From the NCBI GenBank assembly GCA_977017575.1, contig CDRNVI010000047.1, positions 248,001 through 312,000 on the forward strand: a DNA stretch of 64,000 bases, written 5' to 3'. A program made the translations under genes and the position numbers. The stretch's first letter is position 1, and the number at the start of each line of letters is the position of its first letter. This DNA is from Paramoeba atlantica. Taxonomy: Eukaryota > Protista > Discosea. Below, one piece after another: positions 1 to 64,000 of the stretch. The notes under the pieces were generated by a model. That model had not been told where the DNA came from, made no database searches, and was given only the letters and a program-made list of their open reading frames with translations.

Positions 1-170
1 ACGGGGGGGAGTTTGCGACCCCGGCGGAGAGGTGGGGAGAGGAAACGGAATCCGCCGTGGGGGGTAAGGGCTTGGCCACGGATTCGACGTCGTTAAAAGT
101 GGCACGTGTGTTGGGGAGTTATGGAAAGTCTATTTTGTTGGGTTTACTTGGGATTCCGCAGAACGGGTGA
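1..170 (+). CDS. probable 3' end of an upstream gene (partial)
   Basis: Open frame from nt 3 to TGA at 168-170, with G-rich composition like the 3' ends of other genes here; no recognisable motif. Confidence 0.3.
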   Translation, partial: GGEFATPAERWGEETESAVGGKGLATDSTSLKVARVLGSYGKSILLGLLGIPQNG

Positions 171-390
171 GTGGTTCACAGAGTGTGTATTTTTGGTGAA
201 TGGGTAAAACTATTGAATGTCAATAACACGAGAGGTGGGAGGGGGTTCAGACGTTGAGAAAGGGTATCGTATAATTTCAAAGTAGATCTCAGTGTGCGAG
301 GGCGTACACTGTGCGTTTTGCGTATCTAAAACTTTAAGCTCTTTTGATAAAAATATTCCTTTTGTACTCCGTTCAAGATTGATCGCACTC

Positions 391-1233
391 ATGCAAACAA
401 ACGTCATGTCTTCGACTCCTGCTTCAGATTCAACAGGAGGGACACGGTTGCGAAAGGTCCATCTAACTCTTCTACCCCCTGAAATGGAACTTGATCGTTT
501 TCTATCACGCACAACTGGACGTCATCACAGTTGGAGCACTGAAAATGACGCTTGCAAATTGTGGGATGGCGTGAAATGTGAGGATCAAAAAGTTGTAGAG
601 CTTAGCTGGACTTCTTTTGGACTATCCGGTAGTGTGGAGTGGAGGTTTCTTCCTCGCACTGTGCGACACGTCGATCTTGGACGCTTATATGACGTGTCCA
701 ACAAACTGACAGGACGCATTCAGACCTGTGATCTCCCTGATTCTCTAGAGTGCCTTATCGTTGATCGAAACAGTTTTTGTGGTGAACTCGAAACTCAGAC
801 ATTCCCGTCGGCGATGCGGAATTTTGAAGCCCGTGAAAATTGTCTCGAAGGCAGTGTAGATCTGACGGCACTTCCTTGCGGTCAGTCAACGCTTGACTTG
901 AACAACAATGATTTAAGTGGTCGCATTTTCTTGGACTCGTTGCCACCTCAGCTTCGCTACCTGTACCTGTCCCATAATAGATTGAGCGGTGAGGTAAACT
1001 TAACCACGCTACCAGAGATGCTTCTGGAACTTACGGCAACCGGTAATCTACTTATTGGAGATCTGGATCTCTCACGTTTGCCCCAGAGCTTAAGGTTGTT
1101 ACATCTCAGTGGAAACAAATTTGATGGGACGCTAAATTGCCGGAATCTACCCGAAAAAGCCCAGATATATGTAAGAACAATGAATATTCGATCCTCCGAG
1201 CCTGACCCCTTACCACCACGAGTAAACGTATGA
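391..1233 (+). CDS. leucine-rich repeat protein (family member 1)
   Basis: Cap RLRKVHLTLLPPEMELDRF..SW..CKLWDGVKC, then ~22-aa LxxLxLxxNxLxGxLxLxxLP repeats; first ATG at 391. Confidence 0.9.
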   Translation: MQTNVMSSTPASDSTGGTRLRKVHLTLLPPEMELDRFLSRTTGRHHSWSTENDACKLWDGVKCEDQKVVELSWTSFGLSGSVEWRFLPRTVRHVDLGRLYDVSNKLTGRIQTCDLPDSLECLIVDRNSFCGELETQTFPSAMRNFEARENCLEGSVDLTALPCGQSTLDLNNNDLSGRIFLDSLPPQLRYLYLSHNRLSGEVNLTTLPEMLLELTATGNLLIGDLDLSRLPQSLRLLHLSGNKFDGTLNCRNLPEKAQIYVRTMNIRSSEPDPLPPRVNV

Positions 1234-1451
1234 AAACTAATCCAACAAATTTCAATTAAATGAACATGTTCACTAGCTTTAAATGAAGTATCAAACAGTG
1301 CTTGTACAGTAGCTTGTATATGAGCTTAGACATTTTTATTCAAAGAAACGCGTAAATGTGCATCTACAGGGTTGGTACGGAATTTATGAACAATTCTCGA
1401 ATCATAATCTTTCTTAAATCTTTTTTTAAGTGCTCTATACCTGATTACCCG

Positions 1452-1763
1452 ATGCCCCGCCCTGATTATTTCCAACTAGACCACACACAACGTGAGCAAG
1501 CCAGACAGCTTATTGCGAAACTTCAGCCAAAGATACAATACAGTGAGAAGTACTATGACGACACGCATGAGTACCGACACGTCATTTTGCCCCGGGATTT
1601 AGGAAAACTAGTCCCAAAACGTTTGATGTCGGATCCAGAGTGGCGACAACTTGGGGTGCAGCAATCTCTTGGATGGGAACATTATATGATACATAAACCT
1701 GAGCCGCATATTTTACTCTTTCGACGAGCCAAAGGGTATCAGCCCCCGACTGCAACACGGTAG
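1452..1763 (+). CDS. CKS1: cyclin-dependent kinase regulatory subunit Cks1
   Basis: [55 protein letters not shown] is the CKS signature. Confidence 0.97.
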
Positions 1764-2120
1764 ATATAGCAAATGATGCGTCGTGCACTTTTTCTATGAG
1801 TAAAAGGAGATGAAAAATATCACACCTCTGTATTGAATACTCTCGATGTCCTCACTCTACCTTGTTGATCACACGACGACGCATTTGGTTGTGTATAATT
1901 GGCAATATCACTTCTTATCACATGATATTTTGGAAAACGGGTATAAATTACACAATGCCACTTTTATTTAAACTTACTTGACGTTCCTACCCGTTTTAGC
2001 TTCCTTACATCTTCATAAAAAAATCACTAAAAACTATCGTCCTCATCTTACATCGTATGATCTTCCGAGGTAAAACCATTGGGTGTAAATAAAATCCCAC
2101 AGACCCTTTCCGACCGCACA

Positions 2121-3848
2121 ATGACCCCACAAGAAATTTTCGGGCCACCCCCCCTCACTCCCCACCCCTCCAAAAAGGCTCTCACCACACAACTCTCCTC
2201 CTTATCTGTGCAGCGCCCCAAGGCCTCGTCGCTCTCCGCTCCCTCTCCCACCCCTCCGTGCCCCCCGAGCGAGCACGGCCGGGAGCACGCCCTGGTGATC
2301 GCCATGGTGGGGCTCCCGGGCCGGGGGAAATCCTTTATCAGCTCCCGTCTGTGCCGCTGGCTGAACTGGAAAGGGATCCCGACCACCCGGTGTAATGCCG
2401 GGCACTACCGTCGTAAGCTCTTGCTCGAGAGGGAGGAAAACAAGGAACGGGAGAATAAAACGGAAGCCTTGAGGAATTCACCTCCCGTGTTTCACGCTTC
2501 CTCTGTGTTTGATCCGGAGAATATGGAAGGGGTCGCGATGCGGGAGCGTATGGTGGAGTGGGCGTGTAACGACCTCGTGGCGTTTCTTACGCAAAACCCC
2601 GGAGGGGTGGGGATTCTGGATGCCACCAACACGACACGAGAGCGCCGGGAGTGGTTACTGCACTATTTTGAGCCTTTTCCGATTGAGGTTCTTTTCGTGG
2701 AGTCCGTGTGTGATGACAAGGCGCTGATTCGGCGGAATATTCTCCGCACGAAATGTGGAAATGAGGATTACCGAACCACTGAACCGGGGGTGGTGCTTCA
2801 TGATTTTAAAGACCGTATCCGGCAGTATGAGAAAGTGTACCAAACACTCTCCCCGTCCCATGAAGACGCACTGAGTTATATTAAAATGGTAAATGTTAAA
2901 ACACGTGTGGAGTTGCATCGTATCCAGGGCTATCTCCCAACGTGTATTGTGCATTTCTTACTGAATTTACACCTCAGCGACCACACCGTGTTCTTAACAC
3001 GCAGTGGGTGGAGCGCCAAAGGAGAGGAGGGAGTGTTAGGTCATGATGGAGATCTCAGCCCCCGGGGTCTGCGCTACGCGTTAGCCCTAAAAAGGTTTAT
3101 CGATGCAAGGGTCAAAAAACTAGCTCGTGCGTCCACGGGAGTTGGAGAGGACGAATGCACTGATGTCCCTCAAGAAGCCTCACCAGTTTCCAACGCTGAA
3201 AATGAGAACAGTGGATCGCATTCCGGTCATGGTGCTGGGGAAACGTATCCTACGACCAAGATTCACTCACCCACACCTTTTCACGTTGCAAAATTGCACA
3301 CCTCTCCGTATCCTGAAGTTACGGTGTTGTGTAGTCCGCTGCGCCGGGCGGTACAAACCTCTCTGGTGTTCCAACAGGACGCACGCTATCTTGTCCGCGA
3401 GTACCCCTCCCTGACGGAGTTGCACTACGGTGACTTCCACGGCTGCACGGCCCGGGAGCTTGACCCCGCCTCGGCGAGTGTACTCTCTCGCATCCGGCAA
3501 GACCCCTACCACTGCCGCTACCCCCGGGGGGAGGGGTACAAGGCCCTGGCGAAACGCCTGGACCCGATTTTTATGGAGCTCCAGCACATGGAGCGTCCGA
3601 CACTGGTGGTGTCGCACTCGGCCGTGCTGCAAGTGCTGCGCGCGTTTCTCGCGGATGAGTCCCCGGAGACCGCCCATCAGACCTCGATGCCTCTGGGGGC
3701 GGTGCTGGAGGTCACCCCCCATAAGAATCAGTGGATCACCAGTACCCACGACATCCGTCCTCTGATGGAGGAAATTACGGAGGAGGAACTGGAGCGGTTT
3801 CAACAAAAAGCAGAGGGTGGGAGTGTAGGGGATGAGTTTCAGGAATAG
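2121..3848 (+). CDS. 6-phosphofructo-2-kinase/fructose-2,6-bisphosphatase family protein
   Basis: P-loop MVGLPGRGKS, ILDATNTTRERR and FVESVCDD in the kinase domain; C-terminal histidine-phosphatase fold (LTELHYG, RYPRGEGY, VVSH). Confidence 0.93.
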   Translation: MTPQEIFGPPPLTPHPSKKALTTQLSSLSVQRPKASSLSAPSPTPPCPPSEHGREHALVIAMVGLPGRGKSFISSRLCRWLNWKGIPTTRCNAGHYRRKLLLEREENKERENKTEALRNSPPVFHASSVFDPENMEGVAMRERMVEWACNDLVAFLTQNPGGVGILDATNTTRERREWLLHYFEPFPIEVLFVESVCDDKALIRRNILRTKCGNEDYRTTEPGVVLHDFKDRIRQYEKVYQTLSPSHEDALSYIKMVNVKTRVELHRIQGYLPTCIVHFLLNLHLSDHTVFLTRSGWSAKGEEGVLGHDGDLSPRGLRYALALKRFIDARVKKLARASTGVGEDECTDVPQEASPVSNAENENSGSHSGHGAGETYPTTKIHSPTPFHVAKLHTSPYPEVTVLCSPLRRAVQTSLVFQQDARYLVREYPSLTELHYGDFHGCTARELDPASASVLSRIRQDPYHCRYPRGEGYKALAKRLDPIFMELQHMERPTLVVSHSAVLQVLRAFLADESPETAHQTSMPLGAVLEVTPHKNQWITSTHDIRPLMEEITEEELERFQQKAEGGSVGDEFQE

Positions 3849-4141
3849 GGCCACCTTGCGAGAGAGAATGAACGCATGATTAGGTAAAATGGAGGTGGTA
3901 ACAGTAGTGTGCTGGTAGTTTACTGGTTTCACGCTACCGTAGAGTGAAAAAGATGCATTGGTTTTCCAGTGCTACAGCCTACTGGGAGGTATTCCAAGAC
4001 CTTTATTTGCATAAGGCGCACATTGCGGGTTTTTCCTTTTGAAGTTATGTAGCATAGGCTTACTGCTTTGATTGGCCTCTATTTTTACCAAGAAAACAAG
4101 TCTTTTTCTTTACCTACAAACTATCCCTCGGCACGGAAAAC

Positions 4142-4885
4142 ATGCTCTCACGGCTGGCCAAACCTTCCCATGTGCACAACAGCCGTGTCTCCCCTCCTCT
4201 TTTTCTCCACCCTTTACGGCGAAACACCCACGCCTCCCCTCAACCCTCAACCCCCCACCTCCCCCCCTCCACGACACGACCCCAACACCCCACCCCCGAA
4301 CAAACCGATTTGAAACAAAAAGAAGAATCCCTCCAACGCGACGCCCTGCGTGAGTTTCTGGGCTCTACGGCCCCCCACCCCCCCGCCCCCTCCCCCCCTT
4401 CGCTCGGGCTGAGAATACTGCGCCTCGTGCTCGGCCCCTTCCTGGCCTGGGGCGTGATGCTCTACGTGGCCTTCTTTATCCTGTTCGTGCGCCCGCGGCT
4501 CGCGCAGGCCGCGGGGGTCCCGTGGTGGGCCGCGGACCCCGAGGTCGTGTCGCGCTGGCTGCTCCACCGCCTGCTGCTCCCCCCGCCGCAGCAGGAGGCG
4601 CTGCGGCGGGAGTACCGCGCCTCCCGCGGGGCGTACCCCGGGCGCACGTTCGCGGGGTTCATGGAGGAGCGCCACCCGGGGCTGTTCCACGGCGTGGGGG
4701 TGTCCCAGGGGGAGATCCTCGCGGCGCTCTCCGCGACCTACGCCCTCACCGGGGACCCGGGGTTTATCCGGAACATCAAGAAGGCGACCTCGGGGGAGGG
4801 GGGGAGGGGGGTGGCGGAAAAAGTGGACGCCCTGATGCACACCCTCCGGGTGACGTATCCGCAGGTGTTTGCGGGGATACGGTAG
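4142..4885 (+). CDS. hypothetical protein with one predicted TM helix, possibly mitochondrial
   Basis: 247-aa ORF with MLSRL start, hydrophobic segment LVLGPFLAWGVMLYVAFFILFV and very high GC3 in the core. Confidence 0.7.
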   Translation: MLSRLAKPSHVHNSRVSPPLFLHPLRRNTHASPQPSTPHLPPSTTRPQHPTPEQTDLKQKEESLQRDALREFLGSTAPHPPAPSPPSLGLRILRLVLGPFLAWGVMLYVAFFILFVRPRLAQAAGVPWWAADPEVVSRWLLHRLLLPPPQQEALRREYRASRGAYPGRTFAGFMEERHPGLFHGVGVSQGEILAALSATYALTGDPGFIRNIKKATSGEGGRGVAEKVDALMHTLRVTYPQVFAGIR

Positions 4886-5140
4886 CGGGGGGGTGGAGGG
4901 GGGGTTGTGTACATAGAGTGTATTTTGGGGTCGTGTTTTGTCTGTATTTATGACCTACAAGAGAATGGATAAATTTAGATCACATTCCAGATAAAATGGA
5001 CTCGAAAAACGAACGAATTTATCAAGCATGCATGTAGAAGACACGTCAAGGAGCAGCCTATTACTCTTACACACAATAACAAATGCTTGAATAGGAAAAA
5101 GGACAATTTTTCCGTGATATCTCAACCCATTCTGTACGAC

Positions 5141-6148
5141 ATGGATCTGCCACTCTGCTTTAAGTGTCGGCAACAGGTCGGTACCACCCCAAGTCGTGAT
5201 GGTGTTTCCCGACCGTACTGCAGGAACTGTTTTGTTGAGTTCGTCCGCTCCACCTTTCGTCACGCTTTCCATCATGACTGTCAGATTTCTCCCGGGGAAA
5301 TTGTTATTGCGGTCGATGGCTCGTGTCGATCTATGGTGCTTTTGGATTTGTGCCGCTTACTACGCGATCATAACCAGCATAAAGATCCACGTGCGCAGAA
5401 ACATTTTCATCTTCATTGTGTCTTCGTCATCCCTGAAGGCTTCGCTAAAGATGATGATACCACGGAAACTGAAATGCAACATGACACTCGTGAGTTTGCG
5501 GGTGTGAGAGATAACACACGTGAATCTAACATTCGGCTTGCAAGGAGTAAATTGCGTTACTATTGTGATTCACATAATATCGTGTTGGCAACCGTTCCAG
5601 CGTCCTCATTGGGCTCGGGCGAATGCAATGCAGAGGCGACTACAAAAGAATGGCGAAGAACATTGGATGAGTCCCAAGACACTTGGCGAGGAATGAAACG
5701 ACAAGCTTTACTATTATATGCGGTAAAAATCTCCGCTCCGTATATTATAGAGGCATCGTGTGGGAACGATCTTTCCCGAGATGCTATTTTGCAACTTTCA
5801 ATCGGAGGAGACAGGGAGTCGGTTGTAAAGGCAACGACTTATAAAGAGTTAGTTCTCGCACCTTCCGCAGTTGGTGATGCGTGTGAGGATCATATTATTT
5901 TCTGCAGGCCTTGTCGGGATTTATTGTCGACAGAAGTTGCGCGATATGCTTACTTCTGCAACCTCCCTTTCGTTTCGGATCCAGAACTGGCGTTAAATGC
6001 TACAAGCGAGGAAAGTGTGTCAGGCTCTGTTTCGTTATTTCACACTACGAGTGAATTCCTTAACAAAGTACAGCATGGTTTTAAGGGAACGATTTTTAAC
6101 ATATTAAACACATTGGAGAAAGACGAAGCAACTATGTGTACACCGTGA
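5141..6148 (+). CDS. CTU2: cytoplasmic tRNA 2-thiolation protein 2 (CTU2/Ncs2)-like
   Basis: N-terminal CFKC..YCRNCF, degenerate PP-loop IAVDGSCRS, RPCRDLLSTEVARYA, and FLNKVQHGFKGTIFNILNTLEK. Confidence 0.75.
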   Translation: MDLPLCFKCRQQVGTTPSRDGVSRPYCRNCFVEFVRSTFRHAFHHDCQISPGEIVIAVDGSCRSMVLLDLCRLLRDHNQHKDPRAQKHFHLHCVFVIPEGFAKDDDTTETEMQHDTREFAGVRDNTRESNIRLARSKLRYYCDSHNIVLATVPASSLGSGECNAEATTKEWRRTLDESQDTWRGMKRQALLLYAVKISAPYIIEASCGNDLSRDAILQLSIGGDRESVVKATTYKELVLAPSAVGDACEDHIIFCRPCRDLLSTEVARYAYFCNLPFVSDPELALNATSEESVSGSVSLFHTTSEFLNKVQHGFKGTIFNILNTLEKDEATMCTP

Positions 6149-6268
6149 GGTTACAGCCGTAAATTTCTGTGCAACATGTCAAGTGTGGTTGTTCTGGACA
6201 AAATTCCTTATTCCATGTGTTATGCTCACACTATGAACTCGTATGACAATAGTATACAATACGATATA

Positions 6269-7015
6269 CAGTGGTGTTCAGCGTCTTTTACCCCCCCCCC
6301 TACAGGTCTTGTATTTTGTCCGATTTTGGAAATATTTGGTATACCACCGTTTTTCGACCTAATCGTTCCGAATCCGAGGTCCTTTTCACTCGAACGACCC
6401 CCTACCCCCCCTAGCCAGGTAGGGGTGAAAAAAGCTAATTACAATTTTTTTGGGTTTATTTTTTTGAATGTTTCGGATGAGGAACAGTAGTAAAGTAGGT
6501 CAGAAGACGTGGAAAAGGTGTGCAAAGTAATCTCTAGTATTTAGTCATATGCACTTTAGCCTCCTTGACCAAAAGAAAACGTTTACTATAGTCCCGGAAG
6601 GCTTTCTTAAACGTTTCCGGTTAATCTTCAGAAAAAAAGCGAAAAGTTTCAATGATGGACCCGGGGCTAAGTTTATGAAATTTTTCGAGTGTCTTATAGG
6701 ACTTAAGTCGCTCTCAATCGATCGCGAGTGCCGTGCGCATCTCGGGGCACACGAGGCTCCTGCCTCGTGGAAGGTAAGGTAGCGGTGCTTCTTCGTCATG
6801 AATCACCAACAAGTGTACCAATTTTGAAAAAAATGTACTCTGTGAAAAACAAATCGGCTTTTTTTTCCGGCTTAGGTATGATACAGGTGTCCACGAGTGA
6901 AAAGGACCTCGGATTCGGAACGATTGGGTCGAAAAACAGTCCCATACAAAATATTTCCAAAATCGAACAAATTGCAAGATCCGTAGGGGGGGGTAAAAGA
7001 GGCTGAACACTACTG
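6269..7015. mobile_element. Tc1/mariner-type MITE with ~125-bp terminal inverted repeats, flanked by TA
   Basis: TA|CAGTGGTGTTCAGC.. (6269-6392) is the reverse complement of ..GCTGAACACTACTG|TA (6894-7015); no transposase inside. Confidence 0.85.
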
Positions 7016-7127
7016 TATTTTCCTGTTTGCATGGCAATGATCCTTCCTCAAAAAAAATATTTTTTTTAATTCCTTCTCGTTCACACTTGCTACAGTTTGT
7101 CTGTTTCGTCTGTTACTACTTTCTACG

Positions 7128-7754
7128 ATGAGAGTGGCTGTCACAGATCTCATGATAGGCTCGTTGCGTTGTCCCAGCACATTTCAGTTCTCTGACACAA
7201 CGAGTGAAAACCGAAAAGCTGCAAAGGTAAGAGGCGCGCTACTACCCCTAGAATACGACCTTGAGCGTTTGGTAAGTAATATAGTAAATCCGCTCCCCTC
7301 TTGGAATGTATCTGTGCCTGCACATCAGTGGGAAGGGGTCGAATGTTCTGATGGAGAAGTCTTAGAGTTTGTGGTGGAATGCAAAAAATTGGAAGGCTCA
7401 CTCGAGTGCAATACGCTTCCAAGGTCATTAACCCGATTCTCGGTGTATAAAAACAAGCTCCGCGGGGAACTCGACCTCGTAAACCTTCCACCACATTTAT
7501 GTACGCTAGACGCGTCGTACAATCAATTTACGGGTAATATTGACCTGTGCCACCTTCCTTTAACCTTAACGTCGTTGATATTGTCGGCGAATAAATTACG
7601 TGGTCACGTAACGTTTACGAATCTTCCCTCAGGAATGCGCAATTTGTCAGTTCGTAACAACGCCGAGCTTACGGGGACAGTAGAGGTACGTTTATTGCCG
7701 TTTAGTATGAAGTATAAGGCCTTTAGTGAAACAAAAATTTTGATCCGAAGTTAG
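7128..7754 (+). CDS. LRR protein (member 2; close subfamily with 11505, 27739, 29724, 48846)
   Basis: KVRGALLPLEYDLERLVSNIVNPLPSW..WEGVEC cap plus LRRs. Confidence 0.9.
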   Translation: MRVAVTDLMIGSLRCPSTFQFSDTTSENRKAAKVRGALLPLEYDLERLVSNIVNPLPSWNVSVPAHQWEGVECSDGEVLEFVVECKKLEGSLECNTLPRSLTRFSVYKNKLRGELDLVNLPPHLCTLDASYNQFTGNIDLCHLPLTLTSLILSANKLRGHVTFTNLPSGMRNLSVRNNAELTGTVEVRLLPFSMKYKAFSETKILIRS

Positions 7755-8169
7755 CGAACACGTGATTTTCTTCATTAATTTTCGTAAAAAGGCGCTTCAT
7801 TTTTGACAGCATTAAGCCACTTTTTTTTACTTTTTTGTACGAAACAGGTAAAAAGTAAACCACACTGGACTGGTGGCCATTAACCAAACGAATGAGAATC
7901 AGTCTTCTGGCGGCGCCGACTTTTTATCACCTTTCCATTTCGTGTTGATTTTTTCCGAGTATCATTCAACACTGAATGGGGGGGTTCATTTATCTAGAAT
8001 ACATTCGTTAATCATGGTGCACGCTGAATTTGCAAAAGGAAATTTTGTTTTGTTAAGGGTGTTTCTAAATGTTGTTCTATTTTGAATATCAAGAGTTACA
8101 TGCATGGTATACATCATTTGTGCATAAGGGTATCAGCGTGCGAAATTCAACTTGCCCGAAAAAATTATA

Positions 8170-10686
8170 ATGAAGCGCCTTATTGGTGTACCTTTGTCTC
8201 AGTCGAGATTTTTCCGGTACTTTTATAGCACAAAGGTTCCTGCCAATGCTTTTGAAGGAGAAAAAGATTGGCTGAGCCAACTACACACACCAGAGAAGGA
8301 AGCCGAGAACCTCCTTCAATTTGGTGCTTCCCAACATTTTAATAATGACCCAAAGGTTTTTACTGCTCGCTATAAAGAACATTGGTCTCATTTCACTGTT
8401 GCGGAGGTTGATGCGGATGGTCGGGAGGTACGGATGGGACCAGACCCCTCTCTCCATTCGATTCCTTTGCAAATAGCTGATCCTATGTGTGATGAAAGCC
8501 CTCAGGAGCAATCTTCTTTTTGTTTCTATCGGGAATCTGTTGCGAATGAGGCTCAGATTCAAAAAGAACTTCAACTTTGTAGAGGTAGCACATATTACCT
8601 CGAATGTACCTTGCGCAAGCGAAACATAGCTCACGCCCAGGCGATACGTGTTCTGGGCCGAAGTCTGGGTCTCACCTCTCGGGATATCTCCTTCAAAGGA
8701 GTAAAAGACCGCTGCGGAGACACCTACCAGCGTATTCGGTTACGAGCTGCCTCCCCTCACCGCTTATTGTGGAGCATACATCAACTTCCCTCCTTGGGCA
8801 TTGAACTTTACGACTTTCAGCCCGCTAGTGCACCTTTCAAGACTGGAGAGGGTTTCGCCGGAAACCGCTTCCAAGTCATACTCACAAATGTAAAACCGGT
8901 ACACTCGGCAAGTGTCGCACAAGGTTCCTCGGCCGATTTTCCCCAACGGTTGTCCCGCGCCATTGCCTCCTGGGAGCGTCGTGGTTTCCCGAACTACTAC
9001 GGCCCTCAGCGTTTTTCCTGGTTTGGTGGGGCCCGGGACCCTTCGTACTACCTGCTCCATGGAGATACCATCACCGCGGCATATCAGCTTCTATGCTACA
9101 CTAACCTCCGCCGACCCTGGACACAGCTCCTGGAACGCGCGGCTTTGTACCCACTCTCCGTACAGGAACACGTCCGCCGTGTTCTTCTACGGGAACTCAC
9201 CAAAGCAGAGATCAAACCCTCCGATATGGAGCACCACGCCAAGGAACGTTTTTTCGCCCCCAACCCGGACCGGGACCGTGAGGATCACAGCCAGGAGAAC
9301 AACTTCACCCGGAGCGACTACTTCTACCGCATGCCGTGGCGTAGAGCCACCCAACGTGCCTTCGAGTCCCTCCCCCCTCGTGAGCTCCAGCTGCTGTGTC
9401 AAAAGTTTCCCTCCTACCTGTGGAACACACTGCTGTCGTATCTGCTCCAGGTCCATGGCAACGACCCGGCAGTGTTGTCACCGTCCCTGACACTCCCCTC
9501 CCTGCCGGTACCACGAAAGAAACGGTTGGGGGGGACGTCCCCATCGGAGTCGCCCTCAGCCCACCTCAGTCCCGGTTTTCGCTCGCTGCTGCAATCCTGC
9601 TCCGAGGCGCTGTGTTCGCGGTACGGGTTATGTTTTCCTCATACCCCTGTGCTGCCGAAGGAACTGTTTAGCTGTGCGTCTCGTCCAGCTCGGGTGTTTC
9701 CTCAGAACGTGTCACACGAGTACGACTCCCAGCGTGGAATTTTACGCGTAAGCTTCTTTCTCCCGAAAGGTTGTTACGCGAGTGTTGGGATGTGGGAGCT
9801 GCTGAAGAGTACAAAAGTGCCTGACGCGGACAGCACACTCACGGTGCCCACACCTGATGCGGCATGGGAGTGGGGGGCTCCGGACCCGTGCTACCTCCCC
9901 ACATTACGCGACCTCTACCCGTCTTGGGACTCCACCGCGAATGAACGACGTGAGAACGAGCTGCTGGATGAGAATGGAAACCCGGGAAAGCCACAGCCCA
10001 CCTCCGACGAGATTGCGGAATGGAGTCGAACCCATATGGTACGAAACGGCGCACGACATCTGCGTGACACGGAGCAACGCGCCCGGGAGCTCTGGGGGCC
10101 TGTGGGGACGTTGCCCACAATTCTCCCCTCCGACCGCACGAATCTCTCCATGGAACGGTACGTCTTACGTCACCCGATTCCTCTACGTGCGGCGCATAAC
10201 CGACGTATGATTTCTGGTGCGATACGTCGTCAGGAGCGACAACAGGCTGCCTTTCAGCGACGCAATCGGAAGTTCGTCGCGAGTCGACCCAGTACGGAGC
10301 AACCTTTACCGCATCGTTCGTACCCCGGTTTGGAAGAGGGGGGTTATTTGGAGATGGAAGGAAAAACGCCCCCCGCCCTCGTTTCGGTCCCTGCGGAGAC
10401 GTCTTCGCTTTTTGTAGATGTTGCGGAACTGGACGAGCAAGCACAATTAGATCCCAACCTGAAGCAGGGGATCGCTCCTGCTGAAAAGGAGGTGCTTCCT
10501 GCTCCTCATTTATCCTCACTGGAAGGTATTGAAGCGGAGATGGCCCGCACAGCGTATGAAGGGGTGAGGATCCGCCCCCGTCCTCGGGGCCAACCCACAC
10601 AACCTAAGTTTATGGATGTCAATGGATCCTCCTGGAACCGTACCTATTGTTACAAGGAGCGTGCGGCACGGAATCGCACCAGATAA
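8170..10686 (+). CDS. TruD/Pus7-family pseudouridine synthase with long C-terminal extension
   Basis: GVKDRCGDTYQ (catalytic Asp motif), GNRFQVIL, GFPNYYGPQRF, FFLPKGCYAS. Confidence 0.88.
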   Translation: MKRLIGVPLSQSRFFRYFYSTKVPANAFEGEKDWLSQLHTPEKEAENLLQFGASQHFNNDPKVFTARYKEHWSHFTVAEVDADGREVRMGPDPSLHSIPLQIADPMCDESPQEQSSFCFYRESVANEAQIQKELQLCRGSTYYLECTLRKRNIAHAQAIRVLGRSLGLTSRDISFKGVKDRCGDTYQRIRLRAASPHRLLWSIHQLPSLGIELYDFQPASAPFKTGEGFAGNRFQVILTNVKPVHSASVAQGSSADFPQRLSRAIASWERRGFPNYYGPQRFSWFGGARDPSYYLLHGDTITAAYQLLCYTNLRRPWTQLLERAALYPLSVQEHVRRVLLRELTKAEIKPSDMEHHAKERFFAPNPDRDREDHSQENNFTRSDYFYRMPWRRATQRAFESLPPRELQLLCQKFPSYLWNTLLSYLLQVHGNDPAVLSPSLTLPSLPVPRKKRLGGTSPSESPSAHLSPGFRSLLQSCSEALCSRYGLCFPHTPVLPKELFSCASRPARVFPQNVSHEYDSQRGILRVSFFLPKGCYASVGMWELLKSTKVPDADSTLTVPTPDAAWEWGAPDPCYLPTLRDLYPSWDSTANERRENELLDENGNPGKPQPTSDEIAEWSRTHMVRNGARHLRDTEQRARELWGPVGTLPTILPSDRTNLSMERYVLRHPIPLRAAHNRRMISGAIRRQERQQAAFQRRNRKFVASRPSTEQPLPHRSYPGLEEGGYLEMEGKTPPALVSVPAETSSLFVDVAELDEQAQLDPNLKQGIAPAEKEVLPAPHLSSLEGIEAEMARTAYEGVRIRPRPRGQPTQPKFMDVNGSSWNRTYCYKERAARNRTR

Positions 10687-10749
10687 AAAATTTGCGAGAC
10701 TACAGCCTAAAAAACTCTAGACAAATGAAGATTTGGTGTGACACTTCTA

Positions 10750-10838
10750 ACTGTTTTAAGTTAGAAGTCGCTATTGCTGTGCACTTCACGTTGAAAACTA
10801 CCTCCGCATTTAACGAAGCTCCTAAAAAAGAAAAATTG
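10750..10838. repeat. degenerate half-copy of the long-hairpin element end
   Basis: TTAGAAGTC..GTTGAAAACTACC..TAACGAAG..CCTAAAAAAGAAAA matches the loop and right arm of 30466-30570. Confidence 0.65.
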
Positions 10839-11215
10839 TCGGTGCGAACAAGACAACGTTTGGGTCACATGAGGGACTGTGGGTGAAACCTCGATATACT
10901 GATAGCGAAACTTCGTGAAACCAGAGGCATACGTCGTTACCCGCACTCCCTCATGTACAGTGCCAGATTTTCTGGTAAATAGTGTCATTTTTGTGCTCAG
11001 ATGGCCAAACTGAGCAGTTTCCCGTGCTGTTACCCCTTTAAGGAGGTAAAACTGAGCACTACAGCTTCAAAAAATACAAATAACAATATGAGCACAGATA
11101 TCCTGCTTCTAAAATATGTGTAAAGTAATACGCGGCAAAGTTTTTACAGACTGAAAGAACCCGTTAGACCCATCACTTAAAAATTCTTGCTTAGCATACA
11201 GCATATTTTAACGTA

Positions 11216-11403
11216 CTGTAGACCCTCCCCCAGTGAGAGAATGGATTTTGGGTCAAAATCCATGGCTAAATTCTCCCTTACTCGGAGGTGTGCTTTTTTT
11301 CCTTTCTCTCAACTTTTTTGATACTTTTTTCTATGTTTTCTCTGAAAACGTGTTAAAACGCTTATTTGGGTTACCCCGAGGTCCCCGACATGTGGGTCTA
11401 CGG
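11216..11403. mobile_element. short CCGTAGACCC-TIR MITE, flanked by TA
   Basis: TA|CTGTAGACCC...GGGTCTACGG|TA; internal sequence shared with 38940-38995. Confidence 0.65.
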
Positions 11404-11504
11404 TAATCAACCAATAATACAATCAACGAAGTGTTCGTGAAGTACCAAACGCTAAAAAAAATCTGTCATGACAAAATCTTAGATTTTGAATATATTTTAA
11501 TAAG

Positions 11505-12098
11505 ATGTACAACGTGGGATTCAAGTTTTCCGACGCAGCGGGTGAGAGCCGAAAAGCTGGAAGAGTAAGAGGTTTGCTACTACCCGCAGAGTATGAGCTT
11601 GAGCGTTTGGTAAGTAACATAGTGAATCCACTTCCCTCTTGGAATGCATCCGTACCTGCGCATAAGTGGGAAGGGGTTACGTGTTCTGACGAAGGAAGTA
11701 TTTTAATTTTTAATGCCGAAAATAAAAAATTGTGTGGAGGGCTTTTGTGGAATGCATTACCGAGATCTCTACTTGATTTTTCAGTATTCACCAACGAACT
11801 TATGGGGGAAATTGATCTCGCTGATCTCCCGCCAGATTTATCTGCTTTGGATGCGTCGTACAATCAATTTACGGGAAGTGTTGATCTTTCTCACCTTCCT
11901 CCAAGCTTAACTTCCTTGATATTGTCGGTGAATATGCTAAGTGGTGATGTAACGTTCGCTAATCTTCCCTCTGGACTTATCAGCTTATCACTTCGTCACA
12001 ACGCCGAGCTGACGGGTACAGTACATGTACGCATGCTACCGGTAGGCCTGACGTACAAGGCCTTTCAAGCGACCAAAATAGTACAAATAAAGAACTGA
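11505..12098 (+). CDS. LRR protein (member 3)
   Basis: RVRGLLLPAEYELERLVSNIVNPLPSW cap plus LRRs. Confidence 0.9.
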   Translation: MYNVGFKFSDAAGESRKAGRVRGLLLPAEYELERLVSNIVNPLPSWNASVPAHKWEGVTCSDEGSILIFNAENKKLCGGLLWNALPRSLLDFSVFTNELMGEIDLADLPPDLSALDASYNQFTGSVDLSHLPPSLTSLILSVNMLSGDVTFANLPSGLISLSLRHNAELTGTVHVRMLPVGLTYKAFQATKIVQIKN

Positions 12099-12107
12099 TC
12101 TAACATA

Positions 12108-12420
12108 CAGTGGTGTTCAGCGACATGCCCCTCGTACAGGTCTTGTATTTTTCCCGATTTTCAAAATCGGGTATACTGTTTTTCGACCGAATCGTTCTGA
12201 ATCCGCTGTCCCCCTATCGAGCGACCCCCTACCCTCCTAGCCAGGTAGGAGTCAAAAAAGCTAATTAATTACAACTTTTTAGGGGGAATTTTTCGAGTTT
12301 TTTGGATGAAGATGAGTAGGTTAGAAAACTTTTAAGAAGAGTGCGAAGTCATGCCCTTTGGTCTTCTTGACCAAAAGTAAACGTTTAAGATAGTTCCAAA
12401 AGATATTCTTGGAGGATTAG
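12108..12420 (+). mobile_element. truncated copy (left end) of the CAGTG MITE
   Basis: TA|CAGTGGTGTTCAGCG and downstream sequence align to 6269-6600; starts 10 nt after an LRR stop codon. Confidence 0.75.
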
Positions 12421-12476
12421 TACCTAAATTGCGCAAAAAAAATTACTTATTGACGGTATATTTACATTCTCTTAAA

Positions 12477-13265
12477 ATGTTGCAATTCCCGTGTCACTTA
12501 CGTTGCTTTTATGTTCGCGATTCGGATGAGTCACATGTTCCCTTGCCCCGCGCTGCGTCACCTCCACCCCTGAAAACCGGCCCACGCGGGGCAAGAGTAC
12601 GCGGCGCGGTTCTTTCTGCAGAAATGGGGCTTACTCGTTTCATATCGAATATTACGAATGTTCATGTCTCTTGGAGTGAGCATAAGAATGGGTGCGTATG
12701 GAGTGGTGTAAAATGTGATTCAGGTTCTCAAGTTATCTCACTGGACTGGAATTCTCTTGCATTGGCTGGAACTTTCTTGTATCGCCATATGCCGTCTACA
12801 ACAAAGTCTTTTATTGTATGGCGTAATGATATCACTGGAGGGGTCCCTTTGCACGAGTTTCCTTCCAGCCTTGAACACATCAACCTCTCGACGAACCAGT
12901 TATTCGGACCTCTTCTAACGGAGAACTTACCCAGGGGTCTTCTCACTTTCTATGCTGCTACGAATTATTTCAGTGGAGAGGTGGGGTTCACTATCCTTCC
13001 TGGTGCACTGACATCTCTCGGACTTGCGGTAAATAAATTTACAGGAGGCGTGGATTTGCGTTCTCTTCCTGTGGGTCTTGTTTATCTTGACCTCAACCAC
13101 AATCATTTTACTGGCGATGTTTGTCTTAGCGCACTACCAGATTCACTTGAAATACTCTACTTACACAACAATGAATTTACGGGAGTTCTCGATACGCGAC
13201 ACCTGCCCTCAGGCCTTAAAAGCAGCACGTTTGAAAGCAATTCCTTCTCGGATGGTATTCAATAA
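12477..13265 (+). CDS. LRR protein (member 4)
   Basis: RVRGAVLSAEMGLTRF..SW..CVWSGVKC cap plus LRRs. Confidence 0.9.
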   Translation: MLQFPCHLRCFYVRDSDESHVPLPRAASPPPLKTGPRGARVRGAVLSAEMGLTRFISNITNVHVSWSEHKNGCVWSGVKCDSGSQVISLDWNSLALAGTFLYRHMPSTTKSFIVWRNDITGGVPLHEFPSSLEHINLSTNQLFGPLLTENLPRGLLTFYAATNYFSGEVGFTILPGALTSLGLAVNKFTGGVDLRSLPVGLVYLDLNHNHFTGDVCLSALPDSLEILYLHNNEFTGVLDTRHLPSGLKSSTFESNSFSDGIQ

Positions 13266-13311
13266 AAGGGAATACATCTGCATCTACAGTATCTGTCATT
13301 AACATTTTGTC

Positions 13312-13425
13312 CTTAGAAATATTTTACATACCACCGTTTTTCTACCCAATCCACTGTCCGAATCCAGTATCGTTTTCACTCGAGCGACCCCCTACGCCCC
13401 CCAAACCAGGTTGGGGTCAAAAAAT
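13312..13425 (+). repeat. internal fragment of the CAGTG MITE left arm
   Basis: AAATATTTT..ATACCACCGTTTTT..CCGAATCC..TTTTCACTCGAGCGACCCC aligns to 6330-6430. Confidence 0.6.
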
Positions 13426-13656
13426 TTGTGAATGCAAGTTTTCGAGGTTAAGGCTTGAAAATGAATAGAAAGTTGAGGCATTACTCTGAAGAAAATGCAA
13501 ACGTAAGGAAACAGATCATTAGCATTTCGTATCGTGTCCCTTTTATTCTTGTACCGCAATCAAGCGTTTGGAGTATTGCTTAAAATTATTTTTTTAATAT
13601 TTAGTCTTTAGGAACATTACTGATGATACTAGTCTCCTTGGGTTTCATCACCTGTC

Positions 13657-15399
13657 ATGCTATCCCGTCCCAAGGACCCCTTCCTGACCGAGAAAGATCT
13701 GGAACTCCCCTCCCCAAGTTCCGCCCCCCACCTCGTGATCATCGGCGGAGGTTATACCGGGGCCACCTTGGCGTACTACACGAATTCCCTCCTCCGCGTG
13801 ACGCTCATTGACCACAAAAACTACTTTCAGCACACACCAAACCTCATCCCGCTGTTCACCCAGCCCTGGAGTGATCATCTCGAAAAGTACGCCCACAATA
13901 TTCTACCCCTCCACCGGTACTACCTCGCCCGGGGGAACGTAATCACCTCCACCGTCACCGAGGTAGCCTCGGATTCCGTCCGACTGCGGGACGGCACGGT
14001 GATCCCATACGACCTGCTGGTCCTGTCCCCGGGGGAGGCCCAAGCCTTCCCGTTCCACTCTGCTGCCCGCACAAAGGCTCAACGTATTGCGGAGATCCGT
14101 GCGCTGAACCGGTTTATTGGATCGAAGTCGGTACGTCGGATAGCCGTCGTGGGCGGAGGGCCCATGGGAGTGCACATGGCGAAATCCCTCGCGGAGAGCT
14201 ACGGGGAAAAGGGGAAGGAAATACATCTGTTTCACCGCACAGACACGCTTGTACCGCGCACCCCTCCCCTGGTACAGCGCTACGTTACTGAAGGTTTGGA
14301 CCGGGAGTCCAGTGTGACTGTGCACTACAACCGGGAAGTGGTGAATGTGACCGTAACAAAACCATGGAGATGGCTTCCTTCGCTGTTTCGTTGGTCGTGG
14401 TTTTTTTCCGCAGCCCCCTCGGAGGAGGTAGCCAGCCCTACCTCGCACCCGAAATACTCCCTCACCCACGTATTTAGCCCCAAATCCAACAACCTTTCCC
14501 TCCTTCACCGTCGACGCTCCATTCTCTACCAAATCTACTTTGGTGCCAAGAACCCCCCAACGCCACCCCCCACCGACCAACAACCCCCCTCTCCCGATCC
14601 CGAGACAACAAATCCCTCACCCTCTTCCTCTACATTTTCCTCCCCTTCGAATGACACCTCCCACGCCCCTAACTTCGACTACATCTTCTTTTGCACCGGC
14701 GGCACCCCTCGTCTCTCGGAGCCTCTCTTCCTCTCTAACAACGACAACAGCAGCAGCCCCTCCTTCCTCTCCCCCCACCTCTCCCCCACCGGACACCTCA
14801 AAGTGACCCGGTTCCTCCAGCTGCAGTCCTTCCCGCGCATCTTCGCCCTCGGGAAGGCCGCCGCCCTCCCCTGGGTACGCTGCACCACCTGCAGCGACGC
14901 CCAGGCCCGGGCCCTGTTCCTCCAGCTCCACAGCACACTCACCGCGGAGGGGGCCAGGGCCGCTCCGAAAGAGCCTCAACCGAACACGAAGCGCGTAGCG
15001 AAGGGTAGGCACAACGTGTCGTTGGGCTCTGCATCCTCGGGGGAAGGCGCTTCTTCTTCTTCTTCTTCTTCTTCTTCTTCTTCTTCTTTTTCTTCTTCTT
15101 TAAATTTATCTTCAATGAAATGGAAACCCTCTCACGCCCTCCAGACAGGCCCGCTGCACGCCTCACGGCTGTTCAGCGGGTTCGGTCACCACGGGGGGTT
15201 TGGGATCGACCCGCTGGAGGGCCCTGTGGTGGGGAGGGGGGCCCGGGCCGGGATGCGGAGGGTGCAGGAAAAGGAGCTGCGGCATTTTTACCAGCCCATT
15301 TTTTATAAACCCCAGGAAGGGGGGAGGGTGGTGGAGAGGTTTAAGAGGTGGAGGGAGGTGGAGGGGTGTGACCCGGGGGAGTATGATGTGTTTCGGTGA
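13657..15399 (+). CDS. FAD-dependent pyridine nucleotide-disulfide oxidoreductase, AIF/AMID/FSP1-like
   Basis: Two Rossmann motifs (VIIGGGYTG, VVGGGPMG), IPYDLLVLSPG, and LKVTRFLQLQSFPRIFALG; low-complexity P/S inserts. Confidence 0.85.
   Translation: MLSRPKDPFLTEKDLELPSPSSAPHLVIIGGGYTGATLAYYTNSLLRVTLIDHKNYFQHTPNLIPLFTQPWSDHLEKYAHNILPLHRYYLARGNVITSTVTEVASDSVRLRDGTVIPYDLLVLSPGEAQAFPFHSAARTKAQRIAEIRALNRFIGSKSVRRIAVVGGGPMGVHMAKSLAESYGEKGKEIHLFHRTDTLVPRTPPLVQRYVTEGLDRESSVTVHYNREVVNVTVTKPWRWLPSLFRWSWFFSAAPSEEVASPTSHPKYSLTHVFSPKSNNLSLLHRRRSILYQIYFGAKNPPTPPPTDQQPPSPDPETTNPSPSSSTFSSPSNDTSHAPNFDYIFFCTGGTPRLSEPLFLSNNDNSSSPSFLSPHLSPTGHLKVTRFLQLQSFPRIFALGKAAALPWVRCTTCSDAQARALFLQLHSTLTAEGARAAPKEPQPNTKRVAKGRHNVSLGSASSGEGASSSSSSSSSSSSFSSSLNLSSMKWKPSHALQTGPLHASRLFSGFGHHGGFGIDPLEGPVVGRGARAGMRRVQEKELRHFYQPIFYKPQEGGRVVERFKRWREVEGCDPGEYDVFR
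15049..15098 (+). repeat. (TTC)n microsatellite encoding poly-Ser
   Basis: Direct reading of the sequence. Confidence 0.9.
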
Positions 15400-15660
15400 C
15401 GGGGGGAAGGGGGGATGTGAGTTTGCGTTTTTTTGTGTGGAGGGTGAACACAATTGGGAGGAGTGGGTGGTTGAAATTTCAATCCTTCGTACGGGAGTCG
15501 TGGTATCTTAGAAGACAACGCTTGAGGGGATGTGGGTGTGCATCACCGAACCCGCAACCCGCAGCCCCTTACTTATAGAGTTTCTATAGGTTGAATGGCC
15601 GAAGTTGTTCTTGGGAGTCTGTAACAATCCGTTTAAAAAAATTAAAAAAATTGATTGTTA

Positions 15661-15941
15661 CCGTAGACCCCCCCAAGTAACAAGGATTTGACCCTTTTTC
15701 GGCTGACCCCCAGTAACAAGGATTTGGCTCGGAGGGTCGTTGGAGGGTGGAAGGGGTGTTTGGGCGGGGGGAGGGCGGTTCCGAGGGAGCGAATGGCGTT
15801 GTTGCGGGGTTGTCTGAGCAGAAAATCAACGCACTCATGAACAAAAAAGGTTCTTTCTCACCCAAAAAGCATACCCCCCCAGTAACAAAGATTTGGCCAT
15901 TTTGCCCCCAAATCGATTCTATTAGTAGGGGGGGTCTACGG
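15661..15941. mobile_element. CCGTAGACCCCCC-TIR MITE (281 bp), flanked by TA
   Basis: TA|CCGTAGACCCCCC...GGGGGGTCTACGG|TA; internal repeated CCCCAGTAACAAGGATTTG. Confidence 0.8.
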
Positions 15942-16474
15942 TACCTCGCTTTTCGAAAAGCTAGAAGTCAGGTTTAATTTCTCTTGCTTTTATTCGGTGG
16001 CACATTATTCCTCAGTAATGCTCTTTTCCTTCCACTTTACCGATAGTCACGCACTACCCAAGGAAACCGGTACAAAGGACCACATGACACCAAGTTCTGA
16101 TGATCATCACGTCCAACGTTCATCAAAAGTACGTGGGGTGTCCTTCCCACAGGAATACGATTTAGCGCGACTTACACAAGATGTGGAAAACTTTTCGCGG
16201 GACACTAATATGGACGTAGAAAATTGGGGTGGGGTGACATGTGGTAAGCAAGGTGTAATTGCAATAGATTGGAGCAGAGAATATCTTTCCGGGTCTCTAA
16301 ATTGGAAGTACTTACCGTCAAGCTTAGAGTGCTTCGAAATCTGGGAAAACCAGCTCTCTGGCGAAGTGCCATTTCAGTTCTTACCGGTAACATTGAAAAT
16401 TCTTTCACTCTCATACAACGAATTTTCTGGAACTCCAAATTTCTTATTCTTACCACCTTCGATTGAGGTTGTCA

Positions 16475-16502
16475 ATAAAGATACAGTTTCTGTACCTTGT
16501 TG
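16475..16502 (+). ncRNA. spliced-leader exon copy (28 nt) at the 5' end of the LINE
   Basis: ATAAAGATACAGTTTCTGTACCTTGTTG aligns to positions 12-39 of trypanosomatid SL exons; followed directly by a 39-nt 5' UTR and the ATG. Confidence 0.85.
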
Positions 16503-19500
16503 AATTATTTTCAATTTTGTACTAACTTTATCTTCCGGAGCATGGCCTCCAATGTCACCTCACCGGCTCCCATCGCGCACGACGGCCTCCCTCGAGGACC
16601 TGTCAGCGCGCAGCGACATCCCCAGAGCTTTCACTTCATCCAAAGTCGAGCGATGCCCGTCAAAATCCGCCCCTCGGACAGCGTCACATGGTCATATTTC
16701 CCAGACACGCATGCCGCAGCCATTGCCCTCACAGAACGAGAGTTCTTCTCGAGTGTCCACACGGCTGAAGCCTCGATCGGCAAAACCTTGAAGTCGGAAA
16801 GCAAAAGAAGTGATGGTCTGATAATCAAATCGTGTACAATTCAAGATGTCATTGAAAACAACGCATGTGAACACCTAAAATACCAAGAAACGGGAAACCC
16901 AAGTCGCACGTTTTGTCACGCCAGCTGGAGTTCCGCCTACAGGGATTCGTTCATGCAGCTTAACGCAGTGTACTCCTCTTCGAACGCGCTCGGCAAAGCG
17001 GTCACGAAGAAATTATGTGGTAGTGACATCCCAGGATTACGAAAATTCCAAATCACACACGTAACTCGAAAAACACAACCCATTGAACTACTACGGGGTC
17101 ACCCAGAGATCACCTACGACGCACCCTATAGGATCCGAGATGACTCTTACAAGGTGTCACCGCCATCATATGCCTCAAAACACGCTCTCGAACCACGTGC
17201 CTCATGCGCTTATAAATGCCGGGACAAAACATCGTGTCTCCACGCATGTTGCAAAGTACGACACGAAGGATCTCTTCCGCCTAACGTGTCTCTTCCCTCT
17301 CCCGAGGACGTTGCCCCTATGGAACCCTCACTTACTTCTCACAGAAGACCGTGCAAACACACATGCCGCGACAAAAGAAATTGTCTGCACAAGTGTTGCA
17401 AAGTGGGGGTCCCCATTACAATGCCCAAAGTAGTCCTCAACCAGTGCTACCCCTCGTGGAACCACCCATAGCTCGAGCAAGTAGTCCACTACCAGCAGAC
17501 TTATCCATAGACACCGATCAGCATACCACACCAGACATCGGACACTTCGAAGAGGTCAGGGATCCGGAGCTCCCGACCGTAAATCCGCCCTCACTAGGAT
17601 GCATGGATGACGCCACACACCACACACAAACATCAACCAATGAAGTCAATTATCGCCCCTGTCGGCACATATGTAGCAACAAAGCTCAGTGCAAGCATCG
17701 ATGTTGCAAAAATGGTGTCATACAACCTAGCACGGAGGTTGTACTCCGCGAACCCGTCCGTACCTCTCCAGACCTGCACACCAGCAATGACAACAACACC
17801 CCTGCCCCAACAGCCCCTCGTCGCAACTGCGCTCATAAATGTAAGGACAAGGCAACATGTAAACATCAATGCTGCCAGAAAGGAGTTCTCCTCAAAGTCG
17901 CTGAAGTAGCGTACTCTGCCATATGCTGGACCACGAGAAATATACTGTGCCCTGCAATGGGTGATGCGGAACGCGCCGCAAAAGCTTCACTACCGCCCCC
18001 TCCACGCGCAACAACCTACCCCCCAGTTCACACAAACCCCTCGAATCGCTCGAGTCCAATACTGAGCCCTGTGCGGAATGCACCACTTGTCCACGCCCCG
18101 CAACATGATTCCCCTTCTGTACGCCGCTCCTCACCTTCTTTACCCCTTGTGCAGTCCGCAACAGATCCCACGCCTCTGCCCTTACCTTTACCTCCCCCAC
18201 CAGAAGGAAACTGCGAACACACGATATTGCAGCGCATCCCTCGTGTCCGGTAAGTCCCGGCTACCCGACCTCTCCCTGAACTGCAGAACCTACTCGAAAC
18301 ATTCCGCACAATGAATGGAGGTCGCGTTTTAGTCCGTTTCACAGAGGAACAGTGGGAGAGTATTATTGCGAAGATCGAGGAACGCTGCAACTCGTATATC
18401 CACCTGGCGCGAAACAAAGAGGACGCCCTGTCGCAAGCTGAAATACTCTCAGCAATCCTCGCTGTAACTGCATTCGAGGCCGCACGGGAAAACGATCCGA
18501 CGCACGGCTTTCTTATACGGACCAGAACTGGCAGAGCCCGAAGAAACTCACGACCCTTAGCCATTGAACGCACAGTGAAAGTACTCAGTCAACACGTTCG
18601 ACAACTTAAACGTGCGCTAACGTTCATGAAGGGTCCTGCGAGAAACAAGCAACGAGGGAAAATAAAGGAAGCCGAAAAGGCACTAAAGCAGTAAATGGAA
18701 GAATCCAGTATGCAGAGGAAAGAAATCGATCGACGGTGGGCTCTTACGCGATTCCAGCGAAATCCCTGGACAGCCGCGGGCGAATGCTTAGATCGCGTCG
18801 ACCCATCTACCTCAGAAACTGAGACGTCCTACCCTACAGTTCCTGTACAGGAGGTTGAAAGATTCTTTGTGGGCTCAATGTCTAGACCAGAAGAGATACA
18901 CAAGATTCCTCCCGCAGAATTTACGAAACCAATTCCCCTTGATGAGATGCAATGGTCAGATATTGACTCAGACATGATCGCAGCAGCCGTCGCATCCAAA
19001 CGCTCTGGGGCTGCCCCAGGCTCGGACACTGTATCGAACGCGCTGCTAAAGCGCTGCGCCCCTGTCTTTACTCACATGGCACAGGTGTTTAATGATGTCC
19101 TAAAATTTGGTGTATGCCCTCCAACCTGGAAAACTGCGGTCACTCGACTTATCCACAAAGGGGGCCCCACCTCAAGTATGGAAAACTGGCGGCCGATAAG
19201 CTTGACTAGCTGCATTGGGAAGCTTTTCCACTCAATCCTCAGTCACCGTATCCTTCAGCATTCCCTGGATTCCAATGCCCTGGACACAACAATACAAAAA
19301 GGCTTCTTGCCGCATATGAATGGGACAGTTGAGCACACCCAGGTCCTTTGCGAGCTCCTCGAGCACCAGCGGCGCCACAAAAGGCAATACGTGCTTGCCT
19401 AGTTTGATATCAAAAACGCGTTTGGATCTATACCCCATACAATTTTATTTCAGGCCTTAAAATGGGCGCGCGTCTCACCGATCCTCATTAACTACATCAA

Positions 19501-21321
19501 AGCGCTGTACGAACGAGCGTCTATACAAATTAAATGTGCAGAAGGACTCACGAAGTCTATTGAGATAGGTCGTGGTGTATTGCAGGGAGATACGCTTTCA
19601 CCTATTTTATTCGACTTGGCGATGGAGCTAGTTCTGCGTTTTGTCCGTTCAAGTTGCCCCGAATACGGGATCACGTGGAATGCGAAAGAAATTTTTCTAA
19701 AAGCCTTCGCAGATGACCTCACTATTCTGACAAATACCCCCCAGGAAATGCAGAATGCTACAAACGCACTCGTCAAAGTTCTAAGCGATATTGGGATGAA
19801 ACTAAACGTGAAAAAATGCCGGCTGCAACACATGGCGATGACGCAAGACTCTGGATATATGACACGCCGACCACAGATCATGATCGGCACGTCACCTATC
19901 CCACACATATGTGATAATGGTAGCACATTTTTAGGCATGACGCTCGCACCCGGTGCTCAACAAGGCAAGACACTCTTTCTAAAACTACGAACCCGTCTGC
20001 GAGCCTGGTTGCGTAATATATCTTCCAGCGCACATGACCTTCCCGCGCGCCTGTGGATATACAATAACGGCATCATCTCTCGTCTGCGGTATTCCTTCGT
20101 CGTGAACTCATGCCTTACCTTCAATCACGTACTTCGTCTACAGCGATGCGCCACACGCGAAATTCGGAAATGGTTAAACGTAGCGAAATCAGCAACTAGT
20201 GAGCTGCTCTATTCAGAGCATGGCTGGAATCTCATGAGTCTGTCAAAACTTTGGCTTCTTTCCACTGTGGGGACAATGGAACAAATGGATAAATCGCGTG
20301 ATCCCGAGGTCCAGCACGCTTTACGTGAGCGCATCAGGCGAGAAGCGAACAAAAGGAGAGCAGGATACATTCGCCCGCCGACGGATATGCACAGTACAAG
20401 CCATAGTAACGTCCGAAGACTCCTTGGAAGCGAATACGAGCGACACCTCACGGAAGCCGTCCAACGGCGTACTGCCGTAGCAGGACGATGGTTCAGAATC
20501 GCAACGGAAGCAGACCTTGCGAGAGTCTTCGCCGCCGCCCTATGCAACCTCAAGAGTGAATCGCTTTCGCGGTTCACATCCTCAGTGCTTACCGAGACGC
20601 CGCTCCCAACCAGGGCATCTCTTCGTAGGTGGGGCGTATCGACATGCGAGCGATAAATGTCCCATATGTGACACTGAGACACAAACTACGCGGCATATTC
20701 TATCTGGTTGTAGGAAGTCACTCGAACAAGGGAGGTATACCCTACGGCATAACATGGTACTACAGGCATTAGCGAACTCCGTACAACGATTCTCCTCCAC
20801 TAGTCAATGTCACTTCGATCTCCCCCACTTCCGCTCCACCCCCGCGTGGCTCACGAACCTTGATACTGAGCTACGTCCTGACGGATGGGTGAAACTATCT
20901 AACGGAGAAGAATACATTATAGAACTTACCTGCCCTTGGGAGGAGAATTTTGAGTTCGCACACGAGCGCAAAATAGAAAAGTACACGAGTTTATATCACT
21001 CTAGAAAACTCGACCATCCTACCACATTCCTACTCGTCTTCGAGGTGGGAGCGAGAGGCAAACTGCATATGTCGGCCCGAACGCTCAACTCTCTCTACAT
21101 GGGAAATGAAGAAGCGGTTGCAGTGTGTCGCCGAAATATGACGAGTAGCGCTCTCCGGGGAAGTTTCATAATTTTCCAGCACCGCGAGAACAAACAGTGG
21201 ATGGAGGTTAGTTCTGGGGAGTGAGTCGCTGACTGTCAGGTGATTTCAACGCGTTTTGTGCGCGTAATATGGAACTCCCATATTCACCGTCTGATCTCTG
21301 TAGAATATTTTCTACATGATA

Positions 21322-21348
<27 letters not shown>
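16475..21348 (+). mobile_element. full-length, decayed RLE-type non-LTR retrotransposon (HERO/NeSL-like) with a 5' SL exon and an (AT)n tail
   Basis: Reconstructed ORF 16542-21224: RT motifs NWRPISL, QKGF, DIKNAFGSIPH, LQGDTLSP, AFADD, LNVKKC; CCHC CPIC..HILSGC; RHN; endonuclease LRPD..IELTCPWE..ERKIEKY. In-frame stops at 18251, 18692 and 19400; frameshifts near 17440 and 20645. Confidence 0.93.
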
Positions 21349-21352
<4 letters not shown>

Positions 21353-21414
21353 CTTTCAACAATTTTGAAGGCAATATTGATTTTAGTGCGCTACCTGCAT
21401 CTCTTCGGACGATG

Positions 21415-21993
21415 ATAAAGATACAGTTTCTGTACCTTGTTGGTACTTTTTCCTTAGTTCATCCTTTCTTTCCCCGGCAACGGGCATACTCTTACTGTAT
21501 TTTCATGCCCGTTGCCGGCCGGCACTAAGGTCGGAACTGTCCCTCTTGTCGCTGAAGCAGGGGACGCGCTTTCACCACTTCACCCCTCCCCGACTCACTC
21601 CCCTGGAGTGAGTGTGCTTCCCCCTCTCGGCTTTTTTTCGACTTGTCTTTTTCCTCTCCGAGAGGGCCATGCGTCACGGTGGCCTCCCTTGAGGACCACT
21701 AGACGTGTCCTCCGCCGACGAGACTCGGCTCTCTGCACCTGGCGGTCGCCCAGCTCACCGCACCTCGGCTCTGTCGCAGCTCTCTGCACCCGGATTGCCC
21801 TCGAAACTGTAATATGGGGATTACGCATCCGGCTCTCTGCACCTGCACATGACAACCGAGCTCTCTGCACCTGGGACGCCAGCTCTCCGCACCCGCACAC
21901 CTCCGGCGAGGACGAAACCTCACATGGTCCACCCGTCGTATGCGGGATAAGGACATGGTGAGCAAATCTCTGCACTATAAGTGCATGATAAAA
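21415..21993 (+). mobile_element. SL-RNA-headed SINE-like element, type A, copy A1
   Basis: SL exon plus GTAC, a 14-bp hairpin at 21474-21518, internal CTCTCTGCACC repeats, and 3' ATCTC-TGCAC-tataa-GTGCA-TGATAAAA; interrupts an LRR frame. Confidence 0.88.
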
Positions 21994-22318
21994 CACATAC
22001 ATAACAATGTGAAATTGCGGGGCAACCTACAAATTGTAGGGGCACATGTGGACATGATCTACGATGTTTCCGAAACGGAAATTACAGTTAGCAACAGTTG
22101 TGGCGCGCTGGAACAATATATTATGATGTGATTGGTAGGGAAAAAGTAGGGGGGGGGGGAATTCTCGGTATGTTAACCTGTAACCCGTTTAATACATTAG
22201 TCTACCCTGTGTGAGTGGTATAGTCAACACCGTACACATTCTCCTATTTTTTACTCTCACACTTTCTTCACCCGTACTTTACCTAAGCTTTTATCTGTTC
22301 CCCCAACTCCGATATTTC

Positions 22319-22951
22319 ATGTCCGGCCTACGCTCGTGGGAAGGGGTGACATGTGACGAGGAGGATCACCCGGTTGCGCTGCGCTGGTGTGCCTTAGGAC
22401 TCGGTGGTACGCTTAGTTGGGATTACCTCCCCCAGCGTCTGGTACGCATTGACGTCAGTCACAACAACCTGCGAGGCCCAGTAAACCTCCGCGAGGCCCC
22501 AGAGTGTTTAGAAGAGCTCAATCTTTCCCACAATGCCTTCACGGGGGAATTTGATCTCACTCAGCTCCCCCCGGAGTTGAAAAAACTTTATCTCACCGAT
22601 AACCAATTTGAGGGAAAATGTGACCTGAGCTCACTACCCCCTTCGTTGACTCGGTTAAGTGTGGGATTCAATCATTTTTCTGGTGAGGTTGGTTTGAACG
22701 ATTTGCCGAGGACGTTGCAAAGTCTGATGCTGTCGTTTAACCAGCTGGAGGGGGAGTTGGATATGAGCGATTTGCCACGGGATATGGAGGAGCTCTACGT
22801 TAGGAACAACAAATTTAATGGTAAATGTGACCTTTCGGAGGTTGTTAAGCGAGGTCTTAAGGTGGATGTGTCATTTAACAGGTTTACGGAGATTGTGCAG
22901 TCAAACAATACGGCATCCGAGAATATACAAATTGGTCACCAGGACGAATAA
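22319..22951 (+). CDS. LRR protein (member 6; lacks the N-terminal VRG/PxEY motif)
   Basis: WEGVTC cap remnant plus regular LRRs; start uncertain. Confidence 0.82.
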   Translation: MSGLRSWEGVTCDEEDHPVALRWCALGLGGTLSWDYLPQRLVRIDVSHNNLRGPVNLREAPECLEELNLSHNAFTGEFDLTQLPPELKKLYLTDNQFEGKCDLSSLPPSLTRLSVGFNHFSGEVGLNDLPRTLQSLMLSFNQLEGELDMSDLPRDMEELYVRNNKFNGKCDLSEVVKRGLKVDVSFNRFTEIVQSNNTASENIQIGHQDE

Positions 22952-23254
22952 AATTTGTCATGTAAGGTAGTGGGTTTGTATTTGATCGTGATAGAATGGA
23001 ACGACATTTGATATATCTCAAACGTCAGGGAACAATGTAGATGGTAATTTCTTCCGCGGATAGAGATCGAAATGAGATCATACAAAAAATCCGCGAGATG
23101 CACGAAATCACACACATTACATCCGCAACCTATATTTGTACTTTTAAGACTGCAAAAAATGCAAAGCTTTTTTCTAGCGACAACAGTGAGACGACAATAG
23201 GTCGTAGAAAACCCAATCAATCTTTTTTTCTTTCCGTTCTGTACAACGAAGATA

Positions 23255-23833
23255 ATGAGTGCTTCTTCTGCTACACCACGAGCTGCAAAGGTGCGTGGCG
23301 GGGTGTTTCCCCAGGAATATCATCTTGCCCTTCTGGTGAAAAATATTTCAGTTTCTTTTTACGGCGAGAGGTGGAGCGAAAACACTCCAGCGTGCTCCTG
23401 GAACGGCATAACGTGTGATACGGACCAAAACATAATTAATGTTGGATGGTATAACTGCGGCTTGAACGGAAGTCTTCAGTGGTCCTATCTGCCTTCTACT
23501 CTTCTTACACTCGAGGTTGCTCTCAATTCACTCTGCGGAACAGTTTCGTGGGATATCCTCCCCTCCCAATTGGTGATACTTTCACTGCATCGTAATTATC
23601 TGACGGGTGAAGTGTTGCTACACAATTTGCCACATAGCCTGAAAGAAATGCACCTACAAAGCAACAATTTTTGTGGCAATGTCTATTTTCAAAATTTGCA
23701 CGAAGGGTTACAAGTGTTATACTTGAGTTTGAACCCTGAACTTTATGGTTCAATAGATTGTAACAAACTTCCGACCAGTTTACGTTACCGAGCATGGTAC
23801 GGCACAAACATTACACTCAAGAATGTTGACTAA
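23255..23833 (+). CDS. LRR protein (member 7)
   Basis: KVRGGVFPQEYHL..CSWNGITC plus LRRs. Confidence 0.9.
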   Translation: MSASSATPRAAKVRGGVFPQEYHLALLVKNISVSFYGERWSENTPACSWNGITCDTDQNIINVGWYNCGLNGSLQWSYLPSTLLTLEVALNSLCGTVSWDILPSQLVILSLHRNYLTGEVLLHNLPHSLKEMHLQSNNFCGNVYFQNLHEGLQVLYLSLNPELYGSIDCNKLPTSLRYRAWYGTNITLKNVD

Positions 23834-24117
23834 AATGAGATGTCTCAAAAAAATGTGACAAGGAGAAAATGGAAATCTGTGAAAAAAAGTAAAGTCTTTC
23901 AACAAATATTTACACTCAAGACAATTATTTGTGTAACAAAAAACAGGAAAACAACAATTTGTGAATTTTTTATTGTGCAACAATTTCAGAAGTTGCACAA
24001 TAGAAAATTCACAAATTTTTGCGAACGTTGTACTGCTCCCTCTTTCTTATCTTTTCATTCGCAACCCATCTTTCCCCACACTTTTCCTCTCTCCCACTTC
24101 CCCTTACCCCTACCCCC

Positions 24118-25443
24118 ATGTCCGAAACCCAACACGCCATCGTTCACAGTTTCACCCAATGGTTACGCCAACAAAACCTCCCCGAGCCCACTGCCGTCTC
24201 TGAACTTTGCGAAAAAATCCACAACCTCTTTCACCTCCCTCCCGGCTTCAACCCCCCGAATCCGGTTGCCCTCCAGCACCTGTGGGATCACGCGAGTGAC
24301 GCCCCGGAAGCGAATGGATCTCACGGCTCCAAATCTTCTTCTTTTTCGTTGTCTTCTTCTGAGAGTAAACTTCAGCTCACGCCGCAGTCCCCCGAGGAGG
24401 CCTCCAAGCTCCGCGACTTCCTCTCCATCCTCCACGACCGGGGGTACTTCAAAGGGGCGGACCCCGGGACCCCGGAGCACGAATCCCGGCTCGACAAAGC
24501 GAGGCGCAAGTTCTTCGCGCGGCAGAACCCCTACGAGGGGCTGGACGCGGAGCAGTGCAAGGCGAGGGGGAACGCGGCGATGGCGACCGCGGCGCACAAA
24601 GAGGCGCTGGGTTTCTACACCCGCGCGATTGCGTTGGACTCGGGTAACCATTTGTACTTTGCGAACCGCTCCGCGGCGTACATACAAATGAAGGAGTATG
24701 GCAACGCGGTTACGGATGCGGAAAAGGCGATTGCCTTGGAGCCGGGGTACGCGAAGTCGTATGCGCGTCTCGGGACGGCGTATTTTTATGAGGAGAAGTT
24801 TCAGAAGGCGTCGGAGGCGTATGCGCGGGCGGTGGAGCTGGACCCGCAGAATGCGAGTTATGGGGAGGATCTGCGTCAAGCCCGGGAGAGGGTGAAAAAA
24901 GCGGAGGAAGCTGCAGCGGGGAATAATCCGTTCGGGAGTTTACTGTCGGGGTTAGGAGGAGGAGGGGCTCCGGGATCTGCTGGGTTTGATATGAATCAAC
25001 TGATGGGGATGATGAATAAGCCGGAATTTATGCAAATGGCCTCCCAAGCGATGCAAAATCCGCAGTTTACGTCGTTGATGCAAAACTTTGCGTCACAAAT
25101 GGGAAGTAATGCCCCTGGGATGGGTGACATGCAGCAATTTCTTTCGTCGATGGGAAATAACGCTTTAATGGGTGAGAATGGCAACGCGCTGTCTAACGCT
25201 GCGGAAGGGGGAGATAGCTCAGGGACGGTACAAACCCCGTTTGGCCCGCTGGATGCGCAAGCGTTAAAGCAGCTGCAGGAGGAGGAGGTCCACGGCAACC
25301 CTCGCATGGCGGAGATTGTGGAAGATGTGCGTCAAAATGGGCCCGGGGCGTTTATGAAGCACATGAATGATCCCGAGGTCATGGCCATCATGTCGAAATT
25401 TACCACGCTGTTCTCTCAGAGAGGAGAACCGAAAGAAGAGTGA
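24118..25443 (+). CDS. SGT: small glutamine-rich TPR co-chaperone (SGT)
   Basis: Three TPRs (AEQCKARGN..YFANRSAAY..YAKSYARLG), M/Q/N-rich STI1/DP-like C-terminus. Confidence 0.85.
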   Translation: MSETQHAIVHSFTQWLRQQNLPEPTAVSELCEKIHNLFHLPPGFNPPNPVALQHLWDHASDAPEANGSHGSKSSSFSLSSSESKLQLTPQSPEEASKLRDFLSILHDRGYFKGADPGTPEHESRLDKARRKFFARQNPYEGLDAEQCKARGNAAMATAAHKEALGFYTRAIALDSGNHLYFANRSAAYIQMKEYGNAVTDAEKAIALEPGYAKSYARLGTAYFYEEKFQKASEAYARAVELDPQNASYGEDLRQARERVKKAEEAAAGNNPFGSLLSGLGGGGAPGSAGFDMNQLMGMMNKPEFMQMASQAMQNPQFTSLMQNFASQMGSNAPGMGDMQQFLSSMGNNALMGENGNALSNAAEGGDSSGTVQTPFGPLDAQALKQLQEEEVHGNPRMAEIVEDVRQNGPGAFMKHMNDPEVMAIMSKFTTLFSQRGEPKEE

Positions 25444-25735
25444 AAAGAAGGCGGTAGTGATGTTTGTGTTATAAAACAAATGCTTTACAAAAGATTACAA
25501 TGGTCATTTACTTTCTCATACGGGATAGGTTCCGAGTATCGGATGGAAAACTGCAACAGATACGATAGTATCCCTTATGCTATTTTGTGTTTTTTTAACT
25601 TTATATTCGGCAAAAAGTATACAACTAAGCTAGATATTTTTACAGGCTCGACGCAGAACGCGTGGCTAAACTCGTGGATTATCTTTTTGCTTTTCTTCTT
25701 AATATTTGCATTTCGTCGATTATTTCTTCTAACTC

Positions 25736-26569
25736 ATGCTCTTGAGCTGCCTTTTGTCGGACGTCTCCGAACCCTCCCTGAAACGGATAAAATCGAACAC
25801 AGACGTTGAATCTTCAGATGTGCTATCCTCATATAAGGCTCCTGCATCTAGCCTACGTGCTGGTAAAGTCAGTGGCATGAATCTCCCGCAGGAGTACAAA
25901 TTGGCGCGTGTCATTGAGGACATACAGGTACAAACCAAATATCCCTCTTGGAATGAACACACCCATGCGTGCAAGTGGTACGGAGTATACTGCAACCAAG
26001 AGGGTAAGGTGAATAAAATAGACTGGAAAGTATGTCGCTTATCCGGTACCTTACATCTTTCGCATCTCCCATCCTCGCTATTGCGATGCGAAATGGCATC
26101 TAATTATTTGAAGGGTGAGATTCCACTGGAAGAGCTCTACGATACAACTCCAAAGCTTTACTATCTTGATTTATCAGGCAACAAATTTGGTGGAGCAATT
26201 GATTTAAATTTTGTACCCGCTCGCATGAAATTTTTTGTTCTTGGAAATAATGTTTTGAAGGGCAATTTGCATTTAAGTTTGCTCCCTCTGGAAGCAGAAG
26301 AAGTTTTTTTTCAAGATAACTTCTTTAACGGAAATCTAGACTTAACTTCTCTTCCGAAAAATATAAAATATTTGGATTTGAGAAATAATAAGTTTTCAGG
26401 TGTCATAGATTTGTCACATATCCCGACTTCACTGGAGGGACTGCTAATATGTGGTAACGCCATGCTACGTGGAACAGTGGAAATAGGTACGCTTCCTGAA
26501 CAATTGCGCCGCATGTCCTTTGCATATACAAATATAGACGTTATTGAAGATGAGGGATATGCATCATGA
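25736..26569 (+). CDS. LRR protein (member 8)
   Basis: KVSGMNLPQEYKL..PSW..CKWYGVYC plus LRRs. Confidence 0.9.
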   Translation: MLLSCLLSDVSEPSLKRIKSNTDVESSDVLSSYKAPASSLRAGKVSGMNLPQEYKLARVIEDIQVQTKYPSWNEHTHACKWYGVYCNQEGKVNKIDWKVCRLSGTLHLSHLPSSLLRCEMASNYLKGEIPLEELYDTTPKLYYLDLSGNKFGGAIDLNFVPARMKFFVLGNNVLKGNLHLSLLPLEAEEVFFQDNFFNGNLDLTSLPKNIKYLDLRNNKFSGVIDLSHIPTSLEGLLICGNAMLRGTVEIGTLPEQLRRMSFAYTNIDVIEDEGYAS

Positions 26570-26955
26570 ATATGATATCATGTAAAAAAATATAGAATGA
26601 TATCTTGTAAACAAGATGTAATCTTTGTCTACCGTGTAGTCTTCAACATGAAGCGCGCAGCAGTAGTGACTTTTATGTTAAAAACAACCACCGCGTTTAA
26701 CGAAATGGCTTAAATGGAAAAATTTGGTATGGGCCACACAAATGGCCATAATGGTCTGTTGAGCAATTTGTTTTTGTGTGAAGTATGCTAGTGCATGGAC
26801 CACTTTGTATTCTATTTTATGTTTAAACCTTGCAGCTGGAGCTTTTGAAGGATGTGTTAAGCAAAGTGAGTAAAGAGCAACACTTATCATCTCTTACACA
26901 ATCCATCAGTAATAGGATAAATCAATTCTTGTATTCTCTCTTTCCTTTGTAATTC

Positions 26956-27399
26956 ATGCCTGAAACAGTCTCCATTCAGGACCTGACTCCGGAACAACTC
27001 TCGCAATTAAAATCACAAATGGAAAACGACATCCAAGGCCTCGAACAGGCTTTTCTGGCCCTAAAACAAGCTTCAGCGAAGTTTGCTAATTCCCGCAGTG
27101 CATTGGATTCGCTTCTTAAAAAGCATCAAGGTGTCACCCAGGGCGAGATGTTTATTCCTGTGACAAGTTCGCTGTATGTTCCAGGAAGGATATCCGATCC
27201 CTCTCAGGTGACAATCGATCTCGGCACGGGGTATTACGCTCGTATGGCTACGTCCGAGGCTGTTGCGTACTATGAACGAAAGTGTGCCATGTTAGATCAA
27301 GAAATGCAGAAAGTATCTGAAAGTGCGAACATGAAAGTGCAACAGAAGGACCAAGTTACAGAGGCTCTACAACGAAAATGGGCATTGGCTGCGGCATAG
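26956..27399 (+). CDS. PFDN5: prefoldin alpha subunit 5
   Basis: EMFIPVTSSLYVPGRI..VTIDLGTGYY beta-hairpin between two coiled coils. Confidence 0.88.
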   Translation: MPETVSIQDLTPEQLSQLKSQMENDIQGLEQAFLALKQASAKFANSRSALDSLLKKHQGVTQGEMFIPVTSSLYVPGRISDPSQVTIDLGTGYYARMATSEAVAYYERKCAMLDQEMQKVSESANMKVQQKDQVTEALQRKWALAAA

Positions 27400-28131
27400 A
27401 CTATTGTGAGTGCGTTTAAAATACATTTCTGGTTTGTACGACGTCGTTTTCTACATGTTTTGCTGGGTACTTCTTATGTACAGGAGAAATAACCTCATCA
27501 GATAACATAACAGAATCTGGGAAGGATAACAGAGTCTGTTCCGCGATGCGGTACATGTAGGATTTGACGCGACAAAACACAGTCTAAAAGGATATCACAA
27601 TGGATTAGTCAAGATATTCAAGTTGCTGTGATACATTTTGGTATATTTTGGCATTCACAAAACATTCTTTATTCGCGTCGTCTATTAAAGGTATACAAAA
27701 TTTACACTATTACTTGTGCATTTAGTATTTCCACTACGATGAATGTGATTTTCACAGATCGCACGACAGACTCGCTACGTCTGCCTTATCATTCCGTCAT
27801 GTTTAAGTTCTCCGACACAGCGGGCGAAAACAGAAAGGCCGGGAAAGTAAGGGGTGTGGCATTACCCTTGGAGTACGAGCTTGAGCGTTTGGTAAGTAAC
27901 ATAGTGAATCCGCTTCCTTCTTGGAACACCTCCGTACCTGCACACCAGTGGGAAGGGGTTGATTGTTCGGGCGGAAGGGAAATCTTGGGGTTTGTGGCGA
28001 AAGGGAAAAGATTGATGGGTTCATTTCAATGGAGTACACTGCCTAGGTCTCTACTTGAATTTTCAGTGTACAACAACAAGCTTAGCGGGGAATTAGACCT
28101 CGTAGGCCTTCCACCGCGTTTGATTTCGTTG

Positions 28132-28700
28132 AAGATACAGTTTCTGTACCTTGTTGGTACATTTTCCTTTAGTTCATCTTTTCTTTCCCCGGCAACGGGC
28201 ATAGTCTTACTGTTTATATGCCCGTTGCCGGCCGGCACTAAGGCCGAAACTGTCCCTCTTTCTCGGCGAAGTAGGGGACGCGCTTCCACCCCATCACCCC
28301 TCCCCGGCTCACTCTTTGATTGAGTATTCTTCCCTCCCCGTATTTCTTACTTTCGCGCCTTTTCCTTCCCGGGGAGCCATGCGCCATGGTGGCCTCCCTT
28401 GAGCACCACTGGGCGTGGCTCTGCCTCGTCTTATCGCGAGGCAGCGGTCGGTTGCAGTGCGCCCCTCCGGCTGCGTAAAGAGGTGGTGAGTTGCCTGGAC
28501 CACCTCTACCGACTGGGACCGAGTCGGTTGCAGTGCACCCCTCCGGCTGCGCAAAGAGAGGGCGAGTTGCCTGGACCCCCTCTACCGACAGAATCCGTGC
28601 TAAACCCCCTTGGTGCGACATCCGTCATTACGGATTGTGCCGATGATATCGGCTGTCGCATCAAGGGCTGTATCTCTGCGCCAACGAGCGCATGAGCATC
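28132..28700 (+). mobile_element. SL-RNA-headed SINE-like element, type B, copy B1
   Basis: AAGATACAGTTTCTGTACCTTGTTG|GTAC, same head hairpins as A1, duplicated ~64-nt internal unit, 3' ATCTC-TGCGC-caacga-GCGCA-TGA. Confidence 0.88.
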
Positions 28701-28770
28701 AAACGTCGTACAATCAATTTACGGGTAGTATTGATCTTTGTCATCTTCCTGCAACCTTACTTTCGTTGAT

Positions 28771-29208
28771 TCAGGGGACGCGCTTCCACCCCTTCATCCC
28801 TTCCCGACTCACTCCCCTGGAGTGAGTGTGCTTCCCTCTCTCGGCTCTCTTTCTCGTGTCTACCTTTCCGAGGAGGTAATGCGTCACGGTGGCCTCCCTT
28901 GAGGACCACTAGGCGTGTCCTCCGCCGACGAGACTCCCGGCTCTCCGCACCTGGGGGTCGCCCAGCTCTCTGCACCTCGGCTCTGTCGCAGCTCTCTGCA
29001 CCCGGATTGCCCCCGAAACTGTAATATGGGGATTACGCATCCGGCTCTCTGCACCTGCACATGACAACCGAGCTCTCTGCACCTGGGACCCCAGCTCTCT
29101 GCACCCGCACACCTCTGGCGAGGGCGAACCCTCACTTGATCCGCCCGTCGTATGCGGGCACGGACTTTGTGAGCATAATCTCTGCACTATAAGTGCATGA
29201 ACGAACAA
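28771..29208 (+). mobile_element. 5'-truncated SINE-like element, type A, copy A2
   Basis: Starts at CAGGGGACGCG inside the head and aligns to 21557-21990; joined flanks give TTG ATA CTG as in the paralogue, so no TSD. Confidence 0.88.
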
Positions 29209-29723
29209 ACTGTCAGTGAATAAGTTCTGCGGTGATGTAACGCTTACTAATCTGCCTTCTAGAATAGAGAGTCTTTCGCTTCGTAACAACGCCGAGCTCA
29301 CGGGTACAGTGCACGTACGCTTACTACCGTCAAGCATGAGGTGCAAAGCATTTACTGAAACTAAAATTTTGCAACTGGACTGATCACTGAAATAGCACAT
29401 ACTGTAGGCACATACTGTAGCACATGTACTGTAGGACTCATTGCGTGATTGTGAAAATTTTATTCATAAAAAGTAATTTTTTTCGAAATCTGCTTCTGTA
29501 TCGTACTTAGAGAGTTTGGAACTTCAGATAGCCTTCTACAAAGCTTTTTTCATGTGATTAATTCATGTGTTATTAATTTCATGTGTTAATTAAATTAATA
29601 CGTCTTTTGTTGACATAACTTAGTTTCTCCCCGGTAATATCGTAATTGAATATTTGACTGTAATTAAAATTGCTGTATGAAAAATTTGTTGCACGGAATT
29701 ACCAATTGGAAACGGACTCCTTT

Positions 29724-30383
29724 ATGATCGTAGCTTCTATTGCATTCAGTGTTATTATCACAGATTGTACGGCAAGTTCTTTACTTCCCTCTTATCATCC
29801 CAAAGCATTCGAGTTCTCTGACACAGCGGGTGAGAGCCGAAAAGCGGGACGAGTAAGAGGTGCTTTACTTCCCGCAGAGTACGAGCTTGAGCGTTTGATA
29901 AGTAACATAGTGAATCCGCTCCCTTCTTGGAATGCATCTGTACCTGCACACCAGTGGGAAGGGGTTGATTGTTCTGACGAAGGAAATATATTAGTGTTTG
30001 TGTCCGAAGAAACTAATTTACGTGGCACACTTTTGTGGGATGCACTACCGAGATCTCTACATCGATTCTCAGTATTCACTAACCAACTTACGGGGGGGAT
30101 TGATCTCGTAAATCTTCCGCCACATTTATCTGGTTTTGACGTATCTTACAATCAATTTACGGGTAGAGTTGATCTCTCCCACCTTCCTTCAACATTATCT
30201 TCCTTGATATTGTCAATGAATAAGCTAAGTGGGCAACTAACTATTGCCAATCTTCCCTCCGGACTTCTTAGTCTTTCACTTCGTCACAACGCTGAACTTG
30301 TGGGAACGATTTCCGCGCAACTGCTACCTGAAAGCCTGACGTACAAGGCCTTTCAAGGGACAAAACTTCAAATACAGAATTGA
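29724..30383 (+). CDS. LRR protein (member 10)
   Basis: RVRGALLPAEYELERLISNIVNPLPSW plus LRRs. Confidence 0.9.
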   Translation: MIVASIAFSVIITDCTASSLLPSYHPKAFEFSDTAGESRKAGRVRGALLPAEYELERLISNIVNPLPSWNASVPAHQWEGVDCSDEGNILVFVSEETNLRGTLLWDALPRSLHRFSVFTNQLTGGIDLVNLPPHLSGFDVSYNQFTGRVDLSHLPSTLSSLILSMNKLSGQLTIANLPSGLLSLSLRHNAELVGTISAQLLPESLTYKAFQGTKLQIQN

Positions 30384-30462
30384 TGTACGATAGGAGCTAC
30401 CGGTCGAGCAGAAAATTTGGTCCACTTTTATTTGGCCCGAACTATTTTGGTCCACATAAATA

Positions 30463-31341
30463 TTTAGGCTCTTCGTTAAACGCGGTGGTTGTTTTCAACT
30501 TAGAAGTCACTCATGCTGCGCGCTTCGCGTTGAAAACTACCACCGCGTATAACGAAGAGCCTAAAAAAGAAAAATTGGCTAGGAAAGCTGAAGAAAACGG
30601 AAGGATTTGAGCCAAAAATGGCCGATTTTTAGGTAAAAATGGGGTCATTTTTGGGTATTTTTGCTCTCAGAGCACTAAATTCGACTTTTTCGTGTGGGAA
30701 ATCACTCGTACGCATGTATTCGAGGCTACCAAACGTATTGGGTGGAGGATGCGGCTCCAACCACACCATTCTTTTGACACAAAAAGACCCCTTTGGGTCC
30801 GAAAATTACTTTTTCGCATTTCTTGGTCAAAAACGAGTCATTTTCGGAGGCGTACCACGGCTTCAAGAAGCTACATCTCGCGAAAACAATGGCGTAAAAA
30901 GCTAATATAGGTCCCAAACTAGCAAAATACAATAGGCGAAACAATTTTGGAAAAATACTTTTTTTACCATTTGTTTCGTCAAGTTGAAATTTTTTTCAAA
31001 AAACAAAATCCGAAAAAATCCGAACTTGACGGACCTGTCCTACGCATACGAGGGGGGGTCACCCCCGGGTAGGGGGGTGGAAAATGCGCGCTAAGACCCC
31101 GGCTACCACTTCTGCGCTTTTATTTCGAAAAATAATTTTTTCAAAAAAAATTCGTGCGGTATGCCCCCCCCATGGACCCCCCAAGGGTCCGATTTTTTTT
31201 GATAATGTTTGGACCACCGGAGCCCCTTTTATATTTTTTTCTTCTATTATATTACTGTGTTCCTCTTTATATTTTCACTGTTTTTGTTCACTTTTTTTTC
31301 AATAATCGAGGGTAGAGCGGTAGTTTTACAACCACCGCAAT
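30463..31341 (+). mobile_element. ~880-bp non-coding element with a long terminal hairpin and a related short hairpin at the other end
   Basis: ~35-40-bp stem AGGCTCTTCGTT..CAAC / GTTG..AACGAAGAGCCT; other end GCGGTAGTTTTACAACCACCGC; full copies recur at 54782-55688 and 63117-64000. Confidence 0.8.
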
Positions 31342-31570
31342 TGGTCCGACTATTCTTTCTCCTTCAGACGCGGTCGGCAAAAAAGTCGGGGGATCGGGGG
31401 GTCCAAGGAAGAACTTTCACACTTCGAAAACAAAATTGTGAACAATAACCTTCAGGTGGTTTACGATTCATAAAGCATACAGCGCATTTTTTTGTACTTT
31501 TTCGCCGATAAGTATGCAAAGATTCTTTACCTTTTCTCTTCCTGTTTTCCTTCGTACACTTGTGCGCTAA

Positions 31571-31867
31571 ATGGGCCGTCTGGCCGAAAGGCGGGAGGAA
31601 TGCTACGCATCTCGCGATGCTTATTTTCAGTGTCTGGAGGATCAGGCATGCGGTCGACGTTATCGCTCGGATCGAAATTCCTCCTCTAGTGCACCACGTT
31701 CGGAGTCATCTCCTTCCACAATACCCGCTGAGTCGAACTGCGAGTCATTAGAAGCAGATTATCACACTAAATGCCCCGAAAGTTGGGTGACGTATTTTGA
31801 TAAGCAAAAAGAACGAGAGGAAATTGTACAGACACAAGCTTCTTTGGTGTCGATGCGAACGAACTAA
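31571..31867 (+). CDS. COA6/COX6B-like twin-Cys mitochondrial protein
   Basis: RREECYASRDAYFQCL (CX9C) and CESLEADYHTKCPESWVTYF (CX10C). Confidence 0.8.
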   Translation: MGRLAERREECYASRDAYFQCLEDQACGRRYRSDRNSSSSAPRSESSPSTIPAESNCESLEADYHTKCPESWVTYFDKQKEREEIVQTQASLVSMRTN

Positions 31868-32272
31868 CACCTGCATTTTTACGCAAATTCCCTAACCACA
31901 GGGTTGGTTTGAACTTCTATTTCTGGCACTCATACCAACGGACTCGCTCAGAAACAAGATGCATCCCATTTTCATCTTTTCGTATCGTACTTACACTTTC
32001 CTACATGTGTAGGAAGATAAAACAAAACAGTAGAAGATAAAAAAATCCATCCGATGCAAAACAAACAAAATAACCAAGCCGCATGGACTTTCTTTTTCAA
32101 AAAAATGCTCTTCCGTTTTTCTATTTCAGTCCAGTATGCTCTCACAATATTTCCCTTTCCTCCCGCTCTCTCACTTCTCCTCGCCCACTTTCTTTAAAAA
32201 AGCAACAAAACAAAAACGTTTTTTTCTTCCTTTTTTCCCCTCTCTCCCACCCGCTACATTCCCCCCATTCCC

Positions 32273-33481
32273 ATGTCCCGTTCCTTCCTCTTCTCCTCCG
32301 AGCACGTCACCGAGGGCCACCCGGACAAAATGTGTGACCAAGTCAGCGACGCGGTCCTGGACGCCTGTCTCGCCGTCGACCCCCACGCCAAGGTCGCCTG
32401 CGAGACCGCCACCAAGACGGGCATGGTCATGACGCTCGGGGAGATCACCACCCACGCCCATCTCGACTTCCAGGCCCTCGTGCGCGACACCGTGAAGGAC
32501 ATTGGCTTCTGTGACAGCGCCATGGGGTTTGACTACAAAACCTGCAACGTGCTGACCGCCATCGAGCAGCAGTCCCCGGAGATCAGCCACGCCGCGCGGT
32601 ACGCCGATGAGGAGGAGCTCGGGGCCGGGGACCAGGGGCTGATGTTTGGGTACGCCACGAACGAGACCCCGACGTGCATGCCGCTGACGTATGAGCTCGC
32701 GCGCAGCCTTGCGGTTAAAATCAGTGAGTGCCGGAGGAATGGTATCCTGCCGTGGGCCCGGCCGGATGCGAAGACACAGGTCACGGTGGAGTACGAGGTG
32801 ACGAAAGGGGTGCGGCAGAGTTTAAAACCGAAAAGGGTTAAGGTCGTGCTGCTCTCGGTGCAGCATGCCCCCGGGACGACGATGGAGAAGATCACAGCGG
32901 ACTTAATGGAGCATGTGATTCATCATGTGATCCCGGGGGAGTACTTGGATGAGCACACGGTGTTTCATTTAAACCCCAGTGGGTCGTTTGTGATTGGAGG
33001 CCCACAAAGTGATGCCGGGCTTACGGGGCGTAAGATTATTGTGGACACCTATGGGGGATGGGGGGCGCATGGAGGGGGGGCATTTAGTGGAAAAGACCCA
33101 ACAAAGGTAGATCGCTCGGCGTGTTATGCCGCGCGATGGATTGCAAAGAGTCTGGTGGCGGCACAGTTGTGTGAGCGGTGTCTGGTGCAGGTTGCGTATG
33201 CGATTGGGGTGGCGGAGCCGCTAAGTGTTCATGTGGAGAGTTATGGCACAGGGGTTTGTGAGGATGAGGATCTGCTGCGGATCGTGCAGGAGAACTTTCG
33301 GCTTCGTCCGTATGATATTATTAAAGAGCTGGATTTGCGACGACCGATTTATTACATGACGTCTCGGTTTGGGCATTTTGGTCGTGTAGATGAGTCCGGG
33401 AAGAATGGGTTTACATGGGAGATTCCCAAGAAGCTAAAGATTCCGGAAAAGGTGCACATTCGTAAGACGTCGGTTTTGTAA
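32273..33481 (+). CDS. metK: S-adenosylmethionine synthetase (MAT)
   Basis: [53 protein letters not shown]. Confidence 0.98.
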
Positions 33482-34247
33482 AGTTATTTAAAGAAGTAGA
33501 AATATATAAATTGCTGGTTTTCATATCCATTGTTTTTTTAAAGCCCGTGTGTACAATTGCAAACATAAGGATAATAGAGTTACTTTTAAAAGGCGTGTAA
33601 TTCTTATGCTCTTGAGTATTGTAGTGTATATTTTAAGTTTGGATGTTTTTAAGCCGAAGTAACATTGTGCAGGACGGGCAATCCGCACCACAGTATTATT
33701 GGGACCACATTTGGAATTATTGGGAATCAAAATTTACTAATGTGTGAGTTGTCGAATTTGTCTCTTACAGGGCCCTTTGTAAAGTGTATCTAATGCAATG
33801 ACTTCATAAATCTAAAGTTTTTTTGTTTTTCATTTGTGTATTTGCAGTGGTGTAGTGAGGTATCTAACTTGTTAATTTCGTATTTAAAAAATAAGCAAGA
33901 GTTCTAAATCCGAAAATTTCTTGCAATTCCTACTGCAATAAGACAGATTTGATTCCATGAGCCTAAAACTTTCAAAGTCTTATAAGACAGTGTGTGTCGT
34001 TCTCTTACTAGACGCGAGTAGTAAACAATTTAATTCCATCATCGACATTAAACTCTCAAAATAATTCCTATCATAATAAAGCGGTACCACAGATACTTGC
34101 AACGAAATGTAGAGCCGAGAAACTTTTGTCGCCGCTCAGCATAACAATATTTACACTCTCAGTTTTATTACAACATTTGTCTTTTCTTATTGGTTTAGTT
34201 TCTTTGTAGTTTTTTCGTAGCTTTCGTTATTTTCCATATTGCTTCTC

Positions 34248-35585
34248 ATGCAAGTTACAACTAGCCCCCAAAAGGAGGAACAAAAAATACTCACTCCTTC
34301 CCAACTAAACACGGGCCTGCATGTTCTCGCAAGTCAAGGTCTCGCCATTCCCGCGGTACGCCGCAAGAATGTTATTTCTCTTGGTCCCTTTCCTATTTCA
34401 CCAAACTTACGCATCTCGCAGTATCCTGGAAAGACTCCCTGGGTTTCCCCACGAAGCTTACTTATTTACCCCATTTTGTGCAGGCATGAAAATTGCCGAC
34501 ATTATGAAAATGAATCACTTGATGCAAACCTGCTGAATGAGACAATATTGGATCAACTCTTATCGTCTCCAGATCCCTATTTCTTTTCCTCTCTCGCCAG
34601 TGTTCTGGATGTATTGCTAAGTGTTCTTGATTTTCGCATTGCGGAACGAAAAGTATATGGGAGTTGTTCCTACTTTACCCCCGGCAAGGCTCTTCCTTTT
34701 GGCATTACCCCTTTGGAAAATGACGCTCATGTGAAAGAAAATTTGGACATAAATCGCATCAACGATACACTCGAAGTCAGTTTCCCCATCGGAGTCTCTC
34801 CTCGTTGGAAACGACATTCGCTTCCTTATCTTTGCGTAAGATTTCTCCATCCGCTCTATCACGACGCCGTGGTCTCACATCTTTGCACAGTTGGGAACTA
34901 TTTTATCTCCTCCCAGGGGTTCTATGACCCGTACCTCTGGTGTTCCCCAGCTGGGATCGAATCTCTTCTTCCGGTTCTTCTACACAAATCACAAAACAGT
35001 TCGGATAGCTCTTTAGAAGCCTCCTGGGAAAGTGTGAATCTCCGACCTGGTGGGCAAACTATTTATTATAGTGATCGCTGGAGAAATGTTACCTCACTCC
35101 TGGCAAAAATCTTTCCTTTTCTGAGCGATTCCTCCTTTCTGGATGTTCTTCGTTTAGCGAAAATGCCAGAAAATTCTCAATGGAGCCTTACGGGGTTCTC
35201 ATTCGAGGAGGAGACAGAGGAACAGAATATGGAGGAAATGGATGAAGAATCTCCTTGGATTAGAGTTTTACGTTATATTCGCAGATGGCATGGCTTTCAA
35301 CAGCGGCAACGAATTACGAAGTGGCGTTCTCAGTTGTGTGCCAGCTGTGTTGAAAACGAAATATGGCACAGCCATTCACTGGAACGAGAAAATCAAACTG
35401 AAAATGCATCGAAGGCCACAAATCCTTTTAGTCTTAGCGCAGAGGATGAAGGATGGGAACTTCGAGTGCGAAATGTACAACACATCCCCTCGCAATACTT
35501 ACTTCGGTACTCCGTGCCTAGAGTGATATCACTTTCCTCGCAGTATCGAACTAAAGAGTGCACGTGTCGTATGGTATTTGCATGA
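34248..35585 (+). CDS. hypothetical protein
   Basis: ~445-aa ORF in the polycistronic orientation; no motif recognised. Confidence 0.65.
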   Translation: MQVTTSPQKEEQKILTPSQLNTGLHVLASQGLAIPAVRRKNVISLGPFPISPNLRISQYPGKTPWVSPRSLLIYPILCRHENCRHYENESLDANLLNETILDQLLSSPDPYFFSSLASVLDVLLSVLDFRIAERKVYGSCSYFTPGKALPFGITPLENDAHVKENLDINRINDTLEVSFPIGVSPRWKRHSLPYLCVRFLHPLYHDAVVSHLCTVGNYFISSQGFYDPYLWCSPAGIESLLPVLLHKSQNSSDSSLEASWESVNLRPGGQTIYYSDRWRNVTSLLAKIFPFLSDSSFLDVLRLAKMPENSQWSLTGFSFEEETEEQNMEEMDEESPWIRVLRYIRRWHGFQQRQRITKWRSQLCASCVENEIWHSHSLERENQTENASKATNPFSLSAEDEGWELRVRNVQHIPSQYLLRYSVPRVISLSSQYRTKECTCRMVFA

Positions 35586-35703
35586 GAAAGAATCTCCGCG
35601 AACCCTTCTTTTTTTTCTTATTTGGAGGAGAGAACATTCATATGATCCTTCGTTGATGTCGTAAGAACATTAACTCGCATTTTATTTGCTCTTACATTTT
35701 ATC

Positions 35704-36519
35704 ATGCCTTACATGATCTACTCATCGTTCGCCTTTTTTGAAGCTGCCGATGACTCAAATAGAACTGTGCAAAAAACGCGTCGCGGTAAAGTCCGAGGTA
35801 CTAACATACCGCAGGAATATGAACTTGCACAGTTTGTTCAAAATTTATTAAATCCGGATCCCACATGGTATTCCTCCGTGCCTTTATGCGAATGGCATGG
35901 CGTGACGTGCGACGAAGACTCACAAGTACGTCAGATTGATTGGAGTTCCATGCGTCTTACAGGGTCACTTCAATGGCGCCATTTGTGCCATATATTACGT
36001 AGATTGTTATTATGGCAAAACAAACTTACCGGAAGTGTACCACTCGATGTGTTGCCACGTGGGATAATGGAAATGGACTTATCGATCAATGAATTTGCGG
36101 GGGAATTGGATTTGCTACATTTACCACATGCCATGAATGAACTTTATCTAAGAAGTAACAAGTTTGAAGGACGCGTGGATCTTACTCACTTGCCTCCAAC
36201 ATTAAAATTTTTGACGATCAACAGGAATCATCTTTGTGGGGAAGTTGAACTAGGTCGCTTACCGAGAACCATGAAGCATTTGGACATATCGCGAAATCAT
36301 TTTACAGGACCGCTCGACATACAGCACTTGCCTCCATCACTCCAGAATCTCAGATGCCACGATAATCTGTTCAATGGTCTTGTGATGTTTGACCGTCTTC
36401 CGTTACACATGGGCGAACTGCATTTGGCTAATAATCCTGACCTACATGGTGAACTGGATAAATCGAATTTTCCGAAAACATTGCATAATGTGTATGTGTT
36501 CGGCACAAAGATATCCTGA
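35704..36519 (+). CDS. LRR protein (member 11)
   Basis: KVRGTNIPQEYEL..CEWHGVTC plus LRRs. Confidence 0.9.
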   Translation: MPYMIYSSFAFFEAADDSNRTVQKTRRGKVRGTNIPQEYELAQFVQNLLNPDPTWYSSVPLCEWHGVTCDEDSQVRQIDWSSMRLTGSLQWRHLCHILRRLLLWQNKLTGSVPLDVLPRGIMEMDLSINEFAGELDLLHLPHAMNELYLRSNKFEGRVDLTHLPPTLKFLTINRNHLCGEVELGRLPRTMKHLDISRNHFTGPLDIQHLPPSLQNLRCHDNLFNGLVMFDRLPLHMGELHLANNPDLHGELDKSNFPKTLHNVYVFGTKIS

Positions 36520-36802
36520 CACTTTTTTATTTAGACACAGATGATTACTCTCGTGTGTGTTAGTTAAAGTACTGTAAAATGATCCAGTTTTCCAAGCAAA
36601 AAAGCCTTACTTGTGGTATCAAGGCAATGAAAAAATCGCATGATCTCATTTGATCTCAGTTTTTTACTCATTTATAAAACGTTCCCATAAAAAGCTGTTC
36701 ACTACGGATATTATGGATGCGAAGTTTGTTCCTATTCAAATGCCAATAAGTTTACTTGTCCTTTTATCGGAAGCCTCTTGACATGGTCTTTATCGAAGGT
36801 AC

Positions 36803-38152
36803 ATGACGATTAATACGACGTTATCTGAGGAGCCTGAGGTATCATTGAAGGAAACGAAAGGCGAAGCAGAAAAAAATCTTAAAAAGCACGGCGCACTTGA
36901 CAGAGGTGCACCAAATGTTTCCAAGGTGCCTGCGAACCCATTCTTCGTAAGTTCCGAACAAGAGACGAGACTTGAGAAAGAAATACAACACTTGAGTGTT
37001 CAGCACCGTCTTCGTGTTCAAAAATTAGAGGCTTCTCAACGGCGCATTGACCGCGAATTACAGCAAAGAGAGAGCGTCATTCAAGACTTACGCATGCAGC
37101 TATCTTTTTTGAAGAAACAATTGTCCAAGCGAGAACATGTTATTTCTACAGAAGACGATAAAACCTGGAGTGCAGTCGATTCTACAACAGAGTTTCAGAA
37201 CATTTATCATCGACTGGGAACATCTTTGGCATTGCTGGAAAAGGACGTGCATGAAACTGTACAAATTTTCGTGAATTTGGCTGCTTTGCATGACTCGCAA
37301 GAAAAACACTGCAAGGATTTATATAACGCAAACGAGCAGTTAAAAACACAAAATAGTACGCTAGACCTGAAATTGCAGCAGCTAGAACGTTTTAATGAAG
37401 ATAATAGCAAGACAATGAAGCATCTCTCAAATGCATTGGAGTGTGAAAGAACTGAAAGCGGATCTCTCTCCAAAGAAAATAAAATATTACAGAGCGTTTC
37501 ACCGATCATGGAAGCTTATGTATTGGCTTTGAATCAAACAAGAGAGTTGGCATGCATCAAAGGAGCAGATTTAGAAATTGCTTTAAAAAATGTGGAGAGT
37601 GGTACTGAGCTAGTGCAAGAACAAATGAATCATGCTCAAAACTGGGTAACAAGAAGAAATATAACTCGACATCCAATTTTCGTACCCTTGAGTGCTTGCA
37701 AGGTATCGCAAGAACGTAGTGCACTGAAATGGATTTCAAGTTTGTTTTCTTCTCGAGAGCACTCGAACGTCAAATCTTACAACGACTCGTGTTCTCAATG
37801 TTTGGACGTTTTTTTACGTTATACCCGTCTTGGTGTTCAAATACAGTCTATGGAGGCCCAGAATGTACAATTCAACGAAATAATTCACGAGTTCTTAAAC
37901 GCGACTGTTAATATTGATCTACGTGAATATCAGAGGCAGGACGATGACAATCAAAAATTGTGCAAAGAGGCTCAAAATGAGCGGTCCGAGGCGCAACAAG
38001 CACTTAAATCTCTTCAAAGCACGCAAATCAGTCTTCAGAAAAAGACAGATTCTCTGGAAGGTGAGGCTGCAATACTCCGTCGAAATAATTTGGAGTTGAA
38101 AGCAGCACTGCATCGCATTGCCACGGAACGAAAACTCTATCATGAAACATGA
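36803..38152 (+). CDS. coiled-coil hypothetical protein
   Basis: 449-aa ORF rich in E/Q/K/L heptads. Confidence 0.7.
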   Translation: MTINTTLSEEPEVSLKETKGEAEKNLKKHGALDRGAPNVSKVPANPFFVSSEQETRLEKEIQHLSVQHRLRVQKLEASQRRIDRELQQRESVIQDLRMQLSFLKKQLSKREHVISTEDDKTWSAVDSTTEFQNIYHRLGTSLALLEKDVHETVQIFVNLAALHDSQEKHCKDLYNANEQLKTQNSTLDLKLQQLERFNEDNSKTMKHLSNALECERTESGSLSKENKILQSVSPIMEAYVLALNQTRELACIKGADLEIALKNVESGTELVQEQMNHAQNWVTRRNITRHPIFVPLSACKVSQERSALKWISSLFSSREHSNVKSYNDSCSQCLDVFLRYTRLGVQIQSMEAQNVQFNEIIHEFLNATVNIDLREYQRQDDDNQKLCKEAQNERSEAQQALKSLQSTQISLQKKTDSLEGEAAILRRNNLELKAALHRIATERKLYHET

Positions 38153-38472
38153 GCTCTTACATGCATTATCCATGCGTTCCTATCCTTGAAAGTTTTATTA
38201 TTTTCCAATGTTAATAATCCAGAAAAACGTATAAGAACGGCTCCCGGTGTCATCCGCACGGTTGAAATCACAATACTAACTTATTGAAGACTTGCATTCA
38301 AATACTTGCACGACTGTCATTGCCGCGATTTATTCATTATTTTCTTTGATTTCTTTTTTTTATCTTTTGCTCTTGAGTCTTCTTCACTTTCTTTCGAACC
38401 CCACTTACGGACTATAAAATAAATTTTGGCGTACTTTTGATGTCTTTTCGTTCATTTAAGTAATTCTTTTTC

Positions 38473-38880
38473 AGGCTCTTCGTTAAACGCGGTGGTTGTT
38501 TTCAACTTAGAAGTCACTCATGCTGCGCTCTTCGCGTTGAAAACTACCACCGCGTTAAACGCAGAGCCTAAAAAAGAAAAATTGGTCAGGAAAGCTGAAG
38601 AAAACGGAAAGATTATAGCCAAAAATAGCCGATTTTCGGGTAAAAACGGGGTGATTTTCGCGTATTTTTGCTCTCAAAGCACTAAATCTGATGTTTGCGT
38701 GTGGGAAATGACTCGTAGGGATGAAGCAAAGCCTACCGAACGTGTTGGGTGGAGAATGCGACTCCAACCACACCATTCTTTCGACACACAAAGGCCCCTT
38801 GGGGTCCGAAAAATACTTTTTCACCTTCTTTGGTCAAAAATGTGTCATTTTGAGGGGCGCACCACCGCTCGAAGAAAGGA
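38473..38880 (+). mobile_element. partial copy of the long-hairpin element
   Basis: Hairpin at 38473-38575 plus body aligning to 30570-30870. Confidence 0.8.
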
Positions 38881-38934
38881 TACACCTTGTGAAAGGATGT
38901 ACCTTGTGAAAACAACGGCCGAGAAATATTAGTA

Positions 38935-39113
38935 TTTTTTCTTGTGAAAATGTGTTAAAACGCTTCTTTGGGTTATCCCCGAGGCCCTCAACATGCAGAC
39001 ACCCACCCCCTACCCCCTATACGCCTCCTGTGGGGCTCCCGAGCCAAATCTCTCTTACTGGGGGTCAGCCCAAAACTGGCTAGGTGGGGTACCTTACTGG
39101 GGGAAGTATACGG
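38935..39113. repeat. right part of a CCGTA-type MITE
   Basis: Shares segments with 11345-11392 and, inverted, with 15705-15735; ends TATACGG|TA. Confidence 0.55.
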
Positions 39114-39407
39114 TAAGCTTAAAAACTCATAGGCTGGTCCTGTACTAATCTCGTTTTACGAACGCTATCTAGGGTAACAAACGGTGGGAAACGCGCTAGC
39201 TTTTTTTGAGATCTGTTGAATGCCGAAGGAATTGGGTCAAAATCTCTTACGGTGTGCTCTGGAGCCTGGGGGTGGGGGGGAGCAAGCCAAGAGCTGGACT
39301 GTGTATGATTGTGCTGCTTTGTTTCTAAAACAATAAGGCGAGTGAGTCTGATACCGTTTATGTCTTTTCCGTTTTATTTTGATTTTGAGTTTATATTCCT
39401 GCTTCTG

Positions 39408-42400
39408 ATGAAAATAGAAGGACTATTGCAACAGTCGGTGAGGCATTACTACTCTTTGGATCCTTCCATGAGTGTAGAAGCGGCCTTGCAATTCATTTAT
39501 CGAAATGCACAAGCGCGTCTTCGTCAGATGGTGGGGCACACTCTTGCTGCTGAGAAGCAGTCAAGCGACAGTTCTGCGCAGCCCGGGGAAGAGACCCTTC
39601 GGGATGGAAGTCTGACCTTAGAAGCCGAAAAGGCGCTTTCAGAATTTAATGAAGCCGCTTATTTGGGTCAACCTTCGAAACATCAGGAATGTTATAACTA
39701 CATTGAGCCCATTGCCAAGCATCACGCAATGTACGAAATTTTCGAAGGAGATTTACTAAATTGGTACATCGCTTTGGGAATCAATGCCTTGCTATCCGGA
39801 TTCTCAAGGCGACAACTTGAAGCGACGGCAAGAGGCATTGGGTTACCGACGAAACACATTCAGCCTGCAGCACGATGGACGTTGACATGCTTTATTTCCC
39901 GTTTATCTTTGGACGGGACGTTTTGTAATCTTGTTTCTATTGCTCACCGACCTGAGACTTCACATCCCACGAGTGAGCTTGCACAACCAACGGAGCCTTC
40001 GGAATTATCCGTAGAGGCGCCGGTTTCAAGCGATCTAGCCTTTAATGCACAACCTTTAGCACAGTCACTCGTCATGGACTCAGATCCATCCAATTTAAAA
40101 GCATCAACTGCTACCCAAGAATCTGCACTGCCAACTGAATCAACACCCCCACCCTCCAAAACCGCACTTCTTACAAATCTCGCTCCTTCTACGTCTTTTT
40201 CATTAGCCTCTTCTGCCAATCTTTCGGCCACTGGAAAAGACAGCTCCTTTGAGACACCCCCGGCACGACCCTCTCCTACCTCACAATTGCGCTCTTCTCC
40301 GTTAAGTTTGTTTCCCGAAACCCATCCCTCCCCGAATGATGCAACTCCTACCAGCATCAACCCCCCTTCCAGCCGCAAAAGAACATTTCTTGCCAAAGTA
40401 GACAACACTTTTGGATTGTCCTCGACCAAAAAAAACAGGATAACAAAATCCCCCACATCATCCGAAACCCCAGAAAAGGGACAAGAAACCAAAACAACCC
40501 CTACCCGCCCGTCGAAAGCTCGCAACTCTCGCACCCTCAAAGACACCAACCCCAAACCTCCCCGTCCAAGCCATAAAAAACAAAAAACAACTTCACTCCA
40601 ACCCAACACCACATTCTCTACCCCTTCACCAACGCAACCTAACAACAACAACAACAACAGCCCCTTCGTCTCCCTATCCACCATAACAACCCTTATCCCC
40701 TCCGAGACTCCCCGTCCCCTCTCTACACCCCCCATGGCCGCTACCCCTACACCCCCTATGGCCACTGCGGCCTCTACCCCCACAAGTCCTATCGCCACTA
40801 CCCCCACAAATACCATCGCCACTGCGGCCTCTACCCCCACAAGTACTATGGCCGCTCCCCCCACCCCCGATGAGCTCATCGCCCTCTGCACGGACCCCAG
40901 CCGCTCCGTCCCCGTCCACTGGGTCACCTCCGCCGACCCCCCCGTCCCCGCCGCCACGGCCCACGCCATGCTCACCGCCCCCGCCCGCGTCCCCCACGCT
41001 ACCCTGGTGGCGCACCGGCCCCCGATCGGGCCCGACACCTCGGCGTGGCAGCTGCTGCAGTGGTACCGGGTGGGGGAGCTGGAGGGGTACGCGCGGGGGA
41101 GGGGGGTGGGGTGCGGGGGGGCGGGGAAGCGGCGGGGGAGGCTGGTGGGGGCCCTGCTGAGGTACTGGGGGAAGGGCGGGGGGAGGGGGAGGGGGGGGAG
41201 GGAACGGGGGGGGAAGGGGGAGGTGGTGGGTGGGGAAGAGGGGGAGGTGGTGGGTGGGGAAGAGGGGAGGGGAAAGGAGGAGGGGGGGGAAGGGGAAGGG
41301 GAGAAGGGTTGTGTAGGGGAAGAGAGGGAGGTGGTGGGTGGGGAAGAGGGGGTGGTGGTGGGTGGGGAAGAGGGGGTGGTGGTGGGTGGGGAAGAGGGGG
41401 TGGTGGTGGGTGGGGAAGAGGGGGTGGTGGTGGGTGGGGAAGAGGGGGTGGTGGTGGGTGGGGAAAAGGGGAGGGGAAAGGAGGAGGGGGGGGAAGGGGA
41501 AGGGGAGAAGGGTTGTGTAGGGGAAGAAAGGGAGGTGGTGGGTGGGGAAGAGGGGAGGGGAAAGGAGGAGGGGGAAGGGGAAGGGGAGAAGGGTTCTGTG
41601 GGGGAAGAGAGGGAGGTGGTGGGTGGGGAAGAGGGGGTGGTGGGTGGGGAAGAGGGGGAGGTGGTGGGTGGGGAAGAGGGGAGGGGAAAGGAGGAGGGGG
41701 GGGAAGGGGAAGGGGAGAAGGGTTGTGTAGGGGAAGAGAGGGAGGTGGTGGGTGGGGAAGAGGGGGTGGTGGGTGGGGAAGAGGGGGTGGTGGTGGGTGG
41801 GGAAGAGGGGGTGGTGGTGGGTGGGGAAGAGGGGGTGGTGGTGGGTGGGGAAAAGGGGAGGGGAAAGGAGGAGGGGGGGGAAGGGGAAGGGGAGAAGGGT
41901 TGTGTAGGGGAAGAAAGGGAGGTGGTGGGTGGGGAAGAGGGGAGGGGAAAGGAGGAGGGGGAAGGGGAAGGGGAGAAGGGTTCTGTGGGGGAAGAGAGGG
42001 AGGTGGTGGGTGGGGAAGAGGGAAAGGAGAAGGGGGGAGGGGAGAAGGGTTCTGTAGGGGAAGAGAGGGAGATGGTGGGTGGGGAAGAGGGAAAGGAGAA
42101 GGGGGAAGGGGAAGGGGAGAAGAGTTCTTCTCGGGGAGATGAGGGGGGTGGGGAGGAAGTGGAAAAGGGGGAGAACGAGGGGGGGAAGTCTTCTCGGGAA
42201 GAAGGAGAACTCGAGAGGGAGGAGGAAGAAGAAAAGGGGGGGAAAGAGGTTGTAGTGATTTCGCAGGATGTGTCGCAAGATTCGGCGTTGCGAGAGGTAT
42301 CGCAAGGCGGTATTTTTTCGGAAAATGGTGGGGAGAAGGAGCGAGGCGGGGAGAAGGAGCGAGGCGGGGAGAATGGTACAGAGGCGGGTGCAGGGGTGGT

Positions 42401-42434
42401 GGAGATGGATCACATTTTGGGTGATCCGGCTTAG
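39408..42434 (+). CDS. hypothetical protein with P/T/S-rich middle, possible SAP-like motif and G/E/V-rich tandem-repeat tail
   Basis: ~1000-aa ORF; globular N-terminus; [32 protein letters not shown]; EGVVVGGE and [13 protein letters not shown] repeats. Confidence 0.7.
41190..42130 (+). repeat. G/A-rich hierarchical minisatellite (GGTGGTGGGTGGGGAAGAGGG units)
   Basis: 21-nt units nested in larger ~400-nt duplicated blocks. Confidence 0.9.
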
Positions 42435-42809
42435 CAGGGGGATCGACTGCAGAGAAGCTGCATCCCGAAGGACTAGGTGAGTCGGAAATGAGAGACTCAA
42501 ATGTGCACGACGTTGAAGGAAAGAGATCAATGCCCGAAAGCGAGAGTTCTCCTCCAGACCTTCATTGAAAAGAGGTTTGCATGGGATCCCTTGTCTTAAA
42601 ACTCTCTCTTGTCTTAAAATCTTTAAAAGGAGATTTTTTTGTTAAAGTACCATATTTATGTTTTCTGAAAATGGTATCATTTACATTATTTTGAATACAT
42701 ATCTTAAAGAGTAGTTCTGGAAAATCTCGTATTTGTGATGTTATACATGTTCTGGTTTGCAAGATTAAGATTTCAAGATACGATTGTCAAGAGCCTCCGA
42801 TAAAAAGAC

Positions 42810-43960
42810 GTCGAAGTTCCAGTCCTACCATCGATTATCTTTCGTCTTCGCAATCTACAGGAGTCCACCTGAGCACGACATGCTGAGGGTGGTATGTCCG
42901 CCCTTTCCATCTTGACCCTCTCCCACAACTCTCGGACACCTCTTGGGGGATCATAGTGTGCTGCAAGGCGCCGCTTGAGTCTCAATGGGATTAAAGTCAG
43001 GGGATTGCGGGGGCCACCGCACAACTTCAATCCTGGTACCCCGAAGGTACCGTTGCGCACAACGGATTGCTCTTGGGGTCGTTATCTTGTTGGGAGACAG
43101 CCTTGGAGGATTTAGACCGATACTTTCGATAGAGGGGAAAAGATTCTCAAGAATCTTCAGGTTCCCTTGAACCAGAGTTGTTTTTTTCATGCACTTATAA
43201 TGCAGAGATTTGCCTCACTACATGTCCTTACCCCGCATACGACGGGTGGATCACGCGAGGGTTCGCCTTCGCCTGTGGCAAGTGGGTGCAGAGAGCTGGC
43301 GTCCCAGGTGCAGAGAGCTCGGTTGTCATGTGCAGGTGCAGAGAGCCGGATGCGTAATCCCCATATTACAGTTTCGGGGGCAATCCGGGTGCAGAGAGCT
43401 GCGACAGAGTCGAGGTGTGGAGAGCTGGGTGACCGCCAGGTGCGGAGAGCCGGAAGTCGTAGCGAAGGACACGTCTAGTGGTCCTTAAGGGAGGCCACCG
43501 TGACGCATTACCTCCTCGGAAAGGTAGACACGAGAAAGAAAAGCCGAGAGAGGGAAGCACACTCACTCCAGGAGAGTGAGTCGGGGAGGGGTGAAGGGTG
43601 AAAGGCGCGTCCCCTGCTTCAACGAAAAGAGGGACAGTCCTGACCTTAGTGCCGGCCGGCAACGGGCATATAATTACAGTAAGACTATGCCTGTTGCCGT
43701 GGAAAGAAAGGATGAACAACAAGGTACAGAAACTGTATCTTTATACACATACCCCACACCGCTTCAGGACATACGTCCAAATCATGATGTCCTCCCCTCC
43801 ATATTTCACCGTAGGGATCACCCCTTTTCCACCTAGTTCCTCCCCAGGAATCCCTCATGCACAAAGACCTCCCCGTTTGAAAGCGCGAGATATTGGTCTC
43901 GTCCGACCACACAACTGGGGCCCAGTACTCATGGGCTGTAGCAAAGTACTATTTTTTACA
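42810..43960 (-). pseudogene. Tc1/mariner (DDE) transposase remnant interrupted by SINE A3
   Basis: Minus-strand motifs VVWSDET, PTVKYGG..IMIW, QQDNDPK, WPPQSPDFNPIE, ELWERV; several frameshifts. Confidence 0.85.
43178..43744 (-). mobile_element. SL-headed SINE-like element, type A, copy A3 (spliced form)
   Basis: Reverse-strand SL exon at 43717-43744 joined directly to TTCATCC; the 15-nt GT..AG segment of A1 is absent; same 3' hairpin plus A-rich tail. Confidence 0.88.
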
Positions 43961-44183
43961 AAGATCTACAAAATGCAACAAAAATGAGCAAAAACGGATA
44001 AAATAAGAGAATCAAAATTTCCCAGGGGGGCGCACTTCTGAGAAGGGGTGTATTTCCGTTTCGTGTTTCTGGGGACTATACTATTCGCAAAGAAACCATA
44101 CTTTGAATGTGAATAATAACCTTGAGGGTGGTATACACAGTCACAAACCTATTCTCAACCACCCACATTTTCACACCCCCACC

Positions 44184-45005
44184 ATGTACCCCCTATCCCT
44201 CGCGGACTCTGCCCGACCCGCACGGGTCCGGGGGGCTCAGCTTCCCCCTGAATACGACCTCGACCGGTTCCTTGGCGATATCTCTCCTCGTCATCCCTCC
44301 TGGACCCTCTCCCGTCCCGTGGACCAGTGGTCCGGGGTGTACCTGGACAAGGAACGCCACCACGTGTGTCGTATCCGGTGGGATGACCGCAAGCTACGTG
44401 GTCGCCCCTTGTGGACCCACCTCCCTCCCACCCTCACCTCCCTAACCCTTGGCACCGCCCAAGGGGGGAATGCCCTGGACGGGGCTGTGGGGTTCGCCTC
44501 CCTTCCCCGCTCCCTGTGTGAGCTGCAACTCACCCATAACCGGTTCAGTGGGCCGTTGGCAACCCGGAACCTCCCGCATGAGTTGCGGGTGCTCGCTGCG
44601 GTGGACAATGTCCTCGAGGGGACACTAGAGTTGGCTGAGCTCCCTGTGGGGATAAGGGAGGTGTTGTTGTCCCGGAACCGGTTCCACGGAGCCGTGAATC
44701 TCTCCGCTCTCCCGTTTAAGATTCGTATGTTGACACTGTCGCATAATGCGTTCACAGGGTCGGTGGGGTTCTCGGCGTTGCCGCAGTCTATGGAACAGCT
44801 TACGCTGTCGCATAACCAGTTAAGTGGGGAGGTGGAGATTCGAAATCTCCCAGCAGGGTTTATGCGACTGCTTGCTTCCCACAATCAGTTTAGTGGAGTA
44901 GCTGTGCTGGAGAAGATTCCTTCCGGTGTGATTCGGGTGGATTTGTCGTGGAATAAGGGTCTACGCGCGCCGAAGGAGTTCGTGCCCTCTTGTGTGGAAT
45001 TTTGA
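44184..45005 (+). CDS. LRR protein (member 12)
   Basis: RVRGAQLPPEYDLDRF..PSW..WSGV plus LRRs. Confidence 0.9.
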   Translation: MYPLSLADSARPARVRGAQLPPEYDLDRFLGDISPRHPSWTLSRPVDQWSGVYLDKERHHVCRIRWDDRKLRGRPLWTHLPPTLTSLTLGTAQGGNALDGAVGFASLPRSLCELQLTHNRFSGPLATRNLPHELRVLAAVDNVLEGTLELAELPVGIREVLLSRNRFHGAVNLSALPFKIRMLTLSHNAFTGSVGFSALPQSMEQLTLSHNQLSGEVEIRNLPAGFMRLLASHNQFSGVAVLEKIPSGVIRVDLSWNKGLRAPKEFVPSCVEF

Positions 45006-45194
45006 AGCGTTGCAGTTTGTATTTGTTTAATGGGGTAAAGGTGATCATTTCAAGGTGAAGGAAAAACCCTGAAGTAAAATTAGCGCTTTGGAAATACATA
45101 TTGTATCCGCCGACAATCCGCACTTTTTTATACTAAACGTTACAAGTACGATATTACTTTTTCGTTTCATTCATCAGAACTTTGCTTCATATGT

Positions 45195-46555
45195 ATGCTC
45201 TGTCACACCTCTGACATTTCGACACAGCCTAGACTGCCGTCTAAGGTGCGAGGTGCAGAATTGCCTCAAGAATACGATCTCGCACGATTCATTGAGCATA
45301 CTCAAAATACAGATCCCTCATGGACCACATCAACAATTGCGTGTAATTGGCGTGATGTAGAATGTGATGACGGCATGCACGTTACTGACCTTAACTGGAA
45401 ACGTCCTGGGGAAATTGCGGGAACGCTGCAATGGAATTGTCTACCCCACACATTACTCAGGTGTTACATATGGTACAGCCGTTTGACAGGAAGGGTGGAG
45501 CTTGAGGCACTGCCACGCCAGCTTGTTGTCATGCATAAAGATACAGTTTCTGTACCTTGTTGGTACATTTTGCTAGCCCTTCCTTTCTTTTCCCGGAAAC
45601 GGGCATACATTTTCCTTTTAAATGCCCGTTTCCGGCTGACGGCTAGCGGAAACTGTCCCTCTTTGTCGTGGAAGTAGGGGACGTACTTCCGACTTTTCAC
45701 CCCTCCCCGGCTCACTCCTTGAGTGAGTTTTCTTCCCTCCCCGGCTTTCTTCTTCTCGCGCCTGTCTCTTCCCGGGAGCTATGCGCCATGGTGGCCTCCC
45801 TTGAGGACCACTGGGCGTGACTCTGCCTTGCATTATCGCGAGGCAGCGGTCGGTTGCAGTGCGCCCCTCCGGCTGCGTAAAGAGATGGTGAGTTGCCTGG
45901 ACCACCTCTACCGACTGGGACCGAGTCGGTTGCAGTACGCCCCTCCGGCTGCGTAAAGAGAGGGCGAGTTGCCTGGACCCCCTCTACCGACAGAGTCCGT
46001 GTCGAACCCCCTTTGGCGACATCCGTTGTGGGCGGATTATGTGCCGATGATATCGGCCGTCGCAGTAAGGGGATTATCTCTGCGCCAAAGAGCGCATGAT
46101 AAACAAAAATTTGGCATAACTCATTTGTTGGAAACATAGATTTAGCACTTTTGCCTAGCTACTTGGAAACAATGTTTCTGACCAACAACATGTGTACGGG
46201 AAGCATAGACATGACGCACCTTCCTGCTAAGTTATTATACCTTGATCTATCTTACAACGCATTTTCAGGAACTGTGGATCTAGCAAGCTTGCCCCGCGGC
46301 TTGTGTTCTCTCAATTTGGCTCAAAACGACCTTACAGGGACTATAAATCTCCAGCAGTTTCCTTCAACAATGACAAGCTGTCAATTCCAACTTAATTCTT
46401 TCAGTGGTCTTGTAAAGTTTGACAAACTTCCACAAAGCTTGTTGTTATTGCGCTTAAATGGCAATTCGGAGCTATACGGTGAACTAAAGAACTCTGATCT
46501 TCCTCAAGCAATGGCCGAATTCGATTATTGTGGGACAAACATTTGTTTAAAGTAA
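45195..46555 (+). pseudogene. LRR gene (member 13) split by SINE B2
   Basis: KVRGAELPQEYDL..LPRQLVVM to 45534, then IWHNSFVGNIDLALLP..TAA from ~46107. Confidence 0.9.
45535..46106 (+). mobile_element. SL-RNA-headed SINE-like element, type B, copy B2
   Basis: Full 28-nt SL exon plus GTAC; body aligns to B1; 3' ATCTC-TGCGC-caaaga-GCGCA-TGATAAACAAAA. Confidence 0.88.
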
Positions 46556-47182
46556 AGCATTACAGTGCCGGATTCTATTACGGAACACCTTAATTACGGA
46601 ACCAACATTACTCTACGGAACCTACATACTCTCCATTATCTCATACTTCTTTAAAAAAATCCTTTCCTCTGCGGTCTTGCGTATCTCACGCTTCAAGTTG
46701 AAAAAAGTATCTGGCAAATTGGGGTTTGCAAATCGCTTCCGAAGAGGGGGGTCTCGAGTGGTTCTAAAGGTGCGTTTTTCTCTCCTAAAACTACATTGTA
46801 TCTATTTATGGTGCTGTCTTTGGTTCTTTGCGAAAAAACCTTTTCCGGAAAATTTTTTGTCGGGCCAAATTTCATTAATATGGGGTAGCGAGGGAGTAGT
46901 ATCTCCCTCAATAAACAGCGCCCATTTATACAGTGCCCATTTCTTCTTTTCGTTTTAATTCGTCGATAGCCGGCTTTCGACGAGGATGATAGTCCCACTT
47001 CTCGCGCATGATTCCGATGGCGTCCCAGGAGCTGATATTTACGGACCTCCACACAATAAATAGCTTTGACCCACTATTCAATCTGAATATACTCCTGTTA
47101 AACACGTTTACGATACGTGTCTTTTTAATCTTTTTCGCACTCTTTTTTTCCTCTTGTATTTTTATTGTATCACATCCGAAAC

Positions 47183-48445
47183 ATGAGTTCCCCCGTCCCT
47201 GTTCTCTCCGAAGACGAGTTAGCACGCCGTCTAATCGAACCCAGTCACTACAAAGCCTATCTTCGCACTCTCCCCCCTTCCGTACGAAACGCAACCTACG
47301 CCCTCCAAGCGCTCCAAGAGCAGTGCGATGTCCAATTCCGTGCTCGAGATCGTGAAATCGATGCCCTTGAAAAAGAATTCGATTCCTTATGTGCGTCTCT
47401 TCTTACCCATCGCGCGGCCTTAATCTCTGGAGAACTCACCCCTACCGATGCAGAAGTGGACAAAGGATTTCCTGAAGAACACAAGGGGCTTATTGAAATG
47501 CAATCTGAAACGGACCCCTCCTCTTCTTCCTTAAAATCAAAAACGGATCCTGCACCTCCCCCCAGTGCCCTTCCCGGGTTCTGGCTTCAAGCCATGAAAG
47601 GGGAGAGCGCCGTAGCCGAGACCATCACCGAAAGAGATGAAAACATTCTAAAGCATCTCTCCCATGTGGAGTGCAAACGCAACCCGGAGGCGCCACGATC
47701 GGGATTTACGCTTTTCTTTCACTTTTCATCCGAGGCTCGTAAATATTTTACCCAGCCGGTGCTCTCTAAATCGTTTGTCACGAACTACGAAGCCGAGGAA
47801 TGTATTTTTCTGGGCTCCCAGGGTTGTGAGATCTCCTGGGTCTCCGAGAGCGTGAATGTCACGCTCGAGGCGGTGCGAAAGAAGCAGCGAAGTAAGAAGA
47901 CTAGCGCGACGCGGTACGTCACCACGTATGAGCCCTGCGAGAGTTTCTTTGCGCTTTTCGAGGTCAACCACCCGGTGGATCCGAATTTAACGCCTGAGGG
48001 TAAAATGCCGAAAATAAGGGAAGAAAAGGAAAAGGAGGGGAGCGGCACGGAGAGCTCGGAAGGGGGCTCTGAAAGTAGTGGACCGGATATGATTACATTA
48101 GCCCTGTTACGTGAGCGCGATTTTGAGTTGGGTCGGTCCTTTCAGAGCGACCTGTTTTTTCGTGCCGTGGAGTACTACACGCGAGAGGTGGAATCCGACT
48201 CCGAGGATGAGGAGGATTATGATTTCGACGAGGAGGATTTCGATTTAAGCGATGATGACGAGGAATCGTCCGAGGAGGACAGTGGGAAAGATTCAACCTC
48301 AGAGGACGACTCAGAAGGAAGCACGGGGAGTGATATGGACTCCGATGGGGCGAATGAAATGTCCGTGCCGGGCATCCGGGAAGGTTCAAAGAGTGGAAAA
48401 GGGAAGGGGTCTAATAAAGCTAATGAGGACTGTAAGACACAGTAA
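47183..48445 (+). CDS. nucleosome assembly protein (NAP1 family)
   Basis: LPGFWLQAMK, ITERDENILKHL, GCEISW, PCESFF, acidic C-terminal tail. Confidence 0.92.
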   Translation: MSSPVPVLSEDELARRLIEPSHYKAYLRTLPPSVRNATYALQALQEQCDVQFRARDREIDALEKEFDSLCASLLTHRAALISGELTPTDAEVDKGFPEEHKGLIEMQSETDPSSSSLKSKTDPAPPPSALPGFWLQAMKGESAVAETITERDENILKHLSHVECKRNPEAPRSGFTLFFHFSSEARKYFTQPVLSKSFVTNYEAEECIFLGSQGCEISWVSESVNVTLEAVRKKQRSKKTSATRYVTTYEPCESFFALFEVNHPVDPNLTPEGKMPKIREEKEKEGSGTESSEGGSESSGPDMITLALLRERDFELGRSFQSDLFFRAVEYYTREVESDSEDEEDYDFDEEDFDLSDDDEESSEEDSGKDSTSEDDSEGSTGSDMDSDGANEMSVPGIREGSKSGKGKGSNKANEDCKTQ

Positions 48446-48845
48446 CGTAGGGACTTTGATTCCAAGCTTTCTATTCTAACCTGTGCTCTCCTCTGACTAG
48501 TTTTATCCCATCAGCGTCTTCGGTCCCCTAACGATCGATATTATCTTGTTAGGAGGTTGGTAAAACTTTTTAATACAAAATTTTAACGCCATGAATGGAG
48601 CTTGTTTTTCTGTACTATTTTGCAGGGGAATAAAAGAGTTTTTTCAGTATCGCTTTTGAGGAAAATTGAGATTTTTTATTACCTACTTTTGTATACCTTC
48701 GTAATATAGCTATACCTTAGTAGTTGGGGGATATGGTAAACTGAACTGACTTAAATAGGGACATACACGTAGTATAACCCGTTATCATAGTAGAATCTAT
48801 TAGTTAGCAGTGACAGTAGCTTCTAAATTTATAACAACCTGTGTT

Positions 48846-49472
48846 ATGGTCTCAGATCGTGTGACCGGTTCAAGACATCTCTCTTATCATCCCGAAGCAT
48901 TCGAGTTCTCTGACATAGCGGATGAAAGCCGGAAAACGGGAAAAGTAAGAGGTGCACTATTTCCTGTAGAGTACGAGCTTGAGCGTTTGGTAAGTAACAT
49001 AGTGAATCCGCTTCCTTCATGGAACGCCTCCGTACCTGCACACCAGTGGGAAGGGGTCGATTGTTCTGGCGAAGGGAAAATCTTGGGGTTTGTGGTGAAA
49101 TGCAAAAGATTGATGGGTTCATTTCAATGGAGTGCACTGCCTAGATCTCTACTTAAATTCTCAGTGCACAACAACAAGCTTAGCGGGGGATTAGACCTCG
49201 TAAGCCTTCCACCGCGATTGGGTTCCCTGAACGCGTCGTATAATCAATTTATGGGTAGTATTGACCTTTGTCATCTTCCTGCAACCTTATTTTCGTTGAT
49301 ACTGTCAATGAATAAATTGTGTGGTGATGTAACGCTTGTCAATCTGCCTTCTCGAATGCGAAACCTTTCGCTTCGTAAAAACGCCGAGCTTACGGGTACA
49401 GTGCACGCACGCTTACTATCAAAAATGAGGTACAAGTCGTTTGTTGGTACAAAAATTTTAGTGCTGAACTGA
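48846..49472 (+). CDS. LRR protein (member 14)
   Basis: KVRGALFPVEYELERLVSNIVNPLPSW plus LRRs; intact counterpart of 27739-29383. Confidence 0.9.
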   Translation: MVSDRVTGSRHLSYHPEAFEFSDIADESRKTGKVRGALFPVEYELERLVSNIVNPLPSWNASVPAHQWEGVDCSGEGKILGFVVKCKRLMGSFQWSALPRSLLKFSVHNNKLSGGLDLVSLPPRLGSLNASYNQFMGSIDLCHLPATLFSLILSMNKLCGDVTLVNLPSRMRNLSLRKNAELTGTVHARLLSKMRYKSFVGTKILVLN

Positions 49473-49750
49473 TCACCAACGTAGCCCACACGTTGTGTAC
49501 ATACTAGGGCTCACTGCGTGTCTTTTCTCCTGTCTTTGGGTTAATTCTGTTCCCATTTTAATCATACGTTTTTTAGAGTGATTTCTGGATTACATTTTAA
49601 TCGGACTCGTTTCTTTTCGAGAACCGTAACATACATTTCATCTTAACTTTGAAAACAAATTAACGTTTATTTGCTCTTGATGGCATCCTTAGCTTATTGT
49701 ATGATACTCAAAAGTAAATATCTTACTACTCTGTTCGCAGCAATTGTTTT

Positions 49751-49969
49751 ATGTCCACTGTGTGCTCTGATTGTCGTCAATCCGACGTAGATTGCGTCGC
49801 CGATCAAAAAACTGAGAAATCGTATTGTTCTTCATGCTGGTCAGACTATCTCATTGCTTCACGATTAATATGTCATATTTGTCGGAAAGCGGTTGCCAGC
49901 GTTCGGGATCCAGAAGTGCAGAACAATGTTTGCGCCACATGTTGGCGAGAAAAAAAGGTAAAAAACTAA
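49751..49969 (+). CDS. small protein with four CxxC motifs (two tandem zinc-binding units)
   Basis: CSDC-x17-CSSCW and CHIC-x16-CATCW. Confidence 0.55.
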   Translation: MSTVCSDCRQSDVDCVADQKTEKSYCSSCWSDYLIASRLICHICRKAVASVRDPEVQNNVCATCWREKKVKN

Positions 49970-50273
49970 ATAGGGCGTCTGCGGTCTTTTTTTCGCTTTC
50001 CTCATTGAATACAGTATATTCGTTACCACGAATCAATTGCAGGGCATACATTTCATTTGCTTCAACGTACCTCAAGTCAAATACATCTTTTGATATTCAC
50101 GCATAACACGAAAGCTGTCCAGCTTTTTTGATCATAGAAAGTTAAAATTTATGTTTCGGTCACTCTTTTGTTTCGTTCGGTAAACTTCTATTCGAGCACT
50201 TTTTCTAAAATACAATACTGAATAAAAGCGTTTCCGTACATGCATTTCACCCAGGTGCATTTTCAAAACATAA

Positions 50274-51746
50274 ATGACCCTTGTGACGATCTACACCCGC
50301 CGCCCCGGTAGTCTCCTACGCGGCTCCTTTCCCCACCCCCTCGCAAAACGCACCCCTTCCACGGTTCCCCCTTTCCACCCACCCCCCCTCACCCGAACCT
50401 ACTCCACCCTTGGTCCCATCATCAGCAGCTCCCACGAAGATCCCCAAACCCCCTCCAACACAACCCCTACACCCTCCTCCCATCTTCCCCCTCACAACTC
50501 CGGCCGATTTACCTCGAAAACCCCCAACGGTTTAAATTCGCCATCTCACCCATCCTCATCTTCAGCCTTTTCTTCTGCATCATCCTCTTCCTCCTCTTCA
50601 CCATCATCCCCACAAGAAACGGCCTCTCCTCCATCGGGGATGAATTTTAATCCAAGTTCTTCTTCTTCTTCTTTTTCTTCTTCCTCCTCTCTCCCCGACA
50701 CGCCCCTGAACGCCCCCCCTCCCCTCTCCCCCGGGCAGCGTGAGCTCGGGGACCACCACGCCCCCCGCGCCCTCTCCAGTTTCGCCCAAACCGCAGCCAA
50801 CCTGCGTGCCTGTCTCGAGCGCGAGATCCACGAGGAGGAGGCAGCGCGCACGGACAAGCCCCCCCCGCTCCCCCTGCCCGGGGGACAGCAAAAGTGGCGT
50901 GTGCAGCACAGCGGGGGGCACAACGCAATTGTCATGACACGTGAGTTTGTAAAGATGAAGAAAAAGAATAGAGAAGAAGATTGTGAAAAGGAGAAGAAAG
51001 AAGAAGCTTGTGAAAAAGAGAGTAAAGAAGAAAGTTGTGACAAAGCTCAAGACGGCCATCGAAAGGATAAGACACGTGGGAGCTCTGAGGATGAAAAAAA
51101 TGAAACCGAGTTGCATAGGGTAACCACGGCGGTGAGTCGGATAGAACCGATTCTGGATACGGAACAAGGTCCCAAGCCACGGCATTATCCGTTTGTGCTT
51201 CGGATAGAAAAGACAAAGGAATACGTGATGGAGCTCAGTATGGATGTCGTCGAGGGGGAGTGTATTGTGGATGATGTGGTGGTGCGACGCCGGGGGGTAA
51301 ATGGAGGTTCGGGGGTTGAAAAAATAGGGTGTTCGGGGCAGCAGACCAAGGAGGGTTTGGAAGCAACACAGCGCCTAGAGGATTCGGATACGATTGTGGG
51401 AGAAAGAAGAGGATCGATGGAAACGGTACGAGGTGGGTCCGTTTCGGGTCGGTCCATTTCGTATGAGGACACAACAGAGAGGGGGGAGGAGAATTCCTCC
51501 GATGCTTCCGGTTTGTCTTCGCGCACCACAGATGCGCTACTCACACCAGAGGAAAGACAGCTTAGTTTTAAAGGCCCACAGCCTTTGGAGGACATGGATC
51601 CGAAAATGTATGACCAACTTCAGCGGTTTCTTCGTGTTCGAGGAATTGACGAGGATTTTGCCATTTTTCTTACTCAGCAAATTGCGTGGCACGAGCAAGA
51701 AGAGTATGAGGCTTGGCTGAGACATTTGGGTGACTTTATTTCCTAG
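50274..51746 (+). CDS. MAM33/p32 (p22-like) mitochondrial acidic matrix protein
   Basis: LRACLEREIHEE; C-terminal GPQPLEDMDPKMYDQLQRFLRVRGIDEDFAIFL..EQEEYEAWL; long low-complexity inserts. Confidence 0.85.
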   Translation: MTLVTIYTRRPGSLLRGSFPHPLAKRTPSTVPPFHPPPLTRTYSTLGPIISSSHEDPQTPSNTTPTPSSHLPPHNSGRFTSKTPNGLNSPSHPSSSSAFSSASSSSSSSPSSPQETASPPSGMNFNPSSSSSSFSSSSSLPDTPLNAPPPLSPGQRELGDHHAPRALSSFAQTAANLRACLEREIHEEEAARTDKPPPLPLPGGQQKWRVQHSGGHNAIVMTREFVKMKKKNREEDCEKEKKEEACEKESKEESCDKAQDGHRKDKTRGSSEDEKNETELHRVTTAVSRIEPILDTEQGPKPRHYPFVLRIEKTKEYVMELSMDVVEGECIVDDVVVRRRGVNGGSGVEKIGCSGQQTKEGLEATQRLEDSDTIVGERRGSMETVRGGSVSGRSISYEDTTERGEENSSDASGLSSRTTDALLTPEERQLSFKGPQPLEDMDPKMYDQLQRFLRVRGIDEDFAIFLTQQIAWHEQEEYEAWLRHLGDFIS

Positions 51747-53011
51747 AGTTGAAAGAAGGAGTATTCAGCGGAATTTTGGTAACGAAATCTGGTTTGGAAT
51801 TGAAGCCTCTAGCAACGTGTTATATAGGTCGCATCATTTCAGATTTTGTAACTCTTTTCCTATGCTATTGATAGCTCTACGGTATCTAGTTTATATTAAG
51901 AGCCCTAATGCACAGGAGAGAGTCAACCTCCGATCCGTTGCTCCAAGCAATTGCTTTGCAACGTATGGTCTTGTGTTGATAGTTCCTGGGCAGAGATTTC
52001 ACACATTTTTTTCAAAATGTCGCCCTATTTTATCAAAAGAGAAAAAATCAGAAGCGAGTTCCCTCAAGAACTTCCCGTGGCGTTTTGAGCGTGCGGTCCT
52101 ACTCGTCACCAGGGAAGACGAAGGAAATCCACAGGATGCTTTTTGTGGCGGACTACGAGAAAACTAACTCATATTCTAGCACAGCCCAAAATTTTGGGGT
52201 CCACGAGGGAACTGTTAAGCTCTAGGTGGAGCGCTACAAGGCCACTGGTGACGTGATCAGTCCGTCTCCTAAGCGTTTGCCTAGGGTTGACACCCTTGTA
52301 TGTCATGGGAATCCCATAATTATGGGCGACAAAGAATCATACTCAGATATTACAAGTGACCTGAATAAGTAGCGCCAAGCAGTTTCGGAGGTACTTAAAA
52401 AAATGTCGTGTCTGATATTGGAGCTCATGCAAGTGTGACTGGCACTGGCTGGCACAGATTGACACTGGCTGGCACAGAATTTTTTATTTTATCACCCCAT
52501 GTTGAGTCACAGGCCACAAAAAAAACACGTTCCGCCAGTCAACCATTTCCGGTCCCCTAGAAAAATGGCCGTTGTGGCTTGCACTGGCTGGCACAAGTTG
52601 GCACTGGCTTGCTGTGGCGGTGTGCATGAGGTCCATTGCATCACCAGACCACGCGAAAGCATGGACCGCTGGATTCCATTTGTAGTCCTTGCACGAGGTG
52701 TATTCCAAATAGTGATTGCGAAAAGCGGACCAGAGCACCGAAGAGATTATTCGCCTCTTAAACAATTCTGATTCGTTCGCCTTCCTCAGGGTGTCATCGG
52801 GTAAAGTGAACATAGAGAGGAGAAATTCACGACAAACTGAACACTGATTTATTTCTATTTTTTGACGTTACAGCAATTCTCCGTCGCAGAATGACAATTT
52901 TCGGCATTGAAAAGCGTCTACGCTTAATCATAAAAAATCCTGCTCCCCTCTACGAAACTATTTTTTACCATCGAATCCCATACTTATTTCCCCCCTCTCT
53001 CTCCCCTCTTC

Positions 53012-54445
53012 ATGTGGCGTCTCCTCTCCCCCTTCCTTTCCCGCTCCTCCAATGCCCACAAATCGAACGCCCGTCCTCGAGATCCCTGGCATGTCCGCTT
53101 ACGTTTTCCCGTCTACCTGTGCTCTACTGCGGTCATGAGCTTTGGTACTCTCTACGCTGTGCGACAAGCCCATATTCACCTGTTTGATACCACTGGGCAC
53201 GTGAGCCCAGGAAACCTTCACCGCGCGGTAACCACTCAGCTACAACAGAGAGTGATGCAACAAGGAGGAAAAGAGAAAGGAGAAGAAATAGAAAAAGGAG
53301 AAGAAAATAAAAAACAAGCTGCTGTTTCGTATGCCGATCTTTGGGAACTTCTTCTTTGGCATGCTCTCACGACACCTTCTGGAAAATTTGACAACACTTT
53401 GTTTTCTCGGAGTGATGTTCCGTGTAGGTGGGAGGAAGCTCGGCGAGTGCTACGTAAGGTTGTGGAAAATGCGGATCAACGCTCTTCGTGGGCACGTCTG
53501 TATCGTTTCTCTAAGCCTGTCTCAGAATCGGATTTGTTGGCGCTGGCCGCGTGTGTGGTTCTGGAGGAGCTCGGCGGTCCCTCCCTGAAGCCACTGTTTG
53601 GGAGAAAAGATTGCAATAGCACGGAAATGACGGCATCATTTGAAGAATCGTGGCAAGATCATAGTTGCCGTTTTTATCGTTCCATATGTAGTTATTTGCC
53701 CACTCGCTCTTCTGGGCGCTTGTCGGAAGAGGCTCGAGAACATGTATTGGTGAATCAGAATCCTTTTTTACGTGATATGACTTTTGTTTGGAAGGTAATT
53801 GCGGTAGTTACCGATTCTAGACGTTACGTTTCGAGATCTCCTCCGCTCACCGTTGAAGAATTCCGGGTTCTTGTATTGAGACTACTCTTTCCAAAGTTTC
53901 ATAACATTGCAGAAAAGTCGGTCACTACCTCACACGTGCCTTTGCCCCGCGTACTTCGTTCAGACACTTTATCCGTGCGTGATCTCGTCGCTCTTCTCGG
54001 GGGTTGTCGTATAATCAACTTTGCTCATACTTCTTCTTACGTCCCGAAGCTAATCGAGGAGAAGCGAAAGAATAAAACTGGAGAACTCCATGGTGCTTTT
54101 AGCAATCACTATTTTATGTGGCTCTGGAAAAAATCACGTCTTCTCGAAGAGTTTATTGGCCAGAGAACTCAACAGAATAGTACGAGCGAGTCCAAAATTT
54201 GGTCTGTCTGGCACGATAAACCTGGAAACCCTGAGTTCTTTTCGTTTTTGAAGAGTCAATCCCTTCAGTCGTCGCCTTACGGTGCTGAGCTTTTATTGCT
54301 CTCCTACGCCCTTCCACGTTCGTGGGTAGAAAAGTTTTCCAGAGATGAGGTGTCTTTTTTCGAATCTTTTGCTGCCGTGTTCGCTTCCCTACTGGCTCGG
54401 GGCATAGCCTCGGACTCCTTGGTTGAAGGATACATGAAGTACTAA
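53012..54445 (+). CDS. hypothetical protein, possibly mitochondrial
   Basis: 477-aa ORF starting MWRLLSPFLSRSS (presequence-like); no motif recognised. Confidence 0.7.
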   Translation: MWRLLSPFLSRSSNAHKSNARPRDPWHVRLRFPVYLCSTAVMSFGTLYAVRQAHIHLFDTTGHVSPGNLHRAVTTQLQQRVMQQGGKEKGEEIEKGEENKKQAAVSYADLWELLLWHALTTPSGKFDNTLFSRSDVPCRWEEARRVLRKVVENADQRSSWARLYRFSKPVSESDLLALAACVVLEELGGPSLKPLFGRKDCNSTEMTASFEESWQDHSCRFYRSICSYLPTRSSGRLSEEAREHVLVNQNPFLRDMTFVWKVIAVVTDSRRYVSRSPPLTVEEFRVLVLRLLFPKFHNIAEKSVTTSHVPLPRVLRSDTLSVRDLVALLGGCRIINFAHTSSYVPKLIEEKRKNKTGELHGAFSNHYFMWLWKKSRLLEEFIGQRTQQNSTSESKIWSVWHDKPGNPEFFSFLKSQSLQSSPYGAELLLLSYALPRSWVEKFSRDEVSFFESFAAVFASLLARGIASDSLVEGYMKY

Positions 54446-54781
54446 AGCTAAAACACCGTTTGTTGGAGTTCTATCCGTTGAGACGACAACAAAAAGAGTG
54501 GGACGTCAATTTTTTTGCCTTTCATTTTTCGGAGCTCTTTTTTAGCCAACAAGCCCTTTTGATAGTCCAGTGAAGGGATGTGGGTGACCCTCGCGAAACC
54601 TCGGTGAAACATAGTGAAACCTCGCTACCCGTAGCCCCTCATGTAGCCAATGGTACATTTTTAGTTTCACGAATTTCATACTCTTTCTTGTAGACAAGGG
54701 TAGGGGTTAACATGGCTGTAGCACTATAACATGCCCCGCGGGCATGTTAGTCCCCCCTCCATAAGTAATTATGGAGTAATT

Positions 54782-55688
54782 ATTGCGGTGGTTGTAAAAC
54801 TACCGCTCTACACTCGATTATTGAAAAAAAAGTGAACAAAAACAGTGAAAATATAAAGGGGAACACAGTAATATAATAGAAGAAAAAAATATAAAAGGGG
54901 GCTCCGGTGGTCCAAAACTGAAAAAAAAATTTGAAAAAAATGGGGGGTCCATGGGGGGGGTCCAGGGGGGGGGTCCAGGGGGGGGGGTATGGTCGAGCAA
55001 ATTTTTTCGAAAAAATTAGTTTTCGAAAAAAAACCGCAGAAAGGGTAGCCGGGGTCTTGGCGCGCATTTTCCACCCCCCTACCCGGGGGTGACCCCCCCG
55101 CGTATCCGCAGGACGGGTCCGCCAAGTTCGGATTTTTTCGGAAAAAAAATTTTGAAAAAAATTTCAACTTGGCGAAAAAAATGACAAAAAAAATATTTTT
55201 CCAAAATCGTTTCCCCTATTGTATTTTGATAGTTTGGGACCTACACTAGCTTTCTACGCAGTTGTTTTCGCAAGGTATCACTTCTTCGAACTGTGGTGCG
55301 CCCCCCAAAATGACCCATTTTTGACTAAAAAAGGTGAAAAAGTATTTTTCGGACCTAAAGGGGCATTTTTGTGTCGAAAGAATGGTATGGTTGGAGTCGC
55401 ATTCTCTACCCAATACGTTCGGTAGGCTTCCATTCATGCCTGCGAGTGATTTCCCACGCGCAAATGTCGGATTTAGTGTTCTGAGAGCAAAAATATGCGA
55501 AAATGACCCCATTTGTACCCGAAATTCGGCTATTTTTGGCTATAATCTTTCCGTTTTCCAGGCTAAATTTTCTTTTTTAGGCTCTTCGTTAAACGCGGCG
55601 GTAGTTTTCAACGCGAAGCGCGCAGCATGAGTGACTTCTAAGTTGAAAGCAACCACCGCGTTTAACGAAGAGCCTAAAAAAGAAAATT
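54782..55688 (-). mobile_element. full copy of the long-hairpin element
   Basis: Reverse complement of 30463-31341; hairpin at 55566-55688. Confidence 0.82.
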
Positions 55689-55784
55689 GTGTCTGTAATC
55701 TAATACTTTGTCAGTATGCACTCGCATAACACCGTTTTTCTCGCTCCATAAAAAATCATTTTTGTCTCTCACGCAATATATCAG

Positions 55785-56360
55785 ATGCCCTTCTCCGCCC
55801 TCTGCTCGGACCGCCCCCGTGGTTCGAAAGTTCGCGGTGCACCCATCCCATCGGAATACAAACTTTTGGGATTCATTGCCAATATTTCAGATCCCCACCC
55901 CTCATGGTCGGACCACAACAAGGCGTTTCGGTGGCATGGAGTGTATTGCACCTCTGGTGACATTACTACTGTAAATTGGGCCGGGATGCAAAAACAAGGC
56001 ACACTCGGATGGCAGCATATTCCCCAAACTTTACTCTCTCTTACACTTAACAACAACGCGTTCTACGGAACCGTCGATTGGGGATTTCTTCCTCCGAAAT
56101 TGAGCGTGCTTGATTTGGCCAGCAATCGGTTCTCAGGCAGTGTGGACTGTGACCTGCTGCCGAAAACGCTTGAGTATCTTTATTTGCCTCGAAATCTATT
56201 CAGTGGGGAGGTCGATTTCGTGGCGCTTTTTCGAGAACGATCTTTGATGTGTTTTGATCTCAGTGGGAATGCTGGTTTACGAGGGGAAATCGCCGTACAT
56301 AGCATTCCATCAACGCTACGGTATTGGTTTACCACTGAAACAGAAATTAAAAGGGTCTAA
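55785..56360 (+). CDS. LRR protein (member 15)
   Basis: KVRGAPIPSEYKL..PSW..WHGVYC plus LRRs. Confidence 0.9.
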   Translation: MPFSALCSDRPRGSKVRGAPIPSEYKLLGFIANISDPHPSWSDHNKAFRWHGVYCTSGDITTVNWAGMQKQGTLGWQHIPQTLLSLTLNNNAFYGTVDWGFLPPKLSVLDLASNRFSGSVDCDLLPKTLEYLYLPRNLFSGEVDFVALFRERSLMCFDLSGNAGLRGEIAVHSIPSTLRYWFTTETEIKRV

Positions 56361-56574
56361 AGTGAAATGCTTTAAATACATAAATAGAGTAAGACGAAGT
56401 CTGTTTTCCTTTGATTGGGTTCCTTTTTTTCAGTTTTTTAATGTTGCTTTTTTTGCTTTCAAATAATTGCTTTTTCTTCTATCTTCAAGACCTACCGGTC
56501 GGAGTTTTTCATTCTTGAAAGCATAGTTGTTCTATTCCCATGCTTTTGAATTTCTTTAAGATAGGCCCAATAGA

Positions 56575-56928
56575 ATGCCTCTTCCTCTGGTGTTTGCCTT
56601 CGTAGGTGTAGGGGTGGCGTTCTACCAGCTGCGTCGTGCGTTTCCCCATCTAGTTCACTCTTTGGGGAATTCGCCCAAATCGTTGCTTTCTCACCCGAGT
56701 GCAGTTGGATACAAAAGGTATTTCGGTCCCGGTTTTTTACCTACCATGAGTTTATCAGAGGCAAAACTCATTTTAGGTTTTTCTTCTGACGACTGCCCAA
56801 CTACTGAGGAGATACGAAAAGCGCACCGTTCACTTGTTGCAATACATCACACCGACTTGGGCGGTTCGGTATACCTAAACAAAAAGATGAATGAGGCCAG
56901 GGATAAATTACTACAGTCACAGAGGTGA
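56575..56928 (+). CDS. Pam18/Tim14-like J-domain protein with HTD in place of HPD
   Basis: N-terminal TM helix; GF.PTMSLSEAKLILG..IRKAHR..HHTDLGGSVYLNKKMNEARDKL. Confidence 0.82.
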   Translation: MPLPLVFAFVGVGVAFYQLRRAFPHLVHSLGNSPKSLLSHPSAVGYKRYFGPGFLPTMSLSEAKLILGFSSDDCPTTEEIRKAHRSLVAIHHTDLGGSVYLNKKMNEARDKLLQSQR

Positions 56929-57315
56929 CTTGTTTTGGAACTTAATTGAACACGGTCCCTAGGTAGGATTTGTTTTTTTATGCTCTCTTTTCTTGCCTTT
57001 AGGTGATCAGAGAGCGAGCAACTGTCACGTACTGTGATAGAAGCTCGTTGGGTGAGCTGATGTTTGTGCTCCCTACTTCGTATTCAAATGCACTATTGGT
57101 TCCACACGATGTAAAATACTTTCACGAAAGCGTTTATCATTTATCACGAAAGCGTTTTTGTCCCCCGAGCCCCTAGTTCGGCTGGGTACAGTCTACATGT
57201 GCTAGGTACTGCCCACATACTTTCCGATATGAATCAACTCATTTTTTGTCACTCTGCATCATAGATTTATCTTTACCGATGCAAATAGCGTGTCGTCTAC
57301 GCCACTAAAATATCT

Positions 57316-57948
57316 ATGAATACCTTTGATCCAGATGAGGTCTCCACGCTAGGGGGTGCCAGCACTGCCTCTCTCCCCCCGGAGTATCAACTCTCACAGT
57401 TGACGCAACACATCGAAAGCCCTCATCCCAGTTGGGAAACAAACACTCCCGCATGTGAGTGGAATGGAATCCTGTGTCACACGGGGGCGGAGAGACGTCG
57501 CATGTTACGATCCCTTCAGGATCTTTTTTATGAAGTCGATATTATTTCATGGCAACACCGCAATCTTCGCGGTGTGTTGAAATGGGAGCACCTCCCCGAT
57601 ACGCTTCGCGAAATTTTTCTAGCGGAAAATCGACTGACAGGGGAGTTGTCTCTGCGGCAGCTACCGGCGAATTTAGAAGTATTTGACGTGGCAGATAATC
57701 TTTTTTATGGAACGTTGCACTTTGCCGATATACCCACTACGGTGCGCTATTTTAGTGTAAAAAACAATGCATTTAGAGGTCCTGTTGTGTTGTCACAGCT
57801 TCTGGGGAGTGTAGAGTATTTTAGTGTAGACGGAAATCCAGCTCTAAGGTTCGTGGACTCTGACCAAAGGCCACAATGCAAAACAGAACTTGCTTTTGAC
57901 CGTGACTGTTTCCGACGCTGTGAATCAAAGGAGTGTTCAGTCATGTGA
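57316..57948 (+). CDS. LRR protein (member 16)
   Basis: SLPPEYQL..PSW..CEWNGILC plus LRRs. Confidence 0.88.
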   Translation: MNTFDPDEVSTLGGASTASLPPEYQLSQLTQHIESPHPSWETNTPACEWNGILCHTGAERRRMLRSLQDLFYEVDIISWQHRNLRGVLKWEHLPDTLREIFLAENRLTGELSLRQLPANLEVFDVADNLFYGTLHFADIPTTVRYFSVKNNAFRGPVVLSQLLGSVEYFSVDGNPALRFVDSDQRPQCKTELAFDRDCFRRCESKECSVM

Positions 57949-58421
57949 TCGCGTAGTTCGTTTTGTCGTCAAACATAAAAAAATGGCACTGCTTCGAAAG
58001 TACCTTTCGGGATAGCATGGTGCGTTCCCAGTCCTGAACTGTTCTCACTGCTTTCTTTTTTACGTCCTTTGAGTTCCTGTGAAACTTTACGCGATCGACA
58101 AAAACTTTGAATCCTACTAAAGGTTGTTGAAATGAAGTGTACCCTCTACAAAATCTCACCGCATCTCACATCCTCTTCCTTGTCCCCATTTTCCTCCTTC
58201 TCTTTGCAAAAATCAACCTTTCAAAAAATAACTTTAAAGTTATGTTTTATTTTAGTAAAAGTTTCACAAAAAGGATAGAAACAAAAGGATTAAATTCTAC
58301 AACCCATTTCAAATCAACACAAACCCTACAACACCTAAACCCAAAAAACTCAACTTTATATCATAAAAAAACCATTTTCTTCACCACCCTTCCCTTCCCT
58401 CATCCCTCTCCCCCCCATCCC

Positions 58422-60476
58422 ATGTTCCACCCTCTCCGGCGTCTCCTCCACACCCTCTCCCCCACCCCCACCCCCTCCTCCTTCCTCAAGTCCCCCCCGC
58501 GTCCCCTTCTCACCGCCCCCGCCCCCGCCCCCTCCCCCCTTCTCTCGCGCCCCCACTTCCGCAACCTCGCGGTCATCGCCCACGTCGACCACGGCAAGAC
58601 GACCCTGGTGGACGCCATGCTGCGCCACAGCGGTACCCTCCGGGAGGCCCGCAACCGCGTGATGGACAGCAAGGACCAGGAGAGGGAGCGCGGGATCACG
58701 ATCCTGGCGAAACACACCAGTTTGTTGCTGCCCGCACTCCCGGGGGGGAGGGGGGAGGGGGGGAGGGGTGTGACGTCGGTTTCGTCGATTTCTTCTTCTT
58801 CTTGTTCTTCCGTGAGTCATGTTGAAAATCGAATTAATCTTGTGGATACGCCTGGACATTTAGATTTTGGTGGGGAAGTTGAACGTGCGCTTCAAATGGT
58901 TGAGGGGTTTCTTCTTCTTGTGGATGCTCATGAGGGGGTGAAGCCCGGGACACGGTATGTGTTACGCAAGGCCCTGGACTTGAGGTTAAAGCCGATTGTG
59001 GTGTTTAATAAAATGGATATGGAGGACTGTGACATTGCCAAGGCCGAGAACCAGGTTCAGGATCTGATTCTGGATTTAGCGACGGATGCGGACCAGCTGG
59101 ATCTCACCATGCTGTACGGCTCCGGACGTGCAGGGTACATGAATACGACACCGGAGGAGAACGGGGGGAAGGGAACTCTCCAACCGCTTTTTGACGCGAT
59201 TTATGACGTGATCCCACCCCCGACGGACACTGCCAAGGACGCCCCGCTTCGTATGCTGGTTGGAAATGTGGACGTGCTTCCTGATGGGACACGTCTGGCG
59301 ATTGGTCGTGTGTTCGCTGGAAGTTTAGTTGTGAAACAAATCATCACCGTTGTGCTTGGCGACCTTCAAGAAAAAGCCCAAGTCAAGAAAATTGAGGTGT
59401 ATCGTGGAGTAGAGCGCATTGAGGTCCCGAATGTGGGTTTTGGTGACATCGCAATCGTCCATCTCACGGAGCCGAAAGGGAAGTCACTCCCTCTTGAAAT
59501 TGGCGCCACGCTGTGTCACGAGGAACACATCGTACCCTGGCCTTATGTCAAACCCGAGGACCCTACCTACACCCTTATTCTCCGCGAGATGGGGGCCTCC
59601 TGGAAGGAAACCGAGATTAAGGATAAGGATAAATCACGATTTATGAATCTACGCAAATACCTCCAGCGGGAGGCCATGAACAACACCGCACTGCGTCTCG
59701 CAGAGCTCCCCGGTACTTCGAATGCGATCCAACTCCAAGGTCGGGGACTTCTCCATATTGGTGTCCTGCTCGAGGACATGCGCCGTGCCGGGTATGAGTT
59801 TGAACTACAGGCCCCGGACACGGTTACAAAGGTAATCAATGGGACCACCCATGAACCTTTTGAGCGTCTTTCCCTAGAGTTTAAAGTCGAGCACTTGGCA
59901 GCTATCACCCAGCTGCTTACCTCACGACATGCAGAACTCGGGGAAACAGAGGTGATTCGTGGGGATCGTGTCGTGCAACACTGTGAGATTGCCACACGAC
60001 TTTTGGGAGATTTAAACCTCCGGGTGCTACGGCTCACGGCGGGGGATGCGGTTGTGCAAACTGAAGTTGCGGAGTACCGTCCGTGTTTAAAAAACGCCAC
60101 CACGAGACGAGCCACCCATGCGTTGGTCTCGGTCGATCACGGAACGACCACAAACTACGCTTTGAGTTTAAATAAAGAACATGGGGTGTTTTTTGTTGGG
60201 TCCGGGACGGCCGTGTTTTATGGTCAAGTGATTGGGGAGACCACAGCGAAACAAACCACCGATCTGCCGTTAAATGTTACCAAGGAAAAAGAGCTGACGA
60301 ATTTCCGTGCGAATGCTATGGATGCTGCGAGACGTACGCAAGTGGGGTTTCGGTACGAGGAGAAGAGTCTGGAGGAGGCGTTGAGTTGGATTACACCAGA
60401 GGAGCTCGTGGTGGTTACCCCGAAGAGCGTACGGATTCGAAAGTGTGTGTTTGATGGGAAAACGAGGAAAAGGTAA
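58422..60476 (+). CDS. typA: TypA/BipA-family translational GTPase with a presequence-like N-terminus
   Basis: [74 protein letters not shown]-terminal [22 protein letters not shown]. Confidence 0.9.
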
Positions 60477-60810
60477 GAAAAGGGGCAGGGAGGCGTGTGT
60501 GAGAAAAGGATAGAATATGTAGAGCTTTTTCTTGCATGTTTTCCTTTCTTACACACGCGTACAACGTGTGAAGAGTGTTCAAGATGTCGATCTGCAATTA
60601 CAGATCTGGAATACATCGTTGCGCGTCAAGTTCTGTCTCCATCATGCGTTTCTCTTTCCTTCTTCCACACACAAAAAGTTTAATCTGTTTCCCCCTTCTA
60701 CTGCTTTCCTTTCATCTTTTTATTTCTTCATTTTCTCCCTTTCCAACCCTTCCCGTCCTATCCCTTTTCTTCCTTCCCTACCTTCCCTCCACTCCCCCTC
60801 CCATGGTTCC

Positions 60811-61833
60811 ATGATCCCCCTTTTCCTCCTCATCCTCCTCATCTCATTTCCCACCCTTTCCCCTTCCACACCCACCCCCTTACACGCTCATGACCCCTTG
60901 TCGAGCTCCAAACCTCTCTCCAAGACATCCCCTCTCCCAACCCCAACCCCCCTCCTCGCTTCCTCCCACCCCCTTGAGTCGATGCTCTCCTTGATTGCCC
61001 CGATCAAAGCCCCCCACCCTAGCTGGAACGCCTCCCATCCCCTCTCCCACTGGTACGGTGTGAAATGCAATGAGCTCGGACACCCTCTAGAGCTTCGCTG
61101 GGCTGGGCTTTCGGTTTTAGGAGAGCTGAACTGGCGATTCCTGCCCCTATCGGTGGTGCGAATTAATTTACACCGCACCCACCTTCGGGGGGAGGTCGTG
61201 CTCGACCCCTCCCACCTCGCTTTGGAGGCCATAAAGATTGGGGGGAATGAGTTTACCGGTTCGTTTCCGTTTCAGACACTCCCCCCAGGGCTACGGCATT
61301 TAGATATTGGGTTAAATCGTTTTCAAGGCGTTGTGGATCTTAGTGCGCTCCCTATGGGGTTGGAGTTTTTATATTGTCACCAGAATACTTTTTCCGGAGG
61401 AGTGTACTTGAGTTTGCTTCCCGTGTGTCTAAAACGGTTGTTGTTGAACGGAAATTTGTTTATCGGGCCTGTGGATCTTCAAAGTCTCCCTCCGGCACTT
61501 CTCTCTCTTCATTTGCAGTCGAATAGTTTTACGGGAAAGGTAAATCTTCGACACCTCCCCTCATGCATAATAGAGATTTTTCTACAGATGAATGCATTTT
61601 ACGGGCGTCTAGATTTGTCGCTTCTGCCGTCTCGTCTGGAGGTTTTGCGATTGGATCATAACCACTTTCGGGGAAGTATTAAGTTAGATTCTCTTCCTCG
61701 AAGTCTGAAAAAACTACATGTAGAAGGAAATCGACTTCATGGAAACGTACGTTTTTCTCAATTTCACTCCAGCCTCATAATTTCTATCTCTTCAAAGGAG
61801 AGGTCAAAAACAATGAATTCTAGTTCTTCATAA
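60811..61833 (+). CDS. LRR protein (member 17) with a predicted signal peptide
   Basis: MIPLFLLILLISFPTLS hydrophobic N-terminus, PSW..WYGVKC cap, ~8 LRRs. Confidence 0.88.
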   Translation: MIPLFLLILLISFPTLSPSTPTPLHAHDPLSSSKPLSKTSPLPTPTPLLASSHPLESMLSLIAPIKAPHPSWNASHPLSHWYGVKCNELGHPLELRWAGLSVLGELNWRFLPLSVVRINLHRTHLRGEVVLDPSHLALEAIKIGGNEFTGSFPFQTLPPGLRHLDIGLNRFQGVVDLSALPMGLEFLYCHQNTFSGGVYLSLLPVCLKRLLLNGNLFIGPVDLQSLPPALLSLHLQSNSFTGKVNLRHLPSCIIEIFLQMNAFYGRLDLSLLPSRLEVLRLDHNHFRGSIKLDSLPRSLKKLHVEGNRLHGNVRFSQFHSSLIISISSKERSKTMNSSSS

Positions 61834-61843
61834 ACAAATGTTG

Positions 61844-61948
61844 TTTAGGCGCTTCGTTAAACGCGGTGGATGTTTTCAACTTAGAGGTCACCACTGCTGC
61901 GCGCTTCGCGTTGAAAACTACCGCCGCGTTTAGCGAAGGGACTAAAAA
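61844..61948. repeat. solo long hairpin of the hairpin-element family
   Basis: TTTAGGCGCTTCGTTAAACGCGG..CCGCGTTTAGCGAAGGGACTAAA. Confidence 0.8.
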
Positions 61949-62141
61949 GAATCTCTGCAAAAGATCATGAATAGTTCATTTTTTGGGGGTGCAAATATCA
62001 TTTTTACCGACTCTATAAACACGCTTGTCACCGGTCCCAAGCACGGAAGGTTAAGCATCATACAATGCTTAATCAGTGTGAGGGAAGAGCAATAACTCCT
62101 AAACCACTGTCCGGGTTAATATTACTATACCTTCGCATTAC

Positions 62142-62274
62142 AAAGGGCACCTTTGGAAAACCACCACAAAACTGGAACGGTATCTCCCGTTAGAGATCCT
62201 TTTGTCACATCAGAATGCTCTACAAATCGAGAGATACCGTTCCAGTTTCGAGGTGGTTTTCCAAAGGTGCCTTT
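62142..62274. repeat. 45-bp inverted repeat with a 44-nt spacer
   Basis: 62142-62186 is nearly the reverse complement of 62231-62274. Confidence 0.85.
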
Positions 62275-62602
62275 AGTATCTCCCTCGTCCACTTTAGCCT
62301 GGATTACATAGCCATCAAAACATGCTCCCTAGGACTCCTTACAGCTGCTCCTCCTTCCTCTACGGCCTCGCGTGTCACACACTTCCAGTTGAATGTTGAC
62401 CAGCACAGGGTGAAGACGCATCGAATGAAACCAAAGCGTATACAGGTATATCAGGCTCCAAACGCTCAAAACATAATTCTGTTCTCCGGGGGCCAAAACT
62501 ATTTTTTTCCCAAGAACATCAGATTTCCCTGTGTTTTGACCTGGGATTTTGAATTCTTTAACAGTACGGGTTGTTTAGGTATCTTATCGAAAAAACGTCG
62601 CA

Positions 62603-62715
62603 TTTTTAGTCTCTTCGCTATACGCGGTGGTTGTTTCAACTTAGAAGTCACTCATGCTGCGCGCTTCGCGTTGAAAACTACCACCGCGTATAACGAAGAG
62701 CCTAAAAAAGAAAAA
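62603..62715. repeat. solo long hairpin of the hairpin-element family
   Basis: Same loop TTAGAAGTCACTCATGCTGCGCGCTTCGC and stem as 30466-30562. Confidence 0.8.
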
Positions 62716-63116
62716 TTGCCAAAATATCATGAATAATCTAGTTTTTTGGGTGAAAAACCTCGATTTTTCGCCAAAAATTGCGAAATTTTAACCCGAATTT
62801 GGGCCGTTTTGGATGCCTTACCAGTAGGCAGGATTGTGTCGGACACATCCTGCGAGCACAACGCAGAGTTAAACCCTGTTGTGTCGGTGAAAAATAATCT
62901 CCTACGCGTGTGCTATCACTTCCCCTAGCTCAATTTTGAAAATTTAATATACTGTGCCCCCCCCACTTATAGTGCCGCGGGGTACCCCCCACTTACACTG
63001 TATAGTGCCGTTTTGAAAAAAACCGTCCAAGAAAAAATGACCAATTTTTTTTGACCAAAAAGTAGAGCAAATATGGTGTAAATTTCTAATGTATTCGTGT
63101 ATGGAAATAATTGAAA

Positions 63117-64000
63117 TTTGCGGTGGTTGTAAAACTACCGCTCTACACTCGATTATTGAAAAAAAAGTGAACAAAAACAGTGAAAATATAAAGGGGAACA
63201 CAGTAATATAATAGAAGAAAAAATATAAAAGGGGTCCGGTGGACCAAAACTGAAAAAAAAATTTGAAAAAAATGGGGGGTCCAGGGGGGCGGGTCCAGGG
63301 GGGGGGCTCCATGGGGAGGGGTCCAGGAGGGGGGGTCATGGTCGAGCAATTTTTTTCGAAAAAATTAGTTTTCGAAAGAAAACCGCAGAAAGGGTAGCCG
63401 GGGTCTTGGCGCGCATTTTCCACCCCCCTACCCGGGGGTGACCCCCGCGCATATCCGCAGGACGGATCCGCCCGTCGTAGAGTTCGGATTTTTTCGGAAA
63501 AAAAATTTTGAAAAAAATTTCAACTTAGCGAAAAAAATGACAAAAAAAATATTTTTCCAAAATCGTTTCCCCTATTGTATTTTGATAGTTTGGGACCTAC
63601 ACTAGCTTTCTCCGCAGTTGTTTTCGCAAGGTATCACTTCTTCGAACCGTGGTGCGCCCCTCAAAATGACCCATTTTTGACTAAAAAAGGTGAAAAAGTA
63701 TTTTTCGGACCCAAAGGGCCCTTTTTGTGTCGAAAGAATGGTATGGTTGGAGTCGTATTCTCTACCCAATACGTTCGGTAGGCTTTCATTCATGCCTACG
63801 AGTGATTTCCCACGCGCAAATGTCGGATTTAGTGCTCGGAGAGCAAAAATACGCGAAAATCACCCCATTTTTACCCGAAATTCGGCTATTTTTGGCTATA
63901 ATCTTTTCATTTTCCAGGCTAAATTTTCTTTTTTAGGCTCTTCGTTAAACGCGGTGGTGGTTTTCAACTCGGAGAGCGTAGCATGAGTGACTTCTAAGTT
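63117..64000 (-). mobile_element. copy of the long-hairpin element, cut by the window end
   Basis: Near-identical to 54782-55640. Confidence 0.82.

Follow-up and report, generated by a model that had tools for sequence, protein, structure and literature searches.

A non-LTR retrotransposon family of a kinetoplastid with a preferred insertion site at an LRR codon boundary and a spliced-leader relic

The retrotransposon insertions described here fall in LRR genes in one codon phase, and this pattern reflects true site-specific integration beyond chance. The analysed window (a stretch of 64,000 nucleotides) and 13 other loci of its assembly make up a sample of 240 kb in total from one assembly, in which about 24 element copies were catalogued, a small sample. 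The elements are non-LTR retrotransposons comprising autonomous single-ORF LINEs and SINE families A and B. As an explanation of the whole, we hold with good confidence that this is a family integrating through target-primed reverse transcription (TPRT), with one preferred site at an LRR codon boundary and with trans-spliced RNAs as templates. The host genome is that of a kinetoplastid with trans-splicing. Its LRR genes are numerous and dispersed.

The preliminary description had assigned all five LRR-gene insertions in the window to one codon of the LxxLxLxxN motif. Reading of the junctions and in-frame translation bore this out, as every insertion lies between positions 4 and 6 (Table 1), and all five elements are in sense orientation relative to the LRR gene. 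The 5' part of g16 matches intact LRR paralogues (blastx E 9e-26). Following removal of the inserts, the rejoined flanks of the five window junctions scored 12.7-34.7 bits against an LRR-unit HMM, and those of all events with both flanks available (8/8) scored 12.7-35.5 bits. Consecutive repeats were indeed struck in two genes, g16 and g28, where the spacers between the inserts each measure 66 nt (22 codons). The ORF of the window LINE copy is fragmented into at least six pieces, and copies that are 96-99% identical occur at loci L003 and L004. SINE A1 is laid out as an SL relic, a GTAC..TTAG segment, a body, a 3' hairpin shared with LINE5 and the tail TAAAACAC, while in SINE A3 the SL relic abuts TTCATCC directly.

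Table 1 Elements in the window and the LRR gene parts around them
Feature	Position	Strand	Basis and remarks
g16, LRR gene 5' part	15997..16474	+	ORF and translation; ends ...LPPSIEVV plus one base
LINE, predicted RLE type	16475-21348	+	Rejoined flanks IEVV(+a) / ISFN; degenerate, several frameshifts
LINE SL relic	16475-16502	+	
LINE RT	about 18695-20656	+	Pfam RVT_1
LINE CCHC and predicted RLE	about 20517-21224	+	Aligned to R2Bm via intact relative P0169
LINE 3' hairpin	21294-21319	+	Hairpin fold
LINE tail TAACA(TA)n	21320-21348	+	
LRR unit between LINE and A1	21349-21414	+	66 nt; complete, 22-codon (ISFNNFEGNIDFSALPASLRTM)
SINE A1, long form	21415-21996	+	Rejoined flanks LRTM / IHNN
g16 3' remainder	21997..22131	+	IHNNVKLRGNL... 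to stop
g28, LRR gene 5' part	27628..28131	+	Ends ...LPPRLISL; 59% identity to paralogue 29670-30383
SINE B1, long form	28132-28702	+	Rejoined flanks LISL / (T)SYN; SL relic without first 3 nt
LRR unit between B1 and A2	28703-28768	+	66 nt; 22-codon
SINE A2, 5'-truncated	28771-29208	+	Rejoined flanks LLSL(+at) / LSVN; start = A1 position about 135
g28 3' remainder	29209..29383	+	
SINE A3, short form, off-target	43182-43744	-	Spacer upstream of LRR gene 44103-45005
g45, LRR gene 5' part	45195..45534	+	Ends ...LPRQLVVM plus one base
SINE B2, B-like subfamily, full length	45535-46108	+	Rejoined flanks LVVM(+c) / IWHN
g45 3' remainder	46109..46555	+	IWHNSFVGNIDL...

Nine additional events at the same site were found at L002, L004 (a LINE and a B element in tandem), L006 (two), L007 (two), L008 and L010, so that 14 of the approximately 24 catalogued copies occupy the LRR site. 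LRR units constitute about 4-10% of the 240 kb, and the probability of finding 14/24 copies inside them lies between 7e-14 and 7e-9. In 10 of the 12 readable cases the Asn codon begins exactly 9 nt after the 3' junction; the same fraction of 3' junctions falls on one 2-nt position of the 69-nt period (P about 1e-12). The earlier chance estimate of (1/22)^4, about 4e-6, is a figure for the window only. Orientation is sense in all 14 LRR-site events (P about 1e-4). Both LRR enrichment and codon phase, the two properties by which the preliminary description proposed to judge a genome-wide collection of junctions, were seen in the 240 kb sampled, a part of the genome. The events differ from one another in element type, tail and flanks, and the LINE subfamilies that hit the site are only 62-75% identical to each other. 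The junctions at L008 and of the D element at L010 are offset by a few nt, the 5' junction of the latter being off-site with a target deletion. Copy number seems low: the internal ORF of SINE B retrieved five clusters, and a junction harvest through read-through ORFs gave just two extra proteins, one of them inside the RT of another retroelement.

Position 6 of the hit units reads ATN in 6/10 cases, compared with 15/143 intact units (P 5e-4). The nucleotide pattern proposed earlier, NT(G/C)N^(A)AN(T/C)-N7-AA, reduces to the LRR codon consensus plus this ATN excess, and the hit sites hold little sequence signal beyond that consensus. Exact nick positions carry an uncertainty of 1-2 nt where the tail ends in A. 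The earlier statement that the insertions lack a clear target duplication was verified with paralogous empty sites, which show no duplication and a loss of 0-4 nt. The A2 site reads TTG AT(A)^CTG in an intact paralogue, a loss of none or 1 nt, paralogue comparison indicates 2-4 nt lost at the B1 site, and the empty site at L004 is exact (TTGAAT^TTACGA).

The LRR site is preferred, not exclusive. About 10/24 copies (~40%) lie outside LRR genes and have no motif in common, and the specificity is therefore partial. A 25-bp duplication accompanies one of these off-target copies, and ARAGORN found no tRNA beside the LINE at L005. SINE A3 had been read as an LRR-type insertion; this was rejected, since its surroundings contain no recognisable LRR unit (blastx blank; rejoined flanks at -0.8 bits with the LRR-unit HMM).

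The RT is of the non-LTR type (Pfam RVT_1, E 2e-14 to 4.5e-29), and its nearest solved structures are those of R2Bm (8gh6/8ibw). An exhaustive HMMER search returned metazoan hypothetical RTs as the nearest named clusters outside the element's own genome, a protein atlas search returned generic RT clusters only, and the 10 looked up included no named trypanosomatid element; the named cluster members were uninformative as to the clade. The endonuclease is predicted to be R2-type and restriction-like (RLE). Residues 1470-1602 of P0169 align with R2Bm 911-1032 at a weak score (6.4 bits) in a motif-complete manner, with CPIC..H....C followed by RPDG..IIELTV where R2Bm has KPD..IVDVQV, and Pfam gave no match in the LINE protein to Exo_endo_phos, the AP endonuclease domain. 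An intact, uninterrupted single ORF of 1617 aa is present at L014 (8001-12854). The N-terminus of the LINE ORF contains 3-4 CxHxCx2Kx2CxHxCC motifs that match nothing in Pfam or PDB.

All LINEs and SINEs have in common an ATCTC-stem-TGA structure and the SL relic. The 3' hairpin folds in 11/13 families, with stems that differ in sequence and are complementary; that of SINE A is common to LINE5 except for one G-C pair, which is G-U in LINE5, and none of the sampled LINEs carries the hairpin of B. These common terminal recognition sequences point to mobilisation of the SINEs by a partner LINE. Tails are 7-10 nt long and consist of mixed A/C or (TA)n. Two additional short SINE-like elements, C at L004 and D at L010, were encountered once each. 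Over the element 5' regions, Rfam gave no self-cleaving ribozyme of the R2 or L1Tc style (gathering threshold; E up to 5).

At their 5' end full-length copies carry nt 11-38 of the SL of the organism, that is, the last 28 nt of the 38-nt leader, and 11 of 14 start exactly with ATAAAG. The relic is invariant between subfamilies. A metagenome SL RNA gene beside a 5S gene contains these 28 nt and then GTATGAG, and in the organism's sequencing runs the SL exon occurs at very high depth, joined to many sequences exactly at the exon 3' end; an exact 28-mer search of a prokaryote genome collection gave no match, as anticipated. The relic start is homologous to the point at which SLACS/CZAR insert, between nt 11 and 12 of the SL (PMC5814959). 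Because the SL exon is joined straight to element sequence in the copies, the template would be a trans-spliced RNA. The long and short SINE forms indicate the same: A and B both occur with and without a polypyrimidine-AG segment. In the DNA copies the LINE junction, SL|AATTATT, lacks an AG; the relic there therefore cannot be renewed by fresh trans-splicing, and its invariance calls for another explanation, for example functional constraint.

According to the reading that we prefer, target-primed reverse transcription would take place at a single preferred DNA site, the boundary of positions 5 and 6 in the LxxLxLxxN core of LRR genes that form a dispersed family of the plant type, with the element always sense to the gene. 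Relative to the Asn codon the priming nick would lie exactly 9 nt upstream, and the second strand would be opened another 0-3 nt (rarely 6) upstream of the nick, which would result in no duplication and the loss of 0-4 nt, as in R2. Units with ATN at position 6 are favoured, and the element protein probably reads a periodic codon-level DNA consensus beside the nick. The conserved 3' ATCTC-hairpin-TGA, which the SINEs copy, is probably what the RT recognises. The DNA copy of the trans-spliced template starts reproducibly at SL nt 11, and off-target insertion also happens (~40% of copies).

Random integration followed by selection, with survivors retained in redundant LRR genes, is very improbable. 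LRR genes are indeed many and dispersed, and second hits lie in genes already broken, but a retention bias cannot yield a single-nucleotide position, 14/14 sense orientation or the ATN preference. We give equally little credence to the idea that gene duplication or gene conversion carried a few ancestral insertions from one LRR paralogue to another: although B1 and B2 follow the equivalent repeat in their genes, each site differs in element type or subfamily, tail and (unrelated) flanking codons, and the elements are far more similar (B1 and B2 about 86% alike) than the much more diverged host genes. Somewhat less improbable, though still unlikely, is that the family, like SLACS/CZAR/CRE, has its true home in the SL RNA gene array, the LRR hits being secondary at SL-like sites. 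That copies start at nt 11 of the SL, the homologue of the SLACS/CZAR nt 11/12 site (PMC5814959), agrees with such a home, as does the LINE end that directly abuts the SL relic of a B element at L004, and the SL RNA gene arrays of the genome lie outside the 240 kb sampled. However, 0/14 5' ends have SL nt 1-10 before them, the SL gene intron follows no 3' end among the sampled copies, and contigs aligned to the SL gene have no joint at nt 10/11, contigs being weak evidence of absence. SL mimicry by the LRR target was rejected, as the likeness is at background level (7.8 of 28 SL matches at hit LRR sites and 7.4 in intact units).

The fixed start of the relic permits two tentative accounts. It is conceivable that an RLE lineage of spliced-leader-gene parasites was retargeted to the LRR codon boundary and still cleaves the leader at nt 10/11, its ancestral site. 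Such an element would copy its own trans-spliced mRNA, its endonuclease or RT complex would trim the leader during 5' joining, and all copies would consequently start at SL nt 11; our favoured guess is that the first 10 nt are absent because the endonuclease retains something of an ancestral specificity for the SL site. It is likewise possible, and a minority view with us, that the relic was captured once and then inherited, the start marking a fixed RNA 5' end (an internal promoter or processing site) with no leader trimming. The LINE junction that trans-splicing cannot renew and the invariance across diverged subfamilies, as for a constrained functional element, argue for inheritance, whereas the short forms of A and B miss exactly the segment from the relic to the polypyrimidine-AG, and a fresh leader at that acceptor is the simplest account of them.

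Site-specific RLE retrotransposons such as R2 are under development as tools for gene insertion. Here, several diverged subfamilies have in common a target of a new kind, a pattern of codons that recurs periodically in a dispersed gene family, and the intact 1617-aa ORF together with natural empty and filled sites offers material for biochemistry. The relic suggests that retrotransposition in a trans-splicing organism can proceed through spliced RNA, and its start at nt 11 of the leader, the position classical for SLACS/CZAR, is a puzzle. If the retargeting account is true, the family is a natural experiment in the retargeting of an RLE enzyme and the first RLE element with a landing pad set by protein-repeat codons.

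The elements resemble R2, R4, NeSL, Utopia and Dong in having one ORF that encodes Cys/His motifs at the N-terminus, an RT, a CCHC motif and a putative PD-(D/E)XK-type endonuclease. As in the R2 group, insertion is specific in sequence and orientation, the target is multicopy, the junctions are nearly blunt with small deletions, and the tails are variable and short with no long poly(A). Targets of that group are rRNA, snRNA, SL, tRNA and microsatellite sequences (PMC4640811), whereas the family described here has a codon boundary in a protein-coding repeat, partial specificity and a spliced-leader relic. The claimed unlikeness to rRNA, snRNA or SL targets stands for the RLE elements in the literature consulted, while the relic ties the family to the SL. 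Elements of the CRE clade (SLACS, CZAR, CRE1/2) likewise are of RLE type and have kinetoplastid hosts, and their nt 11/12 insertion point is homologous to the relic start (PMC5814959); they reside in SL RNA genes with target duplications and poly(A) (PMC12278014, PMC3636483), in contrast to the sampled copies, of which 0 are in SL genes and which have LRR junctions without duplication and short, mixed tails. In dinoflagellate retrogenes, DNA copies of trans-spliced RNAs similarly carry 5' leader sequence (PMC6050394, PMC12014239), but here the carrier is the retrotransposon itself and the relic is cut at one fixed nt with no AG before it. The notion of a protein-coding landing pad holds in that the LRR hot spot recurs, and is not new in kinetoplastids, where RHS genes with ingi/RIME, and also MASP pseudogenes with TcTREZO, are multigene families receiving retroelements (PMC7563717, PMC5814959). 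As in RHS, a LINE and SINEs enter at one coding position and produce split pseudogenes, often with several elements (PMC7563717, PMC5814959). The ingi/RIME elements have an AP-type endonuclease and Pr77, while the LRR-site family is predicted to be of RLE type, and unlike that in RHS the LRR target, being part of a repeat unit, is present several times in each gene, and two neighbouring units can each take an insertion. After RHS, the LRR genes are a second, independent multigene family that acts as a sink for retroelements in kinetoplastids.

Repeat searches of the window found three kinds of element, namely a SINE-like family A (A1, A2 and A3, the last on the minus strand), a SINE-like family B (B1 and B2) and a 4.9-kb LINE with reverse transcriptase (RT) matches. 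The surrounding DNA is intron-poor and one-strand, with small leucine-rich repeat (LRR) genes interspersed with housekeeping genes (SAM synthetase, TPR co-chaperone, prefoldin and NAP). The LRR genes encode an N-terminus KVRG...W.GV.C followed by 22-24-residue units LxxLxLxxNxFxG..DL..LP, and this landing-pad family is scattered across transcription units rather than gathered in one clustered array. The window also holds a G-rich tandem array and an unrelated dispersed repeat family, the latter likely to be a MITE or another kind of non-autonomous element.

Direct reading of the junctions and their in-register translation agree exactly with the preliminary description, which had placed five window inserts at a single codon of the LRR core, LxxLxLxxN. 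All five lie between positions 4 and 6 of the core in the same orientation as the gene, and rejoining the flanks restores a good LRR unit over every junction (12.7-34.7 bits, five events). The 22-codon spacers reported between consecutive inserts were recovered as 66-nt units. Intact paralogues within the window made the empty sites of g28, the LRR gene hit by B1 and A2, readable. At the A2 site, TTG AT(A)^CTG, at most 1 nt is missing, and 2-4 nt were lost at the B1 site; neither carries a duplication, in agreement with the earlier remark that clear target site duplications are lacking.

Relatives were traced with a fragment of the RT and with a spurious ORF that lies within SINE B. Matches occurred only in one ENA assembly, from which thirteen loci were fetched (L011 among them is a Logan contig repeating L010). 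The LRR-unit screen covered 240 kb in total, window included, and element ends were placed by the common 5' 28-mer, the common 3' motif and BLAST. Nine additional events at the identical LRR position were found outside the window. The L004 empty site, TTGAAT^TTACGA in an intact paralogue of 95.6% identity, demonstrates an insertion exact save for three additional A. Of the 12 cases that could be read, 10 have a downstream flank that opens with the complete position-6 codon, 9 nt ahead of the Asn codon, and the upstream flank ends 0-3 nt (rarely 6) earlier; the probability of such precision is ~1e-12. LRR units hold 14 of 24 copies (P 7e-14 to 7e-9, with LRR units at ~4% of the sampled DNA or ~10% counting whole LRR genes), and all 14 are in sense orientation (P ~1e-4). 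ATN occupies position 6 in 6 of 10 hit units versus 15 of the 143 intact ones (P 5e-4), a preference at the nucleotide level that goes further than the protein consensus; tails ending in A could account for part of it. Insertion at the LRR position is a trait of the element family and not of the window alone. Since the LINE subfamilies using this site share only 62-75% DNA identity, the habit is old. The other ten copies lie outside LRR units, and no motif common to them was seen. A3 is counted here, and the suggestion that its non-LRR site can be read in the same nucleotide pattern as the LRR sites is not supported.

Coordinates and placement of elements and associated features (L numbers, loci outside the window)
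Feature	Location	Detail
LRR genes	window 12429-49463	~14, small, all plus strand
Units between consecutive inserts	window 21349-21414; 28703-28768
LINE relic-to-ATG segment	window 16503-16545; homologous LINE5/LINE6 positions	38 nt
Dispersed repeat family	window 10711-10837; 26636-26726; 30463-31341; 38464-38883; 54782-55684; 61831-61948; 62591-62719; 63118-64000; L005	in both orientations; L005 copy nested in LINE5
G-rich tandem array	window 41016-42191	within ORF 39309-42434; 24-nt period, 12/27/30-nt variants; codes for GGEEG(V)VVGG-like repeats; strong GC and AT skew
LINE2	L002	at LRR site
LINE and B element	L004	at LRR site; tandem, single site
LINE fragment and LINE6	L006	at LRR site; separated by one unit
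LINE6 and LINE7b	L007	at LRR site; separated by one unit
B	L008	at LRR site
Further SINE-like element	L010	at LRR site; 3' junction ambiguous
A3	window	outside LRR units
LINE	L003:1759-7152	outside any LRR gene; 5'-truncated; 25-bp target duplication; 99% identical to window LINE
Tc1/mariner-type element (DDE_3)	L003 ~4172-5731	breaks the L003 LINE
LINE5	L005	outside LRR units
SINE fragment	L005	outside LRR units; nested in LINE5
B-type copies	L006, L009, L010	outside LRR units
LINE	L013	outside LRR units
Old SINE	L004	outside LRR units; downstream of LRR gene
SINE		outside LRR units; within ORF of another retroelement
SL RNA gene joined to 5S rRNA gene	L001:1-568	microbial-mat contig
Complete 38-nt SL copy	L014 6428-6465	follows A-rich tract
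Composite relics	L014 5650-5710; 7920-7973	nearby 5' ends; SL nt 11-22, then nt 6-38
Copies starting at SL nt 23	L007:1404; L008:8483	directly after the leader's internal CAG

P0169, an intact 1617-aa relative whose ORF begins shortly after one of the composite relics of L014, contains three CxHxCx2Kx2CxHxCC motifs, RVT_1, and then CPIC..H....C and RPDG...IIELTV. The latter two align with the part of Bombyx R2 that comprises its CCHC motif and endonuclease, so this is an element of the restriction-like endonuclease (RLE) type. In an exhaustive search, the element's named neighbours were metazoan hypothetical RTs. The 3' end has one layout in every family. ATCTC is followed by a hairpin of 5-7 bp, whose stem differs between families yet remains complementary, and then by TGA and a short tail that varies; SINE A has the LINE5 hairpin. 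The segment before the LINE ATG, with its TACTAAC-like branch site, pyrimidine run and GGAG directly preceding the ATG, resembles a trans-splice acceptor, use of which would yield a leader-plus-ATG mRNA.

Eleven of 14 full-length copies start precisely with an identical 28 nt. The microbial-mat metagenome contig has the same 28 nt preceded by AACTTTAACG, followed by GTATGAG and adjoining a 5S rRNA gene, an arrangement that identifies a spliced leader (SL) RNA gene. Its exon is identical to that of this organism across 28 nt and its intron across the first 18 nt, so the contig derives from a close relative. In this organism's runs the SL exon occurs at very high depth, joined exactly at its 3' end to many unrelated sequences, and one contig extends from it into the same intron start. 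The elements therefore carry nt 11-38 of the 38-nt SL, exon only. This relic does not vary between subfamilies, although the rest of their sequence diverges by 25-38%.

Both SINE families, A and B, occur in two forms. The long one reads relic, GTAC...TTTAG, TTCATC...; in the short one the relic is fused directly to TTCATC..., and the segment absent from it ends with a polypyrimidine tract and AG. The simplest reading of the short forms is that fresh trans-splicing at this acceptor would be followed by retrotransposition, the copy starting again at nt 11. In the LINE itself, AG is absent from the relic junction, so its relic must be inherited and constrained. Complete leaders are possible in this genome, since another retroelement of L014 has all 38 nt. 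Searching for a cause of the missing nt 1-10 revealed no ribozyme that could explain them and no microhomology at the junctions. The start at nt 23 in two copies may be a coincidence or a second preferred stop.

None of the literature searched describes an RLE element that targets LRR codons. The present element lacks the insertion features that define CRE. SLACS and CZAR interrupt SL genes at nt 11/12, which, counting from the conserved SL 3' end, corresponds to the relic boundary at nt 10/11 here (PMC5814959). The LRR-codon targeting system is real, specific and rather unusual. Its mechanism resembles that of R2 in the RLE, the near-blunt junctions and the RNA signal at the 3' end, and its genomic strategy is similar to that seen in trypanosomes, where RHS genes are a hot spot for ingi/RIME (PMC7563717).

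What the first reader, a model, noticed from the sequence alone, without database searches (positions are those of the whole stretch)
16475..46106. Candidate new LINE/SINE system: SL-RNA-headed short retroelements mobilised by an SL-capped RLE retrotransposon
Seen: five 0.43-0.58 kb non-coding inserts (21415-21993, 28132-28700, 28771-29208, 43178-43744 on the minus strand, 45535-46106) interrupt LRR genes or a Tc1 remnant. Four begin with the SL exon core. They share a ~300-nt head, have two different bodies (types A and B), end in short A-rich tails, and one is 5'-truncated. The autonomous-type element at 16475-21348 begins with the same 28-nt SL exon and ends in the same 3' structure. Known: trypanosomatid non-autonomous retroposons (RIME, NARTc, SIDER) derive from ingi/L1Tc, while SLACS/CZAR/CRE and nematode NeSL insert into SL genes. 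Inference: here SL RNA itself has become the head of a SINE family, which I do not recognise as described.
Basis: partly seen in the sequence, partly recalled or inferred. Interest (0 to 1): 0.95.

Follow-up and report, generated by a model that had tools for sequence, protein, structure and literature searches.

The report
Spliced-leader-headed LINE and partner retroposons
In this kinetoplastid genome, an R2-like jumping gene and two families of short non-coding passengers are copied back into DNA from trans-spliced RNAs, so each copy starts with part of the cell's spliced leader; the passengers are not derived from the spliced-leader RNA gene itself.

Summary
Five 0.44-0.58 kb non-coding inserts and one 4.9 kb RT-bearing element sit at the stated coordinates. 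Five of the six start with the last 28 nt of the spliced-leader (SL) exon, and all end in the module ATCTCTG-hairpin-ATGA plus a short A-rich tail. The central inference does not hold. I found the real SL RNA genes in 2.56 kb SL-5S arrays on other contigs. Their intron (GTATGAGAAGC...) shows no similarity to the head of the short elements (z = -0.5 and -0.9). Only the exon is shared, and exon relics also head other, unrelated retrocopies in this genome.

What is there is a LINE with non-autonomous partners. The LINE has RT, a CCHC motif and a restriction-like endonuclease (RLE) whose model matches R2 structures. Open-frame copies exist elsewhere in the genome. LINEs and partners share three things:
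- a 3' hairpin that co-varies;
- a 5' boundary at SL nt 11-13;
- a bias for one phase of leucine-rich-repeat (LRR) units.

Window copy A2 and 18 others carry the SL joined at a downstream AG acceptor, and 16 loci carry double relics. Both record repeated trans-splicing of DNA-encoded copies.

This scan has already reported the same system on other pieces of this genome. No RNA data were available.

The parts
16475..21348 (+). R2/CRE-like RLE LINE, subfamily 1. The window copy has a broken frame. It lies in sense orientation inside an LRR gene.
   Evidence: RVT_1 fragments are found. Copy L018 is 98% identical and has an open 1561-aa frame with RT, CCHC and RLE. Read contigs show an extra G at 17420 and an extra AC at 20641, the two frameshift places.
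16475..16502 (+). SL exon relic (SL nt 11-38) at the LINE 5' end, followed by the 5' UTR AATTATTTTCAATTTTGTAC... and the start codon
16568..16616 (+). Conserved box of about 32 nt near the start of the ORF, shared with the short elements (GGCCTCCCT[C/T]GAGGACC core). It can form a hairpin.
   Evidence: The local alignment gives z = 6.3. The proposed pairs are 91% paired but show no significant covariation.
21294..21319 (+). LINE 3' module ATCTCTG-GTAGAA/TTCTAC hairpin-ATGA, followed by TAACA(TA)n
21349..21414 (+). One LRR unit of the host gene left between the LINE and copy A1
   Evidence: Repeat family D8 and the paralogue comparison.
21415..21993 (+). Non-autonomous element type A, copy A1: SL nt 11-38 | GTACTTTTTCCTTAG... 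head, A body, 3' module at 21966-21988, tail TAAAACA
   Evidence: BLAST gave 514 first-look candidates, and the 40 that were scored are 89-100% identical.
28132..28703 (+). Non-autonomous element type B, copy B1. Its SL relic starts at about nt 13-14.
   Evidence: BLAST gave 490 first-look candidates, and the 40 that were scored are 93-100% identical.
28704..28770 (+). One LRR unit of the host gene left between B1 and A3
   Evidence: (D8)
28771..29208 (+). Type A copy A3, 5'-truncated with no SL. A clean insertion at GTTGAT^ACTGTCA.
43178..43744 (-). Type A copy A2, the re-spliced variant. The SL is joined directly to TTCATCC, which is the exon side of the CCTTAG| acceptor 15 nt into the parent head.
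   Evidence: One search shows the 16-nt gap. There are 19 such copies genome-wide, in both the A and B lineages.
45535..46106 (+). Type B copy B2, with a diverged head variant
   Evidence: A relative with the same head variant carries the SL from nt 3 (L047).
7420..7680 (+). Uninterrupted paralogous LRR gene stretch, used as an empty site. Others are at 11760-12020, 30050-30310 and 49140-49400.

Best explanation
The window holds one copy of an R2/CRE-like non-LTR retrotransposon. It has a single ORF with N-terminal Cys/His motifs, RT, a CCHC motif and a C-terminal restriction-like endonuclease. The window also holds five copies of two families of non-coding retroposons (A and B) that this LINE lineage mobilises in trans.

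Shown here:
- The short elements and four diverged LINE subfamilies end in the same module, with invariant ATCTCTG and ATGA around a 5-bp hairpin that co-varies.
- All of them begin inside the SL exon, mostly at nt 11-13.
- Insertions have almost no target duplication.
- Insertions favour one phase of LRR repeat units, in sense orientation.
- The part of the head that follows the exon is not the SL RNA intron.

Inferred:
- The elements sit in polycistronic Pol II units and are transcribed by read-through.
- Their RNAs receive the SL by trans-splicing.
- The LINE protein binds the 3' hairpin and copies the RNA by target-primed reverse transcription. It may also bind the shared 32-nt 5' box, by analogy with R2.

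Two genomic records show that DNA-encoded copies are transcribed again, spliced again and re-inserted:
- 19 copies have the SL moved to the first AG downstream of the relic (CCTTAG|TTCATCC), in several A and B lineages.
- 16 loci have double relics, with the SL joined at the relic's own ACAG| or AAAG|.

Reverse transcription, or the template itself, ends about 11-13 nt from the cap. The evidence is that relics ending at a newly formed SL junction are truncated there, and that short stutter duplications at 5' junctions all restart at A11-A13.

Two things remain unexplained: why the boundary lies at nt 11-13, and how the majority junction SL|GTAC is preserved without an AG.
For: - **SL gene and intron:**
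- **No similarity between intron and head:**
- **Copy numbers and youth:** 514 and 490 first-look BLAST candidates for A and B. The 40 scored for each are 89-100% and 93-100% identical. There are 828 SL cores genome-wide, against 0 for the control pattern.
- **LINE protein:** RVT_1 at 1.9e-33. Best solved relatives are R2 structures (8gh6, E 8.5e-34). The motifs CPIC..H..C, RH, RPD, ELT and K..KY are conserved across 15 homologues. The C-terminal model (pLDDT 82) has R2 proteins as its top 7 structural matches (E 7e-7 to 1.6e-4).
- **Open frames of 1358-1637 aa in six copies:** L018, L049, L054, L055, L058, L060.
- **3' hairpin:** 90.9% of cells paired, 4 of 5 pairs with a change on both sides, covariation score 0.676 against 0.316 in shuffles (0 of 500 reach it), slid controls at most 0.19.
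- **5' boundaries:**
- **Re-spliced variants:**
- **Double relics:** (L038; L058, L060).
- **Target phase:** an Asn-x-Phe/Leu-x-Gly codon motif starts 16-29 nt after ATGA at 14 of 33 A/LINE sites and 5 of 18 B sites. The background in this LRR-rich window is 1-5%.
- **Clean insertions against paralogues:**
Against: - No RNA data could be obtained. The runs that hold this DNA are DNA contigs, and the one possible RNA run held nothing. Transcription and trans-splicing of the elements are therefore inferred from DNA only.
- The majority junction SL|GTAC does not follow an AG, and no AG|GTAC source copy exists in the assembly.
- The prediction that LINE copies spliced at the AG just before the start codon would exist failed: 0 matches.
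- No LINE with the type-B hairpin sequence was found among the subfamilies sampled.
- The 5' box is conserved in sequence, but its structure is not supported by covariation.
- The LRR bias is partial and was measured against one LRR-rich window, not the whole genome.
Confidence: 0.75

Rival explanations
1. One reading: the short elements are SINEs whose head is the SL RNA itself (exon plus intron), as tRNA, 5S or snRNA genes head other SINEs.
For: The SL exon is followed by GT in types A and B (TTG|GTAC), which resembles a 5' splice site. A true retrocopy of the whole SL RNA exists elsewhere in the genome (L003), so SL RNA can be reverse-transcribed in this organism.
Against: The real intron is GTATGAGAAGCTTCG... 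Only GTA is shared, and the alignment score is below the shuffle mean (z -0.5 and -0.9). The first 10 nt of the exon and the gene's upstream region are absent. The same relic heads coding LINEs and unrelated retrocopies. There are no Rfam or ARAGORN hits in the heads.
Confidence: 0.04
2. The SL relic is a fixed, inherited part of the elements, for example a cis element for transcription start, processing or protein binding. On this reading it is copied from DNA each cycle and is not re-acquired by trans-splicing, and the boundary at nt 11 is the start of the element's own RNA.
For: - About 90% of copies keep the same non-AG junction (192 SL|GTAC against 19 re-spliced).
- No AG|GTAC source copy exists.
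- LINE subfamilies that differ by 25-30% all keep a perfect relic starting at nt 11-14.
- The stutter duplications suggest a physical RNA end at A11-A13.
Against: - Copies of the same young families reach SL nt 7 (L069, L071) or nt 3 (L047), which a relic starting at nt 11 cannot template.
- The re-spliced variants and double relics show that new SLs are added to element RNAs and are then truncated at the same place.
- No ribozyme or other known RNA family is detected at the 5' ends.
Confidence: 0.17
3. Artefact or ordinary SL array: the inserts are fragments of tandem SL RNA gene units, or chimeric joins made by the assembler.
For: The SL sequence is highly repeated, with very high read-contig depth over the relic. 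No listed record spans the whole 6-kb stretch.
Against: - Genuine SL genes lie in 2.56 kb SL-5S arrays on other contigs, with a conserved upstream region and a different intron.
- The same element structure recurs at dozens of loci with unique flanks on many contigs.
- Paralogous genes in the window give exact empty sites.
Confidence: 0.01

Closest known systems
CRE clade (SLACS, CZAR, CRE1/2) of trypanosomatids
   Same: Both are kinetoplastid non-LTR elements with a single ORF, RT and a C-terminal RLE, and both are associated with the SL sequence. CRE-clade elements are reported in Bodo saltans (PMC4728078, PMC12278014). The relic here keeps exactly the last 28 nt of the SL. From my own recollection of the 39-nt T. 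brucei SL, that is the part downstream of the SLACS/CZAR insertion point 'between nucleotides 11 and 12' (PMC5814959).
   Different: These elements are not inserted in SL genes. None of about 45 insertion sites examined is an SL gene. The SL sequence lies at the 5' end of the element rather than flanking it. Tails are short mixed A/T repeats, not poly(A). Placement in a phylogeny with CRE reference proteins was not done.
R2 and its non-autonomous derivatives (SIDEs)
   Same: Best sequence and structure matches are to R2 proteins. Shared features are RLE-type insertion with little or no target duplication, a structured 3' end, variable 5' junctions with small duplications, preference for a repeated target, and non-coding partners that keep the ends of the LINE.
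   Different: The target is not 28S rDNA. No HDV-like ribozyme was detected. The partners are not simple internal deletions. They share with the LINE only the SL relic, a 32-nt box and about 27 nt at the 3' end.
Relict spliced leaders of dinoflagellate retrogenes
   Same: DNA copies of the SL lie at the 5' end of retroposed sequences. Tandem partial relics arise when a new SL is spliced to an AG inside the old relic (PMC5585692, PMC6050394; here).
   Different: Here the carriers are an active LINE lineage and its high-copy non-coding partners in a kinetoplastid. The relic is truncated at a characteristic position, nt 11-13.
RIME/ingi, NARTc/L1Tc and SIDER of trypanosomatids
   Same: These too are non-autonomous, non-coding retroposons of kinetoplastids that depend on a LINE and are not Pol III SINEs.
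   Different: Those belong to the APE-type ingi clade, share the Pr77 5' signature, and produce transcripts without an SL (PMC5814959, PMC8190864). The elements here partner an RLE-type LINE and carry the SL.
SINEs with small-RNA heads (tRNA, 5S, 7SL, snRNA 'SINEU')
   Same: Short size, high copy number, and a 3' end shared with a partner LINE.
   Different: No head derived from a small RNA gene and no Pol III features were detected. A T7 run lies inside copy A1. Only the SL exon is present, acquired by splicing.

Membership tests
RLE-type (R2 superfamily) non-LTR retrotransposon | Reverse transcriptase domain of the non-LTR type | tested here: met
   RVT_1 at E 1.9e-33 in L018. Best solved relatives are R2 proteins, E 8.5e-34.
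RLE-type (R2 superfamily) non-LTR retrotransposon | C-terminal CCHC motif plus a PD-(D/E)XK restriction-like endonuclease, and no APE domain | tested here: met
   Conserved C..C..H..C, RH, RPD, ELT and K..KY motifs. The model has pLDDT 82, and its top 7 PDB matches are all R2 proteins. There is no Exo_endo_phos hit.
CRE clade (SLACS/CZAR/CRE) | Site-specific insertion in SL RNA genes at a fixed point of the exon | tested here: not met
   Insertion sites are LRR genes and other loci. The SL-5S array units examined carry an antisense B copy in the spacer and an APE-type LINE downstream of the gene, not this LINE in the exon.
CRE clade (SLACS/CZAR/CRE) | Placement of the RT inside the CRE clade in a phylogeny | not tested
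   No named CRE, SLACS or CZAR protein came back from the homology search, so no reference sequences were at hand.
R2 clade proper | Insertion at the conserved 28S rDNA site | tested here: not met
   None of the sites examined is rDNA.
Canonical SINE | Head derived from a Pol III gene (tRNA, 7SL, 5S) with an internal promoter | tested here: not met
   No tRNA was found. There are no Rfam hits above noise in the A or B heads. A T7 run lies inside A1.
Canonical SINE | 3' end shared with a partner LINE | tested here: met
   Shared ATCTCTG-hairpin-ATGA module with covariation. The LINE subfamily L055/L058 hairpin differs from the type A hairpin by one base.
   Comparison of the intron with the heads gives z -0.5 and -0.9.
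Relict-SL retrocopies (dinoflagellate type) | SL relic at the 5' end, and tandem relics from re-splicing at an AG inside the relic | tested here: met
   828 SL cores. There are 16 double relics, 11 at ACAG| and 2 at AAAG|.

The most novel reading that the evidence does not exclude
The boundary at SL nt 10/11 may not be a passive stop. The LINE's endonuclease domain has a PD-(D/E)XK fold, and cap-snatching nucleases appear among its weak structural neighbours. This domain, or an SL-binding domain inherited from an ancestor specific for SL genes, may cut the SL-headed template or the new copy at the position where CRE-clade elements cut SL genes. Combined with a preference for one phase of LRR units, the system would then be an SL-gene-specific lineage that escaped to a dispersed protein-coding repeat and now reshapes a surface LRR gene family.
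Probability: 0.12. Interest if true: 0.85.

Novelty: new variant of a known kind. Interest (0 to 1): 0.62.

Why it matters
- **An unusual partner.** Non-autonomous partners of RLE-type LINEs are rare. As far as the papers I could search show, none is described that is a trans-spliced Pol II transcript, and none in kinetoplastids outside the ingi clade.
- **A DNA record of RNA processing.** The genome records, in DNA, how element RNAs are processed. It shows acceptor choice at the first AG after the relic, re-splicing into relics, and a sharp 5' limit about 11 nt from the cap. This gives a testable handle on how an R2-like enzyme deals with a hypermodified capped leader.
- **Effect on host genes.** The bias for one phase of LRR units, in sense orientation, means the elements repeatedly interrupt a large family of LRR genes.
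- **Correction of a tempting misreading.** The SL at the head is a splicing product, not a captured SL RNA gene.

Tried and rejected
- **SL RNA origin of the head.** Rejected after finding the real gene.
- **Self-cleaving ribozyme or other known RNA at the 5' ends.** Rfam at the gathering threshold over the whole window, and at E up to 5 over 16400-22100 and 28050-29300, gave only noise. A 6-7 nt complementarity between relic AAGATA and the LINE UTR TATCTT was noticed, but it is absent from A and B, so I dropped it.
- **tRNA-like head.** None found.
- **A source copy with a canonical AG|GTAC acceptor.** 0 matches.
- **LINE copies spliced at the AG before the ATG.** 0 matches.
- **A test of whether APE-mobilised copies keep a near-full SL.** I looked for near-full-SL copies of the APE-type LINE found in the SL array. 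The pattern hit only 5 units of an unrelated tandem array, so the test was uninformative.
- **RNA evidence.** The only runs served were DNA contigs plus one empty possible RNA run.
- **Sequence match of the C-terminal domain to solved structures.** None by phmmer. The fold search was needed.
- **Covariation in the 5' box.** Not significant.
- **Old SLACS and CZAR papers on how target duplications are laid out.** Not held in the library.
Full report
**1. What is in the window**

The 20-nt SL core occurs five times in the window, against 0.01 expected by chance. It lies at the 5' end of four short inserts and of one 4.9 kb element.

The alignment of the five short inserts and the repeat table show their structure:
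- A common head of about 300 nt.
- Two unrelated bodies. Type A: 21415-21993, 43178-43744 on the minus strand, and the 5'-truncated 28771-29208. Type B: 28132-28703 and 45535-46106.
- A common end, ATCTCTG, a short hairpin, ATGA and a short A-rich tail.

The long element 16475-21348 starts with the same 28 nt and ends with the same module. Its reading frame is broken in the window.

Uninterrupted paralogues of the host LRR gene lie in the same window. They show that 28132-28703 and 28771-29208 are exact insertions with 0-3 bp of duplication or loss.

**2. The real SL RNA gene**

The window's genome is 45.7 Mb in 248 contigs. It holds 828 copies of the 23-nt SL core, against 0 for the control pattern.

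Copies with a complete exon followed by GT include tandem arrays of period about 2.56 kb on contigs C97, C107, C11 and C74. Each array unit also carries a 5S rRNA gene. All units share the same upstream sequence and read:

AACTTTAACGATAAAGATACAGTTTCTGTACCTTGTTG | GTATGAGAAGCTTCGAACTCTAAGTTCGC...GGGGCTTATTT

The exon is therefore 38 nt as read here, and the elements in the window carry its nt 11-38.

After the exon, the short elements continue with GTAC(T/A)TTTTCCTTAGTTCATCC.... Local alignment of the intron against the A and B heads scores below the mean of shuffles (z -0.5 and -0.9). The heads give no tRNA and no Rfam match above noise.

The claim that SL RNA itself became the head is therefore not supported. 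Only the exon is present.

**3. SL heads are a general mark of retrocopies here**

SL exon relics head many kinds of copies in this genome:
- All 14 copies sampled from diverged LINE subfamilies.
- An APE-type LINE inserted in an SL-5S array unit.
- Unrelated sequences with their own UTRs and start codons, several of them in A-runs.
- One retrocopy of the whole SL RNA, with intron and A tail (L003).

This is the kinetoplastid counterpart of the relict leaders of dinoflagellate retrogenes (PMC5585692, PMC6050394).

**4. The LINE**

A 98% identical copy, L018, has an open 1561-aa frame. It contains:
- Four N-terminal CxHKCxDKxxCxHxCC motifs.
- An RT domain (RVT_1, E 1.9e-33).
- A CCHC motif.
- The motifs RH, RPD, ELT and K..KY.

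Its best solved relatives are R2 proteins. A model of the last 272 residues (pLDDT 82) has R2 proteins as its seven best structural matches, followed by other PD-(D/E)XK nucleases.

Open frames of 1358-1637 aa also exist in L049, L054, L055, L058 and L060. No APE domain is present. This is an RLE-type, R2/CRE-like LINE.

Published surveys list CRE-clade elements in Bodo saltans (PMC4728078, PMC12278014). The SL-5S arrays and the LRR genes fit a bodonid, but I did not establish the species.

**5. Evidence that the short elements are its partners**

(a) *The 3' module.* Eleven distinct 3' ends were aligned: four LINE subfamilies, one further element end, and A and B variants. ATCTCTG and ATGA are invariant. 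The 5-bp stem is paired in 90.9% of cells. Four of five pairs change on both sides. No shuffle reaches the covariation score, and all slid controls are far lower. The hairpin of LINE subfamily L055/L058 (GCACT ATA AGTGT) differs from that of type A by one base. No LINE with the type B hairpin was sampled.

(b) *A shared 32-nt box.* It has a GGCCTCCCT[C/T]GAGGACC core. It lies near the start of the LINE ORF and about 250 nt into A and B (z 6.3). It can form a hairpin, but covariation is not significant. Its role as a second protein-binding site, as in R2, is only an analogy.

(c) *The same 5' boundary.* See section 6.

(d) *The same target.* At 14 of 33 A/LINE sites and 5 of 18 B sites, an AAY-NNN-YTN-NNN-GG motif (the Asn-x-Phe/Leu-x-Gly codons of an LRR unit) starts 16-29 nt after ATGA on the same strand. 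The background in this LRR-rich window is 1-5%. In the window, the LINE and A1, and likewise B1 and A3, hit the same phase of two successive units.

Types A and B are abundant and young. BLAST gave 514 and 490 first-look candidates. The 40 scored for each are 89-100% and 93-100% identical.

**6. The 5' end**

A, B and LINE copies begin mostly at ATAAAG or AAAG, which is SL nt 11-13. The ends are ragged, reaching down to nt 20. A few copies of the same young families reach nt 7 (L069, L071) or nt 3 (L047).

Many 5' junctions carry short stutter duplications whose units all restart at A11-A13. Examples are L068, L072, L105/106 and L061.

Unrelated retrocopies, several of them in A-runs, start at nt 2-3. 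The limit at nt 11-13 therefore belongs to this LINE system and is not a general block in the leader.

From my own recollection of the T. brucei leader, the 28 nt kept here correspond exactly to the part downstream of the SLACS/CZAR insertion point between nt 11 and 12 (PMC5814959). I cannot tell whether this is chance or descent.

**7. A DNA record of repeated trans-splicing**

Window copy A2 lacks the 15 nt GTACTTTTTCCTTAG (16 alignment columns). Its SL is joined directly to TTCATCC, which is the exon side of the first AG after the relic in the parent sequence.

Nineteen such copies exist. Some are young A copies 98-99% identical to A1, some are older A copies, and some are B copies. The event has therefore happened several times.

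Sixteen loci carry double relics. In eleven the SL is joined at the relic's ACAG|, and in two at AAAG|. Examples are L038, L058 and L060.

In the re-spliced copies, and in the double relic of L060, the relic that ends at the new junction (the outer one in L060) is again cut back to about nt 11-21. DNA-encoded copies are therefore transcribed, spliced again and re-inserted, and the truncation happens during retroposition.

**8. What remains unexplained**

- About 90% of A and B copies keep the junction SL|GTAC, which does not follow an AG (192 against 19). No AG|GTAC source copy exists.
- LINE subfamilies have the SL joined at different points of homologous UTRs, again without a visible AG.
- LINE copies spliced at the AG before the start codon were predicted and not found.
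- No RNA data were available.
- The read contigs show an extra G at 17420 and an extra AC at 20641, the window copy's frameshift places. These may come from other copies or may point to consensus errors in the assembly.

**9. Verdict**

The anatomy is real and the LINE/partner relation is well supported. The SL-RNA-derived head is not supported.

The system is best described as an R2/CRE-like LINE with trans-spliced, non-coding partners and a bias for LRR units. It is a new variant of known kinds.

This scan had already reported the same system on other pieces of this genome. This report adds:
- the real SL gene and the formal intron test;
- the hairpin covariation;
- the re-spliced A2 class;
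- the census of double relics;
- the LRR phase bias;
- the structural confirmation of the RLE.

Noticed in passing
L003 (G000:C6:25588-28625), minus strand around locus position 1500: A retrocopy of the whole SL RNA: exon from nt 3, the genuine intron, then an A tail (GGGGCTTAAAA instead of GGGGCTTATTT). It lies away from the arrays and lacks the gene's upstream region.
   Followed up: partly
L013 (G000:C107:1500-7200), about 735-1000 and in each further unit: Every 2.56 kb SL-5S array unit carries a type-B element in antisense orientation in the spacer. That insertion was therefore amplified together with the array.
   Followed up: partly
L083 (G000:C74:106800-114300), 455-5145: A 4.7 kb APE-type LINE (Exo_endo_phos plus RVT_1) is inserted about 340 nt downstream of an SL gene, with a target duplication of about 21 bp. 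It starts with only the last 8 nt of the SL (CCTTGTTG).
   Followed up: partly
window 17420 and 20641 (also 18688, 18694): Contigs of three DNA runs all carry an extra G at 17420 and an extra AC at 20641, the LINE's frameshift places. They also carry other letters at 18688 and 18694. These are either other copies or consensus errors in the assembly.
   Followed up: no
window 41016-42191, inside ORF 39309-42434 (+): A GC-rich tandem repeat with a 12/24-nt period, about 30 registers, lies inside a 1041-aa open frame with no Pfam match.
   Followed up: no
window 30463-31341, 38457-38883, 54782-55684, 61831-62719, 63118-64000: Another repeat family is present in direct and inverted copies (families D6, D7, D9, D10, D15, D17, D18; I1-I4, I8-I25), with G-runs and GGTCCA motifs. 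I did not identify it.
   Followed up: no
window 47165-48445 (+): A nucleosome assembly protein (NAP) gene, Pfam E 2.9e-52, lies just downstream of the region.
   Followed up: no
L019 (G000:C30:206039-213891) and L035, L047, L048: Elements often land directly on the tail of another element, for example a B copy right after a LINE tail and an A copy right after a B or A tail. This gives head-to-tail chains.
   Followed up: partly
G000:C18:35317-43706: A tandem array of period 2087 bp in which each unit starts with a near-complete SL relic (CTTTAACG...TTG|ATTAAGTAA). I did not identify it.
   Followed up: no

Follow-up and report, generated by a model that had tools for sequence, protein, structure and literature searches.

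Covarying hairpins at the 3' ends of a LINE family and of its short non-coding partners

Results

A common 3'-terminal signature

We found that all six elements in the analyzed window (a stretch of 64,000 nucleotides), one LINE and five short elements, terminate in the same signature, (A)UCUC-U[4-6 bp stem, 3-6 nt loop]A-UGA, followed by an A-rich (A/C-rich) tail of about 8 nt. Eleven more LINE copies, from 228 kb of further sequence of this assembly (292 kb sampled in total), also carry it at the 3' end. Judged from the sequences, the signature is probably the 3' part of a cis-acting RNA module that belongs to a LINE family with a restriction-like endonuclease (RLE) and is used in trans by the short partners.

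The original prediction had named six sites, and the signature is present exactly at each of them: in the LINE at 21294-21319 (ATCTC TGTAGA(A) tatt (T)TCTACA TGA, then TAAC and (AT)n), in type A short elements at 21966-21988, 29178-29200 and, on the minus strand, 43209-43187, and in type B short elements at 28672-28695 and 46076-46099. Its statement that the differing stems each pair holds in the LINE, in type A and in type B. For the site at 43209-43187 it had reported one mismatch; the single change is there, a C-to-U after which the position still pairs as G.U. In the window we counted the loose pattern ATCTCTG..TGA seven times against 0.95 expected, and CTC-U[hairpin of at least 5 bp]A-UGA occurs 20 times on both strands of the 292 kb against 1.37 +/- 1.1 in dinucleotide shuffles.

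In the 12 LINE copies, the proteins of which are only about 47-78% identical and which have about ten different terminal stems, the signature lies 65-110 nt past the stop codon. Minimum-free-energy folding gives its hairpin (hairpin II) at almost all 3' ends. The hairpin has an invariant outer U-A pair followed by 4-6 freely covarying pairs. The flanking UCUC and UGA are invariant, so for these nucleotides pairing and reading as sequence are indistinguishable. After the tail of about 8 nt, a microsatellite, (AT)n or (TCA)n, follows in some elements.

Covariation of the terminal stems

The covariation claimed from the window did not vanish in a larger alignment and indeed grew stronger. Among 20 tails, 99% of the cells were paired (72.8% in shuffles), 26 cells were changed on both sides (7.4 in shuffles), and the covariation score was 0.597 (0.188 shuffled), which 0/500 shuffles reached; the stem register was taken from the same sequences in which the pairs were then counted, and slid controls gave a pairing of 11-73%. 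The SINE sample from the 292 kb is nine tails, several of them nearly identical. Types A and B are tight subfamilies (87-96% identity within each), and therefore conservation within a type says little. The LINE tails alone were 100% paired (score 0.873 vs 0.279), with 15 double-change cells and 0 unpaired among 55 cells. Pairs of the terminal stem were broken in the decayed copies L004 and L003b. Five cells held a G.U wobble on the sense strand and one held a C.A, the latter in a truncated dead fragment; this excess points to sense RNA and not to duplex DNA.

Specificity and cross-detection

A covariance model trained on LINE tails alone gave six non-training matches at E<=10 in the 292 kb (both strands), and 6/6 were SINE 3' ends. 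Type A copies scored 35.2 (A1), 31.5 (A3) and 26.7 (A2) bits, and type B copies scored weakly (22.5 for B2, 19.6 and 16.2 for the copies B_L005 and B_L003a outside the window). A LINE copy in L012 that had been held out was recovered at E 3.7e-4, with the match 65 nt beyond its stop codon. Matches of the models were confined to element 3' ends save for a few weak extras at E >= 0.5, so the motif is not, as the original prediction had considered it might be, common at sites away from element ends in the 292 kb. Weak matches at 13-16 bits (window 61947-61973; L011 15619-15659; L012 19298, 175-228 and 2058) were taken as chance.

The 3' module of type A is nearest to that of the LINE in L008, with an identical stem in the upstream hairpin (hairpin I) and a terminal stem one compensatory pair apart. 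None of the LINEs sampled in the 292 kb has exactly the type A or the type B stem. The proposed partnership is supported by the LINE-type 3' signal of the short elements; the LINE of the window itself is not the closest match to either type.

Coding capacity and class of the LINE

The LINE (non-LTR retrotransposon) occupies 16475-21349 on the forward strand and ends in TAAC(AT)n. It begins with a spliced-leader (SL) remnant of 28 nt (16475-16502), and its ORF (16541-21224) has three stops and two frameshifts in the window sequence, which are absent from contigs of runs X1 and X2; full-length ORFs of 1417-1474 aa exist elsewhere in the same genome. An imperfect hairpin of about 45 nt centred on GGCCUCCCUCGAGGACC, which we call the 5' box, lies within the first ~30 codons (16570-16612). 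Hairpin I (21248-21266, ACGCG-uuuugug-CGCGU) and the terminal signature (in RNA, AUCUC-U GUAGA(A) uauu (U)UCUAC A-UGA) follow the ORF.

An autonomous, RT-encoding element is indicated by RVT_1 matches in the window ORF pieces and in P0061. Downstream of the RT, a C-terminal zinc knuckle, CPIC..H..GC, and then RPDG..IIELT.PWE..AHE.K..KY are conserved in eight family members and in a Globodera relative. The LINE thus reads as RLE-bearing, with RT, CCHC knuckle and a predicted nuclease of the PD-(D/E)xK type, the nuclease by motif match only. In Pfam searches, the N-terminal and nuclease pieces gave RVT_1 only, the four CX3CX5-6CXHXCC repeats and the nuclease matching no model, and no Exo_endo_phos match that would indicate an APE domain was found in the LINE pieces. 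The nearest named relatives are annotated generically as R2, an annotation that does not separate the CRE, NeSL and R2 clades.

The short elements

The LINE and the five short elements are genuine repeats. On the forward strand, the full-length type A copy A1 (21415-21996) has the SL remnant at 21415-21442, the box at 21667-21709, hairpin I at 21930-21948 and the signature given above. The full-length type B copy B1 (28129-28703) has the remnant at ~28132-28156, the box at 28377-28419, hairpin I at 28619-28636 and the tail GCAUCAAA, and the 5'-truncated A2 (28771-29208) has the box at 28877-28919, hairpin I at 29142-29160 and the tail ACGAACAA. B2 (45535-46109) has the remnant at 45535-45562, the box at 45779-45821 and hairpin I at 46020-46038. 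On the minus strand, A3 (43177-43744) has the remnant at 43744-43717, the box at 43510-43468, hairpin I at 43248-43230 and the signature with one G.U.

These elements had been called SINEs. They are short, non-coding and carry the LINE 3' motif; they have no tRNA, 5S or 7SL head and hence are not canonical SINEs. In searches for a pol III head in the window and in A1, ARAGORN found no tRNA, and Rfam gave no match at the gathering threshold and noise at E<=10. The head of the short elements consists of the SL remnant and LINE-like 5' sequence, and they resemble partners in which the cis modules of a LINE have been retained at both ends. A simple internal deletion of the window LINE was rejected, since the BLAST alignments were limited to SL remnant, 5' box and tail and included no contiguous LINE sequence.

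We also considered a head derived from an SL RNA. The 103-nt head of the short elements folds like an SL RNA, and a stretch of 75 nt has the length of the D. papillatum intron. In a DNA contig, ..TTGGTA|TGAGAAGCTTCG.. agrees with the start of the T. brucei SL intron, GTATGAGAAGCT; the sequence after the SL exon in the SINEs, GTAC(A/T)TTTTCC, is unlike that intron start, and the region behind the SL remnant aligns loosely to LINE 5' UTRs. With this difference and this alignment, a head derived from an SL RNA becomes less likely. Our literature search turned up neither this system nor a SINE with an SL head.

Other shared modules

Besides the signature, at least two more structured modules are common to the LINEs and the short elements. 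Hairpin I, NCG-[UYNUDUG]-CGN, is found 13-38 nt upstream of the terminal signature in LINEs and in both SINE types, and has a stem of 3-5 bp with C-G and G-C as closing pairs and a conserved U-rich loop of 7 nt (UYNUDUG). It covaries as well (score 0.437 vs 0.139). The box of ~45 nt near the 5' end, present in LINEs and in SINE cores, is a third covarying hairpin.

Every full-length copy starts with the 28-nt SL remnant, which is identical across five window elements and corresponds approximately to nt 12-39 of a euglenozoan spliced leader (compared with the SL of D. papillatum, PMC10161547 supplement, and that of T. brucei). The SL here is not the same as that of D. papillatum, so the elements come from a relative and not from that species. 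One RNA contig (run X5) opens with the SL remnant and continues into an unrelated mRNA. The single small RNA run gave no coverage of either the LINE or the SINEs, and a metagenome scan gave 0 matches to the SL-plus-SINE junction.

Target site

One phase of a 72-nt LRR coding repeat has been hit by several LINE lineages and by both types of short element. The LRR motif N.F.G was found 16-23 nt after the UGA (38 nt with an (AT)n tail) in 8/21 elements, as expected of a sequence-specific target. The insertions of A2 and B1 are precise, with no duplication and no deletion, and A2 sits exactly between GTTGAT and ACTGTCA of the LRR repeat. Lineages L002, L005, L006, L010 and L012 are inserted outside the LRR phase. 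No palindrome of the terminal-signature type was found in the LRR target sites. Upstream of the SL remnant, the 5' flanks are LRR sequence or mutually unrelated, and no SL sequence follows the 3' end in any element; the flanks therefore do not show insertion within the exon of an SL RNA gene, the mark of CRE, SLACS and CZAR.

Discussion

The family consists of RLE-type non-LTR retrotransposons in a euglenozoan genome, with short non-coding partners. We propose that its 3' module, in the order hairpin I, spacer of 13-38 nt, UCUC, hairpin II, UGA and A/C-rich tail of ~8 nt, would be bound on the sense RNA by the element-encoded RT. The endonuclease would nick the target, for several lineages and both short types the fixed phase of the LRR repeat, and priming of reverse transcription would follow, a few nucleotides 3' of hairpin II. 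The short elements, which have the same module together with the LINE 5' box and the SL remnant, would be copied in trans. Recognition by the RT and use of the hairpin in target-primed reverse transcription (TPRT), which the original prediction had also put forward, are what we infer from these sequences.

The hairpin may instead be a signal by which the 3' ends of element RNAs cut from polycistronic precursors are formed or stabilized. Individual terminators are absent from euglenozoan genes, and a common need for defined transcript ends would explain why LINEs and SINEs share the hairpin. Its distance from the end of the element is about 8 nt, and covariation proves an RNA structure, not the identity of its binding partner. 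A generic signal should also be carried by the ends of host genes, however, and the models match element ends only in the 292 kb; the second hairpin with its conserved loop and the 5' box co-occur in these elements only. Restricted in this way, hairpin I and the 5' box are better explained by an element-specific protein than by host processing, and we regard the processing signal as unlikely. Shared ancestry would make the tails of the short elements relics without present function: recombination or template switching would have brought them in from a LINE, and they would persist through recency. The tightness of types A and B agrees with this, but LINEs at ~50% protein identity keep UCUC, the U-A pair and UGA while their stems change in compensating pairs, and neutral decay would break the pairs, as it has in the two decayed copies, which makes ancestry alone highly improbable.

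Hardly credible, finally, is a palindrome that works as DNA, for instance as a cruciform or by serving the endonuclease or second-strand synthesis. The stems are indeed palindromic in DNA and adjoin the insertion junction; nevertheless, a sense G.U is a C.A mismatch in the complementary strand or cruciform arm, the invariant UCUC and UGA flanks are asymmetric, and the LRR target sites have no such palindrome. The module read from sense RNA by the element's own machinery is the reading that we prefer.

Previous studies showed that eel UnaL2 and zebrafish ZfL2 require their 3' stem-loop and that ORF2 recognizes it (PMC1636434, PMC4176376). UnaL2/UnaSINE1 and ZfL2 resemble the present family in having a 3' stem-loop before a short or repetitive tail that is common to a LINE and its short partner (PMC1636434, PMC4176376), but they belong to the L2 clade with APE and their SINE heads are tRNA-derived, whereas the elements described here are RLE-type and largely site-specific. 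The partner here has no pol III head, begins with the SL remnant and carries LINE 5' modules, and the 3' signal is bipartite, without sequence similarity to the fish tails. Within the same phylum, ingi/RIME and L1Tc/NARTc are likewise pairs of a LINE and a short non-coding partner that share 5' and 3' ends; they differ in their APE endonuclease, poly(A) tail and 5' Pr77 promoter/ribozyme, and a hairpin-UGA signature is not described for them (PMC3383444, PMC5814959). SLACS-like ORFs have been noted in Diplonema (PMC10161547).

R2, as known from the work of the Eickbush laboratory, has a single ORF with RT and then CCHC and a restriction-like endonuclease, and inserts precisely and site-specifically. 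Its RT-bound 3' UTR is structured, the sequence drifting while the structure is kept, and both ends are kept in its short internally deleted partners (SIDEs). The present family is similar in its single ORF, domain order, site-specific and precise insertion, structured 3' end with drifting sequence, and non-autonomous partners with both ends. R2 differs in its 28S rDNA target, a 5' end with an HDV-like ribozyme and a 3' fold of ~250 nt, in place of which we found an LRR coding repeat, an SL remnant and two small hairpins. CRE1/CRE2, SLACS and CZAR are euglenozoan RLE LINEs inserted in spliced-leader RNA genes and are thus, like the present family, tied to spliced-leader sequence; the position at which they split the SL exon, about nt 12, is also where the SL remnant begins. 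Here, by contrast, the SL piece is confined to the 5' end of the element, whose UTR comes next, and the flanks are LRR or other DNA.

A wider reading, which we hold to be doubtful, is that the 5' box hairpin, hairpin I and hairpin II form a three-part recognition system on the element RNA. The variable stems might then serve as a lineage code that blocks cross-mobilization among ten or more co-resident LINE lineages, with the short elements matching the code of particular lineages, the nearly invariant SL remnant might be a functional 5' end where gene-specific promoters are lacking, and the protein-coding LRR repeat might be a dedicated landing site.

Recognition of the LINE 3' end by its own RT decides which RNAs enter the genome as copies, and the well-characterized cases are mainly vertebrate L2-type elements and insect R2. 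The finding is a known principle, the shared 3' stem-loop of LINE/SINE pairs, in a new form: a compact signal of ~70 nt with two hairpins and with unusually clear natural covariation across many coexisting RLE lineages. The natural stem variants can serve directly as a set of mutants in RT-RNA binding and TPRT experiments. The signal could also be used to annotate such elements in diplonemid-like genomes, in which about half of the DNA is repetitive (PMC10161547), and it offers a lead on how retroelements may acquire defined ends and find a safe place to insert under polycistronic transcription and trans-splicing.

The terminal signature in the window and in further copies

All six sites of the predicted 3' signature, UCUC-hairpin II-UGA (hairpin II being the terminal hairpin), were found where the original prediction had placed them, in the LINE, three type A and two type B short elements (SINEs), whose boundaries were taken from self-comparison. 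The LINE (16475-21349) ends in ATCTC-TGTAGA(A)-tatt-(T)TCTACA-TGA (21294-21319, forward strand), then TAAC and an (AT)n run. Type A elements A1 (21415-21996) and A2 (28771-29208, 5'-truncated) have ATCTC-TGCACT-ata-AGTGCA-TGA at 21966 and 29178, and type B elements B1 (28129-28703) and B2 (45535-46109) have ATCTC-TGCGC-caa(c/a)ga-GCGCA-TGA at 28672 and 46076. The variant noted in A3 (43744-43177, reverse strand) at 43209-43187 reads TGCATT/AGTGCA, and its changed base indeed still pairs, via G.U. A loose form of the pattern matched seven times in the window (0.95 expected).

Relatives were retrieved with protein pieces of the window LINE from contigs of an ENA assembly of this genome (12 loci with L numbers, 228 kb in total). 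The signature was present at 11/11 further LINE 3' ends, 65-110 nt past the stop codon, and the terminal stems differ in most lineages (UGCAGG/CCUGUA, UGCCUU/AAGGCA, UGCAGU/ACUGCA, UGCCU/AGGCA, UAGUGU/ACACUA, UAUCU/AGAUA, UGCUAUU/AAUAGUA, UACAGG/CCUGUA, UGCAG/CUGUA). Two decayed copies (L004, and L011 with UAG replacing UGA) show the effect of lost constraint. Four additional type B tails were also obtained (two in L003, one each in L005 and L011).

Covariation and specificity of the terminal hairpin

Among 20 tails, 99% of stem cells pair (72.8% in shuffles), 26 cells carry double changes (7.4) and the covariation score is 0.597 (0.188; reached by 0/500 shuffles), figures to be read knowing that the copies are related and that the sequences counted also supplied the pairing register. 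When the partner was slid by 1-3 columns, 11-73% of cells paired. In the LINE tails alone, pairing is complete (55/55 cells), with a score of 0.873 vs 0.279. The predicted covariation became stronger in the larger alignment. The outer U-A pair, UCUC and UGA are invariant. In 268 kb, a sample of the genome in which the motif is not common away from element ends, an all-tails covariance model recovered its 20 training sites plus just two weak extras, and it detected the held-out L012 tail (E 3.7e-4). When the model was trained on LINE tails only, it returned exactly six non-training matches at E<=10 in 292 kb (both strands), and all were SINE 3' ends; a structural regular expression gave 20 matches vs 1.37 +/- 1.1 in shuffles.

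A 16-bit tail-model match at 61947-61973 adjoins a copy of another dispersed repeat and is probably due to chance. That family occurs in both orientations with 83-97% identity (30463-31341, 38464-38883, 54782-55684, 61831-61948, 62591-62719, 63118-64000). A G/A-rich degenerate tandem array at 41167-42175 (periods 12, 24, 48 and 387; GC 0.62; strong purine skew) lies in long ORFs on both strands and is unrelated to the signature.

Hairpin I and the 5' box

LINEs and both short-element types have in common a second hairpin, hairpin I, 13-38 nt upstream of UCUC, whose stem (3-5 bp, closed by C-G and G-C) bears a conserved loop, UYNUDUG (window LINE, ACGCG-uuuugug-CGCGU; type A, CCCG-ucguaug-CGGG; type B, AUCCG-ucauua-CGGAU); its covariation score is 0.437 vs 0.139. 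The core of every short element is a 5' box, an imperfect hairpin of ~45 nt centred on GGCCUCCCUNGAGGACC, which in LINEs lies at nt ~95-135, within the first ~30 codons. In the window it occurs at 16570-16612, 21667-21709, 28377-28419, 28877-28919, 45779-45821 and, on the reverse strand, 43468-43510. Its pairing is 93.5% (87.7% in shuffles, 25-52% in slid controls), and six pairs have double changes vs 2.1, with compensatory changes CCUC/GAGG, CCUU/AAGG and CUCU/AGAG, and CGUC/GACG vs CGCC/GGCG at the base.

Spliced-leader remnant

The first 28 nt, ATAAAGATACAGTTTCTGTACCTTGTTG, are identical in all five full-length window elements (16475-16502, 21415-21442, 28132-28156, 45535-45562; 43717-43744 on the reverse strand), and the remnant also starts elements in L001, L005, L009, L010, L011 and L012. 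It aligns gap-free with nt 12-39 of the spliced leader (SL) of Trypanosoma brucei, and likewise of Diplonema papillatum (supplement of PMC10161547). An RNA-run contig of the organism begins with ATAAAGATACAGTTTCTGTACCTTGTTG followed by unrelated mRNA, and it is therefore the organism's own SL; the 3' 26-28 nt of the SL begin every full-length LINE and short element, always from about SL nt 12. L010 has an extra 10-nt relic, TACCTTGTTG. In D. papillatum, SLACS-like ORFs and partial exons of the SL at scattered places have been described (PMC10161547).

Across seven short-element copies, the remnant is almost invariant (two substitutions in all), while the next 75 nt differ by roughly 15-20%; a stretch of 75 nt past the exon also equals the intron length in D. 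papillatum. The T-rich stretch after the remnant aligns loosely between LINEs and short elements, and the first 103 nt of short elements fold like SL RNA. However, one DNA contig runs from ..TTGGTA into TGAGAAGCTTCG.., which agrees with GTATGAGAAGCT, where the T. brucei intron begins, and differs from GTAC(A/T)TTTTCC after the SL exon of short elements; therefore, the head appears more likely to be SL-capped like the LINE than SL-RNA-derived. This contig, from run X1 and with its loose end at window 21443-21445, has GTATGAGAAGCTTCGAAC.. after the SL exon, identical over its first 12 nt to the beginning of the SL RNA intron in T. brucei. It probably represents the organism's actual SL RNA gene; no such gene was present within the window or fetched loci. 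The head also contains a 14-15 bp hairpin (CCGGCAACGGGCAU..AUGCCCGUUGCCGG; 21473-21517, 28189-28231, 45591-45640), with a compensatory change from CAAC/GUUG to AAAC/GUUU in B2, the L005 copy and a third variant at L011:14131-14600.

LINE protein and host

The window LINE encodes an RVT_1 domain and C-terminal CPIC..H..GC and RPDG..IIELT.PWE..AHE.K..KY motifs, kept in eight family members and a nematode relative, and has no APE domain, which together point to a non-LTR element with a restriction-like endonuclease (RLE). Its ORF has three in-frame stops and two frameshifts (17420, 18251, 18694, 19400, 20641). All five positions read differently in contigs of runs X1 and X2, while run X4 equals the window at 18694, which suggests either an uninterrupted allele or copy (ORF ~1560 aa) in other samples or assembly errors in the window. 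The N-terminal third (~17200-17900) has four cysteine repeats CX3CX5-6CXHXCC (e.g. CAYKCRDKTSCLHACCK), matched by no Pfam model, which may form a DNA-binding or targeting domain. Neighbouring loci encode REH2-type editing helicases, and with the SL match these indicate a euglenozoan host, related to D. papillatum but not identical with it.

Insertion sites

A2 splits a coding repeat (LRR), intact apart from this, precisely between GTTGAT and ACTGTCA, with no duplication or deletion, and B1 has the same phase in the preceding 72-nt unit. The LRR motif N.F.G begins 16-23 nt after UGA in 8/21 elements (38 nt where the (AT)n tail intervenes), including the window LINE, the LINEs of L001, L008 and L009 and both short-element types; the lineages of L002, L005, L006, L010 and L012 are located elsewhere. 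The window flanks (28696-28770, 29201-29300, 21350-21414) keep the insertion point fixed between LP..L..L and.LS.N.F.G; insertions at this phase are precise and lack target duplication, in the LINE lineages as in both short-element types, and intact repeats lie at 7363-7662, 11704-12003, 29992-30291 and 49084-49383. Insertions into successive units explain tandem arrangements such as LINE then A1 and B1 then A2. At L003:10811-10937, a type B tail of 96 nt, truncated at its 5' side and carrying a slightly decayed signature of its own, begins 8 nt past a LINE 3' end, which looks like a second insertion into the same site.

Discussion

The original prediction read the signature as the cis-signal recognised by the reverse transcriptase (RT), and the comparative evidence supports this. 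The RT would bind the bipartite 3' module on the sense RNA and prime reverse transcription at the endonuclease nick, starting directly downstream of hairpin II; since short elements offer this same module, they would be copied in trans. A DNA-level palindrome is an improbable alternative; on the sense strand the wobbles of the signature are G.U pairs and the lone C.A cell sits in a truncated dead fragment, which fits a sense-strand RNA structure. Ancestry alone is likewise improbable, and a signal for 3'-end formation is a less likely reading than recognition by the RT. The type A module is nearest to the L008 LINE, with the same hairpin I stem (CCCG/CGGG) and a terminal stem one compensatory pair apart; type B resembles the L003 LINE just upstream of UCUC only, and the window LINE is the best match for neither type.

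From the common hairpin I, 5' box and SL remnant, we infer that short elements retain the 5' and 3' cis modules of LINEs around type-specific filler; no tRNA, 5S or 7SL head was found in them. RIME and NARTc are built alike, R2 SIDEs also keep the cis modules of both ends around filler, and R2 with its 3' UTR has a working principle like that proposed here. The stringent LINE/SINE pairs of eel and zebrafish follow the same principle (PMC1636434, PMC4176376). However, the family is not of the L2 type because its endonuclease and SINE head differ, nor a member of CRE/SLACS, since SL genes are not where it inserts. We found no description of this LINE/short-element system in the literature, and a protein-coding repeat is an unusual dedicated target for a retrotransposon. 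The principle is known, and what is new is its variant in an RLE-type, LRR-targeting, SL-capped family.

What the first reader, a model, noticed from the sequence alone, without database searches (positions are those of the whole stretch)
43710..43744. Copy A3 has precisely lost a 15-nt GT..AG segment behind the SL exon
Seen: A1 reads exon|GTACTTTTTCCTTAG|TTCATCC (21443-21457), B1 has a 16-nt equivalent (28157-28172) and B2 a 14-nt one (45563-45576). A3 reads exon|TTCATCC. The LINE also has the exon fused directly to its 5' UTR. Known: kinetoplastid trans-splicing joins the SL exon to an AG after a pyrimidine tract. Inference: the element carries its own splice acceptor, so its RNA is cut out of the polycistron and capped by trans-splicing, and A3 is a retrocopy of that product. 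Cis-splicing of a 15-nt intron is a less likely alternative. Either way it supports an RNA intermediate.
Basis: partly seen in the sequence, partly recalled or inferred. Interest (0 to 1): 0.8.

Follow-up and report, generated by a model that had tools for sequence, protein, structure and literature searches.

The report
SINE copy missing its spliced-leader-adjacent segment
One old copy of a short mobile element in this kinetoplastid-type genome joins the host's spliced-leader exon directly to the element body, exactly where eight sister copies keep a 14-17-base GT...AG piece, and it is most simply read as a DNA copy of a trans-spliced RNA, though it is a single example with no RNA proof.

Summary
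Five elements in the window carry the same spliced-leader (SL) exon 3' part. A1, B1 and B2 follow it with GTAC..Y-tract..AG (15, 16 and 14 nt). A3 (minus strand, junction 43717|43716) joins the exon directly to TTCATCC. The LINE reads exon|AATTATTTTC.

New here:
- The exon boundary is real. This organism's own SL RNA gene (a DNA contig) and an abundant SL-bearing RNA contig both end the exon at ..CCTTGTTG.
- The true intron continues GTATGAGAAG, so the segment shares only GTA with it.
- In about 210 kb more of the same genome I found five further SINE heads. All keep the segment (15-17 nt, or 14 in the B2 type), so A3 is 1 of 9.
- The 3' half of the segment, including the AG, lies in a helix with compensatory changes between subfamilies.
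- B2 has an empty allele, so the family was recently mobile.

Verdict: A3 is best read as a retrocopy of a SINE RNA trans-spliced at that AG (about 0.55). No junction reads could be obtained. Unchecked first-stage notes on other pieces of this genome also list SL-headed retroelements.

The parts
43177..43745 (-). SINE copy A3. 5' end is (T)ATAAAG.., 3' end is ATCTCTGCATTATAAGTGCATGA plus the tail AAAAAACAAC. It lacks the 15-nt segment.
   Evidence: Alignments (89-90% identical to the other A copies). Tail signature. A paralogous empty site joins 43176 to 43746. Sequence read.
43717..43744 (-). SL exon 3' part (the last 28 nt of the exon) at the head of A3. The exon|body junction lies between 43717 and 43716.
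   Evidence: The exon end is confirmed by the SL RNA gene and SL-mRNA contigs and by L001.
21415..21997 (+). SINE copy A1, full length, with the SL part at 21415-21442.
   Evidence: 98% identical to the A copy in L014.
21443..21457 (+). 15-nt segment GTACTTTTTCCTTAG in A1. This is the piece missing from A3.
   Evidence: The same 15 nt are present in the A copy at L014 3130-3144. CCTTAGT pairs with ACTAAGG downstream.
28132..28703 (+). SINE copy B1 with a 16-nt segment at 28157-28172. It sits in an LRR gene.
   Evidence: Comparison with the intact paralogue at 49160-49480.
28771..29208 (+). SINE copy A2, 5'-truncated so it has no head. It sits one LRR repeat downstream of B1 at the same relative site (..TTTCGTTGAT|).
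45537..46109 (+). SINE copy B2 with a 14-nt segment at 45563-45576. The insertion is polymorphic.
   Evidence: A contig at single-copy depth (22) joins 45536 to 46110 with one C between them.
16475..21349 (+). R2-like LINE with a broken reading frame. SL part at 16475-16502 is fused directly to the 5' UTR AATTATTTTC... The 3' end, ATCTCT-stem-loop-ATGA, is at 21294-21319, followed by a (TA)n tail.
   Evidence: A 63%-identical homologue, P0003, matches R2 proteins at E = 4e-26.

Best explanation
A3 is a retrocopy of a SINE-A transcript that had been trans-spliced. A parent copy of the A1 kind (SL part, then GTAC, a short pyrimidine tract and AG, then the body) was transcribed as part of a longer RNA. 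The trans-splicing machinery used the AG that ends the 15-nt segment and joined a genuine SL exon to TTCATCC. That RNA was then reverse-transcribed and inserted by the partner R2-like LINE, which recognises the shared 3' stem-loop. The new copy starts 28 nt before the exon end, as all copies of this LINE/SINE group do. Shown: the exact exon boundary, the AG and pyrimidine tract in sister copies, the retroposon nature and recent mobility of the family, and the presence in this genome of DNA copies of nearly whole SLs fused to element 5' UTRs. Inferred: that the loss happened in RNA, that the donor was the genuine SL RNA, and that the event is occasional rather than the family's normal route.
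For: (1) The exon ends at ..CCTTGTTG. A DNA contig runs through the SL part plus GTA and continues TGAGAAGCTTCGAAC, which is the organism's own SL RNA gene. An RNA-run contig of depth 1448 has the SL joined to CCTTCTTTTTCTCC. L001 shows the same exon followed by GTATGAGAAGCTTCG in a tandem unit with 5S rRNA. (2) The A3 gap is exactly exon|...AG|. Of about 555 possible starts for a 15-nt deletion in the element, only 2 equivalent ones give this product. There is just 1 nt of microhomology, so slippage is not favoured. (3) All 8 other heads keep GTAC..Y-tract..TAG and none has an imprecise deletion there. (4) The SINEs share ATCTCT-stem-loop-ATGA with the LINE, have short templated A-rich tails, and B2 has an empty allele. 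(5) Other elements in the same genome carry SL nt 3-38 fused directly to their 5' UTRs (L008), so RNAs bearing the whole SL do get copied into DNA here.
Against: Only 1 of 9 heads shows the loss. A3 is an old, decaying copy: it is 89-90% identical to the other A copies, has two mismatches in its long hairpin, and has several small indels, so a DNA deletion in place is possible. A3 starts at the same SL position as the unspliced copies rather than at SL nt 1, so nothing in it proves that a fresh SL was added. The pyrimidine tract is only 10 nt and the AG lies in a conserved helix. No RNA evidence exists: the one RNA-like run has no SINE coverage, and the DNA contigs break at the SL part, so no genome-wide count was obtained.
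Confidence: 0.55

Rival explanations
1. Plain DNA deletion. After insertion, A3 lost 15 bp by a replication or repair error that happens to run from the exon end to the AG.
For: A3 is old (89-90% identity to the other A copies) and has other small indels and broken hairpin pairs. It is the only such copy among 9 heads.
Against: The end points coincide to the base with the verified exon boundary and with an AG behind a pyrimidine tract. Only 2 of about 555 placements give this product. There is no direct repeat to drive slippage (1 nt shared). A3's other indels are 1-3 nt.
Confidence: 0.17
2. Splicing that uses the element's own relic 5' splice site. The SINE's exon|GUAC acts as donor, either in cis (a 15-nt intron) or in trans onto another SINE RNA, and the product is retrocopied.
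For: The segment starts with GTA, as the true SL intron does. This reading directly explains why A3 starts at the same SL position as its sisters.
Against: From general knowledge of spliceosomes, 15 nt leaves no room for a branch point, and kinetoplastids have very few cis-introns. The SINE lacks the true SL RNA intron beyond GTA (compare), so it lacks whatever intron elements the donor needs.
Confidence: 0.1
3. The segment-free state is original, or is an artefact. Either A3 descends from an independent SL capture that never had the segment, or the junction is an assembly error.
For: The LINE families have the exon fused directly. No listed contig bridges 43716/43717.
Against: Both A copies with intact heads and all six B copies have the segment, so it predates the A/B split. 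An assembly error that removes exactly exon-to-AG is very unlikely.
Confidence: 0.05

Closest known systems
Relic spliced leaders and recycling of processed cDNAs in dinoflagellates (recalled from memory for the original report; Symbiodinium retrogenes in PMC5585692, abstract seen, not read in full)
   Same: A DNA copy carries the host SL joined exactly at a trans-splice acceptor, which records reverse transcription of a trans-spliced RNA.
   Different: Here the template is a SINE mobilised by an R2-like LINE in a kinetoplastid-type genome, not a host mRNA. The parent already carried an SL part. The SL in the copy starts 28 nt before the exon end, not at its first base. There are no tandem relic SLs.
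CRE-clade site-specific LINEs (SLACS, CZAR, CRE1/2), which insert between nt 11 and 12 of the 39-nt SL exon (PMC5814959; PMC12278014)
   Same: They are retrotransposons tied to the SL of kinetoplastids. The 5' end of the elements here (28 nt before the exon end) is the same relative position as the 11/12 site. The RT is of the restriction-like-endonuclease (R2-like) kind.
   Different: Here the copies lie in LRR genes and other repeats, not in SL RNA genes. They carry the downstream SL part as their own 5' end. They have no TSD. They end in a stem-loop plus a short templated tail rather than poly(A). They also have SINE partners.
R2 and its non-autonomous derivatives, and L1Tc/NARTc, whose 5' ends are set by an HDV-like ribozyme (L1Tc: PMC3185411 and PMC3383444, abstracts seen, not read; the R2 part is recalled from memory)
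   Same: A LINE and short derivatives share their 5' and 3' terminal modules, and a constant 5' end lies inside host-derived sequence.
   Different: No ribozyme match was found in the SINE or LINE heads. The 5' module here is host SL sequence.
SIRE/VIPER of Trypanosoma cruzi, repeats that supply trans-splice acceptors to neighbouring genes (recalled from memory)
   Same: A repeat carries a pyrimidine tract and AG that the trans-splicing machinery can use.
   Different: In those cases the acceptor serves host mRNAs. As far as I know, no retrocopy of the spliced product has been described.

Membership tests
Retrocopy of a trans-spliced RNA | The host SL exon is joined, exactly at its 3' end, to the downstream sequence | tested here: met
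   A3 junction at 43717|43716. The exon end is verified by the SL RNA gene contig, the SL-mRNA contig and L001.
Retrocopy of a trans-spliced RNA | The junction falls at an AG behind a pyrimidine tract in unspliced relatives | tested here: met
   A1 and the L014 copy read CTTTTTCCTTAG|TT. The six B heads have equivalent tracts.
Retrocopy of a trans-spliced RNA | The SL is present from its first bases | tested here: not met
   A3 starts at ATAAAG, 28 nt before the exon end, like the unspliced copies. Other elements (L008) do carry SL nt 3-38.
Retrocopy of a trans-spliced RNA | The spliced RNA exists (junction reads) | tested here: inconclusive
   The one RNA-like run (17 million letters) has SL-mRNA contigs but no SINE coverage.
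SINE mobilised by a partner LINE | Short, non-coding, and sharing its 3' end with an autonomous LINE | tested here: met
   ATCTCT-stem-loop-ATGA occurs in 9 SINE copies and in the LINE at 21294-21319, with different stems. The elements are 570-580 nt.
SINE mobilised by a partner LINE | Evidence of recent insertion | tested here: met
   Empty allele for B2 at single-copy depth. Copy pairs 98% identical (A1 and L014; B2 and L008).
CRE clade (SLACS/CZAR/CRE) | Inserted in SL RNA genes at the 11/12 site | tested here: not met
   All copies seen lie in LRR genes or other repeats. Only the position of the 5' end matches that site.
CRE clade (SLACS/CZAR/CRE) | RT with a restriction-like endonuclease | tested here: inconclusive
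   The homologue P0003 aligns to R2 proteins over the RT and linker (E = 4e-26) and has a zf-RVT match. The endonuclease motif itself was not examined, and the window copy is frameshifted.
CRE clade (SLACS/CZAR/CRE) | Target-site duplication and poly(A) tail | tested here: not met
   The A2 and B2 sites show no duplication (B2 loses 1 nt). The tails are 8-10 nt and specific to each subfamily.
Cis-spliced spliceosomal intron | GT..AG ends and a length that allows a branch point | tested here: not met
   The ends are GT and AG, but the piece is 15 nt. Whether that length rules out a branch point was not tested; I judge it too short from general knowledge.
HDV-like ribozyme 5' module | Match to a ribozyme covariance model | tested here: not met
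   Rfam scans at E up to 10 over 21380-22020 and 16440-16760 gave only chance matches.

The most novel reading that the evidence does not exclude
This genome holds an R2-like LINE and its SINEs that carry the last 28 nt of the host spliced leader, from the very position that SLACS/CZAR/CRE target, as a structured 5' module. A3 would then be a genomic fossil showing that trans-spliced element RNA is retrotransposed. The same process may be how the families with the SL fused directly to the 5' UTR arose. That would be a kinetoplastid counterpart of dinoflagellate cDNA recycling, acting on mobile elements.
Probability: 0.4. Interest if true: 0.75.

Novelty: new variant of a known kind. Interest (0 to 1): 0.5.

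Why it matters
Kinetoplastids have almost no gene-specific promoters, and every mRNA needs the spliced leader. How their retrotransposons obtain a capped, translatable or transposable RNA is only partly understood. The known answers are an internal promoter plus ribozyme in L1Tc, and the SL gene promoter in SLACS. A copy that records trans-splicing of an element RNA, inside a family whose members all begin with SL sequence, would show a third route. It would also give a simple handle for study, namely precise exon|body junctions, for measuring how often spliced RNAs are recycled into DNA. As it stands the case rests on one old copy, so its weight is modest. The surrounding SL-headed LINE/SINE system is the more striking object.

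Tried and rejected
- Reads: I laid four runs on 43150-49100. The Logan contigs break at the shared SL part. No listed contig bridges the A3 junction and no 14/15-nt indel rows were shown, so I got no count of spliced against unspliced copies. The RNA-like run has no SINE coverage.
- Public collections: the exact SL 3' part occurs once in the metagenome contigs (L001, a genuine SL RNA gene, which was useful). In genome contigs it gave only two chance bacterial hits, and in viral contigs none.
- Protein route to more copies: three homology searches, one search of the representative library and all 12 contig look-ups gave about 210 kb of the same genome but only five more SINE heads. The last look-up, aimed at fetching the A3 locus from the ENA assembly, found no record.
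- Rfam: nothing at gathering thresholds in the window, and only chance matches at E up to 10 in the heads.
- Literature: no held paper contains this SL variant. The SLACS paper PMC330328 is not held.
- Idea that the segment is the start of the SL intron: rejected, because only GTA is shared.
- Slippage between CCTTGTTG and CCTTAGTT: rejected, because it would give a different product from the one seen in A3.
- Idea that the segment is a relic of the SL's last 16 nt, left by re-splicing at the SL's internal AG: rejected, with 7 of 16 matches in my own by-eye comparison.
- RNAalifold on four heads prefers a hairpin within the SL itself, so the long-range pairing of the SL part with downstream sequence stays uncertain.

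Full report
**Observation**

The 23-mer GATACAGTTTCTGTACCTTGTTG occurs five times without mismatch, against 0.01 expected by chance. With the five bases before it, it forms a 28-nt block, ATAAAG...TTG, at the 5' end of four elements; the fifth, B1, starts two or three bases in.
- LINE: 16475-16502.
- A1: 21415-21442.
- B1: from 28132.
- B2: 45535-45562.
- A3: 43717-43744, minus strand.

What follows the block differs by copy.
- A1 has GTACTTTTTCCTTAG (21443-21457), then TTCATCC.
- B1 has a 16-nt version of the segment.
- B2 has a 14-nt version.
- A3 goes straight to TTCATCC.
- The LINE goes straight to AATTATTTTC.

In the alignments the A3 gap is exactly 15 nt. Only a single shared G makes its placement ambiguous.

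**Is the block the real spliced leader, and where does the exon end?**

Both questions can be answered.
- An exact-match scan of metagenome contigs found one locus, L001. It is a 1.8-kb tandem unit with a 5S rRNA gene. Its SL RNA gene reads AACTTTAACGATAAAGATACAGTTTCTGTACCTTGTTG followed by GTATGAGAAGCTTCGAACC....
- The organism's own data say the same. A DNA contig follows the SL part of B2 through GTA (45565) and then continues TGAGAAGCTTCGAAC. That is its own SL RNA gene.
- A contig of the RNA-like run, at depth 1448, carries ..TTTAACGATAAAG..CCTTGTTG joined to CCTTCTTTTTCTCC. That is an SL-bearing mRNA.

So the exon ends at ..CCTTGTTG, exactly where the A3 gap begins. The 15-nt segment shares only GTA with the true intron.

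**What the elements are**

A and B are non-coding elements of 570-580 nt. A and B are about 60% alike overall, and their heads are more alike than that.
- They end in ATCTCT, a stem-loop and ATGA, followed by a short tail specific to each subfamily. The LINE ends the same way, with a different stem, at 21294-21319.
- The window's LINE copy is frameshifted. A 63%-identical homologue aligns to R2 proteins at E = 4e-26.
- Insertions make no target duplication. B1 and A2 sit at the same relative site of two consecutive repeats of one LRR gene. The intact paralogue at 49160-49480 shows this.
- A contig at single-copy depth joins 45536 to 46110, with one C between them. So B2 is absent from one allele, which shows the family moved recently.
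- A paralogous empty site brackets A3 at 43176/43746.

**More copies**

Through homologues of LINE and SINE-tail ORFs I fetched about 210 kb of the same genome (ENA assembly ERZ24900291, loci L004-L014). I scanned it for the SL 3' end.

Five more SINE heads turned up.
- L006, B type: 16-nt segment.
- L007, B type: 16-nt segment.
- L009, B type: 17-nt segment.
- L008, B2 type: 14-nt segment.
- L014, A type: 15-nt segment, identical to A1's.

All keep GTAC, a pyrimidine tract and TAG. The length differences are small indels inside the tract. None shows an imprecise deletion at this spot. A3 is therefore 1 of 9 heads, and 1 of 3 in the A type.

By identity, A1 and the L014 copy are 98% alike. A3 is 89-90% from every other A copy and has two mismatches in its long hairpin. 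It is an old copy.

**The segment is more than an acceptor**

In the A type, CCTTAGT spans the AG and is perfectly complementary to ACTAAGG, which lies just behind the 14-bp hairpin. In the B2 type, the same two positions read GCTAGCC and GGCTAGC. B1 keeps TTAGT and ACTAA. The hairpin itself also has a compensatory C-G to A-T change in B2.

So the 3' half of the segment belongs to a conserved helix of the element RNA. Taken with the 8-to-1 count, this means the usual template for new copies retains the segment.

**Why splicing is still the best reading of A3**

- The gap runs to the base from the verified exon end to an AG behind a 10-nt pyrimidine tract.
- Of about 555 possible placements of a 15-nt deletion, only two equivalent ones give this product.
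- There is no repeat to drive slippage. The nearby similarity of CCTTGTTG and CCTTAGTT would give a different product.
- A3's other indels are 1-3 nt.
- A 15-nt cis-intron leaves no room for a branch point (general knowledge). Trans-splicing has no such limit, because the branch lies upstream in the acceptor RNA.
- RNAs bearing the whole SL are copied into DNA in this genome. Four element heads in L008 carry SL nt 3-38 directly before AATTATTT... and an ORF.

I therefore put about 0.55 on a retrocopy of a trans-spliced SINE RNA. The rivals are a deletion in place (about 0.17), use of the element's own relic 5' splice site (about 0.10), and an original or artefactual state (about 0.05). The remainder is unassigned.

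**What weakens it**

- It is one copy, and an old one.
- Its SL part starts at the same position as in unspliced copies, so nothing in A3 proves that a fresh SL was added.
- There is no RNA evidence.

**Context worth recording**

All heads of this LINE/SINE group start 28 nt before the exon end, usually ..AT|AAAG. That is the same relative position as the 11/12 site of the 39-nt trypanosomatid SL used by SLACS, CZAR and CRE (PMC5814959; PMC12278014). Yet these copies lie outside SL genes, lack duplications and lack poly(A).

The SINEs and one LINE family carry, downstream, a complement of SL positions 14-26. Duplex energies beat all but 7-15 of 500 shuffles for most SINEs and for the L012 LINE, but the window LINE is not significant. 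What sets the constant 5' end is open. It could be homology-guided joining at SL-like targets, masters inside SL genes, or RNA processing. Rfam gives no ribozyme match.

Unchecked first-stage notes on other pieces of this genome list further SL-headed retroelements.

Noticed in passing
window 45537-46109: SINE B2 is absent from one allele. A contig at single-copy depth (22) joins 45536 to 46110 with a single C between them. The insertion is therefore recent, made no target duplication and cost 1 nt of target.
   Followed up: partly
L001 1-1785 (metagenome contig Ga0316204_10168667): A circularly permuted tandem unit holds a genuine SL RNA gene with the same exon 3' part (exon, then GTATGAGAAGCTTCG..., a hairpin and a T-run) and a 5S rRNA gene at 450-568 on the other strand.
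   Followed up: partly
L008 minus strand, SL ends at 17789, 6099, 2440 and 2284: Three heads carry SL nt 3-38 copied into DNA; the fourth (6099) starts further in, at ..AGCGAT. Each is followed by AATTATTT.. and an ORF about 35 nt later. Two are preceded by ..AAAAAACATA(T/C). At 17789 the SL follows the tandem-repeat and A-rich end of another element. The heads at 2440 and 2284 are two SL heads 156 nt apart. The first two SL bases are replaced by AT or AC.
   Followed up: partly
window 21418-21440 with 21531-21548; 16478-16488 with 16523-16535; L012 from 6808: The SINEs and some LINE 5' UTRs carry, downstream, a complement of SL positions 14-26 (GGAACTGTCCCTCTT; AACTTTATCTT; AAACTGCTATCTT). 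Duplex energies beat all but 7-15 of 500 shuffles for SINE copies A1, B1 and B2 and the L012 LINE (36 of 500 for A3). The window LINE is not significant (99 of 500).
   Followed up: partly
window 21455-21461 with 21526-21532; 45572-45578 with 45641-45647: A 7-bp helix spans the AG of the segment and shows compensatory changes between subfamilies (CCTTAGT/ACTAAGG against GCTAGCC/GGCTAGC). In both it lies 14 nt before and 5 nt after the long hairpin.
   Followed up: yes
window 16450-16475, 21395-21416, 28115-28131, 28750-28770, 45515-45536: The LINE and four SINE copies all sit at the same relative spot of LRR repeats (after LP..L.., DNA ..TTTCGTTGAT| or similar). The spot loosely resembles the SL around its own ..CTTTAACGAT|AAAG position. 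Two pairs hit consecutive repeats of one gene.
   Followed up: partly
L009 11400-11450: A B-type SINE head directly abuts the 3' tail of a LINE of the window's family (..CCTACATGATAACATAT|ATAAAG..).
   Followed up: no
L014 3114-3129; L007 1605-1620; L005 1404-1419: Three heads start inside the SL part at about ..TTTCTGTACC, just after the SL's internal ACAG. This could be a preferred truncation point or a second kind of junction.
   Followed up: no
window 16503-16512, 28157-28166; L005 from 1420; L013 minus strand from 14275; L012 from 6808: After the exon, several families read four or five variable bases (AATT, GTAC, TCTT or TCTTT) and then ATTTTC. The L012 LINE, AATACTTTTG, fits only loosely. 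The SINE segment may be homologous to the start of the LINE 5' UTR.
   Followed up: no
window 30463-31341, 38457-38883, 54782-55684, 61831-61948, 62591-62719, 63118-64000: Another repeat family (copies 83-97% alike, in both orientations) with G-rich and A-rich runs. The ENA contig that holds the first part of the window ends near window position 38,880, inside one of these copies.
   Followed up: no
window 41016-42191: An array of 12/24-nt units lies inside a 1041-aa ORF (39309-42434).
   Followed up: no
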